IMG/VR virus record: IMGVR_UViG_3300033148_005162
Coordinates: 1-50,219 of that record
Source: a virus
Lineage: Duplodnaviria; Caudoviricetes
DNA: 50,219 nucleotides
Strand: one strand, 5' to 3'
In this document: positions 1-50,219 of the stretch, piece after piece
Layout of the letters: every line of letters begins with the position of its first letter
Position numbering within the stretch: the first letter of the stretch is position 1
Translations under genes and position numbers: made by a program
The notes under the pieces: model-generated
The model's database searches: none
What the model was told of the DNA's origin: nothing
The model's input: the letters and a program-made list of their open reading frames with translations, nothing else

Positions 1-48
1 TCCGTACCATCCCAAGAGAAATGGTACGTGATCTCAGGTAAACCGGTT
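1..48. repeat. 48-bp terminal direct repeat (copy 1), circularisation overlap
   Basis: TCCGTACCATCCCAAGAGAAATGGTACGTGATCTCAGGTAAACCGGTT at 1-48 is identical to 50172-50219. Confidence 0.97.
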
Positions 49-551
49 TCATACATTTCAAGAATTCTTTTGATTCCCCTAACAACCGTCCTCGTGTTGT
101 CGGAGAAGTTCTCTGGCTTGGGAAGAGGCGTGTCCTCTCCCCAAATTGTGGGGCGGTTCAACGACAGATCGGTATTGAACCGAAACCCGTCGTCGAAATT
201 GTCGAAGGGGCACCGACCAAGCAAGTCAATTCGATGCACCTGGGCGCCTTTTCGAGGCCACGTGGAAGCAACCAACTCACCCTTGTAAAGGATGTCGGCG
301 GTGCCTTGATTCCACCGCTTCCGTTCCCACTCGGCATAGGGGTCTGAGATTCGCTCAACGTTCGGCCAGTTGAGCCAATCATCAACCTGCTCCTCCGTGC
401 ATATCACAATTTCTGCTCTGTCTTGTAGATCAAAGCAGACTAAGAACCAGTCACCGTCGATAGTTTGGTACAAACGGTTTTGGTTCCGTACACCCCGCAG
501 GGTTGCCATCCGTGGGTCATAATGTTTCTTTACTACTACTGTTTTTTCCAT
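1..551 (-). CDS. 5' part of a 217-aa early hypothetical protein spanning the join (551..1 then 50171..50069); paralogue of 48863..49435
   Basis: Translated by hand: MEKTVVVKKHYDPRMATLRGVRNQNRLYQTIDGDWFLV...YKGELVASTWPRKGAQVHRIDLLGRCPFDNFDDGFRFN...; GAGGAG SD upstream of ATG at 551; open across the join. Confidence 0.88.
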   Translation of the reverse strand, partial: MEKTVVVKKHYDPRMATLRGVRNQNRLYQTIDGDWFLVCFDLQDRAEIVICTEEQVDDWLNWPNVERISDPYAEWERKRWNQGTADILYKGELVASTWPRKGAQVHRIDLLGRCPFDNFDDGFRFNTDLSLNRPTIWGEDTPLPKPENFSDNTRTVVRGIKRILEMYETGLPEITYHFSWDGT

Positions 552-602
552 TTTTTTTCTCCTCTTTATTTTTTTTGGATTATCCTCTTTTTTCTTATTT
601 AT

Positions 603-631
603 AATATAATAAATTAAGTTAACTTTGTCAA
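603..631 (-). promoter_or_regulatory. sigma70-type early promoter TTGACA-N17-TATATT
   Basis: Minus strand TTGACA (631-626), 17-nt spacer, TATATT (608-603), ~50 nt upstream of ATG 551; A/T-rich upstream. Confidence 0.8.
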
Positions 632-1001
632 GTGAAAAGTTAATTTTTTTGCTATTTTTATCATTTTTTTTCACTTTTTTCTTAACTAATATACTATTCG
701 ATTCTACCTGTAATAATCCAAGAATATAAACTATTGTAATTATTGAAGTTAGAAATATGCAATAAGGGAAAATTTAGCAATATTATGATAATAAATCATA
801 AGTTATTATTAATATTATACTTACAGCTTTTTTCTCGCTTCCATAAATCGTTTATAAGCGATTATAATTAATCTTTGGTATATTTATATGGGTAACTAAA
901 TAATAATGGCATATGAGCGAATTGTGTAAGCGGACTTGTATTCAAATATGATACATTCCTGCGGTATGCGGCAGCGGCGGGATATTTTCTTGTATAGCTT
1001 T

Positions 1002-1610
1002 TCAGGTTCTCCGTAATAGCCATCCGCGAATATATTTTTTTTGAGTAGGATTCTGTCGTGTTCTATTTATATAATAATTCATCTGTCGTACATTCATTAT
1101 CTTTAATAATAAATTTTCTTCTTTTTTAGCTCTTGGCATATACCAATCTAAATATTTCAATAAGGCATTTACTGTTTTAGCTCCGATTATACCATCCTCT
1201 AATATTTCGTTGTATATCTTATTCGGATATTTATCCCCATGAGATAATGTATTAAGTGCTATTTGTAATGATCTTCCTGCCATTTTTTCAGAATGTACAA
1301 ATTGCTCAAATATTTCATTTGCAGTTTGTTGATCTGGAATTTTATCTCCATAAATTTTATTCCATTTATTCTCTATATAAAATTCCCTACTTGCATTCTC
1401 TAATTCAACTGAAATGTTTAACACCTGTGGAAAATTAAGCTCTTTCTTTAAATTGTCTATTATTTTCCATCCCTTCCAATCCGGATAATATTTCCGAGAA
1501 ATTCCCTGATAGGTTTCTCCTCCCAAATCTTCAGATTGGTTTGAATATGAAAAAGAACCATACCCTTCTTTTTGCAATAAATAATTATATGCTTTTTCAA
1601 AATTTGCCAT
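1002..1610 (-). CDS. endolysin, glycoside hydrolase family 108 with peptidoglycan-binding C-terminus
   Basis: KEGY...DLGGETYQGIS motif, DGIIGAKT and C-terminal KKYIRGWLLR typical of GH108/PG_binding_3; last gene of the late operon. Confidence 0.9.
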   Translation of the reverse strand: MANFEKAYNYLLQKEGYGSFSYSNQSEDLGGETYQGISRKYYPDWKGWKIIDNLKKELNFPQVLNISVELENASREFYIENKWNKIYGDKIPDQQTANEIFEQFVHSEKMAGRSLQIALNTLSHGDKYPNKIYNEILEDGIIGAKTVNALLKYLDWYMPRAKKEENLLLKIMNVRQMNYYINRTRQNPTQKKYIRGWLLRRT

Positions 1611-1633
1611 TACTTAATTCCTACCAATTATTA

Positions 1634-2092
1634 TCAATAAATTATATGGATTAATATTATTGACAAAGACATAACTATTAATGATATTCCTATTGTCTCA
1701 TTCTTTGAAAATGATACTATAAAATCTTGTTTTCCATTTCTATATAAAAAAGGAATAAATTTGGTTATATTAAGATTATATTTCTGAAAAGGTTTTCCGA
1801 ATCTAAAAACATTATACGCTATCTGCCAAATCACCCACAGTACAGGACTGAATAAAATAAAAATTAAAACTATCCTCGGGATTGTTTCTATTTTTGAGAT
1901 ACTGAAAAACGCTACCGCGATTCCTAACCGAGAGATATTTTTAAACGGATGCCATAGATACTCATCTACAAAATATGTTTTTTTATCGCCGAATAAATTA
2001 TCGAATACCCATCCATCTCGTGCAGCATCAAATATAGTATGAATTAACATACCGCTAAAAAATAAAATCAAATACGTTATCTTCTGTTCCAT
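1634..2092 (-). CDS. multi-pass membrane protein in lysis cassette
   Basis: 3-4 hydrophobic segments; next to endolysin. Confidence 0.6.
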   Translation of the reverse strand: MEQKITYLILFFSGMLIHTIFDAARDGWVFDNLFGDKKTYFVDEYLWHPFKNISRLGIAVAFFSISKIETIPRIVLIFILFSPVLWVIWQIAYNVFRFGKPFQKYNLNITKFIPFLYRNGKQDFIVSFSKNETIGISLIVMSLSIILIHIIY

Positions 2093-2835
2093 AATCTTAT
2101 TACTCCACCATAATTTAAACTCGATTTATCTGTCTGAAATATTACTCGGATTCTTTGTTTTATTTCTATTCCAGCCTTAACTAAAATCCCGTCCCGATAC
2201 ATCCAACCTGCCTCTATATATGGTACAAAAAATTTGGTTTTAGCCGGTAGTTCCTCTATGTTAATTTTACTATTGATTTTGTTGATTTTTAAATATGGAT
2301 CATCAGTTTGTACATACGTTCTAAAATGTCCTGCTGTTGTTTTTGTTATCATCACATTAACATTTATCGGATTACGTTTTAACTGTATAAATACTCTGCC
2401 AGGTGGATAATAAACTTTACCGGCGATGTCTATATTCTGAATTTGTTGTCGGAAATTTATTTTTAATCTTCTATGCTTATATATCGTATCCGGTTTTGAT
2501 TTTACTATTATATTTTCTTTTAATATTTCAACTTGTTTTGTTCGCCATTCTGCTCGTGCCTGAACTAATGCTATTGCAGATTGACGATGTTTTTCAATCT
2601 CGTTCTTTAATGCTATTGCAAGTGAATCTTTACTCTTTTTAAGTTCCGGTAAAATCGCCTGTTGTTTTGCGTACTTGGAATATATATTATTTCCATGATT
2701 TTTTATACTGTCAGTTTTAGCCTGTAAATTATCTAACTGTATAAAGAGGGATTTATTTTGTTGTTCCTTTTGATAAGTGATAAATGACAAAATCAAAATT
2801 ATTGCTATCTGAAAATAGATTATAATTTTATTCAT
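2077..2835 (-). CDS. putative spanin-like protein (N-terminal TM anchor, coiled coil, beta-rich C-terminus)
   Basis: N-terminal hydrophobic helix, helical Q/K/E-rich middle, amphipathic beta-like C-terminus; lysis cassette position. Confidence 0.5.
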   Translation of the reverse strand: MNKIIIYFQIAIILILSFITYQKEQQNKSLFIQLDNLQAKTDSIKNHGNNIYSKYAKQQAILPELKKSKDSLAIALKNEIEKHRQSAIALVQARAEWRTKQVEILKENIIVKSKPDTIYKHRRLKINFRQQIQNIDIAGKVYYPPGRVFIQLKRNPINVNVMITKTTAGHFRTYVQTDDPYLKINKINSKINIEELPAKTKFFVPYIEAGWMYRDGILVKAGIEIKQRIRVIFQTDKSSLNYGGVIRLWNRR

Positions 2836-3167
2836 TACGGATTTCCCGAAACTGTATTACTATGTCCCATAACACCTAATTTAACTAATAATCCTATTAT
2901 AGATGATATTGCAATTACTATTCCTAGTGTATAATATCTCCATCCTGTATTACTGTCAATGCGATGTCTATGATTATTAAGACGTTCATTAAGTACCTCA
3001 CGCGTCGCAATACATTGTTCTATGCTTTCTTTTCTATCTTCTTTGTATTGTTCTTCAAAAACTTTATGTGCTTTTTCATGTCCATCTACCCATGTTGCAA
3101 ATTTTATAATCGAATCATGAGTATCTTGCAACATCTTCCTATCATTATCCGTAAAATCTCCTGCCAT
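2835..3167 (-). CDS. holin-like or lysis-associated protein (coiled coil plus C-terminal TM)
   Basis: Better start MAGDFTD at 3167 with AAGGTG SD; single C-terminal TM segment. Confidence 0.55.
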   Translation of the reverse strand: MAGDFTDNDRKMLQDTHDSIIKFATWVDGHEKAHKVFEEQYKEDRKESIEQCIATREVLNERLNNHRHRIDSNTGWRYYTLGIVIAISSIIGLLVKLGVMGHSNTVSGNP

Positions 3168-3354
3168 AATTATCACCTTTTTCTTTATTTTTTGTACCAA
3201 CTATTAAAACTAGCGGTTACCCTTTCCCTCCCCACAATTAATGCTTTCTCTTTTATTTCAATATCAAATTTAATATCTATTTTTAACGGAGGATCGAAAT
3301 AAAAAAATAGTATGATCATTTAGAATCTTTATCATTGTCTTTATTATATCTAAA

Positions 3355-3639
3355 TTAATTTTCTTTTTCCATTTTCTTATCCCATTTATTTAATATCGAA
3401 TCACCGGCATAACCTATAAAAAATGACGCTGTTGGATTTAATATTCCACCCAGGTCAGCTAAAATTATAGCTGACATCGTTACAAAAAAAGCTAATATGG
3501 TTTTGTCTCGGTTATTACGTAAAAAATCGCTCCACGCAATTTCTGATTCGCGTTTTACCTTTTTCTTTAAAAAATGAATTATCATGCCTAAAATAGCCAT
3601 GAGTATTGATTGCCATACTTCCGGTATCTGTTCAACCAT
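3355..3639 (-). CDS. putative holin
   Basis: 94 aa, 2-3 TM segments, charged C-terminus, GGAGG SD. Confidence 0.6.
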   Translation of the reverse strand: MVEQIPEVWQSILMAILGMIIHFLKKKVKRESEIAWSDFLRNNRDKTILAFFVTMSAIILADLGGILNPTASFFIGYAGDSILNKWDKKMEKEN

Positions 3640-5516
3640 TGTTTATGCCTCCTATATATAGACTTTATAAAAAATGTTTGTTTAGGAATATATGCTAATA
3701 GATCTTCAGTAAATAATGTTGGTAAAATATTATTATTAAAAAGCGTGTCCGCTGCAACTTCTAATCTATAGTATTCATTCCCTGTCGTATCTATCATTAC
3801 AAAAAAAAGATTTTCGTAATTACTATTTATCGAAATTCCTGATGAAATATTACCTATGTCTTGAAATGTATAACTTGTATCATAAAGAATATAACCAACT
3901 CTACTTATTGCCATTATTGTATTCCTGGCATTTGATTTTAATATTAATTTTCTTCCCTTCCATTCAGTTTTTGTATACCATGCTGCTGTGTCGCTTGTTA
4001 AATAAGCAACGCCGTCTTCGTCATGTCTATACCATTTATTATAATTACCATTATACATTGAGACTAAAACTTCTGACGTGTATAAATTTTTAATAGAGTC
4101 AAGCTTAACATAAACTGCATTAGTATCTCCTAATGCTAATGTACACTTTCCAGCAGCAGTAAGTGTTGTAGTTTCAAGCCAAAGCCTTGGATTATTTGCT
4201 TGTTCGCTCTGGCTAAAAAAAATATTAGCATAATCTCCATCTTCACTTTGAGCACAATACTCTTGATTAGATGAATCCCACTTCATTATCCATCCATAGT
4301 TATCCCATGTACCGTGAAGAAAATTATTAATATGATTTCTTAAAGTTTCATATCCTGAACTATCTTCTGAAATTTCTGCCCATACATATCCGCTAGGATA
4401 ACGCCCTAATGCCGTTAATGCTGTATCGGTAACAGATCGATCGCCTCCTCCGCTAATTGCTGTCGAATCCCATTCAACGCCATCAACTCCGGTTTTTGCA
4501 CTATCCCATGTAGCCTCTGTTACATCCCAATCCGTTAAACATCTATCCAATGCTATATACCAATTATTTATATTCACTGGTCCATTTATCCCAAGCGTTA
4601 CTACATAAAGTGAACATGTTAAAGACATAACCGTTCCCGATATAGATGAAAAATCCATCCATAAAAGTCCTCGCCTTCTATTGCCTTCTGATTGATTTGA
4701 GATTCCAATTTTATCATATCCGTCATAATTAGTATTCTTTGTCGCTTCATCCATATATGTATCTTTTACATCTGTTGTACCTGTAATTAAGGTAGTCGGA
4801 TCAACAGTTATTGGATAAGTCATTCCGGTTGTATCTATTTTCACCTTTACAAATGTTCTAGTACCTATTTTCTTAATATTATATTCCGCTTCTCTTGTTA
4901 AATTATTCTTATCATAATAAATTATCTTTGCTAACGTAAAAGCTAATTTGTTATTTATCTTATCATAAAATTCGAATCCTTTATCAGTGTTTTTAATTTC
5001 TCTTGCCGTATGCATAATTGCAAAAATAAAACTGTCCGGTGCTGCTCGATTTTTTAATATAATATCCTCTTTTATTCCATTTGAATTTATATATCGCACT
5101 ACATCAGCATTATTGTAAGCATTCGGAAATATTACTTTAGCATACTTCACATTCCCTTTTACATGATTCGCTCCTCTAATTGGTTTTAATGTCATCTTTA
5201 CATTATTATACTCAAAATAGTATAAATCGTCATAATAGTCGCCTGTCCTTAAAATGTAATCTGCTTTATATGATTTCTTGAATATTCCAAAATTATCATT
5301 TTGCAAAGTAAATGTATGCCTTTTCCAATGTCCGGTTTTTTTATCTCTATAATTTATACCTTTACTTATTAAATATTGCAAATTTCCATTTTGCTTTCTA
5401 TGTATCACACCATCCCTACTATAAGAAAATGAATCACCTTTTCTTAACCAGCTCTGACTATTTGCATTTCCAATTACAAAAAAGATGATTATTAATATAT
5501 ACATTACTTTTTTCAT
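3588..5516 (-). CDS. signal-peptide protein with wall-associated-protein-like N-terminal domain and DNRLRE (CBM96-like) domain
   Basis: MKKVMYILIIIFFVIGNANS-Q; GIKEDIILK...YPITVDPT; DTYMDE..NTNY..RRRGLLWMDFSSI..EATWD..NYGWIMK..NPRL pattern. Confidence 0.7.
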   Translation of the reverse strand: MKKVMYILIIIFFVIGNANSQSWLRKGDSFSYSRDGVIHRKQNGNLQYLISKGINYRDKKTGHWKRHTFTLQNDNFGIFKKSYKADYILRTGDYYDDLYYFEYNNVKMTLKPIRGANHVKGNVKYAKVIFPNAYNNADVVRYINSNGIKEDIILKNRAAPDSFIFAIMHTAREIKNTDKGFEFYDKINNKLAFTLAKIIYYDKNNLTREAEYNIKKIGTRTFVKVKIDTTGMTYPITVDPTTLITGTTDVKDTYMDEATKNTNYDGYDKIGISNQSEGNRRRGLLWMDFSSISGTVMSLTCSLYVVTLGINGPVNINNWYIALDRCLTDWDVTEATWDSAKTGVDGVEWDSTAISGGGDRSVTDTALTALGRYPSGYVWAEISEDSSGYETLRNHINNFLHGTWDNYGWIMKWDSSNQEYCAQSEDGDYANIFFSQSEQANNPRLWLETTTLTAAGKCTLALGDTNAVYVKLDSIKNLYTSEVLVSMYNGNYNKWYRHDEDGVAYLTSDTAAWYTKTEWKGRKLILKSNARNTIMAISRVGYILYDTSYTFQDIGNISSGISINSNYENLFFVMIDTTGNEYYRLEVAADTLFNNNILPTLFTEDLLAYIPKQTFFIKSIYRRHKQWLNRYRKYGNQYSWLF

Positions 5517-5540
5517 TTCTTATAAATCCTTTCTCTATTT

Positions 5541-5987
5541 TTACACTGTTCTTCGCGGTGGCTGCTTATCAATTATTATATCCGTTGTTGATGTTGCAAT
5601 TCCAACTTGTACAATTCGTGCTTTTGCAGAACGTATTGAACCTACATCTTGCGTTAATTTTCCCGAATTGCTCGGATGTAAATATACATATTTTCCAGCC
5701 GTTAATCCAGAAAATCCTGTAACAAGACCGGTTGTTTGTATACGCACAGAAACTGATCCTCCTACTGCGGTATCTGTATAAAAACCTATAAACCGAGCGG
5801 AATCTGAGGATGTTGGATTTGCTTTATCCACAGTATTATTGCCGGAAATATATACCGCATCTTGTTGTGCTAATCCTCCGGCTGCACTCGTCATTGATAT
5901 AAAACCAAGACTTATTATATCAGCTCTTAAATTATTATGATCTGATGCTAATATCTGATCATTTATTACTACATCCGATGACTGCAT
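5541..5987 (-). CDS. small virion/tail-tip protein with DUF2190/cement-like beta domain
   Basis: ILASDHNNLR; VYISG..KA..; GLTAGKYVYL..G.LT..QVGIA pattern common in phage structural proteins. Confidence 0.55.
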   Translation of the reverse strand: MQSSDVVINDQILASDHNNLRADIISLGFISMTSAAGGLAQQDAVYISGNNTVDKANPTSSDSARFIGFYTDTAVGGSVSVRIQTTGLVTGFSGLTAGKYVYLHPSNSGKLTQDVGSIRSAKARIVQVGIATSTTDIIIDKQPPRRTV

Positions 5988-5988
5988 C

Positions 5989-6537
5989 TTAATAATCCCA
6001 TTGTCCTGTTACACGCCATTTTATTCTTGCTTTTGTACTGTCTTCTCTTGCAGCACTTGTATCAGACATGCCAAAAGTAAATTTACCCCATAATTCTTTT
6101 TGTCCTGTTGGCGTAATTCGCAAATTAGTCCATATATTATGATTTTTTGTTGAGTCATTTCTGATTATATATATCGTTCCACTCGTATCCCCCAATGGTG
6201 AATGTTGTAAGTTAGAATCATAATCGGCAATCCGAATTTGTACTGCCGGAAATCTTCCATCTGAATAATATTGTTGTATTGTGTCAGCTCCAAAACCGCA
6301 TGTATCAACTTTGTACTGTACAATTAGTGACTTTACTTCAGATACATGCGGGATTACAAAAGTAATGGAATCGTCTGCAGTTACACCTTGTGTTATGGTA
6401 TCAGTCTGAACAGGAACCAACTCTATATATCTAGGTCTATGCTTAATCTGATAAGGTACTGTGTATGCAGTTAAAAGAGAAAACACGTATATCGCCGCTA
6501 AAAATATAAAAAAGTTTCTCATTGTTCTATACTCCAA
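5989..6537 (-). CDS. signal-peptide-bearing beta-rich protein, tail module
   Basis: MRNFFIFLAAIYVFSLLTA; 9 of 13 Asp followed by Ser/Thr. Confidence 0.65.
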   Translation of the reverse strand: MEYRTMRNFFIFLAAIYVFSLLTAYTVPYQIKHRPRYIELVPVQTDTITQGVTADDSITFVIPHVSEVKSLIVQYKVDTCGFGADTIQQYYSDGRFPAVQIRIADYDSNLQHSPLGDTSGTIYIIRNDSTKNHNIWTNLRITPTGQKELWGKFTFGMSDTSAAREDSTKARIKWRVTGQWDY

Positions 6538-6549
6538 TTTTTATTATTA

Positions 6550-7146
6550 TTATGCGTCATTTGCCGTAAATGTCTGAATTACTGTTAATGTATTGCTTGC
6601 CGTTTTTGTCTCTGATATTGTTGAATGGTTGAATAATGTACCGGTATCTACTGCCGCCGTTGCGTCATCAAGAAAATGACCTATTTCAGTTAATGTTCCA
6701 ATTCCTTCAGACGGTAGCCAAAAGGTTCTTGCCTCAACTTGTATGCCTGATCTTGCTAACAAGGTAACAGCTTTTCTTTCTAATTCCGCTCCTAATGTCG
6801 TATCACTTACCGACGGAGCTGTCGAATCTGTACCAACAGCACAATATGTAATATATGTTGCCGTTGTAGCTTCATTTGCTAAAGCTTTCATAAATTCCGT
6901 TCTGCCAACTGTTGTCGTTAAATTGTCATATTCGGTACTTTTTACAAGTCCCTGCTCTAATCGTTTATCGAAATCTATTAACTCTTTATAATATTTTTTC
7001 CAATCTCCACTTTTATACAATCTCTGCAAATACTTATAAAATTCTTGTATTGTGTGTACAACATTACTAGGCGATGCAAACGTAAATAAGTCAGGATTAT
7101 GATGCTGTATTGTAATATGTCCTTTAATATTAAGATGTTGAATCAT
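6550..7146 (-). CDS. tail-tip/baseplate structural protein (tail-collar-fibre-like)
   Basis: NLTTTVGR..YCAVGTDSTAPSVSDTTLGAELERK..TLTEIG..GTLFNH pattern. Confidence 0.65.
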   Translation of the reverse strand: MIQHLNIKGHITIQHHNPDLFTFASPSNVVHTIQEFYKYLQRLYKSGDWKKYYKELIDFDKRLEQGLVKSTEYDNLTTTVGRTEFMKALANEATTATYITYCAVGTDSTAPSVSDTTLGAELERKAVTLLARSGIQVEARTFWLPSEGIGTLTEIGHFLDDATAAVDTGTLFNHSTISETKTASNTLTVIQTFTANDA

Positions 7147-7161
7147 TCATATTTCCTTTTT

Positions 7162-8865
7162 TTATCCATATACACAAAAACCATAATATCCAGGATCAGC
7201 GCATGGACTGCCGTACCTGTAAACTGTTGCAAGACTATCAATACTCGTTATTAATGTTTCGGATATTTTCCAATCATCTTTTACAACTATCGCTTTATCA
7301 ATTCCGTCTGCTTGCTGATCAGCTTTCTTTGTCTGCTCAAATAGTGTAACTAACATATCAATTGCAGATTCCGGTTTCTCAGAAAATTCTATTGAGTATG
7401 AAAAAAGTCCACCTCCATGCGCCTGTATCCGTATTGATCTTATTATATAATCACCATTACTCGGTTCACCGGTTAAATTTATCGTAAAAATTTGACCTAT
7501 CGCAAAGCCATCTTCGTAAGTGTTTGTTGATCCCGTTACAGTTACGTTTCCATATCTGTCTACTTCGACTTGCCCTCTGCGAAATGCCTCGGTTATATTA
7601 CCTATAGAATCATCTCGAATTACTTTCTCATATATTCCATCACCTTTACCCTCTTGTGTCGCAATTACGCCTTGCGTTGTCGTATCTTCTACTACTGTTA
7701 TTACTCTTATTTCATATTGATACACTACCGTTAATGTGGTTCCGGTCGGTAACGCTCCTGCCCTCCGAGTTAATGTCTTTCTCCAATAATCACACTCATA
7801 ATCTTTTGTAGTCAGATCATCTATGTTTGGAAATCCAACAGTTTTCGATGTACCATTCTCGTCTAATTGTATTGCATGTGGTTTTGCAGTTAGATTAAAT
7901 TCTGTCGTTATATCATCTCCGGAAAATGTTTCGGTTAACGGCGGTCCGAAAAATTTATCACCAATTACTGTTACTTTATTCGATGTTAATGTATAATTCG
8001 GATTTAAACTCGTACCAAAAAAATTATTTCTTGTCAAATCATTTAACTCAATTGGCGCAACTAATGTTTCTGTAGCAAAAAAATGAATATCTTTATTAGG
8101 GTCTACATAAAAATTATATCCCGTTTCACTTACTAATTTCCGAATACATTCCGCAGGTGTTATATAATCAAAACTTATATATTCGATTATCGGTCCTTCT
8201 TGGACATTATTCGTTGTAATCGCCCAATCAGAATGAACATATCCTGAAACTATATCTTCTATTATTGTTTTACATGTTTTATTCTCATATACTTCTGCTA
8301 CTAATTTTCTTGTTAAAACTATCTCATAATCCTGACAGGTAACTGAATACTGCATTGTTGTTCCGGATATGATAGAAGGCTCAGCTTCAACTATTATCCC
8401 GCCGAACAATGTCGTTGAATCTCCAATAATAACAATTTCCTGTCCCCTTACCGGAGTACTTTCCGGATCATTTAAAACAAAAGTACAGGAATCAGAACCT
8501 CGTGTTAATACCGAATCTATAATTAAAGATTGCCGATCGATTTTGTTTCCAATATCTTGGTAATTTCTGAAAATTAAAAAATTACAATAAATGTTTGTTG
8601 TTGATATATTACCTCTTAAATTAGAAATTGCAACTTTAAAATATGTCGTAGTTGGCTCTTCTACTAAATATATTCGCACATCTTGATTAGGCGTACCTAC
8701 AAAAACAATTGGTATCGAACTAAATTCAGCCGGAATACTATTCGAAAATCCGGTTAAATCAGAATATAAAATTTTTTGTGGATGATCTGGAGTACCGATT
8801 ATTTTTATATCGTTACTTAAAAATATTGTTTTATCCAATATTTTATAAGTTACCGTATCAAACAC
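7162..8865 (-). CDS. tail-tip hub (Tal/baseplate-hub-like) with extra N-terminal domain paralogous to 11395..11673
   Basis: Downstream of TMP; SCTFVL..LFGGII..VTCQDY..FYVDPNKDIHFF pattern. Confidence 0.65.
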   Translation of the reverse strand: MFDTVTYKILDKTIFLSNDIKIIGTPDHPQKILYSDLTGFSNSIPAEFSSIPIVFVGTPNQDVRIYLVEEPTTTYFKVAISNLRGNISTTNIYCNFLIFRNYQDIGNKIDRQSLIIDSVLTRGSDSCTFVLNDPESTPVRGQEIVIIGDSTTLFGGIIVEAEPSIISGTTMQYSVTCQDYEIVLTRKLVAEVYENKTCKTIIEDIVSGYVHSDWAITTNNVQEGPIIEYISFDYITPAECIRKLVSETGYNFYVDPNKDIHFFATETLVAPIELNDLTRNNFFGTSLNPNYTLTSNKVTVIGDKFFGPPLTETFSGDDITTEFNLTAKPHAIQLDENGTSKTVGFPNIDDLTTKDYECDYWRKTLTRRAGALPTGTTLTVVYQYEIRVITVVEDTTTQGVIATQEGKGDGIYEKVIRDDSIGNITEAFRRGQVEVDRYGNVTVTGSTNTYEDGFAIGQIFTINLTGEPSNGDYIIRSIRIQAHGGGLFSYSIEFSEKPESAIDMLVTLFEQTKKADQQADGIDKAIVVKDDWKISETLITSIDSLATVYRYGSPCADPGYYGFCVYG

Positions 8866-11405
8866 TATTTTATCCCTTTCAAACTATCAATCTGCGCCTG
8901 CAATAACTCGATCGATCTACCAAGCTCAAATATATATCTATTTAGATTTAATCCGATTACAGGCTTAATAATACGTGTATAGTTTTGTTGTAGATATTCA
9001 CGTTTAGAACTGTAAATTTTATCCGTTACCTTATCTTTCCATGCCGTCACATAAAATTTTTTTCCGTCAATATCCGTAATCTCAACTGTAGTCTGACTAA
9101 GTTTCGCATCTATCGTTTTCCAGATGTTCTTGCGATGTATGTCTTTTTTGTTTTTATCCCGATAAAATACTTCCTGTATAACTACTTGCATATCAGCCGG
9201 TAATGTGCTATGATCCAATTCTGCATAATTTCCGGACTCAGTTCCTGCTTTATATTTTATCTGTTTAATCCTATCAATTGCCTTGTTGGATATGGCTTTC
9301 TCAGAAGTGGTTATAAATGTATCAGCCCGTACACTCATTGTCACAGTCAGGGAGCTATCCATCCACACAGGACCTGTAAACTTACCTGCTCTGGCATGTA
9401 TAGAATCTGCTGTAACTACTCCAAACTTATCTTTCGAACTATTGGCATATAATCTACGAATTTCGGCTGCGGATAATGCACGTGAGTAATATTGAAAATC
9501 GTCTATATAACCGTTGAAATAACCAGAAGGAGTGCCAGCATTCGCACCTAATCGAATATTTACATCATTTGTCTGTCTCGTACCTGAAAATATAGCAGTG
9601 TCTTGTTCAACTGCATTAATATATACTCTCATTGTTTCTGCACAAACTGTAGCAGTTATATGATGCCATTTATTAATAGTTAGCACATTAGATGCTATCA
9701 AATCTATGTAACTTATACCATTCCCTAAACTAAACCGTATACCACCACTTGTTACTTGATTCAACATAAAGGGCATCATATGGGTATCACCATCTCGTTT
9801 ACTAACTATTTGAGGTGCTCCTGTAACATCTTTAACTGGTTTCATCCAAAGAAGAATTGTAAAATTAGTATCCGATTCGAAAGATGTCTCATTTGACAAT
9901 GTTATATAATCATCAATTCCATCAAAACTATATCCGCCTGTCCCAACTTTAAATGAATCTGGTTGTGATATATTTGTAGCTCCTACCACAGTACCATTAT
10001 TACTATTTCCTGAATAATCATTAGCGTTTTCATCAAAGGGATAATAACCCTTCAACGAATCCCTACTTATTCCATCCAATGAAGCCGATATTGAAATATG
10101 CGCCTTCACACTATCATCAAACGCCGCCCGTGCAAGTTTAGTTGCTAAACTATCATTTACCTCAGTTTTTAACGAATATTGAGGATGATCATTATCTGAT
10201 AATCCAGACAATAATCCATGATCACTAATTCCACTTCCGGAAGCGGTTCCATGTACTTGTCTTACATCAGTTAATATAGCATCGTCAAAATCAGTACAAT
10301 TAGCTTGATAAACTAACCACATTAATCTAACCGCATGATAAGCATCTTCATATTGGATTGTCGGAGCATCCTTTGCTAATGCTCCTGTTGACGTATTAGA
10401 CAAACTCGATTCCAATGCCATTTGAACTTCAATATGTTCAAGATTGTAAAAATAAATTAAAGCCTTATACCATTTATTATTAACAACTGGAACTTTTCTT
10501 CCCTCTGTCTCACTCCAAACACTATCAGTAGGCATCTCCTTAAAGGAAGCCATACTATCAAGAGAAGACCATCTCATCCTACCACGATATTTTCCAGCTC
10601 TACATGTATCTGAAGTTACTAAAGTATCAACTACTATTTTATGCAAACCCTTATCAAAATAAACACCATTATTTAATTTTAATTGTTTTGTCCCCGGTAC
10701 ATTTGTCACTGTCATTCCGGAATAAACTAACGCTCCATGAACATCAGCAAAATAATCATATGAATTATACCATCTGTTGTGTAATTCATGTTCTGCAAGA
10801 TAATTCATTGGATACTCATCAGTCATTATTTCACCGAGTACAACAATATTCTTTTTATTATTACTATTGACATTATCTCTTGGATCACTATTACTTAAAA
10901 GTATAACATCTCCCGAATCTTTATGTACATAAAGATAATTTTCAGCATCGGCAACTAAAGTACATGTCCTTGCAAAATATGTGTATAGTGTATCTCCAAA
11001 TATAATACTACATGCAGGAACAGAAACATATAAATCATTATCATAAATATTACTAATGATAAAGGAATCATTATTGGCAATTCCCTGGCTTCCAGAGTTC
11101 TTAAATACGATCTTATCTAACTTTGATACTATCGATTGAGAATTAACTAGAGAATCTTTAACAATTTTTTTAATTTCCGCCATTGTAATAATTAATGAAT
11201 CGTTTACTCTATTTGATTTATAAACATATTTAACCTGTAATGTATCCGGAATATCTACAAATCCACTATCATCAGGTGTGATTTTATCAACTTTCAAAGA
11301 ATCTTTTATTGTAAAATCTACAGCAGATCCCGCCTGTCCTAATACTATTACCGGAAACAAGATTATACATGATATTATAACGAATATTTTCATACTAACT
11401 CCCAA
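8865..11405 (-). CDS. tail-fibre/receptor-binding-like protein: signal peptide, LamG-like domain, C-terminal S74-like chaperone/coiled coil
   Basis: MKIFVIISCIILFPVIVLG-Q; LKGYYPFDENANDYSGN..FDGIDDYI..WHHI..FNGYIDDFQYYSRALSAAEI (LamG); C-terminal LGRSIELLQAQIDSLK. Confidence 0.75.
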   Translation of the reverse strand: MGVSMKIFVIISCIILFPVIVLGQAGSAVDFTIKDSLKVDKITPDDSGFVDIPDTLQVKYVYKSNRVNDSLIITMAEIKKIVKDSLVNSQSIVSKLDKIVFKNSGSQGIANNDSFIISNIYDNDLYVSVPACSIIFGDTLYTYFARTCTLVADAENYLYVHKDSGDVILLSNSDPRDNVNSNNKKNIVVLGEIMTDEYPMNYLAEHELHNRWYNSYDYFADVHGALVYSGMTVTNVPGTKQLKLNNGVYFDKGLHKIVVDTLVTSDTCRAGKYRGRMRWSSLDSMASFKEMPTDSVWSETEGRKVPVVNNKWYKALIYFYNLEHIEVQMALESSLSNTSTGALAKDAPTIQYEDAYHAVRLMWLVYQANCTDFDDAILTDVRQVHGTASGSGISDHGLLSGLSDNDHPQYSLKTEVNDSLATKLARAAFDDSVKAHISISASLDGISRDSLKGYYPFDENANDYSGNSNNGTVVGATNISQPDSFKVGTGGYSFDGIDDYITLSNETSFESDTNFTILLWMKPVKDVTGAPQIVSKRDGDTHMMPFMLNQVTSGGIRFSLGNGISYIDLIASNVLTINKWHHITATVCAETMRVYINAVEQDTAIFSGTRQTNDVNIRLGANAGTPSGYFNGYIDDFQYYSRALSAAEIRRLYANSSKDKFGVVTADSIHARAGKFTGPVWMDSSLTVTMSVRADTFITTSEKAISNKAIDRIKQIKYKAGTESGNYAELDHSTLPADMQVVIQEVFYRDKNKKDIHRKNIWKTIDAKLSQTTVEITDIDGKKFYVTAWKDKVTDKIYSSKREYLQQNYTRIIKPVIGLNLNRYIFELGRSIELLQAQIDSLKGIK

Positions 11406-11673
11406 TTATAATCATATCTACCAATACATTCGAAATTGAAAGATCACCGGATAAATTACTCATAGCTACTTGAAATAGAGATGTTGTTTTCGAACCATTT
11501 ACTATATGTACATCTCTATCATTATACTTCGAAGCTATCATTATGAACGGAGTTATGGAAAATGTACTCGGCAAGGAATTTCCATCAACATCAACTAGGT
11601 CAGAATATCTTATAGTTTGCGGAGACGAAACGGTCCCGGTTATATTTTTATCTTTAATATAATAATTTGCCAT
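11395..11673 (-). CDS. small tail protein, paralogous to N-terminus of 7162..8865
   Basis: Shared GT..PQ.I.YSDL..NS.P..FS..P..TT..F.VA.SNL.G. Confidence 0.7.
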   Translation of the reverse strand: MANYYIKDKNITGTVSSPQTIRYSDLVDVDGNSLPSTFSITPFIMIASKYNDRDVHIVNGSKTTSLFQVAMSNLSGDLSISNVLVDMIIIGS

Positions 11674-11680
11674 TATTGCT

Positions 11681-14326
11681 TTATATCCTTAAGACTCTAG
11701 ATCGACGTTCTACTTCTCGACCAATTTCTTTTGCAACTTCTTTTGCTAATAAATTTTTATTATTCATTACAGATTGTCCAACTCCTGTAATATCAACTTT
11801 ACCAACATTTACTGTAATATTCCCATCTGTTCCAAATCCGCCTCGTTGTGCAGCAGCTTTACGGATAAAATCAGACAACTCAGGCGGTAAAACCATCTCA
11901 CGAGCATGTAACAATGCAGGCATATCAAAAGGAACAATACCCCCTCGTTGAAATGCCGCACCTTCAACACCTCCCGCTCCGTGGCCACCCATACGTTCAA
12001 GTTCCATTCCCTTTTGTTCTAATGCTTTTGCCGCTTCTTCAACTTTTGTTGCCCCATGTTCTAATTTAAATTTTTCTAATTCTTTCTCCCTTGCTTCTGC
12101 TGCAGCTGCTAACTCCTCCGGCGTCTTTTTTCTAGCACCAAATAGTTTCTTTATACTACCAACTATTTTTGACACACCAAAAGCAGCTGTAGCAATTATA
12201 CCACCACTGGCGGCAGTCCCAAGTAGATTACCACCAAAAGAAGAAATTAAATCAGATAACCCACTACCTACTTTACCCAAAACAGAACCAAGACCTTTTC
12301 CAAGCTTACTAACCAATCCGCTAAATACTCCGCCTAATCCCTTTTTTATACCCCCGCCTAAATCTTTGACAGTACCCGAAATCATATTTTTGATGAACTT
12401 ATGAATGTATTCATGAAGTATTTGTTGGAAAGAACCAATCACCGATTTCTTTATACCGTCAAATGTACTTCCTATAAGATCGCCAAAATTTTTAAAACTC
12501 ATATTCTGTTGCATAATCATAGTTGCAGATGCATCCGCCATACTGTCAAGATGTCTTTCCCAGTCAATCTTGATTTCGCTAAATATACTTTTAGTTTTCT
12601 TAGGCAATAAGTTATACCCTTCATCCCCGGTGATTTTATAAAGATGCTTAGCAATTGCTCGTTCTTGATCTGTTAAAGAATCAAATTGTCCTTTTTTTAT
12701 CTTATCAATTACAGTTAATGTTGCTTCTTTGTATTCATCTAAGTTCATGCCGACTTTTTCAGAATACTTCTGCATATCAACAAGATTATCTTCAAAATAT
12801 TCCGACCATTCCCTTTGAGCTTTAGTTAATGTATTTATATTTTCAATATCTATTTCGCCTAATGATTTTTCATAACTTTTTTGAAATTCATCAATACCTC
12901 TTTGAAGTTCATCAACAGTTAAATCTTGAGCTTCTTTGACTGCTTCAAAACTATTGTTAACATGTTCGACCATAGTATCGAGCGATGTTTTTTCTGCTTC
13001 TTCTAATTCTGTTATTTTCGCCTTTTCTTCTTCAACTTGTGTTTTTCTTAATTCTCTTCGTTCATTATAATAATCTGACCAAGTCTTAGATTGCGCTTCC
13101 TTTGATTTTTCGTTCCTTTCCTCAATTCTTGCATTAATTGCTTCTAATTCAGCTTCTAGTTCAGATGTATCTTCTCCAAACAATTTTTTTATTACTATTT
13201 GTCCTTCTAGTATTATTGCTTTTGCTTTATCTATTGTATTCGCAATTCCTACCATAAACAAATCGATATAATCTTTTAATGTATCAAATGTAGCTCCAAT
13301 TGCATCAGCTACCACACCGGTAATATCTTGAATACCTAATAAATTTGTATTCCACGCTGTGTATAATCCAACAACTGCTGTTGTAATACCCATTACTGCC
13401 AATGTTATTGGATTAAATGCTGCAACTAAGGTAGGTAACAATATTAATATTGGACCTATTGCGGCAGCTAATGCACCAAATGTTGTTACAACAGCAGTAA
13501 TTGTTGTAGCAACACTTTTATTTTTATCTATCCATTCCACAGCTTCCTTTATAAAATCAGATGCCTTACTAGTTATACTTACCAATGACGGTAAAAATCC
13601 TTCAACTATTTTTTGTGTTAATCCAAAGATACCGGTTTTTAATTCATTTATATTATCATTAAAATCTGCTGCTGCATCTGCTGTATTTTGATCTAATTCC
13701 AATCCAAGTGCTGCAGCTTCTTCCTGCAAATTTTTGATTCCATCTCCACCTTGTTTCAAAAGAGGAACCATATCTGCTCCGGAACGTCCAAATATATTCT
13801 GAGCTAATGCTGCTGCTTTTGTATCATCTTTCATTCCTTTTAATGCTTCTGCAACTTCAAGCAACACATCATTGGAATTTTTTAAATTTCCATTTGAATC
13901 TGTAACTTTAATATCCAACGCTTCGAACGAATCTTTTGCCTCACCGGTTCCTTTTGCGGCATCATTCATATTTTTGGCTAATTTTCTCAATCCGTTTGTT
14001 ACAGTAGCAAAACTTGTTCCTGATTGTTCAGCAGCAAATTTTAATGTAGACAATTTTTCAGTTGCAACGCCTGTACGAATTCCGGCTTTTTGTATTTCAT
14101 CACCGAATTTAGTTACTTTTGATACTACAGCGGTAAATGTTGCAGTAATCGCAGTACCCGCAGCGGTTAAACCAATGCCGATCTTTTTTATAGAATCGTT
14201 CCATTTAGATACTGATTTTTCAGCTGAACTGGTTTTATTAATCGCTTCAGATACAGCTTTTTTAAATTTATCACTATTCAGAATTAATTCTAATTCAGCT
14301 TTACCAATTGATACCGCACTACTCAT
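11681..14326 (-). CDS. tail tape measure protein
   Basis: 881 aa, Ala/Gly-rich helical, IFGRSGADMVPLL motif, hydrophobic segment, C-terminal FQRGGIV..ALLHAREMVLP. Confidence 0.92.
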   Translation of the reverse strand: MSSAVSIGKAELELILNSDKFKKAVSEAINKTSSAEKSVSKWNDSIKKIGIGLTAAGTAITATFTAVVSKVTKFGDEIQKAGIRTGVATEKLSTLKFAAEQSGTSFATVTNGLRKLAKNMNDAAKGTGEAKDSFEALDIKVTDSNGNLKNSNDVLLEVAEALKGMKDDTKAAALAQNIFGRSGADMVPLLKQGGDGIKNLQEEAAALGLELDQNTADAAADFNDNINELKTGIFGLTQKIVEGFLPSLVSITSKASDFIKEAVEWIDKNKSVATTITAVVTTFGALAAAIGPILILLPTLVAAFNPITLAVMGITTAVVGLYTAWNTNLLGIQDITGVVADAIGATFDTLKDYIDLFMVGIANTIDKAKAIILEGQIVIKKLFGEDTSELEAELEAINARIEERNEKSKEAQSKTWSDYYNERRELRKTQVEEEKAKITELEEAEKTSLDTMVEHVNNSFEAVKEAQDLTVDELQRGIDEFQKSYEKSLGEIDIENINTLTKAQREWSEYFEDNLVDMQKYSEKVGMNLDEYKEATLTVIDKIKKGQFDSLTDQERAIAKHLYKITGDEGYNLLPKKTKSIFSEIKIDWERHLDSMADASATMIMQQNMSFKNFGDLIGSTFDGIKKSVIGSFQQILHEYIHKFIKNMISGTVKDLGGGIKKGLGGVFSGLVSKLGKGLGSVLGKVGSGLSDLISSFGGNLLGTAASGGIIATAAFGVSKIVGSIKKLFGARKKTPEELAAAAEAREKELEKFKLEHGATKVEEAAKALEQKGMELERMGGHGAGGVEGAAFQRGGIVPFDMPALLHAREMVLPPELSDFIRKAAAQRGGFGTDGNITVNVGKVDITGVGQSVMNNKNLLAKEVAKEIGREVERRSRVLRI

Positions 14327-14658
14327 TACATACCCTTTAGATTAGGTTGTCCTATACCCAATTTAAAAGCTTTTAGGTTAGGATATTTTAAACGTTTTCC
14401 GTGATATTCAGAAAATGTTAAAAGTCTATTACTATATTGCCTTTCCGGTTTAGCATATGTCTGTTTTTTTGTTTGTATTATATTTTGTTCAGTTAATTCG
14501 TTATTTAACTCCTCATTCAATATTTGTTCTCCTAAAACACAAATTGCGTAATCATAATTAAGAGCAGTCCATTTATCCCGGATATCTAAAAGTTGACTCG
14601 GTCTTTGTCCGTAAGTTTTTGCTATTATGTGCTGGGATAGAATGTGACCGCTGCTCAC
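14326..14658 (-). CDS. tail assembly chaperone, frameshift extension (T-like)
   Basis: Overlaps end of upstream chaperone in +1 frame; AKTYGQRPSQLL..A.NYD motif; abuts TMP. Confidence 0.75.
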   Translation of the reverse strand: MSSGHILSQHIIAKTYGQRPSQLLDIRDKWTALNYDYAICVLGEQILNEELNNELTEQNIIQTKKQTYAKPERQYSNRLLTFSEYHGKRLKYPNLKAFKLGIGQPNLKGM

Positions 14659-15100
14659 GAAAAAAAGATTGATTTGCTATATCCGGAAGCGCAGCGACCA
14701 TTATCGTTAATAAATCCGCTTTAGGTATCATATCTACCGGAACAACACCCCGCTGTATTGCTTCATCTTTATTGTCCTGTGATTTTACGGCTTTAGGTTC
14801 CACAAGCGCGGCAATAGCAATCAATTCAGCTTTATTTATAATTTCGATCACATCTTCATCAGTAAATTCGGCCAAATTAAATTCAGATTCTTTATTACTA
14901 CCATCCTCAGATGGAGCTAATGCTTTCTCAAATCGCTTATACAATTCAATCGGTTGAATTCCAGATGTTATTATTTCAAAAGGCTCTAATTTTTTAATTT
15001 TTACTTTTGCTCCTGACGGCAAATCTATCGTTACAATTTCCGCTTTCGAACTTTCCTGCCAAATATCAATTGCCGATTTTTTAGAAGTTTTTTCTTCCAT
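14573..15100 (-). CDS. tail assembly chaperone (G-like)
   Basis: Between tail tube and TMP; acidic; IDLPSG motif; core ends at SFFR. Confidence 0.8.
   Translation of the reverse strand: MEEKTSKKSAIDIWQESSKAEIVTIDLPSGAKVKIKKLEPFEIITSGIQPIELYKRFEKALAPSEDGSNKESEFNLAEFTDEDVIEIINKAELIAIAALVEPKAVKSQDNKDEAIQRGVVPVDMIPKADLLTIMVAALPDIANQSFFREQRSHSIPAHNSKNLRTKTESTFRYPG
14657..14668 (-). other. programmed +1 (or -2) frameshift site UCU UUU UUU CGU
   Basis: The +1 frame opens a few codons upstream (after TAG) and continues into 14326..14658; the -1 frame hits TGA immediately. Confidence 0.7.
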
Positions 15101-15120
15101 AGATATACTATTCCTTTATG

Positions 15121-15195
15121 TAATATATTATCATAATAAATTATTTTATTATTTCTTTATATAATATATTATCATAATAAATTATTTTGTTATTT
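15121..15195. repeat. two copies of ~34-bp direct repeat TAATATATTATCATAATAAATTATTTTRTTATTT, 41-bp period
   Basis: Copies start at 15121 and 15162, one mismatch. Confidence 0.85.
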
Positions 15196-15237
15196 ATTAT
15201 GTCGCTAACAACAAATAATGAATTAAAATATTATTTA

Positions 15238-15756
15238 TTATGATGCCGTCGGATCGCCTAATGTAAAGAGTTGATTACCGTCATCTTTAGTGCTATCTCT
15301 CATGCCGATAAACACTAAAGGCCAAAGCCGTACTTCTTTTGCGTACGAAACGTCAATCGCCTGCGTATGTACACATTTGTGTATTGTAATATCTTCATTA
15401 TCATCAGAAGCGTAAACCGGATCGAGTTTCAATTCATGTGCGTACGTCGACAATCTAACATTTGATCCGCCGATTTCAATTTTCTTTTTAGTCCCGCTAG
15501 TATAGGTACATCCAGGATATGCATACTGTAATTTCTCAAGACTACTTTCGTTCAATGGTACCTGCGCTTGTATTCCTCGGAAAGTCACAAATATCTCTTC
15601 GATCATATTAAATTGCTCTGATGTGTGAACAAGCGTTTCCAATTGAAATGAAACTGTTATCGCTCCGGAAACACCTCCTAAATCGGTTGAATTAAATTGT
15701 ACTTTGCAACTTCCTATTTCTACATCTGCCGGCGTAGTAGTTGGTAATGTGCTCAT
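15238..15756 (-). CDS. major tail (tube) protein
   Basis: Position between tail terminator and chaperone; IGSCKVQF..DLGG..G beta-rich tube pattern; no sheath gene. Confidence 0.8.
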   Translation of the reverse strand: MSTLPTTTPADVEIGSCKVQFNSTDLGGVSGAITVSFQLETLVHTSEQFNMIEEIFVTFRGIQAQVPLNESSLEKLQYAYPGCTYTSGTKKKIEIGGSNVRLSTYAHELKLDPVYASDDNEDITIHKCVHTQAIDVSYAKEVRLWPLVFIGMRDSTKDDGNQLFTLGDPTAS

Positions 15757-15784
15757 TATTTGTACTCCTTATTGTAAATTATAC

Positions 15785-16204
15785 TTATTTATCCTTTCTA
15801 ATTTGAAATCTATAATACCCATAAACCTGAGGGTATCCCTGATTAATTGATCGGCTTGTGTTCGGACCTCCGTTTAACTCCGAATAATAAATCCTTGCCG
15901 TTCCTGCATTATATCCACCTTTATGATCTATGATTGTACGTATTCTATTCCAAAGCTCCCAAGCTTTTTTTTTAGAATGTTCTCTACATACAATTTGTAT
16001 TCTTGCATCTTCTATCGGATCATAATCCGGATACGAAAAGGAACCGTCACGTTTTATCAATATCGCTTTTACCGGTGTTTCTGCACCAAATTCATCAAGA
16101 TTAATTGCAATTCCGCTATCAACAGTTCCTAATACTTGCTCGGAAATATAGGTTTTAATCTCTTTTTGCACATCTTTATATTTTACCGTATAATAATCTG
16201 GCAT
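15785..16204 (-). CDS. tail terminator / tail completion protein
   Basis: 139 aa, RIQIVCR motif, synteny. Confidence 0.7.
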   Translation of the reverse strand: MPDYYTVKYKDVQKEIKTYISEQVLGTVDSGIAINLDEFGAETPVKAILIKRDGSFSYPDYDPIEDARIQIVCREHSKKKAWELWNRIRTIIDHKGGYNAGTARIYYSELNGGPNTSRSINQGYPQVYGYYRFQIRKDK

Positions 16205-16223
16205 TTTTTACATATCCGTTCTG

Positions 16224-16724
16224 CTATTTACTTCCCTTATTTTTTGATATTAGATATTTTTTCATCGCAGTTTCAACAGCTTTAATTTGTTTTAATGATG
16301 TCTCAAATAATGCTGGCGCCATAAAAGGCTGTGCAGGTTGTCCTGCTGTCGATTTCCTAACTATCCAATTTCCTTGTTTGTCTTGCCACGCCATCGCTCT
16401 TTTTACTTTCGGCGTAATTCTTTTTTTGAACGGACCGTGAATACCTGTCCCGGTTTCAATTTCAGCAGCATGATCCGCATGCGCTATTATTTGTGTACTG
16501 TGTTTTTTTCCTGCATCAGTAGATTGCACTGTTTTCGTCGCTGCGATACTTTGCTTTAAATCTCCCGTATCTACAACTACCCGATCTTTAGCCTCAGACT
16601 CTACTGTTAAAGATGCTGCAATTAATAATTTATGCTGTTGTGTTATCGGTAAATCAAGTACATCTTTTACAATATCACAGGGTTTTTTTGTCCAGAACGC
16701 TCCGCCTTTTTGATTCGATGGCAT
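16224..16724 (-). CDS. HK97 gp10-like neck/tail completion protein
   Basis: VDTGDLKQSI..IETGTG..GQPAQPFMAPA motifs. Confidence 0.85.
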   Translation of the reverse strand: MPSNQKGGAFWTKKPCDIVKDVLDLPITQQHKLLIAASLTVESEAKDRVVVDTGDLKQSIAATKTVQSTDAGKKHSTQIIAHADHAAEIETGTGIHGPFKKRITPKVKRAMAWQDKQGNWIVRKSTAGQPAQPFMAPALFETSLKQIKAVETAMKKYLISKNKGSK

Positions 16725-17821
16725 TAATCTAATTTCCTATAAACTACTACAAAATATAAACCTGCAATATTTTCTCCCGTTCCGGTCTTTGTAAAATGCG
16801 CAGATAAATAATCTCCTGATTCCATCAATCCCTGTTTTTCTTCTATTGTACCGACATCGGAAAAAATACCCTGAGTCAATGCGGTACCTGCTGCATATGT
16901 CCCGCCAATTAATATCGATCCGATTTTACTCGTATAATTTATTTTAAAATCAATCTTCTCATAATTTGAATCGTCATCAGCCGCATGATCTTCTTTAGCT
17001 CCTATATATATTTTTTCAATCTGTAATTTTCCATTTGCATATAAGAGCACACAAACTTTGTCGTCATCATCGGCTGCGGTAATATCTCCGGCAGAATGTA
17101 CTAATGAAAAATATCTTGTTTGTGCATTTGGCTGAGTTATAATACCCTCGAGGGATACGTTAAAAATATCATCTCCGCCCTCCTCTTCCTTTACCGATAA
17201 GTGATCTCTGACAGTTTGATCGCTTGTAATTATCCCGTTTGTATCTCTAGAATTTATTACTTGATTTTCTGCGGTAATTGAACTCGATGCCGTTTCGTTA
17301 ATGCTGTACTCTAAATGCACAACAAGTCCGGATAATGCCATTCCGGAACCTGCTTTAGTAATGTCAAGATAAATTCCTTCTCCGGCTGTAAGGACCTTAT
17401 GCGTTGAATCTAATGTTGCACTTGATGATGGCGTTGCTAATGTATAGCCGTCTTCCGTTGTTATTGTTGCAATCGTGTTACCGTCTGAATCTTTAAAAGC
17501 CATTGATTGATAATTTGAAGAATCTGACGATACCGTTGTATCAACTGATATCCGCAATCGTTCAATCGTTACCGGTTTGTATGCAATAAATAACGGATCT
17601 AGATAATCATTATCTCCATAATCAGCCGCAATATCTCCTATCGGAATATGTGCAGTTCTGTGATCATATCCGGACGTTGTTATTAATTCACCATATTTGT
17701 TCAAATGCGCGACTTCTGTACCGGATTTTTTAAAGAGAAGCGAATCACTATTATTAGATTCTATTATTTCAAGTACAGAATCGCTTCCGCCTATATCGTC
17801 ATTAAATGATAATAATCCCAT
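16724..17821 (-). CDS. putative virion accessory protein with two copies of a ~175-aa beta domain
   Basis: GDIAAD/GDITAAD, SNY, TK.G.G....GL repeated twice; paralogue of 17861..18385. Confidence 0.7.
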   Translation of the reverse strand: MGLLSFNDDIGGSDSVLEIIESNNSDSLLFKKSGTEVAHLNKYGELITTSGYDHRTAHIPIGDIAADYGDNDYLDPLFIAYKPVTIERLRISVDTTVSSDSSNYQSMAFKDSDGNTIATITTEDGYTLATPSSSATLDSTHKVLTAGEGIYLDITKAGSGMALSGLVVHLEYSINETASSSITAENQVINSRDTNGIITSDQTVRDHLSVKEEEGGDDIFNVSLEGIITQPNAQTRYFSLVHSAGDITAADDDDKVCVLLYANGKLQIEKIYIGAKEDHAADDDSNYEKIDFKINYTSKIGSILIGGTYAAGTALTQGIFSDVGTIEEKQGLMESGDYLSAHFTKTGTGENIAGLYFVVVYRKLD

Positions 17822-17860
17822 TTTCTATTCTCCCAAATTATTAATTATTTATATATTTTG

Positions 17861-18385
17861 TTATTCCGTCAACGTGTAAAATAATATTAATGTCAATCCT
17901 GATATTGCTTGTCCACTACTAGTTTTTGTAAATGTCATTTCAACATGGTCATCTGATGACAGAACCTTATGTGTACCGTCTAAGGCTCCCATGGATTGCG
18001 GTGCTGTTGAACCTGCTGTAAACACCGGCGTCCATGCATAGGATACTATTACATTTCCATCCGAATCTTCTAATTCTATTGTTTGATAATTTACGGCATC
18101 GTTGGTTTTTGTTTCATCAGCAGTAAGATAGGCGGCGTACAATGTTGCTGCGTGTTCTTTAGAAAAAACTACCTTTTTTATAGAATCTGAATCAGCTGCA
18201 ATATCACCAACATTTACAACTTCATAAAAATACTGCTGATTTGATGTTGTAGCAGGTAAACCATTTATGTCGATGGAAAATGTTTCAGACGAGTCTTTAG
18301 AGAAAGTTAAAAAATCCCCTGAATTTTTATTGATTTCAATTACTGCTCGGGATGGGCGTTTTGCTTCTATTTGCAATACTGGCAT
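17861..18385 (-). CDS. putative virion accessory protein, single copy of the same domain
   Basis: VGDIAAD..NYQ..DSDGN..LDGTHKVL..TKTSSGQAISGL. Confidence 0.7.
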   Translation of the reverse strand: MPVLQIEAKRPSRAVIEINKNSGDFLTFSKDSSETFSIDINGLPATTSNQQYFYEVVNVGDIAADSDSIKKVVFSKEHAATLYAAYLTADETKTNDAVNYQTIELEDSDGNVIVSYAWTPVFTAGSTAPQSMGALDGTHKVLSSDDHVEMTFTKTSSGQAISGLTLILFYTLTE

Positions 18386-18424
18386 TTTGAAATCTCCCTT
18401 TTATATATATATTTTTCTATATGC

Positions 18425-18601
18425 TTATTTCTTTTTTTGTTTACCTGATTCACTCGACTTTGTCTTTGATACTTTTGTTCTTTCTATTTCATACTCTACG
18501 GCGTTTTTTAAATGCGGAAAATCTTTAAATAACTTATTTTTTTCATCTACTGACATATTTCCGTTTATTATGTCTCTAACTATTTTATTTCTATTTTTCA
18601 T
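18425..18601 (-). CDS. 58-aa basic hypothetical protein (not in ORF track)
   Basis: MKNRNKIVRDIINGNMSVDEKNKLFKDFPHLKNAVEYEIERTKVSKTKSSESGKQKKK; ATGA overlap with upstream stop, GGAG SD. Confidence 0.65.
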   Translation of the reverse strand: MKNRNKIVRDIINGNMSVDEKNKLFKDFPHLKNAVEYEIERTKVSKTKSSESGKQKKK

Positions 18602-18924
18602 AATTTAAATTCTCCTTGTTTTATTCCGATTTCTATTTCTTGCATATCGCCGAAAAAATCGGGTGCCCTATTTAACATTACAATAGAATATTCTATTCCA
18701 TTTATTACTATTAAGTCATTCGGATTTACAGCAGTATTTCCCGGAAGAAAAACCGTTCCGTCAATTTCTACGAATGTTCCGGTTGAATCTTTAGATAATT
18801 TCTTAATCAATTCATATCTGCAGTTTAATATAGTTTCATTATACCTTTCCGGTTCTCCATATTCACTTTCAGATTCTAAAGTTTTTATCGTACACTCTTG
18901 AAACATCGGAATTATTGATACCAT
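18598..18924 (-). CDS. head closure / head-tail joining protein
   Basis: 108 aa, YGEP..CR..VFLP..DLIVINGIEY pattern, synteny. Confidence 0.75.
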   Translation of the reverse strand: MVSIIPMFQECTIKTLESESEYGEPERYNETILNCRYELIKKLSKDSTGTFVEIDGTVFLPGNTAVNPNDLIVINGIEYSIVMLNRAPDFFGDMQEIEIGIKQGEFKL

Positions 18925-18968
18925 TTAAATCCTTTATATTGTTAATTTTGATAATTTATATTATACAA

Positions 18969-19472
18969 TTATGCAATTGCTCTTCGTCTTGGCAATTGTG
19001 TCAATATTCCTTTAAGTCCTTTACCGTAGTTCGCTTGCCACCTACCTATCATTTGAGTTGACAATCCAATCGGATTTGCTAATACATATAATGCAGTTTG
19101 CGCTATGACCATTTTTACTTTATTAGTCGGTTCTGCATTTCCATACGTATAGGAAATTACTATATTGTTTCGCCCTTTTGTCCAACCTGAGGAATAATAA
19201 AATGCATTTTTTTGCATATCTACTTCTATATAACTTGTTGAAATTTCCACATCGTCAATTGTTACATCTGTAATTGTTAATATTGGTGCCTTTTTCGGAA
19301 ATAATAAAATTCCTCCATGCCCTGAATGTATTTCGTTCGATTCCGTTCCCTCACGATAATATATTCGCTGATATTCCTGTACAATATTTTCAGCAACTTG
19401 CAAAGTTTCTTCAGGAACATCTTTACCTGTTATTGTTTTCGCTTCTGTTGTTGTACAAAGTAAAGCCGACAT
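18969..19472 (-). CDS. head-tail adaptor (gp6/gp15-like)
   Basis: G.NNIVISYTYG..P..VK pattern; synteny. Confidence 0.75.
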   Translation of the reverse strand: MSALLCTTTEAKTITGKDVPEETLQVAENIVQEYQRIYYREGTESNEIHSGHGGILLFPKKAPILTITDVTIDDVEISTSYIEVDMQKNAFYYSSGWTKGRNNIVISYTYGNAEPTNKVKMVIAQTALYVLANPIGLSTQMIGRWQANYGKGLKGILTQLPRRRAIA

Positions 19473-19530
19473 ATATTATTGTACCTTATATTTACATTAT
19501 CAATTTTTCACAATTTATTAATCTTTTTTT

Positions 19531-21195
19531 TTATTGTGGCACATAAATTCTAATCCAATTTACTGTTGTAGATACTGACGGTCTTGATGCATATATTCTC
19601 AATGTATCAACTGTCGGATACGCTATAAATCTTAATGCGGAATCAGCCAACGCTCCACCGGTTGCCTCCTCTGAAACTATTACAATATCTGTTGATTTCA
19701 TACCGTTAACATATGTTGCTACGGAACCGACAGAAGTAAATGTTACTGAACCTGCAAATTTTGTACTGTTCGAAGCAAAGACTTCAGAAACCTTTATAGT
19801 GTCTATATCTGCCGAACCTGCATTTATAGAATCGGCATCAGCTCTTAAATTGTCTGTATATAATTCTCTGAAACGTCCTGTTGGTGCCTCTATAATTCCG
19901 GTTTTAATTTTTCCATTTTCTATTACCGAACCTCCAATTGTAGCACCACTTATTTTTGCATATCCATTTGATTCATAAACTCCCGGTGTCAATTTCCATA
20001 GTTCTCCACCTGAAGAATTTTCTGTCCCTGTATATAAATGTCCCTGAAATGGAATTATAAATCTAATAGCTGTATTTGTTGTATCTCCAAAACCCCGAGC
20101 TGAGGCAGGGAAAAATACATTTGTGTCCGGATCGGTATAAAATATTTTCGCTCCGTTCGCCGATTTTGTCCCAAGAAACAATTTACCTGCATATACTGTA
20201 GCAGCAGTTACCCTGTCCTGATTCCTTACTACCGATTCACCAAATCCCGAATCGCTATAAAATGTAACAGCTGTCCATGCTGTGTCTCTTGTAGCATTGG
20301 TACGGTATACCCTGACACCGTTTGAATCTCCGACAACTGCATACAAATGTTTATCTACTTGAATTAATTTATCAATTGTTGTTGATAGTACTCTTGTTAC
20401 CGTTGCAGAAGTTACACCGGAATCAGAAAGCGCTTTATTCCAATTTATCAAGTCTTTCGTTCTGTACATTTGCGCTCCGGTTCGATTATGTGTCCCTGCC
20501 CATAAATATCCATTAAATTGTTCAAAAGTAAGCACGCCGACATTTAAAGAATTTCCATTAACAAATCCATTCGTGTCTGATGCTGTAAATGTAGATAGAT
20601 CGGTAGTATAATATGTTTCTGCTCCGCCTTGTGTGGATTGTGAATTATAATATGAAACAACTAATTTACCGTCGAATACAGTCATTGCAGTAATAGAATC
20701 GTTATCAGCATCACCTTGTCCATTTGTATCTATCACGGTGAATATTGTATCATCCGGTGTCTGCGTTGCATATAATCGACCTCTACCAAGTGTATCACTC
20801 ATTGCTACAATAAGGCGATCTTTATATTCAATCATACCGGTAATGCTTGCATTCGATGTATCATTTAGACCAAGCAGGTTTGTTAATGTTACAGCTTCAA
20901 TTCCATCGGATTCATTTAATGTATATATCGCGACCGGCTGTTGGTTTGTAACATTTGTTCCAATCCATAATTTATTTCCATATACTGTTGCAACGGAAAG
21001 TGCAGTATTAGCAGTATTGCCAAGTCCATTTGTGCCAACCTGCTGCCACTCCGTTGTGTCGATTACAAATTCCGTTAATCGATACGGTTCCAAGATTGAT
21101 GTACCTATCGGAAATTGTGCTCTTGTTGGCATCACTATCGAAACTATTGCTAAAATTATAATTGTAACAATAAAAAATGTTATTATATTTTTCAT
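19531..21195 (-). CDS. signal-peptide-bearing beta-propeller protein in head module
   Basis: MKNIITFFIVTIIILAIVSIVMPTRA-Q; repeated blades (YGNKLWIGT, FDGKLVVS, FNGYLWAGT, YAGKLFLGT, FQGHLYTGT). Confidence 0.75.
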   Translation of the reverse strand: MKNIITFFIVTIIILAIVSIVMPTRAQFPIGTSILEPYRLTEFVIDTTEWQQVGTNGLGNTANTALSVATVYGNKLWIGTNVTNQQPVAIYTLNESDGIEAVTLTNLLGLNDTSNASITGMIEYKDRLIVAMSDTLGRGRLYATQTPDDTIFTVIDTNGQGDADNDSITAMTVFDGKLVVSYYNSQSTQGGAETYYTTDLSTFTASDTNGFVNGNSLNVGVLTFEQFNGYLWAGTHNRTGAQMYRTKDLINWNKALSDSGVTSATVTRVLSTTIDKLIQVDKHLYAVVGDSNGVRVYRTNATRDTAWTAVTFYSDSGFGESVVRNQDRVTAATVYAGKLFLGTKSANGAKIFYTDPDTNVFFPASARGFGDTTNTAIRFIIPFQGHLYTGTENSSGGELWKLTPGVYESNGYAKISGATIGGSVIENGKIKTGIIEAPTGRFRELYTDNLRADADSINAGSADIDTIKVSEVFASNSTKFAGSVTFTSVGSVATYVNGMKSTDIVIVSEEATGGALADSALRFIAYPTVDTLRIYASRPSVSTTVNWIRIYVPQ

Positions 21196-21260
21196 TTTAT
21201 TATCTTCCTTTTAGAATTTATATTTTACAAATAAAACTTCCGTCTACAATATCATAAATA

Positions 21261-21557
21261 TTATACTGCACCTTCCGGCTTTGTAGTAACATTTACTGAA
21301 TAGTCTGCTGTTCCACTTGCAGTTTTAAGATAGAGACTACTATAACTTCCATGTATTTCATCTTGCGAATAAGGCAGCATTGTCGCGAATGTCGAATTAT
21401 CAAAACTCCATTGCAATTCTTTCGTTTTCGACCTATTTACTATTTTAGTTAATTTAGGTTGCCCGGTTGGAGTTATTGTCACTGCGGTTGTTGTTGCAGT
21501 TCCGCTAAAAACTTCAGGCGTTCCTATACCGTCAATTTCCGTTTTTGACTTAGCCAT
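21261..21557 (-). CDS. small beta-rich head-associated protein
   Basis: 98 aa Thr-rich, GGAG SD, head module. Confidence 0.55.
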   Translation of the reverse strand: MAKSKTEIDGIGTPEVFSGTATTTAVTITPTGQPKLTKIVNRSKTKELQWSFDNSTFATMLPYSQDEIHGSYSSLYLKTASGTADYSVNVTTKPEGAV

Positions 21558-21621
21558 TTTATATACTCCAAAAGTTTATTGATATTGTTCAATTTACAAA
21601 AAAATATTTATTTATTATCTA

Positions 21622-22200
21622 TCAATCCTTTTTATCAGGATTGGAATTTTCTTTTTTATCGGATTTAGAAAACAATCCTTTTTTAGGCTTTTCCGTAGTA
21701 ATATTTTCCGCTTTAGGTTTATCTTTTATCTTTTCTATTTTAGGTTTATTAATAGCCTTTTCATCAATAATCGGTTTTTGAATTTTAAATTCCTCTTCTA
21801 TCGGTATATTTTCTTTTCCAGCTATTATCTCCCACAAATCCGGCATATCACGCAATATCTGAGTCGCTTTTTGCTTATTTACTATTATTATATTCTTTTT
21901 CGGATCATCAGCATCGCAAAAAACTCCATCACCTCGATAGTATTGTCTATTTCTCGATCCGATAAATTTCATTTTTACTTTACTTCCATCAGTACCAGCT
22001 GCAATATCCCTATAAAGATTATCCAATGCTTCCTGCGTTTTCGGTGGAATTTCCCAAAGTTCTGCATGTTCTTCAGTTAAACGTTTAGCATGTTCAATTG
22101 GAATATCTATTATACAACTTTTCGGATTTGCTACAGTACAATACAATCCATCACCCCGGTAATGTTTTATTGTTTCGGTTCCCTTGAATTTTAAAATCAT
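21622..22200 (-). CDS. hypothetical head-module protein with tandem ~50-aa repeat and Lys-rich tail
   Basis: KF.G....YRGDG..C....PK..II......A........LWEI occurs twice. Confidence 0.7.
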   Translation of the reverse strand: MILKFKGTETIKHYRGDGLYCTVANPKSCIIDIPIEHAKRLTEEHAELWEIPPKTQEALDNLYRDIAAGTDGSKVKMKFIGSRNRQYYRGDGVFCDADDPKKNIIIVNKQKATQILRDMPDLWEIIAGKENIPIEEEFKIQKPIIDEKAINKPKIEKIKDKPKAENITTEKPKKGLFSKSDKKENSNPDKKD

Positions 22201-22222
22201 TTTTTTAATCTCCCGAAGTTTT

Positions 22223-22265
22223 AATTATGCTCGGAAGAACATTAAGCATTCCTCCGAGCATAATT
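22223..22265. terminator. stem-loop (13-bp perfect arms) after capsid decoration gene
   Basis: AATTATGCTCGGA ... TCCGAGCATAATT; T-run on plus side, so direction uncertain. Confidence 0.55.
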
Positions 22266-22328
22266 TTTATAAGAGTTTATTTTATACTATGTTATGAAAC
22301 TTTTATAAGTTTACTTTATACTATATTG

Positions 22329-23372
22329 TTATGAAATAAACGCCGTTGGATGTGCAATTTGACAGAGGATGTCGTCGTATTGTTCACCAGCTGCTTCAAA
22401 ACACCGCCCGAATGCTTTTTCTTCAATTCCTGTTGATACTCCTGCGATTTGATGTCCTGACGCCCATTCGACACCTTCACCTGCTACTGTAGCATCGCTT
22501 GCTTCAAGATAGCAAAGTCCTCCAATTTGTACCGTTGCCCATACTGTTCCTGCTGCGGTTCCGGTACCGCCGATTACGCAAGGACCTAGACAATCCACAG
22601 CAGCTGCGGTTGCCGCCTGTACTCTATGCGTTGAGCTTGCTACGACTTTTACAATATTACCTTTTGTTAAAGTTGAACCGCTCGTAATAGGAAATGCCAT
22701 ACATGGACCGAGTACCGGACCTTTTCCGTTCCCAAATTTATACCGAATGATATGATCTATATAGACGTTTTCGCTAGCATTTGAGTTTTGATCCCTGAAA
22801 TAAAGAGCACGTACTTTATCTCTACTCCAACTCGTCATATCTATTTCGACTCTGCGATGCGCAGTTCCGGCTGTACCTTTTACGTCTGCATAGGTTTGTA
22901 TTGTTCCACCATTATCGATCGAAACTTGCAGCTCGCCATTTGTGCCGAAATGATCTCCATCCGCCGAATGTACCCAAAAACCTAAATAGTCAGTATCACG
23001 CCAATCCATTTCAGGTGTTCCTGATCCAGAAGGTACGTTAGGTGTTATTACAGCAGATTCATTTATAACTGTAGTTTTGTATACACCTGTTGCATTTCCG
23101 TCCGATGTTAATTTCAAACAATTAGTTCCAACTTTATTACCGGCTGTTCCGACTGATTGAGTAAATCCGCTTGTAACTTCTGTCCAATCTGCATCAGTTT
23201 CGCAATCGTTCACTTCTATTACTGTATTCATACCTGCATGCAACATTAACCGTTCTAATACATCTTGCAATCCTTTATCGTTTGGATCACCCATACCAAA
23301 CGCTCGCGTTAAAGCAAATGGACTTCTTGGCATACCGCCCCTACCGTCAAATGGTTTTGTAAGAATATGCAT
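22329..23372 (-). CDS. capsid decoration/cement-like protein with carbohydrate-binding-like insert
   Basis: Immediately after MCP; C-terminal DUF2190-like pattern; central jelly-roll-like segment (YLGFWV..VYIDHI). Confidence 0.55.
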   Translation of the reverse strand: MHILTKPFDGRGGMPRSPFALTRAFGMGDPNDKGLQDVLERLMLHAGMNTVIEVNDCETDADWTEVTSGFTQSVGTAGNKVGTNCLKLTSDGNATGVYKTTVINESAVITPNVPSGSGTPEMDWRDTDYLGFWVHSADGDHFGTNGELQVSIDNGGTIQTYADVKGTAGTAHRRVEIDMTSWSRDKVRALYFRDQNSNASENVYIDHIIRYKFGNGKGPVLGPCMAFPITSGSTLTKGNIVKVVASSTHRVQAATAAAVDCLGPCVIGGTGTAAGTVWATVQIGGLCYLEASDATVAGEGVEWASGHQIAGVSTGIEEKAFGRCFEAAGEQYDDILCQIAHPTAFIS

Positions 23373-23479
23373 ATTATTACTCCTTTTTTTACGTTAGTTA
23401 AGTTCAGTTTGCCCTTAAAGGGTGCCGCTTAACTTAGGTAAACATTATAGTTTATTATTTTTTGTTCGTTACTACAATT

Positions 23480-24997
23480 TTATGCAGTTAAACTGTATCC
23501 AAGTCCAACCGTTTCTTCTGATGAACCTGGCGTAATCACTTCTTTAAAATCAAATTTTTCAGTCGTTACGACCTGTGTCTGCTGAGTTGCAATTATTCTC
23601 TCAACTTCTGTACGTTGATTTCTTAATGATCCTATCATAAATGACGGTCGATTAACCAGCATTAAAATTGTATCAGTTGTTGTTGAACCGTCATATACAC
23701 CGCTTGTGTTTAAATCCTGACGTACAAACTCAGACACAATTATCGGAATACCGTCGAGCTTGCCGAGTTCGCCATTCAGCACTGTTGCGCTAGGTCCGTA
23801 TTTATCTACCGTTTCAACTTGATCGATTCCGAGCATCTGTATATAAGCTGATATGCTCGTTATCCATGCAAGATCAGTTGGCATAACGCCAAAACGTCCC
23901 ATTGCTTTCCGGATTGACCTTAGATTGTCAAGGGATAATGTAGAGATGTCTACAGCTGCAACTCCACTTGATCCACCTGACAGATATCGCAATCCTGAAA
24001 ATGCTTTTCTTAAATCAGTTGAAAGCGTAACATCTGAATCTTGATGCGTTGTACTGCTATCACCATTTATAATTGCATCTTCCTTGCCGTCGGCAATTGC
24101 TTGTCTCACTTCTTCGGTTACGAACGGTAATATGGGTACAATTGAATCTATTTCTAAATCATCGGAAAATAGTACACGTACGCCCATTGTTATTGCCGAA
24201 AAAGAAATTTTACTTGTCGGTACAGTACGTGCCCCAATTTTTGTTGCATCATCTGCTGTCGGTTCGGAAACTAAATATGCCCGGATTCTAGGACCTCGCA
24301 GCGGCGCCTCGTAATTCGAACGTGGAAGATTTAATTGTCTAAACAAACCTGCAACCTTTAATTGTAACCGTACATCGTCAATCATACTTGCTGACATCTG
24401 AGTTGGAATTATATCAGCATTGTCCGTTGTATTCATTGCTTTCATCATTGAACGCATTTCCGGATGGCAGGTTAACTCAGAAAGCCAAAATTTGTACAAA
24501 TCATTTTCCTTTACTACAACATCGTACGGTCTATTTTGTTTCAGGCTTTGTGCAAAACCGTAAATTAATACCTGATCATGTAGGTCCATTAATTCTTCCA
24601 TACCGTCGTACGAACCTTTCAGCTTCCATTGAAAATTTTTCTTATCCCATATTACTCGAGGGCTATATAATTTTCGCATTAACGGATTTGGATGTTTGCC
24701 GTAAACGTTAGCGATTCTCCCAAATTCTTTATTCATTTTAGATTCGAATTCTGCAATTCTTTGTGATTTCTTTTGATCCGAATCTTCGTCATTATTAATA
24801 ACATTAGCATTATCGACAAACTGAAAATTTTTGAGCTTACCTTCAATATCATCAATTTGTCCCTTAAAACGTTCTTCCAATTCTTTAATTTCACCTTTAG
24901 TACGTTCGGTTCCGTTTTTGATAAGCTCCTGCAATTGGGATACTTCGCTTTTAATGGCTTCTTTAGTATTGTTTAATTGTTCTTCTGTAATTGGCAT
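23480..24997 (-). CDS. major capsid protein, HK97 fold, with N-terminal coiled-coil scaffold/delta domain
   Basis: IIPTQMS..; EDAIINGD; LGKLDGIPIIVSE; follows prohead protease. Confidence 0.92.
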   Translation of the reverse strand: MPITEEQLNNTKEAIKSEVSQLQELIKNGTERTKGEIKELEERFKGQIDDIEGKLKNFQFVDNANVINNDEDSDQKKSQRIAEFESKMNKEFGRIANVYGKHPNPLMRKLYSPRVIWDKKNFQWKLKGSYDGMEELMDLHDQVLIYGFAQSLKQNRPYDVVVKENDLYKFWLSELTCHPEMRSMMKAMNTTDNADIIPTQMSASMIDDVRLQLKVAGLFRQLNLPRSNYEAPLRGPRIRAYLVSEPTADDATKIGARTVPTSKISFSAITMGVRVLFSDDLEIDSIVPILPFVTEEVRQAIADGKEDAIINGDSSTTHQDSDVTLSTDLRKAFSGLRYLSGGSSGVAAVDISTLSLDNLRSIRKAMGRFGVMPTDLAWITSISAYIQMLGIDQVETVDKYGPSATVLNGELGKLDGIPIIVSEFVRQDLNTSGVYDGSTTTDTILMLVNRPSFMIGSLRNQRTEVERIIATQQTQVVTTEKFDFKEVITPGSSEETVGLGYSLTA

Positions 24998-25031
24998 TTT
25001 TATACTCCTTATTGTTTTTTATACTAACCGT

Positions 25032-26390
25032 TTAGTCTGTTTCAATTAGTTTGCGTATTTGCTTGAGTGATCCTAATATATCATTATCGCTCCATTCATT
25101 TCCGTTTTGTTCTTTGTCGTTCAATTCTATAGCTTGATCTAGATCGGCTGAGCTGTCGCTCCCTGCTCGACCTGTAATGTCCGGCTCACATTGGATTGTA
25201 TTTTCTAAACTTTCCACAAATTTTTTCGCTATATCCAATGTACGAACAAGATTTTCTACGTCTATTTTTTCTATACTATTATATTCGTTTTGATCTATAT
25301 TGTAATTTTCAAGTTCTTCCCATTCTTCCAGGAATAAAGATTTCAATTCAGTATCGGTATACGCTTTAAACTCCGGAACCGTTTCGTTGAAATTTATATA
25401 ATGCGATGCGAGATGTTCATAAACCTCTTTGCGATCTTCTTCAGGAATTTTTGCTCCTCCTCTTGCACCTAAAAGTGACGCCATTGCAGATTTCACACCT
25501 TTCCATACAGTTTTTAACTCCCCATCGATTATCTTATGATGCGGTAATTTGTATGCAGATTTCGTCTTAGGTCGATTATCATCGTACCAAGCATGTGCTG
25601 ATTTATATCTGCTCCAACTTGGAGGAGTTCCAAGTATAAGATTCTGTTCCGCCGCTGAAAGACTCCATTTCTGATCTTTAGGCGCTAACGGCATTTTTTT
25701 ATAAGGAATCACTGATTTCAATTCCCGTAAATACTCAGGCTGAATCACAGGAATATCAAATTTAGAAAACATATTTTCAATCTGCTTTTGCAAACCTTGC
25801 ATATAAGCTGTAACTATATTATCAACTTGCGGTATTCCAGTTTTTGCAAGTGTCTCCGGATTCATCGGTACGTTCGTTGCAGATAATTCAAACCATTCCC
25901 ATTTCCTAAAAAATAAATAATCGCCATCTTTTAAATCTTCCGGATCTTCAGCTTTACTGTCAGTTTCTCGTTTTGTTATAGGTTCTTCAAGTGGCCTCCA
26001 ACCTATCGAGACAGCACGCAATACTTTTCGCTTGAATTTTCCATATATTTGTTTTGCAAATTCGTCTTCCATATCAAATTGTACCGGTACCTCAGCTGCA
26101 CGATTTGTTACCTTCAAATTTTTAATATCTAATGTACCGATTGCCGGAATACTTGCTCCGAACATTGCTCCCATATCATGATTCCAAAGAAATACGGGAT
26201 TATTTTTAATTGCATCTGCAACCATTCCCTCCATTGACATTTTATGTCGTCCACGGTCAATCGTATTTGTAGTAAATCGTACATCTATTCTACCGTCCGA
26301 ATCGTCATTGTCTGAATCAGGATTTGCTTTTATCTCCGGATAAATTGTCTTGTACATTTGCTGATGTACAAAAGGCTGTATGTCTGGCAT
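25032..26390 (-). CDS. HK97-family prohead protease with additional C-terminal domain
   Basis: NNPVFLWNHD, AVSIGW, ELSATNVPMNP motifs; then YKLPHH..GARGG..HLASHY domain. Confidence 0.9.
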   Translation of the reverse strand: MPDIQPFVHQQMYKTIYPEIKANPDSDNDDSDGRIDVRFTTNTIDRGRHKMSMEGMVADAIKNNPVFLWNHDMGAMFGASIPAIGTLDIKNLKVTNRAAEVPVQFDMEDEFAKQIYGKFKRKVLRAVSIGWRPLEEPITKRETDSKAEDPEDLKDGDYLFFRKWEWFELSATNVPMNPETLAKTGIPQVDNIVTAYMQGLQKQIENMFSKFDIPVIQPEYLRELKSVIPYKKMPLAPKDQKWSLSAAEQNLILGTPPSWSRYKSAHAWYDDNRPKTKSAYKLPHHKIIDGELKTVWKGVKSAMASLLGARGGAKIPEEDRKEVYEHLASHYINFNETVPEFKAYTDTELKSLFLEEWEELENYNIDQNEYNSIEKIDVENLVRTLDIAKKFVESLENTIQCEPDITGRAGSDSSADLDQAIELNDKEQNGNEWSDNDILGSLKQIRKLIETD

Positions 26391-26564
26391 TGTACAGTTG
26401 CTCCTTATTATTTATATTATCTTTCTTGGGTACTTTTAATTCCATATTTAATATATGGACTACGGGTATCTGAATAAAATTTGCTCGCTGCGGTAAAGAA
26501 TGCATTATACAAAAATCCTAAATTTAATTATGATTTATCTTTTAATTCCAAACTTAATTATGAT

Positions 26565-26711
26565 TTATTCATCTTTTTTGAATTTTTCTTGCGCAAGTTT
26601 CCTTCCATCGTGAATAATATCACCTTTTGGATTTGTGATCTTCATTGAAAAAGGCGCTAATTTATTCAAACTATCGATATATTCTTTATTTTCGCTTTTT
26701 TTGGTAGCCAT
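26565..26711 (-). CDS. 48-aa ORF directly after ART domain (candidate immunity protein; not in ORF track)
   Basis: MATKKSENKEYIDSLNKLAPFSMKITNPKGDIIHDGRKLAQEKFKKDE with AGGTGA SD. Confidence 0.55.
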   Translation of the reverse strand: MATKKSENKEYIDSLNKLAPFSMKITNPKGDIIHDGRKLAQEKFKKDE

Positions 26712-26745
26712 TATTTCACCTATATATTTATATATCTATTTACAT

Positions 26746-29700
26746 TTATTCTATAACTTCTTCTACATCAATTACTAGACGTTTAAGTGTGCTTAACGTT
26801 CTTTTCCTTTTGCTAACAACTTTAAGTTTAATACCTTTTCCGAATACAACTTCTTCTTCATCGTAGAAACTAGATACATGTTTAATAGACGCACTCCTTT
26901 CTGGTGCATTTTTTATTCTAAGGATTACATCATCTTCGCTTTCTAACGCAAAAGCTTGCGCTCTTCTAGCATTACTTGACCAGTGGGTTGTAGTTTCCAA
27001 GCTTATCTCTGAACCTATCTCCACACTTCTTAATTTATTAACAAAATCAATATTTTCTTCATCAACTCCTACAGATATTCCACGATACACTGGAGTATTA
27101 GATTCAAACTTAGGCGAATTTTCTATAAAATCATTCAAAGATTTGGAAATACTACTCCAGCTTGGATGAATTTCCGAATCAAGTTCCAAATCTTCTACAC
27201 TTAATGGCACTCTAACATTTAATTCATGCCTCAATATCATTTCTGAAGGTTTTGTTTTTGTAAAATATTTAGCAGCTAATACTTGTTTTTTAGCTTCATC
27301 TTTTGTTAATTCAATCCCTTTTTTTCTAGCGTCTTCAATTAATACATCAGATGCTTTATCAATATCTAGTACTTTGTTTATATGATTTCTTTCATACCGT
27401 GGTACAGTTACCTTTTGCGATTCAATCCCTGTTTGTTTTCCTTGTAAATCCAATGCCTCTTTGACTTCATCCGGATCAATTACAGGTGCAACCGCGCATC
27501 TACAATTATATGTTTCCTCTGGTGATCCTGACGGATCGCCCGGATATTCCAATCTATCCGCTCCTACAGCAAAAAGCTGATTATGTTGCACTATTTGATT
27601 ATGTGCTTCAAGATGGGTTTGGCGTGTACGTCCATCGGTTAATTCAGCTGACCAACGTTCACCCTCTACTATCGTTATTCCTGCGGTTTCATTTATAGCA
27701 CTATATCGTGCTTTGCTTGCTCCGTTATATGCTGCCGTACTTGAGGTCCTAGCGATTCTTACAGCATCAATAGCTTTAATGTTTACTCCTTCTGTAATAA
27801 TATCTTTTGCGATACGAGCGCTTGATGCTCCATCCATTATTCCAAAATGTACAACCTGTTTTATTTTATTCCTTGCAGATTCGGATAGTTTTGTTGTATC
27901 CGTTCCGGCTAAAACTCTAGAATTTTCAGATAATTGCCTCCAACCTACTGTATCTTTGTATAGTTTTTCTTCTTCCAAGTTTTCGAACAAGTCTTCAAAT
28001 TGAAATCCCGGATCATCGGCTTTTGTTTTTGACTGTAAATTATATATTTTTGCAGATTGGGTTGATTGTAATGTTTTCTGTTTTTTCTTTTTATTAATTA
28101 AGTCTCCTAATTCCTCTTCTATAAGTTCTCCGGCAAACTCAAAATTTCTTTCATATACTTTTTCATAAATTTCTATTGCCTTTTTTTGTATATCGGCTTT
28201 TAAATCAGAATTAAAATCAAAGTTTTCTGTATCGAAATTTTCTTTATCCCATTGATCAACTGCATCTTCTATAAGTCTATCGGTTTGCTGTTTCCAAAAT
28301 CGTCTCAAATCATTTTCTGTTTTTTGTGCAATTCGTTCAAACCGTTTCATATATTCCCGATGTTTTATCCCACCATATTTCCAGCCGTTATTTTCCGATT
28401 CAGCCGGATTATATATTATACCATCGAGCGAGTCTAAAAGATTTTTAATACAATAGTCAATCGATTTATTTCCGTTATTTTTGTTATTGTTATTCCCCTC
28501 TGCTGGTGGGGTCTGATCTTCTGTAGTATCGTTCTCAGGTTCCTCCTGTTCGCTGGTATCATCCGGTTCTGTCCGGTCTGTTTCTGTCTTCTGTTCCGCT
28601 CTTGCCTCAACAAGTTCAATCGGGATAATAGATTGATCCATGTAGAATTTCTTCAGTCTGTCATCACCACTCGGTTCTTTCCCGAATATATCTATTCTCA
28701 TTTCTTCTGGTGTAATCGCTCCATATCTTATCCCATCCTTATATCTATTTATTTTTTTATCAAGGTCTTCCTGCAATGCCAAGACATTTGTCATATCAAG
28801 TTCTATATATACGCCGGGCTCAACACTTGGCATAAATTTAGAGTTTAATTTATCTTGGAACTTATTGCGTTTTGGTGTAATTGCCTGTGTCCAAAATATT
28901 CGCTGTTGTTCGATTGACGTCTGATACTTTGTGCTATCTACAATTCCAACGTATATCGGCGGAACGTTAAATGCAGCTAATATTCTTGATTGTACAGATT
29001 TTTCTCCACTCTGAAAATCCATATCCTTCATAGATTGCTGTAATAATTTAATGTCCACACCACCTGTCAAAACTGCCGGTTCGTGTGCATTATCTGTACC
29101 GCCATAATTCTCTTTCCATTTAGCTCGTACCTCGGCTATATCATCTTCATCAGCTTCATCATCTTCCGGATACACAAGAACTATTGGTGGAATAGCGTTA
29201 TTTTTAAAATAATTTATGTTCCATTTTTCCTGATACAATGATCTCATTATCGGATTATAGATTACCTGTATCGGTGATAATCCATAAGTTTCACTCGCCG
29301 GATTAAAATATTGCAGGTGAAATATCTGCGATTTGTCGAAAGTTTGCCATTTACCATTCACATAATAATTCCATCCTTCAATACCGGTTTTTTCAACAAT
29401 AGGCGTCATCCTCCACGATTCTAATGGGTATATAGCTTCAACTTTACCGTTTATCCCGTTTTTTGCTATTTCCCAGTGCGACCAACCTGTTGTTTCCAAA
29501 TATGTGAACGTTTGTTCTACAAGTTCGGAAAAGGTCATATTCTCATTTATATATTCGAATAGGTCTTTTGCAGCTCCACCGGTTACATAATCTCGCTTTC
29601 CGCTTTTTCGCACTCTATAAAATCTTGGTGGCAGTTGTGAGATGTGTGATGTTATTGCAGTAACACATGCATATGCCCATACTTCAAGCCCATATGCATC

Positions 29701-29877
29701 GACAAACTTATCAAGCGATTTTTCTGGAAACGTACCGGTTCCACGTTGAAATGAATCACTAATTAATTTCCAGACGGTCGGACTAGCTTTTGTTAAAAGT
29801 CCAGAATTACTCGTACTCGGTAAGTCATTAATTAACTTACTTGTAATCGCATTAGTTATTCTTTGTATTAATCCCAT
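26746..29877 (-). CDS. portal - MuF (gp7-like) - ADP-ribosyltransferase fusion protein
   Basis: HK97 portal motifs (YGLSPI, YFKNNAIP, ILAAFNVPP); MuF (RIARTS, DGRTRQTH, LEYPGDP..NCRC); ART (VYRG, HWSS, EEEV). Confidence 0.88.
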   Translation of the reverse strand: MGLIQRITNAITSKLINDLPSTSNSGLLTKASPTVWKLISDSFQRGTGTFPEKSLDKFVDAYGLEVWAYACVTAITSHISQLPPRFYRVRKSGKRDYVTGGAAKDLFEYINENMTFSELVEQTFTYLETTGWSHWEIAKNGINGKVEAIYPLESWRMTPIVEKTGIEGWNYYVNGKWQTFDKSQIFHLQYFNPASETYGLSPIQVIYNPIMRSLYQEKWNINYFKNNAIPPIVLVYPEDDEADEDDIAEVRAKWKENYGGTDNAHEPAVLTGGVDIKLLQQSMKDMDFQSGEKSVQSRILAAFNVPPIYVGIVDSTKYQTSIEQQRIFWTQAITPKRNKFQDKLNSKFMPSVEPGVYIELDMTNVLALQEDLDKKINRYKDGIRYGAITPEEMRIDIFGKEPSGDDRLKKFYMDQSIIPIELVEARAEQKTETDRTEPDDTSEQEEPENDTTEDQTPPAEGNNNNKNNGNKSIDYCIKNLLDSLDGIIYNPAESENNGWKYGGIKHREYMKRFERIAQKTENDLRRFWKQQTDRLIEDAVDQWDKENFDTENFDFNSDLKADIQKKAIEIYEKVYERNFEFAGELIEEELGDLINKKKKQKTLQSTQSAKIYNLQSKTKADDPGFQFEDLFENLEEEKLYKDTVGWRQLSENSRVLAGTDTTKLSESARNKIKQVVHFGIMDGASSARIAKDIITEGVNIKAIDAVRIARTSSTAAYNGASKARYSAINETAGITIVEGERWSAELTDGRTRQTHLEAHNQIVQHNQLFAVGADRLEYPGDPSGSPEETYNCRCAVAPVIDPDEVKEALDLQGKQTGIESQKVTVPRYERNHINKVLDIDKASDVLIEDARKKGIELTKDEAKKQVLAAKYFTKTKPSEMILRHELNVRVPLSVEDLELDSEIHPSWSSISKSLNDFIENSPKFESNTPVYRGISVGVDEENIDFVNKLRSVEIGSEISLETTTHWSSNARRAQAFALESEDDVILRIKNAPERSASIKHVSSFYDEEEVVFGKGIKLKVVSKRKRTLSTLKRLVIDVEEVIE

Positions 29878-29893
29878 TTACTTTCTCAGCATT

Positions 29894-30265
29894 TTAGGAT
29901 ATTTCTGATTTTACTATATTTATTCTAATTTGTTCCTCAAGCCTATATTTTCTTCTAATTCTTGCATACATTATTCTAAAAAAATAGTGTAATGGAATTT
30001 TGTCGGTTCCTGCAGATATTTTTCTATTATTAGGTGTTATTATATACCATACAGGTTTACTTTGTTTACCATTTGGATAATACCCTATATCATAACCAAG
30101 TTTACAATCAAATCGTTGCAAACCTATAATCGCTCTCTCGGTTTTTTTTCCTATTTTAAATATATTGTCTACGTATTCCGGTCCTGGTGTGATAACTGAC
30201 TCTTTATTTTGCAAGCTTTTACATATCGGTGTGTACGATTTCGGTTTTTTTAATTTTTCCAACAT
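29894..30265 (-). CDS. hypothetical protein between TerL and portal
   Basis: 123 aa, AGGGGAG SD, overlaps TerL 3' end. Confidence 0.55.
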   Translation of the reverse strand: MLEKLKKPKSYTPICKSLQNKESVITPGPEYVDNIFKIGKKTERAIIGLQRFDCKLGYDIGYYPNGKQSKPVWYIITPNNRKISAGTDKIPLHYFFRIMYARIRRKYRLEEQIRINIVKSEIS

Positions 30266-31991
30266 AAATTTTCGCTCTCCCCTTTTTACGAAACTTTTTC
30301 ATGTGGGTATGTATTCCGTATCGCATCGCATCCATTGTATGATCATCGTATTTGGCAGGTTCTTCAAGTACGTTTCCGTCTTTATCCTCCCTACGTTTAT
30401 ATTTTTCAATTTCTGAAATCAATATAGTACTTTTTTTGTCAATATACAAATTTTTTTCCTTAACTGATAAAATTCCGTCCTCAACCGACTTATCAGCCGG
30501 CTCGATTTTAAATCCAGCCATTCGTATCTCCTCTATACGGTCAGGTTCCGCCGAGTCTGCATAAATTATTACCTTCTTCCGTTTGCTTTCCGGAATTTCA
30601 ATCTTTAATCGCGCTATAATCTGCGAATTGGTTAAGTGACGCTCCACAAATACCTCCGTCAAAAAAGCAGCATTAAACCGACGGCGCAGTTTCGATTTCT
30701 TTAAAGATTTTTTATCCTGTGATTTGTCTCTATCAGATTCAGAACTACCATTATTACCAAGCCCTGACCTGTATTCAGATTCAGCACCTATCCCGGTTTT
30801 TGTACAATCCCAAGATTTCTCAAATAGCTTTAAGTCAGAACGTGCTAAATCATTGTAAGTTTTCTCTGTCAAACCGTTGTCCGGTATATCGCCCTCTTTC
30901 ATATCGCTACTTTTTAAACCGCCAGGTATATTACCTTTACCTATTCCGCTACTTTTTACACCGCTGGGAAAATTTCGACTCTGATATACGTCATCGTCCA
31001 AAAAAACCGGGGCGCTATACGGAGGGTATTTGTGTTTTATCGCCTCCCGTTCAGGCGTTTCAGAACCTACCCCCTGCTTATCGGTTACTTCTTGTTCAGT
31101 TGGCTGCGCTGTTTGCTGTATTGTTGACTGTTTAGTTGTTTGCTCAACTTCTTGTATTGGCTCCACATCCTTGAATCCTATATGTATAAGTGCTGTTGGA
31201 TTCTCGTATCCAAAGTCAAGTCCGTAACATTCAGTTGGATATGTTTCGGTTAGATAATTAAAGTCTATCGTTATCCAATTGTTATATATTGTGTGTTCAA
31301 GCGTTCCCCAAATGCCAAGAGCATGTATCTTATATAGAGTCATATCGATATCTTTTAGTCCTTCTAGTTCTGCGATGTACTCTCTGTCAATCCATAGGTT
31401 ATCCCGGTAGCTTGAGTGATGTCGGGTGATCTTTCTATGCCCTCCGCTTTGTTCCGCGTTCGTATCGAAGAACCGTTCCTTAATCCAGTGCTTCTTACTT
31501 ACCGGATTGAATGTTAACATTATTTGTTTATATGCTTTTCGGCGTCCTCGCAGCGTCATATTTATTTCGTGGAAGTCATCGTAAGAAAGTTCTGTAGCTT
31601 CCTCAATCCAGATACTAGAGACACGTGATAATGATTTTAGTTTTTCCGGATCATCAGTTCCTAAGCATAATATTTCATTTCCATTTGGTTTACATTCGAT
31701 TGACATATCGGATTTATTTATACCAAATAGTTCTTTTAGATTCCATTGATATATTATTCCCTTCAGTTCGGAGAACACTGAATTCCGTAAGGTTCTAGCG
31801 ACTTTCCGAAAGCATACGATTCTATGCTGCGGCTCGAGGATTATTCTTCGGATTATTTTCTGTGCTGCGAATGTTGATTTCCCGGAACCTCTCCCTCCCC
31901 ATAGGAAGAGGAACCGGTCATCATTCCAATACAGAGGGTAGAATATTGGATTAGTCACACTTCTTAATGCTGTAAAGTCTACTGTATGCAT
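30219..31991 (-). CDS. terL: terminase large subunit, PBSX family, with ~164-aa insertion
   Basis: GGRGSGKS Walker A, WIEEATE Walker B, TFNP, GLDFGY, ADSAEP, DDHTMDAMRYG. Confidence 0.95.
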   Translation of the reverse strand: MHTVDFTALRSVTNPIFYPLYWNDDRFLFLWGGRGSGKSTFAAQKIIRRIILEPQHRIVCFRKVARTLRNSVFSELKGIIYQWNLKELFGINKSDMSIECKPNGNEILCLGTDDPEKLKSLSRVSSIWIEEATELSYDDFHEINMTLRGRRKAYKQIMLTFNPVSKKHWIKERFFDTNAEQSGGHRKITRHHSSYRDNLWIDREYIAELEGLKDIDMTLYKIHALGIWGTLEHTIYNNWITIDFNYLTETYPTECYGLDFGYENPTALIHIGFKDVEPIQEVEQTTKQSTIQQTAQPTEQEVTDKQGVGSETPEREAIKHKYPPYSAPVFLDDDVYQSRNFPSGVKSSGIGKGNIPGGLKSSDMKEGDIPDNGLTEKTYNDLARSDLKLFEKSWDCTKTGIGAESEYRSGLGNNGSSESDRDKSQDKKSLKKSKLRRRFNAAFLTEVFVERHLTNSQIIARLKIEIPESKRKKVIIYADSAEPDRIEEIRMAGFKIEPADKSVEDGILSVKEKNLYIDKKSTILISEIEKYKRREDKDGNVLEEPAKYDDHTMDAMRYGIHTHMKKFRKKGRAKIYVGKIKKTEIVHTDM

Positions 31992-33082
31992 TGCTCATCT
32001 TCTGTTTGTTTTTCTGTTTGTTTTTGTTTCTGCAGCTCTCTATATTCTTTTCGCTGCTTATCAGCTATAGCGATCTCTAGTTCGTCCGGGTAATACCATT
32101 TAAATCCTCGGGAACGTTTCATTTCCCACTTATCTCTTAGTGTAGCTATGTTTCCCGGTTTCCCTTGATGTCTCCCGACTTTTTTATGATCCCTTTTATT
32201 ATTATACATTTCCGCTATTATTTCAGCCATACCGGGCAGGGGGGGTATATCATCGGAGGGAGTGTCGTTTTTTTCCGTCTGATACGTACCCTCCATATCG
32301 GGTACCCTTTCCACTCTTTGTGTTACTACTACATCCGGAATACCAGCTCCACATTTAGCACATATAGGTTGTTCCGGATTATCGGTTACATCTTCATGCA
32401 TACAGAAATTACACTTATAATTATACATACTCTCCATAGCCTTTTGTTTCGCTTCCTGTTCCGCTTGCCTGACAGCCTCAGCACGCTTCTTAATACTCGC
32501 AGAGTTGTTAACGCTGATCAGGCCAAGGTTATATTTCTTCTGACGCTTCAATTCTTTCTGCCGGCGTTCTTCTTTCTTTACTTCCTCATCGCTTGGCGGT
32601 TCGTTTAATTTGTCCTCAGTAACTGTCTCCCGGTATTCCACATCCTCAATATCAATATCCGTTCTGCTTCTATCCGCAATTACTTTCAGCTCTTCCATCG
32701 TCGGCTCCCTTGCATCCATTATCTTTATCACTTTCTCGCCTAGCACATTAACGTCAATGGAATAAAACCCCTGCAGCTTGGCTATGTCTCTCAATATATC
32801 TAAACATGTCTTGTGATCATTAGACTTATACGCCTTATGGAATAGCCTCATCCTCATTGCTATATGCCGATTAATAAGTTTCGGACGTTCCTTTTCCGCC
32901 TGATCGGCAAACATTTTGTAACACTCCCGGATGTACAAATCTACCTGTCGCCATCCAATTTTAAAGTTTTCCTTTGCATATTCTATTATATCGGAACGTT
33001 CTCCTCCTTGCAGGAGCATTTCCATAATAATTTTGATACGGCGTGCTTTTTCTAGTTTTGTTGATTTGTTACGTTTAGGCAT
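31979..33082 (-). CDS. probable terminase small subunit with long C-terminal extension (coiled coil, Zn ribbon)
   Basis: Directly upstream of and overlapping TerL; N-terminal HTH-like region; CNFC..CAKC. Confidence 0.7.
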   Translation of the reverse strand: MPKRNKSTKLEKARRIKIIMEMLLQGGERSDIIEYAKENFKIGWRQVDLYIRECYKMFADQAEKERPKLINRHIAMRMRLFHKAYKSNDHKTCLDILRDIAKLQGFYSIDVNVLGEKVIKIMDAREPTMEELKVIADRSRTDIDIEDVEYRETVTEDKLNEPPSDEEVKKEERRQKELKRQKKYNLGLISVNNSASIKKRAEAVRQAEQEAKQKAMESMYNYKCNFCMHEDVTDNPEQPICAKCGAGIPDVVVTQRVERVPDMEGTYQTEKNDTPSDDIPPLPGMAEIIAEMYNNKRDHKKVGRHQGKPGNIATLRDKWEMKRSRGFKWYYPDELEIAIADKQRKEYRELQKQKQTEKQTEDEQCIQ

Positions 33083-33231
33083 ATCAGATTCCTTCCATAT
33101 GTAGTAATATATTGTAATGTATCATGCAGTTACTTGTTTAATTATTAGTCATTATATTATTTGATACAGTATTATTGTCATATATTTATAGTGTATTTGT
33201 AATAGATTTGCGTTAAATACTCGGTTCAAAT

Positions 33232-34032
33232 TTATACCAATTCCAAACTTTCTTGAAGATTCCCGATTTTATTTCTCAGTATTAGGTAGTCCATATCTAT
33301 ATATTTTTTGTCAATTTGTTTATTTGTCATTAGTTGATACAGGTCTTTTTTAATATAGAATTCTTTATTTAGTTGGATTAATTTATTTATTGTTTTGGTG
33401 GCAAAATCGTTCCAGTCGATTTGATATTGTAATTTGGAATAATTTAATTTGCCAATTTGATATTCATCGATATAGTTATGGGTTACGTTGATAATTTCTA
33501 GTGATTGTTCGGGGTCTATTACCGGTTCGAGGCTTGCCCATGTACGGATGCCGGCATTATGTAATATTTTGAGTGTATCAAATCTATCAGATGGAGGTGC
33601 TGCATCAGGTTCGAATTTAATGGATTGATCATGATCTATAAAGGTCAAAGTTGCGCCGATTTTAATATTGTTAAATTGTTTAAACACATCAATATCCCGA
33701 AGACATCGTTTCCCACCTTTAGTTAATATAGCAGTTGGAATATTATGCTGATTTAATAATTCTAATATTTGGCGTGTTATACCGATTTTAACTTCTAGAT
33801 TGCAGTACGGATCGCCCAAGAAAGAAAGTAGCACTTGCTTACCAATAAAATGTTTTTGTAATTCAAGCGATAATTTATTAATCAAATCCGGACGCTGTTT
33901 TGGAACAGTATTATTTTGCCGTAATTGTCTTATATAGCAATATTTACATCCATGATCACAGCCGAGATACACATTCAAAGCTAACGGCGAATATTCTCGA
34001 GCTTTTCCTTTAGGTTCATAAATTATAGACAT
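33232..34032 (-). CDS. radical SAM protein (SplB/COG1533-like)
   Basis: GCDHGCKYCY (CxxxCxxC), DPY, ILTKG, SLEPVI. Confidence 0.9.
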   Translation of the reverse strand: MSIIYEPKGKAREYSPLALNVYLGCDHGCKYCYIRQLRQNNTVPKQRPDLINKLSLELQKHFIGKQVLLSFLGDPYCNLEVKIGITRQILELLNQHNIPTAILTKGGKRCLRDIDVFKQFNNIKIGATLTFIDHDQSIKFEPDAAPPSDRFDTLKILHNAGIRTWASLEPVIDPEQSLEIINVTHNYIDEYQIGKLNYSKLQYQIDWNDFATKTINKLIQLNKEFYIKKDLYQLMTNKQIDKKYIDMDYLILRNKIGNLQESLELV

Positions 34033-34110
34033 TTTTTTTAACTCCCCAAGTTATATCAAGTTATATATAGATTGTTGTTATAATTAGACTTATAATAATA
34101 ATATAATCAT

Positions 34111-34653
34111 TTATATCTTGAAATACAAATAGTATTTTTTACACTTGTGATAATAACTTATATATCTAACTCCATTTAGGTACAGATATCCGCAAAATTT
34201 ATCAAATCCATTTAAGGAAAATAATGTTCTGCACTTTTTAACCATTGATTTTGTATATCCTAATTTATTAAGCATTTTAACCGGCAGTGCTCCAAACATT
34301 ACTTGAGTAAACGTAACAAACACAGCTATGCCGGAAATATCTTGCTTAAATAATAATTCTAATTGATCAAATGGTACGCCATATGCATCAATATCGATAA
34401 TATCGTAATTTTTCACATTTAACGCTGGAATAAATTTTAAATTATTTCCACGCAAGCAGCCCTTAATATCTTTAATATCGATGCGAAGAACATTTATATT
34501 TATATCTGGATTTCTATATTTTATATTATTCCAGATTATCCCATGACCTGAAAACAATTCAAGCACATTTATATTCTTCTTATCAGGTAAATATCTTTCT
34601 CTGAGGGCTATTTTCTCATTTAAATAGCTATTATCAGTTTGACGACTGCTCAA
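34111..34653 (-). CDS. class I SAM-dependent methyltransferase-like protein
   Basis: VLELFSGHG motif I; DIIDIDAYGVP resembling the Trm1-like DxDP(F/Y)G motif. Confidence 0.7.
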   Translation of the reverse strand: MSSRQTDNSYLNEKIALRERYLPDKKNINVLELFSGHGIIWNNIKYRNPDININVLRIDIKDIKGCLRGNNLKFIPALNVKNYDIIDIDAYGVPFDQLELLFKQDISGIAVFVTFTQVMFGALPVKMLNKLGYTKSMVKKCRTLFSLNGFDKFCGYLYLNGVRYISYYHKCKKYYLYFKI

Positions 34654-35227
34654 TTTCCACCTCCGGTATTTTCTCTATTTCATCAATATGTTTTTGTATT
34701 TCCGGATAATCTGCAGGATTGAACGAGATTAATATATGGGTTTTGTTAAACGGTTTTAATTCTTTTTTTTCAGGCTTTCCAACATTTTCCGTATTTACAG
34801 TAAAATCAACATTATCTAATAGATCATTAAAATTCATTTCATCAACTAAATCTTCATCATTAAATCTAATTTCTTTGATTATACTTTCAATATCATCTGT
34901 AAAAAATCCAGTTATTGTATTACTATTTAATGCAACATTGAGTGCTTTTTCTTCGATTTCGGATACATCGACTATTGCAACGTCAACATGAGTTTCACCC
35001 TGTTCTGTTAATATGCCAAGACGCTGATGTCCACTGATAATATTGTGAGTTCGCTTATTAACAACTATCGGTTGAACATTGCCAAACTTAGAAATAGATT
35101 TTTTTAATCCCTTCCGAGCTTTATCTGTAATATCCCTAGGATTATACTCAGCGGGTTTAAGCTTAGATATTGGCATCTTTTTATATATTATATTATTCAT
35201 CGGAAAAACTCCTTCCATTTTTAACAT
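34634..35227 (-). CDS. ParB/Srx N-terminal domain protein
   Basis: LKPAEYNPR..SISKFGNVQPIVVN..IISGHQRL. Confidence 0.9.
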   Translation of the reverse strand: MLKMEGVFPMNNIIYKKMPISKLKPAEYNPRDITDKARKGLKKSISKFGNVQPIVVNKRTHNIISGHQRLGILTEQGETHVDVAIVDVSEIEEKALNVALNSNTITGFFTDDIESIIKEIRFNDEDLVDEMNFNDLLDNVDFTVNTENVGKPEKKELKPFNKTHILISFNPADYPEIQKHIDEIEKIPEVEIEQSSN

Positions 35228-35627
35228 TTATTAATACAATCTTTTTCGTATTCTCCCTCAGAGATGTCTAATTCGGATTGAATTATAAATCAAACTAGTC
35301 AATCTTATTATATTAGAGTTATGTTCGACTATTACTACTATCTACATACACTAGCAATAATATAATAGATAATAGAATATATAACAAAATATATTATATA
35401 ACAATATATAATTTTATATTACATTAAGATAGCCGACTATAGTTACTTTCTTTTATATCAAAATTAGAAACTGGTATGAACCTAGCGAACGATTTTATAA
35501 ATCCCATAATTCGCCTCTAATACGCCGTCTATTGAAAAAACTAAGTAGAGGGCATACTAAAAATCATACATAAAAGAAAATAAGCCAACACAGGTCAAAT
35601 AAATGAGGCAAACACATATATCCTCTC

Positions 35628-36044
35628 TCATTTGGTTGTTGAAATTTTTATTTCTACCCGTTCCGCATTCTCCGTATATCTCTTTTGTATAACGGCAGAA
35701 ACAATTTGATTGTCGTTTCGAAATAATATTTTTTCGGTTGCGTCTGTAATACATTTTGCCAGATTGTCATAATCAGATCGTCCAATACACCAATACGGCT
35801 GTTTAGTTTTATCTTTCTCTTTTTTAGATTTGGATAATTGAAAGAAAAAAATACATGTCAGGACTAGGGGGCCGTCTAACGGTATTTTAGGGCGAACTTT
35901 TAACGCTTCTAATCTTACCCGCTCTTCCCATTTTTTGGTAGATGCAGGTGTGTATGTGAGGGGGAATTTCATCCCCCTTTTCTGAACTACACGCGGACGT
36001 GCCTTGGGCACTATCTTGCCATACACTGTGAATGATATAGTCAT
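35628..36044 (-). CDS. rusA: RusA-family Holliday junction resolvase
   Basis: PKARPR, DYDNLAK..D, NDNQI motifs. Confidence 0.88.
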   Translation of the reverse strand: MTISFTVYGKIVPKARPRVVQKRGMKFPLTYTPASTKKWEERVRLEALKVRPKIPLDGPLVLTCIFFFQLSKSKKEKDKTKQPYWCIGRSDYDNLAKCITDATEKILFRNDNQIVSAVIQKRYTENAERVEIKISTTK

Positions 36045-36086
36045 TTCCGTTCCTATTTTTTTATATTCTCTATTTAGAACGATAAA

Positions 36087-36257
36087 TCATTTTTTTTCAT
36101 CTTTTTGAGAAAATGTACAATTTGATTTATCGATATTATTGTTTTCTTTCACACAATCTTTTATTGCAAATGGCGACTCACAATATAGACATTGCCAGCG
36201 AGCTTCAACCTCATCCCATCTTTCTCTTGATCCGCAAACTTTACAATAATTCATCAT
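36087..36257 (-). CDS. 56-aa zinc-ribbon protein (not in ORF track)
   Basis: MMNYCKVCGSRERWDEVEARWQCLYCES...; AGGAGG SD. Confidence 0.65.
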   Translation of the reverse strand: MMNYCKVCGSRERWDEVEARWQCLYCESPFAIKDCVKENNNIDKSNCTFSQKDEKK

Positions 36258-36399
36258 ATTGATTCCTCCTTTTTTTTGGTTAATAATACTTAATCCTTCA
36301 GGATTTTTTTACTTTTTTTCAACGCCTCATTCATTAATGATGCTATTTTCATTAAAGCTAAATTTGCCATTTTATTATCTATATCGTACAAACCTATTT

Positions 36400-36591
36400 T
36401 TATTTTTTCAACGCCTCATTCATCTTTAGCATATTGGGATTATTCATTCCGCCACGCGGTTTAATTTTAATCCCCTGTGATATTAGGTAAGCTTTTACAG
36501 TAGGTCTGTTTGTATTATATAGTTTAGCAATTTTTTCTAGACTGTGTGTATGATATAATTCAATCCATTCCGGCACGATTAATTCCTCCAA
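36400..36591 (-). CDS. small HTH protein
   Basis: SLEKIAKLYNTNRPTVKAYL..GI. Confidence 0.65.
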   Translation of the reverse strand: MEELIVPEWIELYHTHSLEKIAKLYNTNRPTVKAYLISQGIKIKPRGGMNNPNMLKMNEALKK

Positions 36592-37283
36592 CTGAAATTG
36601 TCTTTTTTATTCCATAATTTAATTTGATTTTCATTCGCTTTACGGAATTCTTCTAGTGTGATTTGATCATTCCATCCAAAACCAGAACGTTTCAAAGATT
36701 GTCTTTCCCATTCTTCTGCAATTTTATACAATATCGGATGATATACATATAATCCAAACCAATCCGATTTACGTTGATTAAAACAGCAGAAACATGACAC
36801 ATTTGTACGCCATCGATATACCGAATTTAGCATATTATGTTTTTTGCATAACGCCATGACATCTCTTTTACTCCAACCTTCCGTATATAACGGATATATA
36901 TTTTCACACCCGATAACACGTGACTTATTTAAACGTGTTTTATTTTCATCAGCTCTAATACCTATCAATACTTCCTCTATTTTATTTTCTTTAAAAAACA
37001 TATCTTGTGGTTTAATTTTCAATTCTATTGTACACCATCTTTGTCTTCCGGTGGGCAAAAAATATCCCCATTTCACTAAATGATAGAAAAACCCCTTATT
37101 ACTAACCACATGTAGTTTCTTACCAACATGCTGAGCTAATTGAGGTAAAAAATAATAAACTTCCGGTAATTCAACTCCGGTATCAGCAAAAATCATTTCA
37201 AAATTTTCTTTTCTTTCGTGTAGCAGTAAAACTAATGCTGTGCTATCAGCTCCTCCCGAAACAGCTACCATTCGTTTATTCAT
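36579..37283 (-). CDS. phosphoadenosine phosphosulfate reductase family (PP-loop) protein
   Basis: SGGADS, DTGVE, RWCTIELKIKP, GIRADE, SCFCC. Confidence 0.9.
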   Translation of the reverse strand: MNKRMVAVSGGADSTALVLLLHERKENFEMIFADTGVELPEVYYFLPQLAQHVGKKLHVVSNKGFFYHLVKWGYFLPTGRQRWCTIELKIKPQDMFFKENKIEEVLIGIRADENKTRLNKSRVIGCENIYPLYTEGWSKRDVMALCKKHNMLNSVYRWRTNVSCFCCFNQRKSDWFGLYVYHPILYKIAEEWERQSLKRSGFGWNDQITLEEFRKANENQIKLWNKKDNFSWRN

Positions 37284-37557
37284 CTATCCTCCAACATATA
37301 AAAATCATCCGGAATACAGCTATACGGAATAGACCTTCCCAAGCTAAACCGAATAATACTAGTATTCCGGAGATGATCTCTTTTATTCGTTTTCGATATT
37401 TATCACAAATATCACAATTTAGAATATCGTCATATTTTATTGATTTAATATAATTAGTATATATTAACACTATAGTTGACATTTGACAAGATGAATTATA
37501 ATTATTGTCTAAATATTCTATATACTTCATTTTTGGAGTTCCTGTTTTGACTGCCAC
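37276..37557 (-). CDS. hypothetical protein
   Basis: Fills gap in minus-strand operon; C-terminal hydrophobic segment. Confidence 0.35.
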   Translation of the reverse strand: MAVKTGTPKMKYIEYLDNNYNSSCQMSTIVLIYTNYIKSIKYDDILNCDICDKYRKRIKEIISGILVLFGLAWEGLFRIAVFRMIFICWRIDE

Positions 37558-38315
37558 GGCTTTGCAGTTATATTTAACTGCTTTTCGATATTTTGCAATA
37601 TATCTGTCTCAAAACTTTCCAAGTCCTGCATTATATTTAAAATTGTAGTTCTTGCTGTTATTATTCCGTTTAAAATTAGTTCGGCATTATATTTTTCTGT
37701 CAAATAGCTTTTCCCGGTATCGGTATTTAACAGTGATTCAATTTCATCTACTGTAATTTTGCCCTGCGATTGTGCCATACCTGCAATTTTTTGCACCTCG
37801 TATAATATGTCTATTAGTGTAGTTAAGATTGATTCTGGAGGCTCTTTAAGTAGTTCTGAAAGATTACGTGGCTTATCTTGCTCAGGGAACGAATCGTTCA
37901 AATCGGTACTTTTTATTTCTGACGATATACGATTATTCTGATTTTTTATAAGTTCAGCAGGTTCTTTTTGTTTTTTATCATCTTTATGTACTATATTCGA
38001 TTCTTCTTTTACCGGTACTTTTTTATCGTTGCCAGTTTCACATCCCTCAACGTTAGTTATTATTGGAATTGAAAAAGAAATAATAGAATGATGCCCGCAA
38101 TGTTCACATTTTATCTTTTTCTTTTCTTCCGGTTCCATGCCTGCGAATCTTGGATGCGCTTTGATTTTATTCAGACAGTATGGGCAAAACGCTTTTGCAT
38201 TTCCAACCGTAGTTAATGCTTTACTTGTTCTATTTGCTTTTTCAATAACATTGAAATGTTCGATTTCAGCTAAAGTATTATCTAGTTTGTGAGTTGTTTT
38301 TTTATTTTCTTTCAT
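37527..38315 (-). CDS. hypothetical protein with Zn ribbon (CPYC..CEHC)
   Basis: 262 aa, coupled start/stop. Confidence 0.7.
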   Translation of the reverse strand: MKENKKTTHKLDNTLAEIEHFNVIEKANRTSKALTTVGNAKAFCPYCLNKIKAHPRFAGMEPEEKKKIKCEHCGHHSIISFSIPIITNVEGCETGNDKKVPVKEESNIVHKDDKKQKEPAELIKNQNNRISSEIKSTDLNDSFPEQDKPRNLSELLKEPPESILTTLIDILYEVQKIAGMAQSQGKITVDEIESLLNTDTGKSYLTEKYNAELILNGIITARTTILNIMQDLESFETDILQNIEKQLNITAKPWQSKQELQK

Positions 38316-38527
38316 TATTTTTCCCTTTCCATTTCTTCAATTTCTTTTTGCGTTGGTTTTCTGTATACTGTAATTCCTGCTTTTACTCCCTCGGTTCCCG
38401 GTATCGGTATGTTTCCAAGTGTGCTAGCTATTCGAATATTACCGGATTGTGTAATTCCGTATTTTCTTGTTAAGTCAATTTCAAAGTGAAGTGTATCGCC
38501 GGTTGTAGATATTTTTATATTCTGCAT
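38315..38527 (-). CDS. small hypothetical protein (IASTxGN type)
   Basis: GGGAGG SD; SG..RIASTLGN..G.K.GI.VY. Confidence 0.75.
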   Translation of the reverse strand: MQNIKISTTGDTLHFEIDLTRKYGITQSGNIRIASTLGNIPIPGTEGVKAGITVYRKPTQKEIEEMEREK

Positions 38528-38594
38528 AAAACCTCCCTTATCTTTCTTTATAAATTAATAGCAATACCTTCCCTGATGAATAAGGGATTGAGAT

Positions 38595-38873
38595 TTATCT
38601 TTCTTTATAAATTAAAACTCTATACGCTGTATATATTGCGATGATTTGGATTGTACTAAAATACTTGCCGGTTATTATATTAATTATTATTAGGGCACAT
38701 ACGTCGAATATTACTTTTAGTATAAATTTTATACTAACCTTTATTTTTTGCTTTAATATTTTTTTCTGATACTCAATTTGTTGAATTTGCTGTTTTGTTT
38801 TCAGTATTTTCTCTGCATGTTTATTGTTTTTTGTATTTTCCGATTTCATACTATTCTCCCTTTTCCCTGACAA
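38595..38873 (-). CDS. hypothetical membrane protein
   Basis: C-terminal hydrophobic segments; start may be 38849. Confidence 0.5.
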   Translation of the reverse strand: MSGKRENSMKSENTKNNKHAEKILKTKQQIQQIEYQKKILKQKIKVSIKFILKVIFDVCALIIINIITGKYFSTIQIIAIYTAYRVLIYKER

Positions 38874-39363
38874 TAGTATTCAATCTATCTTCCCATTTGT
38901 CAAATGTTATTCTATCAAAGAAATCTTTCATATCAAATTTTATCCCCATCGCCATTAATTGCATTTTCGCGATGTCAAATAAATTTTTAGCCTTTGTTAT
39001 TGTTATTTTTGCCTGTTCAATTTGTGCTCTATAATCTTTGATTAAAAAATCGGATAAAATTAAAAATACAATTGATGTTTCAAGAATTGTTGAATTTCCT
39101 GCAGCATCTGTTTTCTGATCCTTTATAAGTCTTTGCAGAAAATCATTCAATTCGATTATTATTCGTCTTATTCTTTCATTTGGCGGCAAACTACACCGTA
39201 TGTTTTTGCTTATTTTATTTATGTTTGAAAGTGCCGCATGTATATCTACACTTATTTTATTCCGTTGTTCGGATTTACATTCCGGCGGACCGTACTTATC
39301 CGTAAAATTATCTATTTGTTCTAATATTAATCGTTTTTTTTGTAATTCTTTATATTGTTCCAT
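38851..39363 (-). CDS. hypothetical helical protein
   Basis: 170 aa, AAGGA SD. Confidence 0.6.
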   Translation of the reverse strand: MEQYKELQKKRLILEQIDNFTDKYGPPECKSEQRNKISVDIHAALSNINKISKNIRCSLPPNERIRRIIIELNDFLQRLIKDQKTDAAGNSTILETSIVFLILSDFLIKDYRAQIEQAKITITKAKNLFDIAKMQLMAMGIKFDMKDFFDRITFDKWEDRLNTIVREKGE

Positions 39364-39395
39364 TATATTAGTTTCCTTTATTGATTATTATAAAA

Positions 39396-39836
39396 TTACT
39401 TTATTTTGTCTAAAGAAATATTACTATTAAAATTACATCCTTCCGCTATCATTTTATTAAAATCTTCTGCATTGGGTATTATCTGAAAGTTAGTAAATAC
39501 CGGAATATTCAATTCTAATGCTAATTCTACTTCTCTACATGATCCAATACTATTTGATATAACTCCTGCCAAAACACATAAATCAGCAGTTTTTTCTAAT
39601 ATCGTTAAATATCCGTTGTAAAATAAATCCTCATTTGTGATACCGCCTAAAAATCCTGTATTACGGTGTGGTATTATAGGCATATATCCAATTTTAAGCA
39701 GATGTTTGCCTACGTTCGTTGCACGATTTATATTTTCCAATTTTTCATAATCATATTCAGAGTTATACTGTCCAATTATGTATGCAATTGTTTTTCTTAT
39801 ATAATTCATAGCTATACTTTCCTTCAATTGTTTCAT
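39396..39836 (-). CDS. nucleoside 2-deoxyribosyltransferase-like fold protein (DUF1937/DUF4406 type)
   Basis: YIIGQY..G.MPIIPH..D..S.G...E...A....IPV. Confidence 0.7.
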   Translation of the reverse strand: MKQLKESIAMNYIRKTIAYIIGQYNSEYDYEKLENINRATNVGKHLLKIGYMPIIPHRNTGFLGGITNEDLFYNGYLTILEKTADLCVLAGVISNSIGSCREVELALELNIPVFTNFQIIPNAEDFNKMIAEGCNFNSNISLDKIK

Positions 39837-41557
39837 TGAATACTGTTTTTGAAGTGATCTGGCAGTAACTGTATATTATCAAATAACAATTTTTTTGCCT
39901 GCGCCTCTATTATATATACATCGCAATAATCATCTATGCTTCGCGTTCCTCTCCCCGCCATTTGTATCATTGTTTGTATTGCAATTGATTTATACCATAA
40001 TTTGCCCAATCCACCAGAGCTATAAAGTCTGGTGGAAACTTTTTTATCCGCCAAAGATTCAAAAGGCGCTTTTGCTATTATGATAAATCTTGCAAGATCA
40101 TCATTAAGAGATATACCCCGTTCCATACTTGGAGATACTAATACTAACGGTTCATTAGATTTTTTAAATTTATCTAAAATTTCATTTCTATTTGCAGCTT
40201 CATGTGTTATTAGCCTGTTTTTAAGTTCCGGATTTTTTACACCTATATTCATTACTTCCTGATTTAATTTATAACTAATGCAATGTATTAATCCTTTCCG
40301 ATCCGGATATAATTTTAATATTTCTTCTATCTTATCAGTTATTTTACCTATATCATTTTTGAAATTCTTGTATGACAGATCGCCGGCCGATTGAATATAT
40401 ATTTTTCGCTTATCCGGATTAAACGTACTCGGAATTGAAATATAGTCAATATCTTGTTTTTTTATCCCAAGCGTTTTAGCTAATATATTAATTGGTGGAA
40501 ATGTCGCTGACATTAGTACTATCTTTCCAGGAGCATGATTTGTAAAGAATTCATTCGTAATATCTTCAGTAAGCCAAGTCGGTGTAAATACCCACTTTGT
40601 TCCTCGATTAGTATGCTGTTCCATCTGTAACCAAGTATCATCTACATACTTAACAAAAAGTTTTAATTGAAACATCATACGTTCTAGTATCTTCTTTTTC
40701 TTCATAGCATTTAATAGCATTGTACTTCCAGGTTGCATAGTCCATATCGAAGATTTTAAATCATACAATATATCTTTTACAATTTCTACAGCATCTTTTG
40801 CCCATGCTTTCCATTCCGGAATAGATGCTTCGCTTGAGGTTGTTTTGTATTTAGGCATTTTAAGTCCAGTTTCCGCTGACATCCTTTGTGTAATAGTCAA
40901 TGATATGAAATTTGTCAATACATTTTCAAGACAATCGGCTTCATCGCAAATCAGATTTGGTATCCCGGAGAATCTGCCAACGAAATTTGTCTCGGTAAAA
41001 TAATATGAATAATTTAAAATTCTCATATCATGTTTTAGTGTTTCTTCTTTTGCTTTGTTATATTGACATTCAGGAATACATTTTCTTGCAATACAATTAT
41101 CTGCTGTTGTCTTTCCGGTTTTATCCGCTCCACAAAGATAGTTAGCTCGACCTTTTAATATTTTAAATTCCGGATATGGAAAATCTTGTATAATTTGTTC
41201 TTGCAATGCTTTTGTTTGTACGAGGTATATAATTCCTCTGTGCAGTTTATCCCGGAAGTGGAGCATCTTTCCTGCTACGGCACCCACAAGAGATTTTCCC
41301 GATCCGGTCGGACCTTCAATTACTATAATTCTTTTTTCGCTTTCTACGATAAATTCTATCGCTTCGATTTGTCCAGGTCTAAATTCCTTATCTCGGTAAT
41401 TACTAAAGAATTTATCTTTTACATCATCCGGCGATAGTAATGCAGCATTATCTAATACTCTTATATTGCGAATTGGACTAATAATTTCAGATTCGATTTC
41501 TTTAGTTTCATGATCACTAAAACTATTAAGCAATTCTACATCCTCATTATTATTCAT
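39833..41557 (-). CDS. DinG/XPD-family SF2 helicase with Fe-S cluster
   Basis: FRPGQ, GPTGSGKS, KGRANYLC..C..C..C, DEAD, MSAT, QMAGRGTR. Confidence 0.9.
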   Translation of the reverse strand: MNNNEDVELLNSFSDHETKEIESEIISPIRNIRVLDNAALLSPDDVKDKFFSNYRDKEFRPGQIEAIEFIVESEKRIIVIEGPTGSGKSLVGAVAGKMLHFRDKLHRGIIYLVQTKALQEQIIQDFPYPEFKILKGRANYLCGADKTGKTTADNCIARKCIPECQYNKAKEETLKHDMRILNYSYYFTETNFVGRFSGIPNLICDEADCLENVLTNFISLTITQRMSAETGLKMPKYKTTSSEASIPEWKAWAKDAVEIVKDILYDLKSSIWTMQPGSTMLLNAMKKKKILERMMFQLKLFVKYVDDTWLQMEQHTNRGTKWVFTPTWLTEDITNEFFTNHAPGKIVLMSATFPPINILAKTLGIKKQDIDYISIPSTFNPDKRKIYIQSAGDLSYKNFKNDIGKITDKIEEILKLYPDRKGLIHCISYKLNQEVMNIGVKNPELKNRLITHEAANRNEILDKFKKSNEPLVLVSPSMERGISLNDDLARFIIIAKAPFESLADKKVSTRLYSSGGLGKLWYKSIAIQTMIQMAGRGTRSIDDYCDVYIIEAQAKKLLFDNIQLLPDHFKNSIQ

Positions 41558-41559
41558 TA

Positions 41560-41838
41560 CTAATCCCCTTGGTTAGTTTCTTCGATGAATTTATCAATTT
41601 CCTTCCTAATCTTCTTTAATCGTTCTAATAATCTTTTTTCATTACCTTTAAATTCGTAATAGTGTTTTTGTTTTTTATCGTATTCATGCCGACATTTTTT
41701 ACACATACTGGATTTTCCGTCAGCATTTCTCTTATCATTATGAAATTCATCCAAAGACTTTTCTACTTTGCATTTTCTACACATTTTACTTTTCGGCCCT
41801 TCGTCATAATTCAATTGATTTATATTTTTATTATCCAT
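41560..41838 (-). CDS. Zn-finger protein (HNH-endonuclease-type N-terminal finger without HNH domain)
   Basis: KMCRKCKVEKSLDEF..DG..SMCKKC; no HNH residues. Confidence 0.7.
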   Translation of the reverse strand: MDNKNINQLNYDEGPKSKMCRKCKVEKSLDEFHNDKRNADGKSSMCKKCRHEYDKKQKHYYEFKGNEKRLLERLKKIRKEIDKFIEETNQGD

Positions 41839-41858
41839 TGTCCTATACCAAATTTTAT

Positions 41859-42154
41859 TAACACGCTAATACATTAATACAATAATACATTATTTTATAT
41901 ATGCTTTTTTCTGTTCCCCTATTATAATAATAAGTGTACACCGTAGGGAAGTTTTTGCATCTCTTAATACAATAATACTTTAATACTTTAATACCTTATT
42001 ACTTTATTACTTTATTATTGTTGTTTTTATGTTCTTTAATACATTAATACCTTATTACATTAATACCTTATTACACTATTATATATATGTTAATACATTA
42101 TTACATTAACACTCTAATACATTAATACAATAATACGTTATTACATTATCACAT
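41859..42154. repeat. array of ~25 tandem octamers, consensus TA(A/T)TAC(A/C/T)T, in four blocks
   Basis: Blocks 41859-41890, 41965-42020, 42037-42084, 42091-42154; non-coding. Confidence 0.92.
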
Positions 42155-42155
42155 T

Positions 42156-42377
42156 TTATATTCCCATATCAACTGACATATTAGAAAATAGTATATTATT
42201 ACATCTTACACAAAAAAGAGTCATCTTACGTTTAGGGATATCTTTTCTGCGTTGATGTAATCTATAAAACCCCTGCTTAGGAAATATATACATTCCGCAA
42301 TGATAACAATTTCCTGCATGTTTATTAATTGTAATTTTATCTCTATCCAAAATAGTTTTTTGTTTTTCAATTTTCAT
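42156..42377 (-). CDS. small Cys-containing hypothetical protein
   Basis: CYHC..CVRC. Confidence 0.6.
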   Translation of the reverse strand: MKIEKQKTILDRDKITINKHAGNCYHCGMYIFPKQGFYRLHQRRKDIPKRKMTLFCVRCNNILFSNMSVDMGI

Positions 42378-42868
42378 TATTTGTACCTCGCAACTTTTTT
42401 TAATTCGGTTTTATACTGCTCCATTTCTATTACTATGTTATTTTTATTTTTTATACTACTTGCTAATATCTTTTTTTGTAAAACATTTACCTCTTCTAAT
42501 AATTCTTGCTGGCGTTCTGTTGCAGCTATTCGATTTAACTGATTTAATATTTCTCTTAATTCAGTTACTTCATGTACGTTCTGCTCCATTATTTCGATAG
42601 CAACATGACAGCCTACAGCTATAAGACTCCTCAATAATGCTGATTTACTTTTAAACCAACCCTTTGGTGCCTTTTCATGAATTCCCTCTATGACATCTAT
42701 TAATGCCGGTCGCACCCGTATATTTATAGGTGCACTATGACCTTTCCGATCTACTCCAGGTACCCCATGTAAAAATAGATTTAGCAATTCTTTCGATCTT
42801 TCATCTTTATATTTTTCCTCTGCGTCTTGTTTTCCCCAATTACTATTATTTTTTCCTTTTATTTTCAT
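42377..42868 (-). CDS. ribbon-helix-helix-like DNA-binding protein with C-terminal coiled coil
   Basis: PINIRVRPALIDVIE..FKSKSALLRSLI matches RHH beta-alpha-alpha pattern. Confidence 0.6.
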   Translation of the reverse strand: MKIKGKNNSNWGKQDAEEKYKDERSKELLNLFLHGVPGVDRKGHSAPINIRVRPALIDVIEGIHEKAPKGWFKSKSALLRSLIAVGCHVAIEIMEQNVHEVTELREILNQLNRIAATERQQELLEEVNVLQKKILASSIKNKNNIVIEMEQYKTELKKVARYK

Positions 42869-43362
42869 ATTTCCCTCAAAACTTTATAAGATTGTATTAA
42901 GTGATCTAATACGAAACGTTCTATTTCGTTTCGATTTTTATTATAGTAAATATGTATTCCATACCTAACTCTTGCACTTCTTAAAAATCCTCGAATTGTT
43001 TCTGATGTTAGCTGACTATAAGCCGGAATATTATATGGATTGTTTGTTTCAATTACCAATGCCTTAAAGAACATATCCCGCATCGCTTCCATCTTCTTTA
43101 TAGTACGACTTCTTTCCTTTCCTACATATAACAAAAAATCACTTGTTTGTTTTCTTTCAATAGTTACTTTGTTTTCTAATCCAACAATACTATAATCGCC
43201 ATGCTTTAATGCTTTATATACAATCTTTATTCCTATCTGTGGCTTGCTAAACAAAGGCGTCTGTTCCCTTGTATCTATCACTAATATAAATCCCTTTGGA
43301 ATACTTAATTTCCTAAATTTATTTAATGGTTTTAAAACTTTTGAACGTTTACATATTTCCAT
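42865..43362 (-). CDS. ERCC4/XPF-family nuclease
   Basis: IDTREQ, GDYS, IERKQTSD. Confidence 0.9.
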   Translation of the reverse strand: MEICKRSKVLKPLNKFRKLSIPKGFILVIDTREQTPLFSKPQIGIKIVYKALKHGDYSIVGLENKVTIERKQTSDFLLYVGKERSRTIKKMEAMRDMFFKALVIETNNPYNIPAYSQLTSETIRGFLRSARVRYGIHIYYNKNRNEIERFVLDHLIQSYKVLREI

Positions 43363-43364
43363 TA

Positions 43365-43610
43365 TTATTTCCCCGATAAAGGTTTAGCGGATTTTCCCAT
43401 TTTAGCCATTTCTTCTCTTTTTGCAAAATCTTTTATTGAGTCCATTATATTTAATTGTTTTGCTGTTAAATATTTTGGTGTAATATTATACTGCGCTCTA
43501 TATATTTTAACTTTGCTTAAAATATAAACTATTATTGCTATAGTTATTATTGCTATTACCGGAAATACGTAATAGTCGACTAACAATCCTTCAGGTGTAA
43601 ATTCTACCAT
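43365..43610 (-). CDS. small single-TM membrane protein
   Basis: Hydrophobic segment VFPVIAIITIAIIVYIL. Confidence 0.6.
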   Translation of the reverse strand: MVEFTPEGLLVDYYVFPVIAIITIAIIVYILSKVKIYRAQYNITPKYLTAKQLNIMDSIKDFAKREEMAKMGKSAKPLSGK

Positions 43611-43653
43611 TTTATACTTACCTTTTCTTATTTATCTATTTTGTACTTTTATA

Positions 43654-43736
43654 ATTTCCTGCCATCTTTTTTTTATACTCCCCGTTGTTTCCCGGACAAC
43701 GATTGCTATTAATTATATTTAAAGATGGCAGGAAAT
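43654..43736. repeat. 16-bp perfect inverted repeat enclosing a second hairpin
   Basis: ATTTCCTGCCATCTTT (43654-43669) / AAAGATGGCAGGAAAT (43721-43736); inner CGTTGT..ACAACG 43683-43701. Confidence 0.85.
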
Positions 43737-43772
43737 ATTTGTTATGGTACTATATATGCAACCTCCTTATTT

Positions 43773-44294
43773 TTATTCAGGCCATTCGTCATCATCTGTA
43801 TCTGACGACGATTCATTTACTTTTGCTTTTGTGTTTTCTGTAGATTTTTTCGTTTTTGTATTTTTATCTCCTACCATAAATATTTTGTCAACCTGCGGGA
43901 AAACAATATCCGGATCTTTCTTTGATTTTTGATGGGATATTTCCGCATCAAAAATTCTTCCCGGTAATTTTATTGCACAAGCCTCCAGAACATCCTGGTC
44001 CATAATTTCGGTATCATCCGGAAATCTTTTTTCGAATGCTTTTGCCATCTTTGTACAGACTAGAATATCCGCAAGTTTCGTTTCTCCGAATTTAGAAAAT
44101 GGCAAATAAATTGTCATTTGTTCACCGGTTCTTTCCTCGTTTTCGTCGATTCTCTCAATTGGAATCGCAAAAGATTCCTTTTGAGTTGTTTCAGAAATAT
44201 GATTTCGTAATCCTTCGAGGATTACGAACGTCGATCTACCCTCTGGAGGAACTTGAAACCCCCAATCTGATCCACTATGTCCATCTACTTTCAT
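43773..44294 (-). CDS. putative single-stranded DNA-binding protein (DUF669-like)
   Basis: FQVPPEG start, acidic aromatic C-terminus DDDEWPE, in Sak4-like module. Confidence 0.6.
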   Translation of the reverse strand: MKVDGHSGSDWGFQVPPEGRSTFVILEGLRNHISETTQKESFAIPIERIDENEERTGEQMTIYLPFSKFGETKLADILVCTKMAKAFEKRFPDDTEIMDQDVLEACAIKLPGRIFDAEISHQKSKKDPDIVFPQVDKIFMVGDKNTKTKKSTENTKAKVNESSSDTDDDEWPE

Positions 44295-44352
44295 AATTAC
44301 TTCCTTTCTTATTTGTGTTAACGAAATGATATAACCTTATTAGTTATACCGT

Positions 44353-45087
44353 TTATTTTACTCTTAATTGTTCTTGCTTGTAAATTTTTACACCCGGTAT
44401 TTCTCTTACGCCATTAGATACTGCTTTTTTAATTTTAGCTTCATCTGGTTTTAAATATTGAATTGGCACAACATCCGGGTCTATCACCTCAAACTTCCAT
44501 AGTTTTACAATTGTTGTTTGAGTTCCTGATTCTTCAAATCTTTGTGTTTTTAATTTAGCCCTATTTTCTAATTCTTGCTGTTTTTCTTGTTCCTGTTTAG
44601 CCTCCTCTATAAGATTTTCCTCAATTTGATTATACATTTTATTATGCTCTCCTATTTCTGTAACCTCCTTTCCTTTTTTAAGTCTTTCTAGTTGTTTTTG
44701 TCGTTCACGTTCTTCTTCTTCTAGTTCTCTACGTTTTTGCTCAGCCTCTTCTTTAATTTTACGTTCAAAACATAAAATTTTATTTTTTGTTTCTGATTCA
44801 AAATTTCTAAAAACATCGATATGTTTTTTGAAATAATTATTAATCGATTTTACTTTATCATTTAAAGGTTTAACTTTTGCCTTTCGCAAATCCTCCATGA
44901 ATTTTATAAACTTTTTCGCAGTCGATATGCTTGTCGTTGCAAACTCCTTACTATTGTCATTGTTGACTATAAGATTCTTACTTTCATCTTTTATAATAAT
45001 CTCGACCTCTTTTAGCTTAGCATTGAATATTTTCATATCCTGTTTACTAATTTCTTTAATCAATTCTAATTTATTTTCTAATTCCAT
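44353..45087 (-). CDS. coiled-coil recombination-module protein (Gp157/Gam-like C-terminus)
   Basis: C-terminal EVIDPDVVP..YL..DEAKIKKAV..GVREIPGV. Confidence 0.6.
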   Translation of the reverse strand: MELENKLELIKEISKQDMKIFNAKLKEVEIIIKDESKNLIVNNDNSKEFATTSISTAKKFIKFMEDLRKAKVKPLNDKVKSINNYFKKHIDVFRNFESETKNKILCFERKIKEEAEQKRRELEEEERERQKQLERLKKGKEVTEIGEHNKMYNQIEENLIEEAKQEQEKQQELENRAKLKTQRFEESGTQTTIVKLWKFEVIDPDVVPIQYLKPDEAKIKKAVSNGVREIPGVKIYKQEQLRVK

Positions 45088-45116
45088 TTTTAATTCCTCC
45101 TCCTGTCAATTAAATG

Positions 45117-45875
45117 TTATTCTATACTGAAAATTTTGGTAAGATTAAGAGGACCTGCCGTAACACTAGTTTTTCCTGTCCATTTATGAAGAAAATCTTC
45201 TTCACCGGCGAATACTATTTTAGGAGGATATGTTATTTTATCGTCTTTAATTCTCGATTCTACCCTTCCTATTAAGTCAAAATATGAAGGCATTGAATCG
45301 CTGAACTCTCTACCTTTAAGCGCAGGTGCTGCTGCAAGTTCTCTATTCCATTTTGGATACTGTTGTTCTAGTGCAGTTATAACTATATTTACACCTTGCT
45401 TTGAGTATTTTCCAAGTCTCCGCATCATTCGATTCATATTGCCAGATAATCCGCCATAACCTTCTATTGTTAATTTCGATTTGGAAACTATTGGTTTTAT
45501 TTTTTGTTCAGTTTCGCTTCTAGCTTGAAACGCTTCATTTTCTATCTCCTCAGAAAGATGAATATTCATCAAATACGAAATATTATCAAGAAATAATGTT
45601 TTTAATTTTATTATCATTCTTGATTTGTTTTCTAAAAATTCAAGAAAGTCTTCCCAGCCTTCATATTGAAAAATATTTAATTGATTTTTGAGTTCCGGTC
45701 TGTCCGCTGCAGTAATTGCGGTTTTTAGACTACGTTCCTCAAATTGAACTACACCGATTGGTAGTGGTGCACTTTGTAATACGCTGCAAGTTTTCCCAAT
45801 ACCGGTTGGACCGTATATCAGGATTATTTTTCCTTGAGGTGTGTTTATTACATCTTCTACATCAAAAACTTTCAT
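45117..45875 (-). CDS. AAA_24 / Sak4-like ssDNA-annealing ATPase
   Basis: LIYGPTGIGKT, LFLDNIS, FDLIGR; between nuclease and SSB-like gene. Confidence 0.82.
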   Translation of the reverse strand: MKVFDVEDVINTPQGKIILIYGPTGIGKTCSVLQSAPLPIGVVQFEERSLKTAITAADRPELKNQLNIFQYEGWEDFLEFLENKSRMIIKLKTLFLDNISYLMNIHLSEEIENEAFQARSETEQKIKPIVSKSKLTIEGYGGLSGNMNRMMRRLGKYSKQGVNIVITALEQQYPKWNRELAAAPALKGREFSDSMPSYFDLIGRVESRIKDDKITYPPKIVFAGEEDFLHKWTGKTSVTAGPLNLTKIFSIE

Positions 45876-46075
45876 ACCCTCTCCTTAATTTTTGTTTTAT
45901 CGTTATTGTTTTTCCTCTTTATAACCTGATTAAAATAATCAATACCTAAAAATAAAAATAGAATTGATGCTGAAATTAATATAAAAATATCTGAATACTG
46001 AATAATAAAATCTTGTTTATTCATTTTATTTATCTCCCAACTGCAATAATGTAAAATCTTTAAATTCTCCTGCAT
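45872..46075 (-). CDS. small membrane protein
   Basis: One TM; likely start near 46024. Confidence 0.45.
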   Translation of the reverse strand: MQENLKILHYCSWEINKMNKQDFIIQYSDIFILISASILFLFLGIDYFNQVIKRKNNNDKTKIKERV

Positions 46076-47078
46076 TTACTCGTTGAGTTACCTCATCAAT
46101 TGTATATAATAACTCGCTGGCCTGTCCCTGTTGTGTTTCACATATTTCCATGTATTCGCAGCGCTGTCCATAACTCATACATCCGGTTCTTTGCTCGTAA
46201 AAATGATGTACATTATCTTCCGCCTCTCCCTGCTGTATGTCCATATGTACTTTTATTAATTTTTCTTTAATGGCATTTAGAGGAAAATCATCACGATAAA
46301 ACTTTATACCATAATCGTTTATTTCTCTTTTATAGCCGATAAAATAATGAGACGGGCGGGACAAAATATCTGTCAATATCTGACGTTCAAACAAATCGGG
46401 GTCTTCCGGAGTTTTATAACTCTTCCTTTTGTCGGGTATTCTTACTATTTTTACTATACAATACTCAAAGTCTGGATTTAAAAGAAAATACATTGCAGAC
46501 TGTGGAGTCATACTATATACATTATCATAATATTGCGGTCTACCGGTTAGCTTCATTTCGATAAAATGGTGAGAAAAAGAAAAATCAGTTATTCCTTTTG
46601 CTACTATTTTTTCCTTATTTTCATTCGATATAATTCTTGAAATTTCTTTTTGATACTCAATGTTAAACGTGTCTACCTCACCAAAAATTTTCCGGTGAGC
46701 TTTAAATAATGCTTTTACTTTTGCTACGTCAAACGGATCGATTTCGTACTCTTCAATTGTTTCATTGATCGTACTTGCGGGTATTTGCTTGTAACGTACT
46801 CCCATTGCTATATCCCATAATTTCCCCGCCTTAACCGGTGCTGGCATTTTGTAAGGATGTCTTATAACTCCACAAATATAACGTAAGAAATATTTGCGTC
46901 TACAGGTATCCCAGAATGTTAATTGAGAATTAGATATATATGGTAACAATTCAGCCTCCCTTTCTTCACATCGGAAATTAGAAAAACTACAAAATCCGAT
47001 ATTGTCGTTTGGATTTCCCGGTATGTAATGTATACAATAACTATTACTAGTTTCATGTCTACGATTACATACTAACAT
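46026..47078 (-). CDS. PD-(D/E)xK (Cas4/AddB-like) exonuclease with Fe-S cysteines
   Basis: ISNSQL..C.RKY; G..D..EMK; Q..MY; C..CEY..C. Confidence 0.85.
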   Translation of the reverse strand: MLVCNRRHETSNSYCIHYIPGNPNDNIGFCSFSNFRCEEREAELLPYISNSQLTFWDTCRRKYFLRYICGVIRHPYKMPAPVKAGKLWDIAMGVRYKQIPASTINETIEEYEIDPFDVAKVKALFKAHRKIFGEVDTFNIEYQKEISRIISNENKEKIVAKGITDFSFSHHFIEMKLTGRPQYYDNVYSMTPQSAMYFLLNPDFEYCIVKIVRIPDKRKSYKTPEDPDLFERQILTDILSRPSHYFIGYKREINDYGIKFYRDDFPLNAIKEKLIKVHMDIQQGEAEDNVHHFYEQRTGCMSYGQRCEYMEICETQQGQASELLYTIDEVTQRVNAGEFKDFTLLQLGDK

Positions 47079-47270
47079 TTATTCCTCTGTGAATATTTTT
47101 TTTTGTGTAGAATTTAGAAGTTTGGATATTAATTGTTTTTCAACTGGTGTCGGATTGATTCTTCCTTTTACAATCTGACTAATTTGCGATTCGGAAATAC
47201 CAATCACTTTACTAAATTTGCGTTGAGTTCCATATTTTTTTAATATTGCTTTTTTTAATTCAAAATTCAT
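47079..47270 (-). CDS. XRE/Cro-like HTH regulator
   Basis: TQRKFSKVIGISESQISQIVKGRINP. Confidence 0.88.
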   Translation of the reverse strand: MNFELKKAILKKYGTQRKFSKVIGISESQISQIVKGRINPTPVEKQLISKLLNSTQKKIFTEE

Positions 47271-47348
47271 TTGATATTCCTTTATAAAATAAAAAAATAT
47301 TCTCCTGTCTATTGTTGAATTTTTGCCTTCCCGGTTTTAATTGATTTC

Positions 47349-47377
47349 AATATAATCAATGAAAAGCAGTTTGTCAA
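47349..47377 (-). promoter_or_regulatory. sigma70-type promoter TTGACA-N17-TATATT for HTH/recombination operon
   Basis: TTGACA 47377-47372, TATATT 47354-47349; same hexamers and spacing as promoter at 603-631. Confidence 0.8.
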
Positions 47378-47437
47378 CAAAAAAATTTAAAAAAAATTTA
47401 AAATTAATTACTTTATTGACTTAATTATCAATTATTC

Positions 47438-47662
47438 CTATTCAATCCCTTTAATAATATCCGATAAATCCACAATGAGTTCGGGATTGTTTGCCACTAT
47501 TGTAAACAATATTTTTGTTGATTTCTTTGGTATTGTACCGGTTCTTATCCATTTATGATATTGCGCCGGTGTAATACCAAAATAATAACAAAACTTATTG
47601 ATATTCATACCAAACCTGTTTCGCATTTCATCTAAGTCTTTTGTATTTTTTATAATTTTCAT
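47438..47662 (-). CDS. HTH protein
   Basis: MRNRFGMNINKFCYYFGITPAQYHKW..G..P. Confidence 0.8.
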   Translation of the reverse strand: MKIIKNTKDLDEMRNRFGMNINKFCYYFGITPAQYHKWIRTGTIPKKSTKILFTIVANNPELIVDLSDIIKGIE

Positions 47663-47757
47663 TGTATCTCCTATTTTTTTATTGTTATTTTACAAATAAT
47701 TACTTATATTATGCTAACACTCCTCCTCGTGTTAGTTTTTGGATTTCCTCTATTAAG

Positions 47758-47795
47758 AAAGGGATAGGATGCAATATTTATCTTATCCCTTTTTT
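47758..47795. terminator. probable bidirectional intrinsic terminator
   Basis: AAAGGGATAGGAT..ATCTTATCCCTTT with A/T runs on both sides. Confidence 0.65.
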
Positions 47796-47811
47796 AATTG
47801 TCTGCTATATT

Positions 47812-48168
47812 TTAACTAATTAATTCCTCCAATTTTATATTTAGATTTTCTAAACGTCCTTCCGTATCCTGTATCAAGCTAACATATAAACCCTTAACGT
47901 TTTCGCTATTTGCTGTACTAGCCGCTAGTTTGTATTTTTCTAGTAGATATTCCAATTTTTTTATTATATTATTTATTGATGTTATTTTTTTTTCTTTATC
48001 AAATTCATCGAACCAATATTCTAATGGAAAAATGAAAAATATTTCATTAGGAAAATCGTTCTTCCAAGCAAACAGCTGGTTTCTTGCATCAGTTAAATCC
48101 CCATATCCGTTATATACTGTTACATTGTGAGAATTTATTATCTCGTAATTTCGCTTTTGCTCTTTCAT
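47812..48168 (-). CDS. early hypothetical protein
   Basis: 118 aa, AGGAG SD. Confidence 0.7.
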   Translation of the reverse strand: MKEQKRNYEIINSHNVTVYNGYGDLTDARNQLFAWKNDFPNEIFFIFPLEYWFDEFDKEKKITSINNIIKKLEYLLEKYKLAASTANSENVKGLYVSLIQDTEGRLENLNIKLEELIS

Positions 48169-48186
48169 GATCGCTTCTCCTTTTGT

Positions 48187-48768
48187 TTAATCTTCCAGCA
48201 CTTTAGCTCTTGTATATTCACTCCATTCCTTTTTCATATCGGCAATCACAATCTTATAATCTTCACCAGATTCTAAGCGTTTGATTGCTTTTTTGCCAGC
48301 ACTGTACATGCCAACATTGCTGCTATTAATATAACTTTTCGCTTTTAGATATGCTGCTGCGGCCGGATATTTTTTACGGAGCTCATCTGAAGAGACTGGC
48401 GGTGCATAAGATTTGTAATTGCAATCCCCGCTATCCATCATGTGCTTAAATGAATTTCTGTTAAGATTTTCTGCATTAATCGCCGATTCAATCTCTTTTA
48501 AGCCAGGGAATAATGCATTTAACTTCTCCTCCCTAGCTTGGATATTCTCTGACAGGAAATCAATAACTTCTCTTTTTATTCTCTTTATTTCTTTTGGGAG
48601 TCTGCGCATTTCTTCATAGCGCTTCATTCCCTCATACTGATTGAGAGATAATATTATACAAGTTTCTCCATCAGTTTTTTCTATTTCGATCGCACAAAGA
48701 ATTTTATCTCTTTTTTCATGCGATTCTCTTGTAGCTCTCGCTTCTTCTATGGTTTTAAAAGTTTGCAT
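48187..48768 (-). CDS. early hypothetical protein (probable start MQTFK)
   Basis: AGGAGG SD precedes the internal ATG at 48768; helical. Confidence 0.7.
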   Translation of the reverse strand: MQTFKTIEEARATRESHEKRDKILCAIEIEKTDGETCIILSLNQYEGMKRYEEMRRLPKEIKRIKREVIDFLSENIQAREEKLNALFPGLKEIESAINAENLNRNSFKHMMDSGDCNYKSYAPPVSSDELRKKYPAAAAYLKAKSYINSSNVGMYSAGKKAIKRLESGEDYKIVIADMKKEWSEYTRAKVLED

Positions 48769-48862
48769 TTTAAATCCTCCTTTTTGCCGAACAGACATTT
48801 TCTCTACGAGGGAAGGTTTACCTGATGCTCAGGATGTGCAGCAGCTGAGCATTCAGGCTTTT

Positions 48863-49435
48863 TTATTTTGGTTTTCGTTCTTCTGTTCCCCACCGTATAA
48901 CAATTTCTTTTAATTTTTTACCGCTAAAATAATAGCGATACTCTGCCCTAGCGGAGGGAATTTTTTTTAATCTTCTTTCTGTTTCCCAAACTATTTGCCG
49001 AGTATCATCCGGCAAATTTTCTAGCTTGGGGAGCGGTGTATCATCATCCCGAATGGAATTGAATCTGAATCCGTCATTAAAGTCGGTCCATGGGCATAAA
49101 CCGACCATGTCTTGCCTATGAACCCTTGCCCCCTCTCGGGGGTAGGTGGAGGCGACAAGTTCACCTTTATAGGAGATGTTGCACCCCCCCTCGGTCCATA
49201 CTAATCTTTTCCATCCCTCATAAGGATTTCTTATGGGGATTTTTTTTCCCACCCAATTTCTTGCCTTGTTGGGTGGGAATGGGATTATTTCTGCTCTCCC
49301 ATCTTCGTCAAAATGGAGGAGAAAATAATCCTCCGTCTCTATGTTTTGATAAAGGCGGTCTTTCTTTTTGCAATCAACACCGCAAAGATTTGCCATTGTG
49401 GTGTCATACAATATTCCGTTCTCTGTTCTTTTCAT
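48863..49435 (-). CDS. early hypothetical protein, paralogue of join-spanning gene
   Basis: YKGELVASTYPREGARVHRQDMVGLCPWTDFNDGFRFN; AGGAG SD. Confidence 0.85.
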   Translation of the reverse strand: MKRTENGILYDTTMANLCGVDCKKKDRLYQNIETEDYFLLHFDEDGRAEIIPFPPNKARNWVGKKIPIRNPYEGWKRLVWTEGGCNISYKGELVASTYPREGARVHRQDMVGLCPWTDFNDGFRFNSIRDDDTPLPKLENLPDDTRQIVWETERRLKKIPSARAEYRYYFSGKKLKEIVIRWGTEERKPK

Positions 49436-49449
49436 AATTTTTTTCTCCT

Positions 49450-49635
49450 TTATCTATATATTATTTCTGCTCTATGGATACCTTTTTCGATTCCAATCGG
49501 TATCCTATACCTTCCAAATACTATCATTATTTTTCTCGGCATATACATAATATCCTTTGTGTAAATATATTTGGAAGTATTATAAAATGTCAACTCACCC
49601 TTTTCTGTTTTGCGTTTTTCAATTAATTTTTTCAT
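49450..49635 (-). CDS. 61-aa basic early protein (start MKKLIEK)
   Basis: GGAGGGAGG SD before ATG 49635; upstream extension would run through a terminator. Confidence 0.7.
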   Translation of the reverse strand: MKKLIEKRKTEKGELTFYNTSKYIYTKDIMYMPRKIMIVFGRYRIPIGIEKGIHRAEIIYR

Positions 49636-49655
49636 TTTCCTCCCTCCTTGCGGAT

Positions 49656-49698
49656 AAAAAAAACCCCCCACCCGGATATGATAATCCAGATGAGGGGG
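49656..49698 (-). terminator. intrinsic terminator
   Basis: Minus strand CCCCTCATCTGGAT-TATCAT-ATCCGGGTGGGGGG (14-bp stem with GU pairs) followed by U8. Confidence 0.8.
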
Positions 49699-49705
49699 AA
49701 ACAAT

Positions 49706-49978
49706 TTATTTTTCCGGATGCCAGTACCTATAAACATCCGACTTAATGAGGACGTCCCCGGATTGAACATCCTCTATGTAATACAGCGACTCGTCCCAAT
49801 TATAGCGGTCACTGTCCCCCGCCTTATCGGTGGGGATTAAATAATAGGCTATTACTGACCTATCATCAATGATCCCTTTTTCCTTCCAGATTTCTCCGGA
49901 GGGACGATAGGGATCATCTTTCCATACATCCACCAGCACGCAATCGCTGGTGGGATTATAACTTTTAATGTTGTTCAT
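49706..49978 (-). CDS. early hypothetical protein
   Basis: 90 aa, AAGGAG SD. Confidence 0.75.
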   Translation of the reverse strand: MNNIKSYNPTSDCVLVDVWKDDPYRPSGEIWKEKGIIDDRSVIAYYLIPTDKAGDSDRYNWDESLYYIEDVQSGDVLIKSDVYRYWHPEK

Positions 49979-50068
49979 TCTTTTTCTCCTTCTATTTTAT
50001 TGTACACTTTTCCATTTAAATACTTACGCCGGCAACTGGACACAGTCCAAGCTATCGGCTTTTTGATT

Positions 50069-50219
50069 TCATTTTAATTTTAATTCATAATACACTTTTT
50101 TTCCCTCCAGATATTTCCGGAGGTCACGACGGACATCGAGCTCTCCGCCGTGAATTACTATTTTGTTGATCTCCGTACCATCCCAAGAGAAATGGTACGT
50201 GATCTCAGGTAAACCGGTT
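50069..50219 (-). CDS. 3' part of join-spanning early gene
   Basis: ...GTEINKIVIHGGELDVRRDLRKYLEGKKVYYELKLK-TGA(50071-50069); total 654 nt. Confidence 0.85.
   Translation of the reverse strand, partial: TGLPEITYHFSWDGTEINKIVIHGGELDVRRDLRKYLEGKKVYYELKLK
50172..50219. repeat. 48-bp terminal direct repeat (copy 2)
   Basis: Identical to 1-48. Confidence 0.97.

Follow-up and report, generated by a model that had tools for sequence, protein, structure and literature searches.

Parts of tailed phages assemble in the cytoplasm, and we know of no tailed phage that builds parts outside it. Glycans, proposed below for four proteins (A–D) of the phage described here, are found on tailed-phage particle proteins in mycobacteriophages, in which phage-encoded glycosyltransferases act in the cytoplasm on the capsid and tail tube. 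The route considered here differs in leading through export and a periplasmic system of the host, and no glycosyltransferase gene was seen in this phage genome.

The sole precedent for leader-bearing particle proteins, used here by analogy, is Cellulophaga phage phi18:3 (NC_021794), whose gp085, gp086 and gp087 are large late proteins with classic leaders and Gln at +1 (YS/Q, SA/Q and NA/Q), like A, C and D, and are entered in the record as virion structural or as tail proteins, an annotation given as "based on experimental MS/MS proteomics analysis". Unlike A–D, they show no sequon excess (1 against 3.5, 3.2 and 2.9 expected), so leader and sequon do not always go together, which counts against the reading favoured below. 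The phage also differs in being a podovirus with a host of class Bacteroidia and Shine-Dalgarno sites in 2 of 42 ORFs; no discussion of its leaders was found in the literature.

According to the accessible text of a review (PMC12871550), substrates of Bacteroidota O-glycosylation are noncytoplasmic and enriched in D-S/T with L, I, V, T, A, S or M as the next residue, and an engineered or foreign motif is glycosylated after export of the protein. The motif is like that of A–D, but those substrates are cellular proteins, whereas the carriers here are phage proteins with fibre or lectin folds; the word "phage" is absent from the accessible text. For Porphyromonas gingivalis phages, the accessible part of Matrishin et al. 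(2023; PMC10367356) describes Q-rule genes, in which signal-peptide cleavage exposes Gln, as an adaptation to host secretion. These are five prophage genes of unknown function, regarded as envelope modifiers and not as fibre-like parts of a particle module, and "glycosyl" has no occurrence there. The MAT fibres of Bdellovibrio bacteriovorus are phage-tail-fibre-like trimers with a signal peptide that fold outside the cytoplasm, as given in the accessible part of Caulton et al. (2024; PMC10769870), showing that fibre folds of this kind are exportable. They differ from A–D in being cellular proteins of a predatory bacterium, with no link to sequons or glycosylation made in that part of the paper. 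No published account of an exported, glycosylated phage-protein route of the kind proposed below was found in the literature.

Leader-bearing proteins of the head/tail operon

The window, i.e. the whole stretch of 50,219 nucleotides analysed, is a complete tailed phage genome of 50 kb, in which four late proteins of the particle-building (head/tail) operon, A–D, all encoded on the minus strand, have Sec-type leaders at their N-termini (Table 1). Positive charge precedes the hydrophobic core and small residues occupy positions -3/-1, which fits export with the N-terminus inside. Gln stands at +1 in A, C and D (ANS/Q, VLG/Q and TRA/Q) but not in B (LTA/Y). These basic-hydrophobic leaders and Gln sites were found on rereading of the ORFs just as the first-pass annotation had described them, while its upstream TTG starts for B (6537) and C (11405) gave way to ATG 6522 and ATG 11393 as the most likely ones, because GGAG lies 9 nt before the former and GGGAG 6 nt before the latter, and a 177-aa form of B is present in the database. 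A Shine-Dalgarno site precedes each of the four genes. Leaders were scored by a custom rule of hydrophobicity and charge; by this rule no other head/tail operon protein has an N-terminal hydrophobic stretch as strong as those of A–D, and the three lysis-cassette membrane proteins have N-terminal hydrophobicity scores of 1.9-2.7. The hydrophobic core of D spans about 20 residues and could be an uncleaved anchor; this and the missing Gln at +1 in B are points against the favoured reading.

Table 1 Positions and characteristics of the features discussed (sequon and D[ST] counts are observed vs shuffled)
Feature	Position	Strand	Characteristics
Endolysin	1002..1610	-	GH108 + PG_binding_3
Lysis-cassette membrane protein	1634..2092		
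Lysis-cassette protein, 252 aa	2077..2835	-	N-terminal membrane anchor; spanin-like position; sequon 3 vs 0.3, p 0.004
Lysis-cassette membrane protein	3355..3639		
Protein A, 642 aa	3588..5516	-	Leader MKKVMYILIIIFFVIGNANS then Q; AGGA precedes ATG
148-aa protein	5541..5987	-	Leaderless; directly upstream of A; phrog_4368, E 1.6e-6; no sequon excess
Protein B, 177 aa from ATG 6522	5989..6522	-	Leader MRNFFIFLAAIYVFSLLTA then Y
198-aa tail protein	6550..7146	-	Leaderless; phrog_5417 + phrog_4176 "tail fiber protein"
Baseplate hub-like protein, 567 aa	7162..8865	-	Leaderless; weak Phage_GPD and phrog_400 matches; sequon 6 vs 3.0, p 0.076
Protein C, 842 aa from ATG 11393	8865..11393	-	Leader MKIFVIISCIILFPVIVLG then Q
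92-aa protein	11395..11673	-	Leaderless; between tape measure and C; free copy of hub N-terminal domain
Tape measure protein, 881 aa	11681..14326	-	Leaderless; assigned by position, length, composition; sequon 5 vs 2.7
D/S/T-rich protein	16724..17821		Leaderless
Protein D, 554 aa	19531..21195	-	Leader MKNIITFFIVTIIILAIVSIVMPTRA then Q; beta-propeller, residues 41-408
98-aa protein	21261..21557	-	Leaderless; directly upstream of D; 56% identity to L001 5481-5780
Major capsid protein, 505 aa	23480..24997	-	Leaderless (reference point); D[ST] 5 vs 5.6

Protein A combines a DUF7948-like N-domain (about residues 54-250) with a CBM96/DNRLRE domain (residues 248-420), the former resembling the N-terminus of the leaderless gp18 of Bacillus phage PBC1, a "virion structural protein" encoded directly after the tape measure. 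B carries an FN3/Ig-like repeat unit (residues 98-151 in the 182-aa numbering), and a search of 1.84 billion representatives returned a single relative, a repeat lipoprotein of 2182 aa. In C, a central domain with the DHGLLSGLSDNDHPQY motif, which phage fibre-like proteins also have, is accompanied by a Laminin_G_3 lectin domain (residues 495-649 of the 846-aa frame), and the beta-propeller of D resembles lectins, lyases and sialidases. The homology of the N-domain of A and the central domain of C to leaderless virion or fibre proteins speaks, like the phi18:3 record, for a link to the particle.

As for the leaderless neighbours, the 148-aa protein only weakly resembles the beginning of a fibre-position protein in distant relatives (E 0.02), the 198-aa protein has a 192-aa homologue in L005 that follows the hub there (E 1e-6), and relatives of the hub-like protein at 26-29% identity come after the tape measure in 8 IMG/VR loci. 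The 92-aa protein matches the hub by BLASTP (E 4e-15, 37% identity over 83 aa), and the 98-aa protein, conserved in L001, had no match in the family search. The endolysin belongs to a type that phages of diderm bacteria often carry.

Motif excess and its link to the leader

Counts of D[ST] and of the sequon D-[ST]-[AILVMT] were compared with 2000 composition shuffles per protein for 53 ORFs. The hand counts of the first-pass annotation were exact, with 15, 9, 23 and 17 D-S/T in A, B, C and D, where 6.9, 2.3, 11.6 and 6.9 are found in shuffles (z 3.5-5.0), 5 in the capsid, and 9 of the 13 Asp of B followed by S or T. The sequon occurs 8, 5, 14 and 10 times against 2.5, 0.9, 4.5 and 3.2 (z 3.7-4.7, p <= 0.002 each), so the excess survives shuffling in all four. 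Pooled, the leader set reaches 40 sequons where 11.1 are expected (about 3.6 times chance), and the 48 other, leaderless proteins reach 36 where 35.9 are. The five highest scores belong to A–D and the membrane-anchored 252-aa lysis protein; the other two lysis-cassette membrane proteins show no excess in the shuffle test, no leaderless protein of this genome reaches p < 0.05 on the three-residue motif, and no excess was found in the leaderless beta-rich virion proteins. The caveat raised earlier about the D/S/T-rich protein 16724..17821 was correct but harmless, since its 8 D-S/T against 6.7 in shuffles (z 0.6) are accounted for by composition.

The excess is directional and does not extend to [ST]D, E[ST], N[ST], N-x-S/T or D/E-x-N-x-S/T. 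After D-[ST], L is observed 12 times against 1.8 and I 9 times against 2.1, T, A and S are about threefold over expectation, and D, E, K, R, Q, P and W do not occur (7.9 expected), a profile agreeing with the preference given in the accessible text of PMC12871550. As a calibration, the membrane-anchored counterparts of the 252-aa protein have 5 sequons against 0.8 in Bacteroides phage B40-8 and 4 against 0.3 in crAss001 (gp27), and the leaderless crAss001 fibres gp22-26 are not enriched in the shuffle test.

Gln occupies the predicted +1 position in all nine related leader proteins read (P0002, P0003, P0017-20, L011-L013). The homologues of D, P0002 and P0003/L001, keep both the leader and this Gln, and 13 of the 17 D[ST] of D are present in both, compared with 6/16 other Asp and 32/99 other S/T, which speaks for selection on these sites. 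At the position of D, L001 (z 5.2) and L011-L013, with a capsid 43% identical, likewise have a sequon-rich gene with leader and Gln. Nine distant beta-propeller homologues have z from -1.0 to 0.9 and three of the phage lineage 4.2-7.6, and in the family of C z is 6.7-10.2 for the four members with a leader, each of which has Gln at +1, and -1.9 to 0.4 for the ten without; the excess is therefore not a property of the folds. The leader-bearing members of the C family lack the N-terminal domain present in leaderless fibre-like relatives. As a background rate, z exceeds 3 for 13 of the 765 leaderless ORFs (150 aa or longer) found in 80 further phage loci. Two observations count against the favoured reading: an excess can arise without a leader, as it does in these 13 ORFs and in a portal-fusion ORF of L002 (6 motifs against 1.2), and a single tandem repeat accounts for 10 of the 17 sequons of L013, the remainder being 7 against 3.4.

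Proposed route, alternatives and host

Being directional, in accordance with the published third-residue preference, kept in relatives and absent from leaderless or foreign homologues, the motif excess makes it likely, as judged from sequence, that A–D are exported and O-glycosylated by the host; to this extent the first-pass reading, which had proposed export and glycosylation, is well supported by the shuffles, the link to the leader and the relatives. The late proteins would be sent through the host Sec pathway, signal peptidase I would cut the leader, and pyroglutamate would form by cyclisation of the Gln left at the new N-terminus of A, C and D. On the periplasmic side the chains, still unfolded or in the course of folding, would then meet the general O-glycosylation system of the host, which would add sugars to many D-S/T-hydrophobic sites. 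The folds of A–D are sugar-binding or fibre-like (CBM96/DNRLRE in A, Ig-like in B, Laminin-G in the fibre-like C, a beta-propeller in D); the four are most likely host-recognition or decoration parts, and would meet the cytoplasm-built particle and dock on it no earlier than the opening of the inner membrane by the holin, or at lysis. This whole course, docking included, is put forward tentatively, with nearly as much in its favour as against it: we infer translocation, cleavage, glycosylation and the host assignment from the patterns above, and docking most weakly. If true, phage fibre or lectin parts mature outside the cytoplasm by means of the secretion and sugar-attachment system of the host.

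It is possible, though rather doubtful, that A–D are exported and glycosylated but never join the particle, acting in the infected-cell envelope or the lysate. They might mask or destroy the glycan receptor that the phage itself uses, and in this way exclude superinfection or keep progeny from binding to debris; they might also loosen capsule or exopolysaccharide, or render infected cells sticky. Exported proteins among tail genes are a known theme, with T5 Llp, lambda Lom and HK97 gp15 as examples, and the domains of A, C and D are lectin- or glycanase-like. The leader of the C family, standing in place of an N-terminal domain, would suit a protein that stays free after export no less than one that docks, and the Porphyromonas phage genes are taken as envelope modifiers in the accessible part of PMC10367356. 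Against this, 2215 residues in four large genes hold fixed head/tail positions across relatives with capsids 43-64% identical, whereas known exclusion genes are small and sporadic; A retains the N-domain of the PBC1 virion protein; the leaderless post-tape-measure candidates for receptor binding, besides the hub, have only 92, 148 and 198 aa; and the leader-bearing proteins of phi18:3 are, per record, present in virion preparations.

It is improbable that the N-termini play no part in export and the proteins fold and assemble in the cytoplasm, or are tethered to the inside of the membrane, with a structural reason, such as a fibre repeat, behind the D-S/T-hydrophobic excess. Cytoplasmic assembly of tailed-phage parts would agree with this, as would the share of the relatives' excess lying in short tandem repeats of DTL/IDT type (L013 residues 40-115, P0002 C-terminus), but the charge and small residues of the leaders fit export, Gln at +1 in three of four proteins here and in all nine related ones has no structural reason, the excess is lacking in leaderless beta-rich virion proteins and in leaderless or foreign members of both folds, and the residues favoured at the third position are those favoured by the glycosylation system. 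An accident of composition, i.e. D-, S- and T-rich proteins that happen to have hydrophobic starts, is hardly credible: despite the D-S/T count of 16724..17821 and one leaderless ORF at z 4.8 in a relative, it was tried by shuffling and did not hold, given the z values of A–D, their place among the top five ORFs, the low background above z 3 and the recurrence of the pattern in relatives.

The traits called "Bacteroidota" in the first-pass annotation, namely the Q-rule and the motif, stand in the wide sense but not for class Bacteroidia, for which Shine-Dalgarno use is too high: such sites precede 58% of the genes of this phage, and of five cultured Bacteroidia phages that were sampled, four have them before 3-9% of their genes, so the host is probably outside that class. 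Two scans of 185,579 species genomes returned no prophage relative. An Ignavibacteria- or Fibrobacterota-like host would be a better fit, a lineage that uses Shine-Dalgarno sites and has the Q-rule and the motif being more likely. As far as the accessible parts of the sources go, Q-values average 71% in Bacteroidetes and reach 77% in Ignavibacterium album (PMC5837995), enrichment of the D-S/T motif extends to almost every family of Bacteroidota and to Fibrobacterota (PMC12871550), and Shine-Dalgarno use amounts to 32% in Ignavibacteria, 37% in Fibrobacteria and 0.1-3% in Bacteroidia-type classes (PMC10783764).

Genome organization and the leader-bearing genes

The window, a whole virus record of 50,219 bases, carries exact 48-bp direct terminal repeats at positions 1-48 and 50172-50219 and is a complete genome. 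Its G+C content is 34%, nearly all the genes are located on the minus strand, no tRNA genes were found in it, and the phages searched included no close cultured relative. The genome is that of a long-tailed phage with four genes, A to D, coding for proteins which possess Sec-type leaders and are rich in the motif D[ST][AILVMT], the O-glycosylation sequon of Bacteroidota; one of the four, D, is situated among the head genes.

Late-gene features of the window in gene order, with motif counts of the four leader proteins (observed vs expected from composition shuffles)
Feature	Coordinates	Strand	Position	D[ST]	D[ST][AILVMT]
Terminase	30219-31991	minus	first in late-gene order		
Portal fused to Mu-F-like domain	26746-29877	minus	after terminase		
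Protease/scaffold		minus	between portal and capsid genes		
Capsid protein	23480-24997	minus	followed by three small proteins, then D		
D	19531-21195	minus	after three small proteins, before connector and tail-tube genes	17 vs 6.9	10 vs 3.2
Tape measure	11681-14326	minus	after connector and tail-tube genes; followed by 92-aa protein, then C		
C	8865-11393	minus	after 92-aa protein	23 vs 11.6	14 vs 4.5
Hub-like 567-aa protein	7162-8865	minus	after C; followed by 198-aa tail protein, B, 148-aa protein and A		
B	5989-6522	minus	after 198-aa tail protein	9 vs 2.3	5 vs 0.9
A	3588-5516	minus	after 148-aa protein	15 vs 6.9	8 vs 2.5
Lysis cassette, GH108 endolysin last		minus	after A		

The portal ORF codes for 1043 aa comprising the portal, the Mu-F-like domain and a further C-terminal part, and the terminase has a mid-protein low-complexity insertion of roughly 150 residues and aligns to other terminases in two pieces. 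The portal-matching ORF of a relative, L002 (1-1761), contains about 330 extra residues, which look like an inserted homing-endonuclease or intein-type element, and its motif count stands out for a leaderless ORF (6 vs 1.2). Two paralogous minus-strand genes near opposite genome ends (3-674 and 48863-49435) have the block YKGELVAST.PR.GA.VHR...GFRFN in common. Between the connector and tail genes lie two neighbouring paralogues without leaders, 365 and 174 aa long (16724-17821 and 17861-18385); the pair is also present in the locus L001, and neither member matches any family. In the early/middle region, the genes at 33232-37283, as read from their translations, resemble those for a radical-SAM protein, a methyltransferase, a ParB-like nuclease and a PAPS-reductase/QueC-like ATPase, and the group may be a DNA-modification set.

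Leaders and motif excess

The four ORFs proposed in the first-pass annotation are real, and both their coordinates and the hand counts of D-S/T dipeptides were reproduced on recount, except that the starts of B and C were moved to ATG 6522 and ATG 11393 because of the positions of their Shine-Dalgarno (SD) sites, so that the N-termini read MRNFF... and MKIFV..., respectively. An SD site at normal spacing precedes all four starts (AGGA for A, GGAG for B, GGGAG for C and AAGGAAG for D). The leaders, judged by our own hydrophobicity and charge rule, begin with MKK, MR or MK, have one or two basic residues and hydrophobic cores of 13-20 residues, and carry small residues at -3 and -1, with A-N-S, L-T-A, V-L-G and T-R-A before the predicted cut. 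Gln right after the likely cleavage site, as noticed in the initial reading, stands at +1 in A, C and D (3/4), the predicted +1 residue of B being Tyr; it is also predicted in the related leader-bearing proteins P0002, P0003 and P0017-20 and in the phage loci L011-L013. The long hydrophobic core of D could act as an uncleaved anchor.

A-D have no lipobox, there being no Cys at the predicted cut; C was rejected as a lipoprotein, as the I-I-S-C at residue 9 of its 842-aa form is too near the start for a lipoprotein leader. No NCBIfam match to the type IX C-terminal sorting domain (TIGR04183 and kin) was obtained for A-D or genome-wide; the genome-wide search is a weak one, as it returned no matches in the control genomes either.

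Each of the 53 minus-strand proteins was shuffled 2000 times with its composition kept. The motif enrichment claimed for the leader proteins survived this treatment, with z values of 3.7-4.7 and p ≤ 0.002 for the three-residue motif in each of A-D. Among all 53 proteins p < 0.05 was reached by one more, the membrane-anchored 252-aa protein of the lysis cassette (3 vs 0.3), and the D[ST] count is at expectation both in the capsid protein (5 vs 5.6) and in the leaderless D/S/T-rich product of 16724-17821 (8 vs 6.7). When pooled, the five leader or anchor proteins contain 40 motifs vs 11.1, and the remaining 48 proteins (12,050 residues) 36 vs 35.9. The outside background consisted of 791 ORFs of at least 150 aa from 80 unrelated phage loci: 765 leaderless ORFs have 1192 motifs vs 1198.9, with 13 exceeding z 3, 20 ORFs with a leader and without Gln have 34 vs 35.1, and six ORFs with both leader and Gln have 61 vs 27.9.

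The excess depends on the order of the two residues: in the mature parts of the leader proteins, the reversed form [ST]D is at expectation. N-glycosylation motifs were considered because the terminase and the endolysin match Helicobacter prophages; this reading was rejected, since neither the Campylobacter-type D/E-x-N-x-S/T nor N-x-S/T, nor likewise E[ST] or N[ST], is enriched in these mature parts. In the leader/anchor set, D-S/T is most often followed by L (12 vs 1.8) or I (9 vs 2.1), with T, A, S and F three- to fivefold over expectation and D, E, K, R, Q, P and W absent (0 vs 7.9); the third-residue profile is flat in the leaderless proteins of the window. A review of general O-glycosylation in Bacteroidota (PMC12871550) gives the third-residue order as L, I, V, T, A, S and M with occasional G, F and C, and the profile found here matches this preference with two exceptions, namely V, which shows no enrichment (2 vs 2.0), and N, which does (7 vs 1.9).

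Relatives and the probable host group

Two close homologues of D, 50% and 44% identical to it, each have a leader and the Gln aligned. One of them is in L001, a syntenic phage fragment with a G+C content of 46%, where it occupies the same place between the conserved 99-aa gene and the connector genes and contains 10 motifs vs 2.4. Both homologues keep 13/17 of the D[ST] dipeptides of D, compared with 188/554 columns identical overall, 6/16 of the other Asp and 32/99 of the other Ser/Thr, so that the retention of leader and sequons, suggested earlier as a check, holds for both. In the more distant phages L011-L013, the capsid protein of which is 43% identical, the position of D is taken by a non-homologous protein that starts with MKKFILFLFILTTFVIA followed, beyond the predicted cut, by QQ and has 17 motifs vs 4.3; in L013, one 15-residue tandem repeat accounts for 10/17, and the remainder counts 7 vs 3.4. 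This L013 protein was rejected as a homologue of D, the common part being only a short DTL/IDT repeat.

The N-terminal half of C gave 14 matches, four with a leader, all having Gln at +1 (4/4) and motif z values of 6.7-10.2, and 10 leaderless ones with tail-fibre-like starts and z values from -1.9 to 0.4. Nine distant beta-propeller homologues of D from other bacteria, several with signal peptides, show z values from -1.0 to 0.9. The motif excess is thus not a property of the fold of D or C; it goes with the leader and with this phage group. The locus L025, which contains a relative of C and belongs to a different kind of phage, has two adjacent proteins with leader and Gln (z 6.6 and 4.6) between the terminase and the portal.

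The promoter consensus of Bacteroidia is TTTG..TAnnTTTG, and it occurs in the window 3 times vs 2.5 expected, with 0 on the coding strand. SD-like sites were found at 32/55 called genes of the window, 11/16 of L001 and 7/13 of L013, as compared with 5/53, 2/45, 2/64 and 2/63 in four cultured phages of class Bacteroidia and 2/42 in Cellulophaga phage phi18:3 (NC_021794), the cultured-phage rates not exceeding the 5-9% that random 15-mers give by chance. According to PMC13000457 and PMC9976891, ribosomes of class Bacteroidia ignore SD sites. The frequent SD use in the window argues against a host from this class. In the survey PMC10783764, SD use amounts to 32% in Ignavibacteria, 37% in Fibrobacteria and 0.1-3% in Bacteroidia-type classes. 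For Gln at +1, PMC5837995 gives a mean Q-value of 71% in Bacteroidetes, where it is typical, and a scattered occurrence outside them (77% in Ignavibacterium album, below 9% in most Chlorobi), and PMC12871550 describes an enrichment of the motif among the noncytoplasmic proteins of Fibrobacterota and of almost every family of Bacteroidota as defined in GTDB. The best fit, we infer, is a host from an SD-using lineage of this wider group, with Ignavibacteria coming first. Scans of 185,579 species genomes revealed no prophage relatives of the window, and a metagenome scan added no further contigs.

Nature of the leader proteins and their possible place in the particle

A contains a DNRLRE/CBM96 carbohydrate-binding domain, and its residues 54-250 resemble gp18 of Bacillus phage PBC1, the matches in Bacillus phages having E values from 9e-8 to 7e-11. 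PBC1 gp18 is a 'virion structural protein' of 1063 aa that has no leader and is encoded directly after the tape measure gene; A keeps the N-domain of these relatives behind its leader. B contains a single FN3/Ig-like unit, and a search of 1.84 billion representatives found one relative of B, a giant repeat lipoprotein. C has a central DNDHPQY domain, common to leaderless fibre-like proteins and found in 80 phage loci, nearly all leaderless, as well as a Laminin-G lectin domain resembling one in virion proteins of cyanophages and Flavobacterium phages; leader-bearing members of its family do not have the N-terminus of the leaderless members. The likeness of A and C to particle proteins is at the domain level only. 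The AlphaFold model of C (mean pLDDT 29) was set aside; that of D (pLDDT 57.8, moderate) is a generic beta-propeller (TM by query ≤ 0.48), predicted to be seven- or eight-bladed and similar to lectins, glycan lyases and sialidases in general fold only. D had no match among phage proteins, and an atlas feature search for D found nothing.

Given the combination of leader, Gln and motif, together with the findings set out in PMC12871550, it is probable that A-D are exported, cleaved and glycosylated. According to that review, occupancy of the motifs in exported proteins is nearly complete, engineered motifs are used too, and the O-glycosylation works across species. A two-compartment assembly, in which the head and tail are built in the cytoplasm and A-D in the periplasm of an SD-using host outside Bacteroidia, is suggested tentatively and with some doubt. 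A-D, as host-recognition or decoration parts, would fold in the periplasm and receive there a pyroglutamate cap and a coat of the host's own O-glycan. During lysis of diderm cells, holin lesions mix cytoplasm and periplasm while the outer membrane is still in place. Completed particles would at that stage be enclosed together with the concentrated fibres of the periplasm, and in the short interval after the inner membrane opens A-D would attach to small leaderless proteins that provide docking sites on the particle; this docking step is what we infer from the arrangement. A small leaderless gene precedes each leader gene (98 aa before D, 92 aa before C, 198 aa before B and 148 aa before A), and our guess is that these neighbours are the docking sites. 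The 92-aa protein (11395-11673) duplicates, as a separate protein, the first ~100 residues of the hub (E 4e-15), an N-domain which distant hub relatives do not have. Complex prediction for mature D and the upstream 98-aa protein scored 0.00, which is evidence neither way.

The main rival explanation is that A-D have their target in the cell envelope or the lysate and at no stage become part of the particle. The signature was calibrated on cultured phages. In Bacteroides phage B40-8, a membrane-anchored protein encoded after the endolysin has 5 motifs vs 0.8. For gp27, the anchored lysis protein of crAss001, the count is 4 vs 0.3, and the leaderless tailspike and fibre proteins of this phage, gp22-26, are at expectation (z from -1.4 to 1.7). 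With confirmed Bacteroidota hosts, the excess is thus present in phage proteins that face the periplasm and missing from fibres built in the cytoplasm. In phi18:3, gp085, gp086 and gp087 are annotated in the record as structural from MS/MS, and all three have leaders with Gln at +1, the sole experimental hint found that leader-bearing proteins reach particle preparations. These three show no motif excess (1 vs about 3 each), so the two features can occur apart.

Small exported exclusion or moron proteins of the Llp, Cor and Lom type occur sporadically among tail genes. A-D do not resemble them, being 177-842 aa and not small, and L001 and L011-L013 have retained the position of D. A split fibre, with the 148-aa protein as its N-terminus and A as the distal part, was set aside, the likeness being weak and limited to 30 residues (E 0.02).

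The accepted teaching is that tailed phages complete their entire assembly in the cytoplasm, and their fibres are regarded as plain protein. No exported or glycosylated tailed-phage fibres were found described in full-text searches of the literature on Bacteroidetes phages, O-glycosylation and signal peptides, in that on Cellulophaga phage structural proteins with signal peptides, or in that on tail fibres, signal peptides, periplasm and virion assembly; the nearest in print is a remark by Matrishin et al. (PMC10367356) on Q-rule genes in Porphyromonas phages. If fibre or lectin parts do use Sec and a host glycan, host range, stability and immune recognition would depend on an unscreened host pathway, recombinant fibres from E. 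coli would not have their natural coat, and particle proteomics would have to look for processed, glycosylated forms. If the host is an SD-using lineage outside Bacteroidia, such as Ignavibacteria, D-S/T O-glycosylation and its use by phages would extend beyond the classes where it has been shown. Leader, Gln at +1 and motif excess together are also a cheap host-phylum marker for uncultured phages, and here, combined with SD use, they point to a host group for which we know of no cultured phage.

Leader-bearing tail proteins were also encountered in other phages. L010 (G+C 55%), with a distantly related hub, encodes among its tail genes (12364-15072) a protein of 902 aa that starts with a Sec-type leader, belongs to no known family and shows no excess of the motif (3 vs 3.5); it was rejected as a relative of A, no likeness being found, and suggests that leader-bearing tail-module proteins may be wider than Bacteroidota. 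Two leader-bearing members of the DNDHPQY fibre family were observed: the one in L027 (ORF over 10001-10717) lacks Gln at the cut and has fewer motifs than expected (3 vs 9.0), in a locus with no SD sites, and the one in L032 (9359-14608), a locus with few SD sites, has Gln at +1 and a mild motif excess (19 vs 12.3) and is followed by two more leader proteins.
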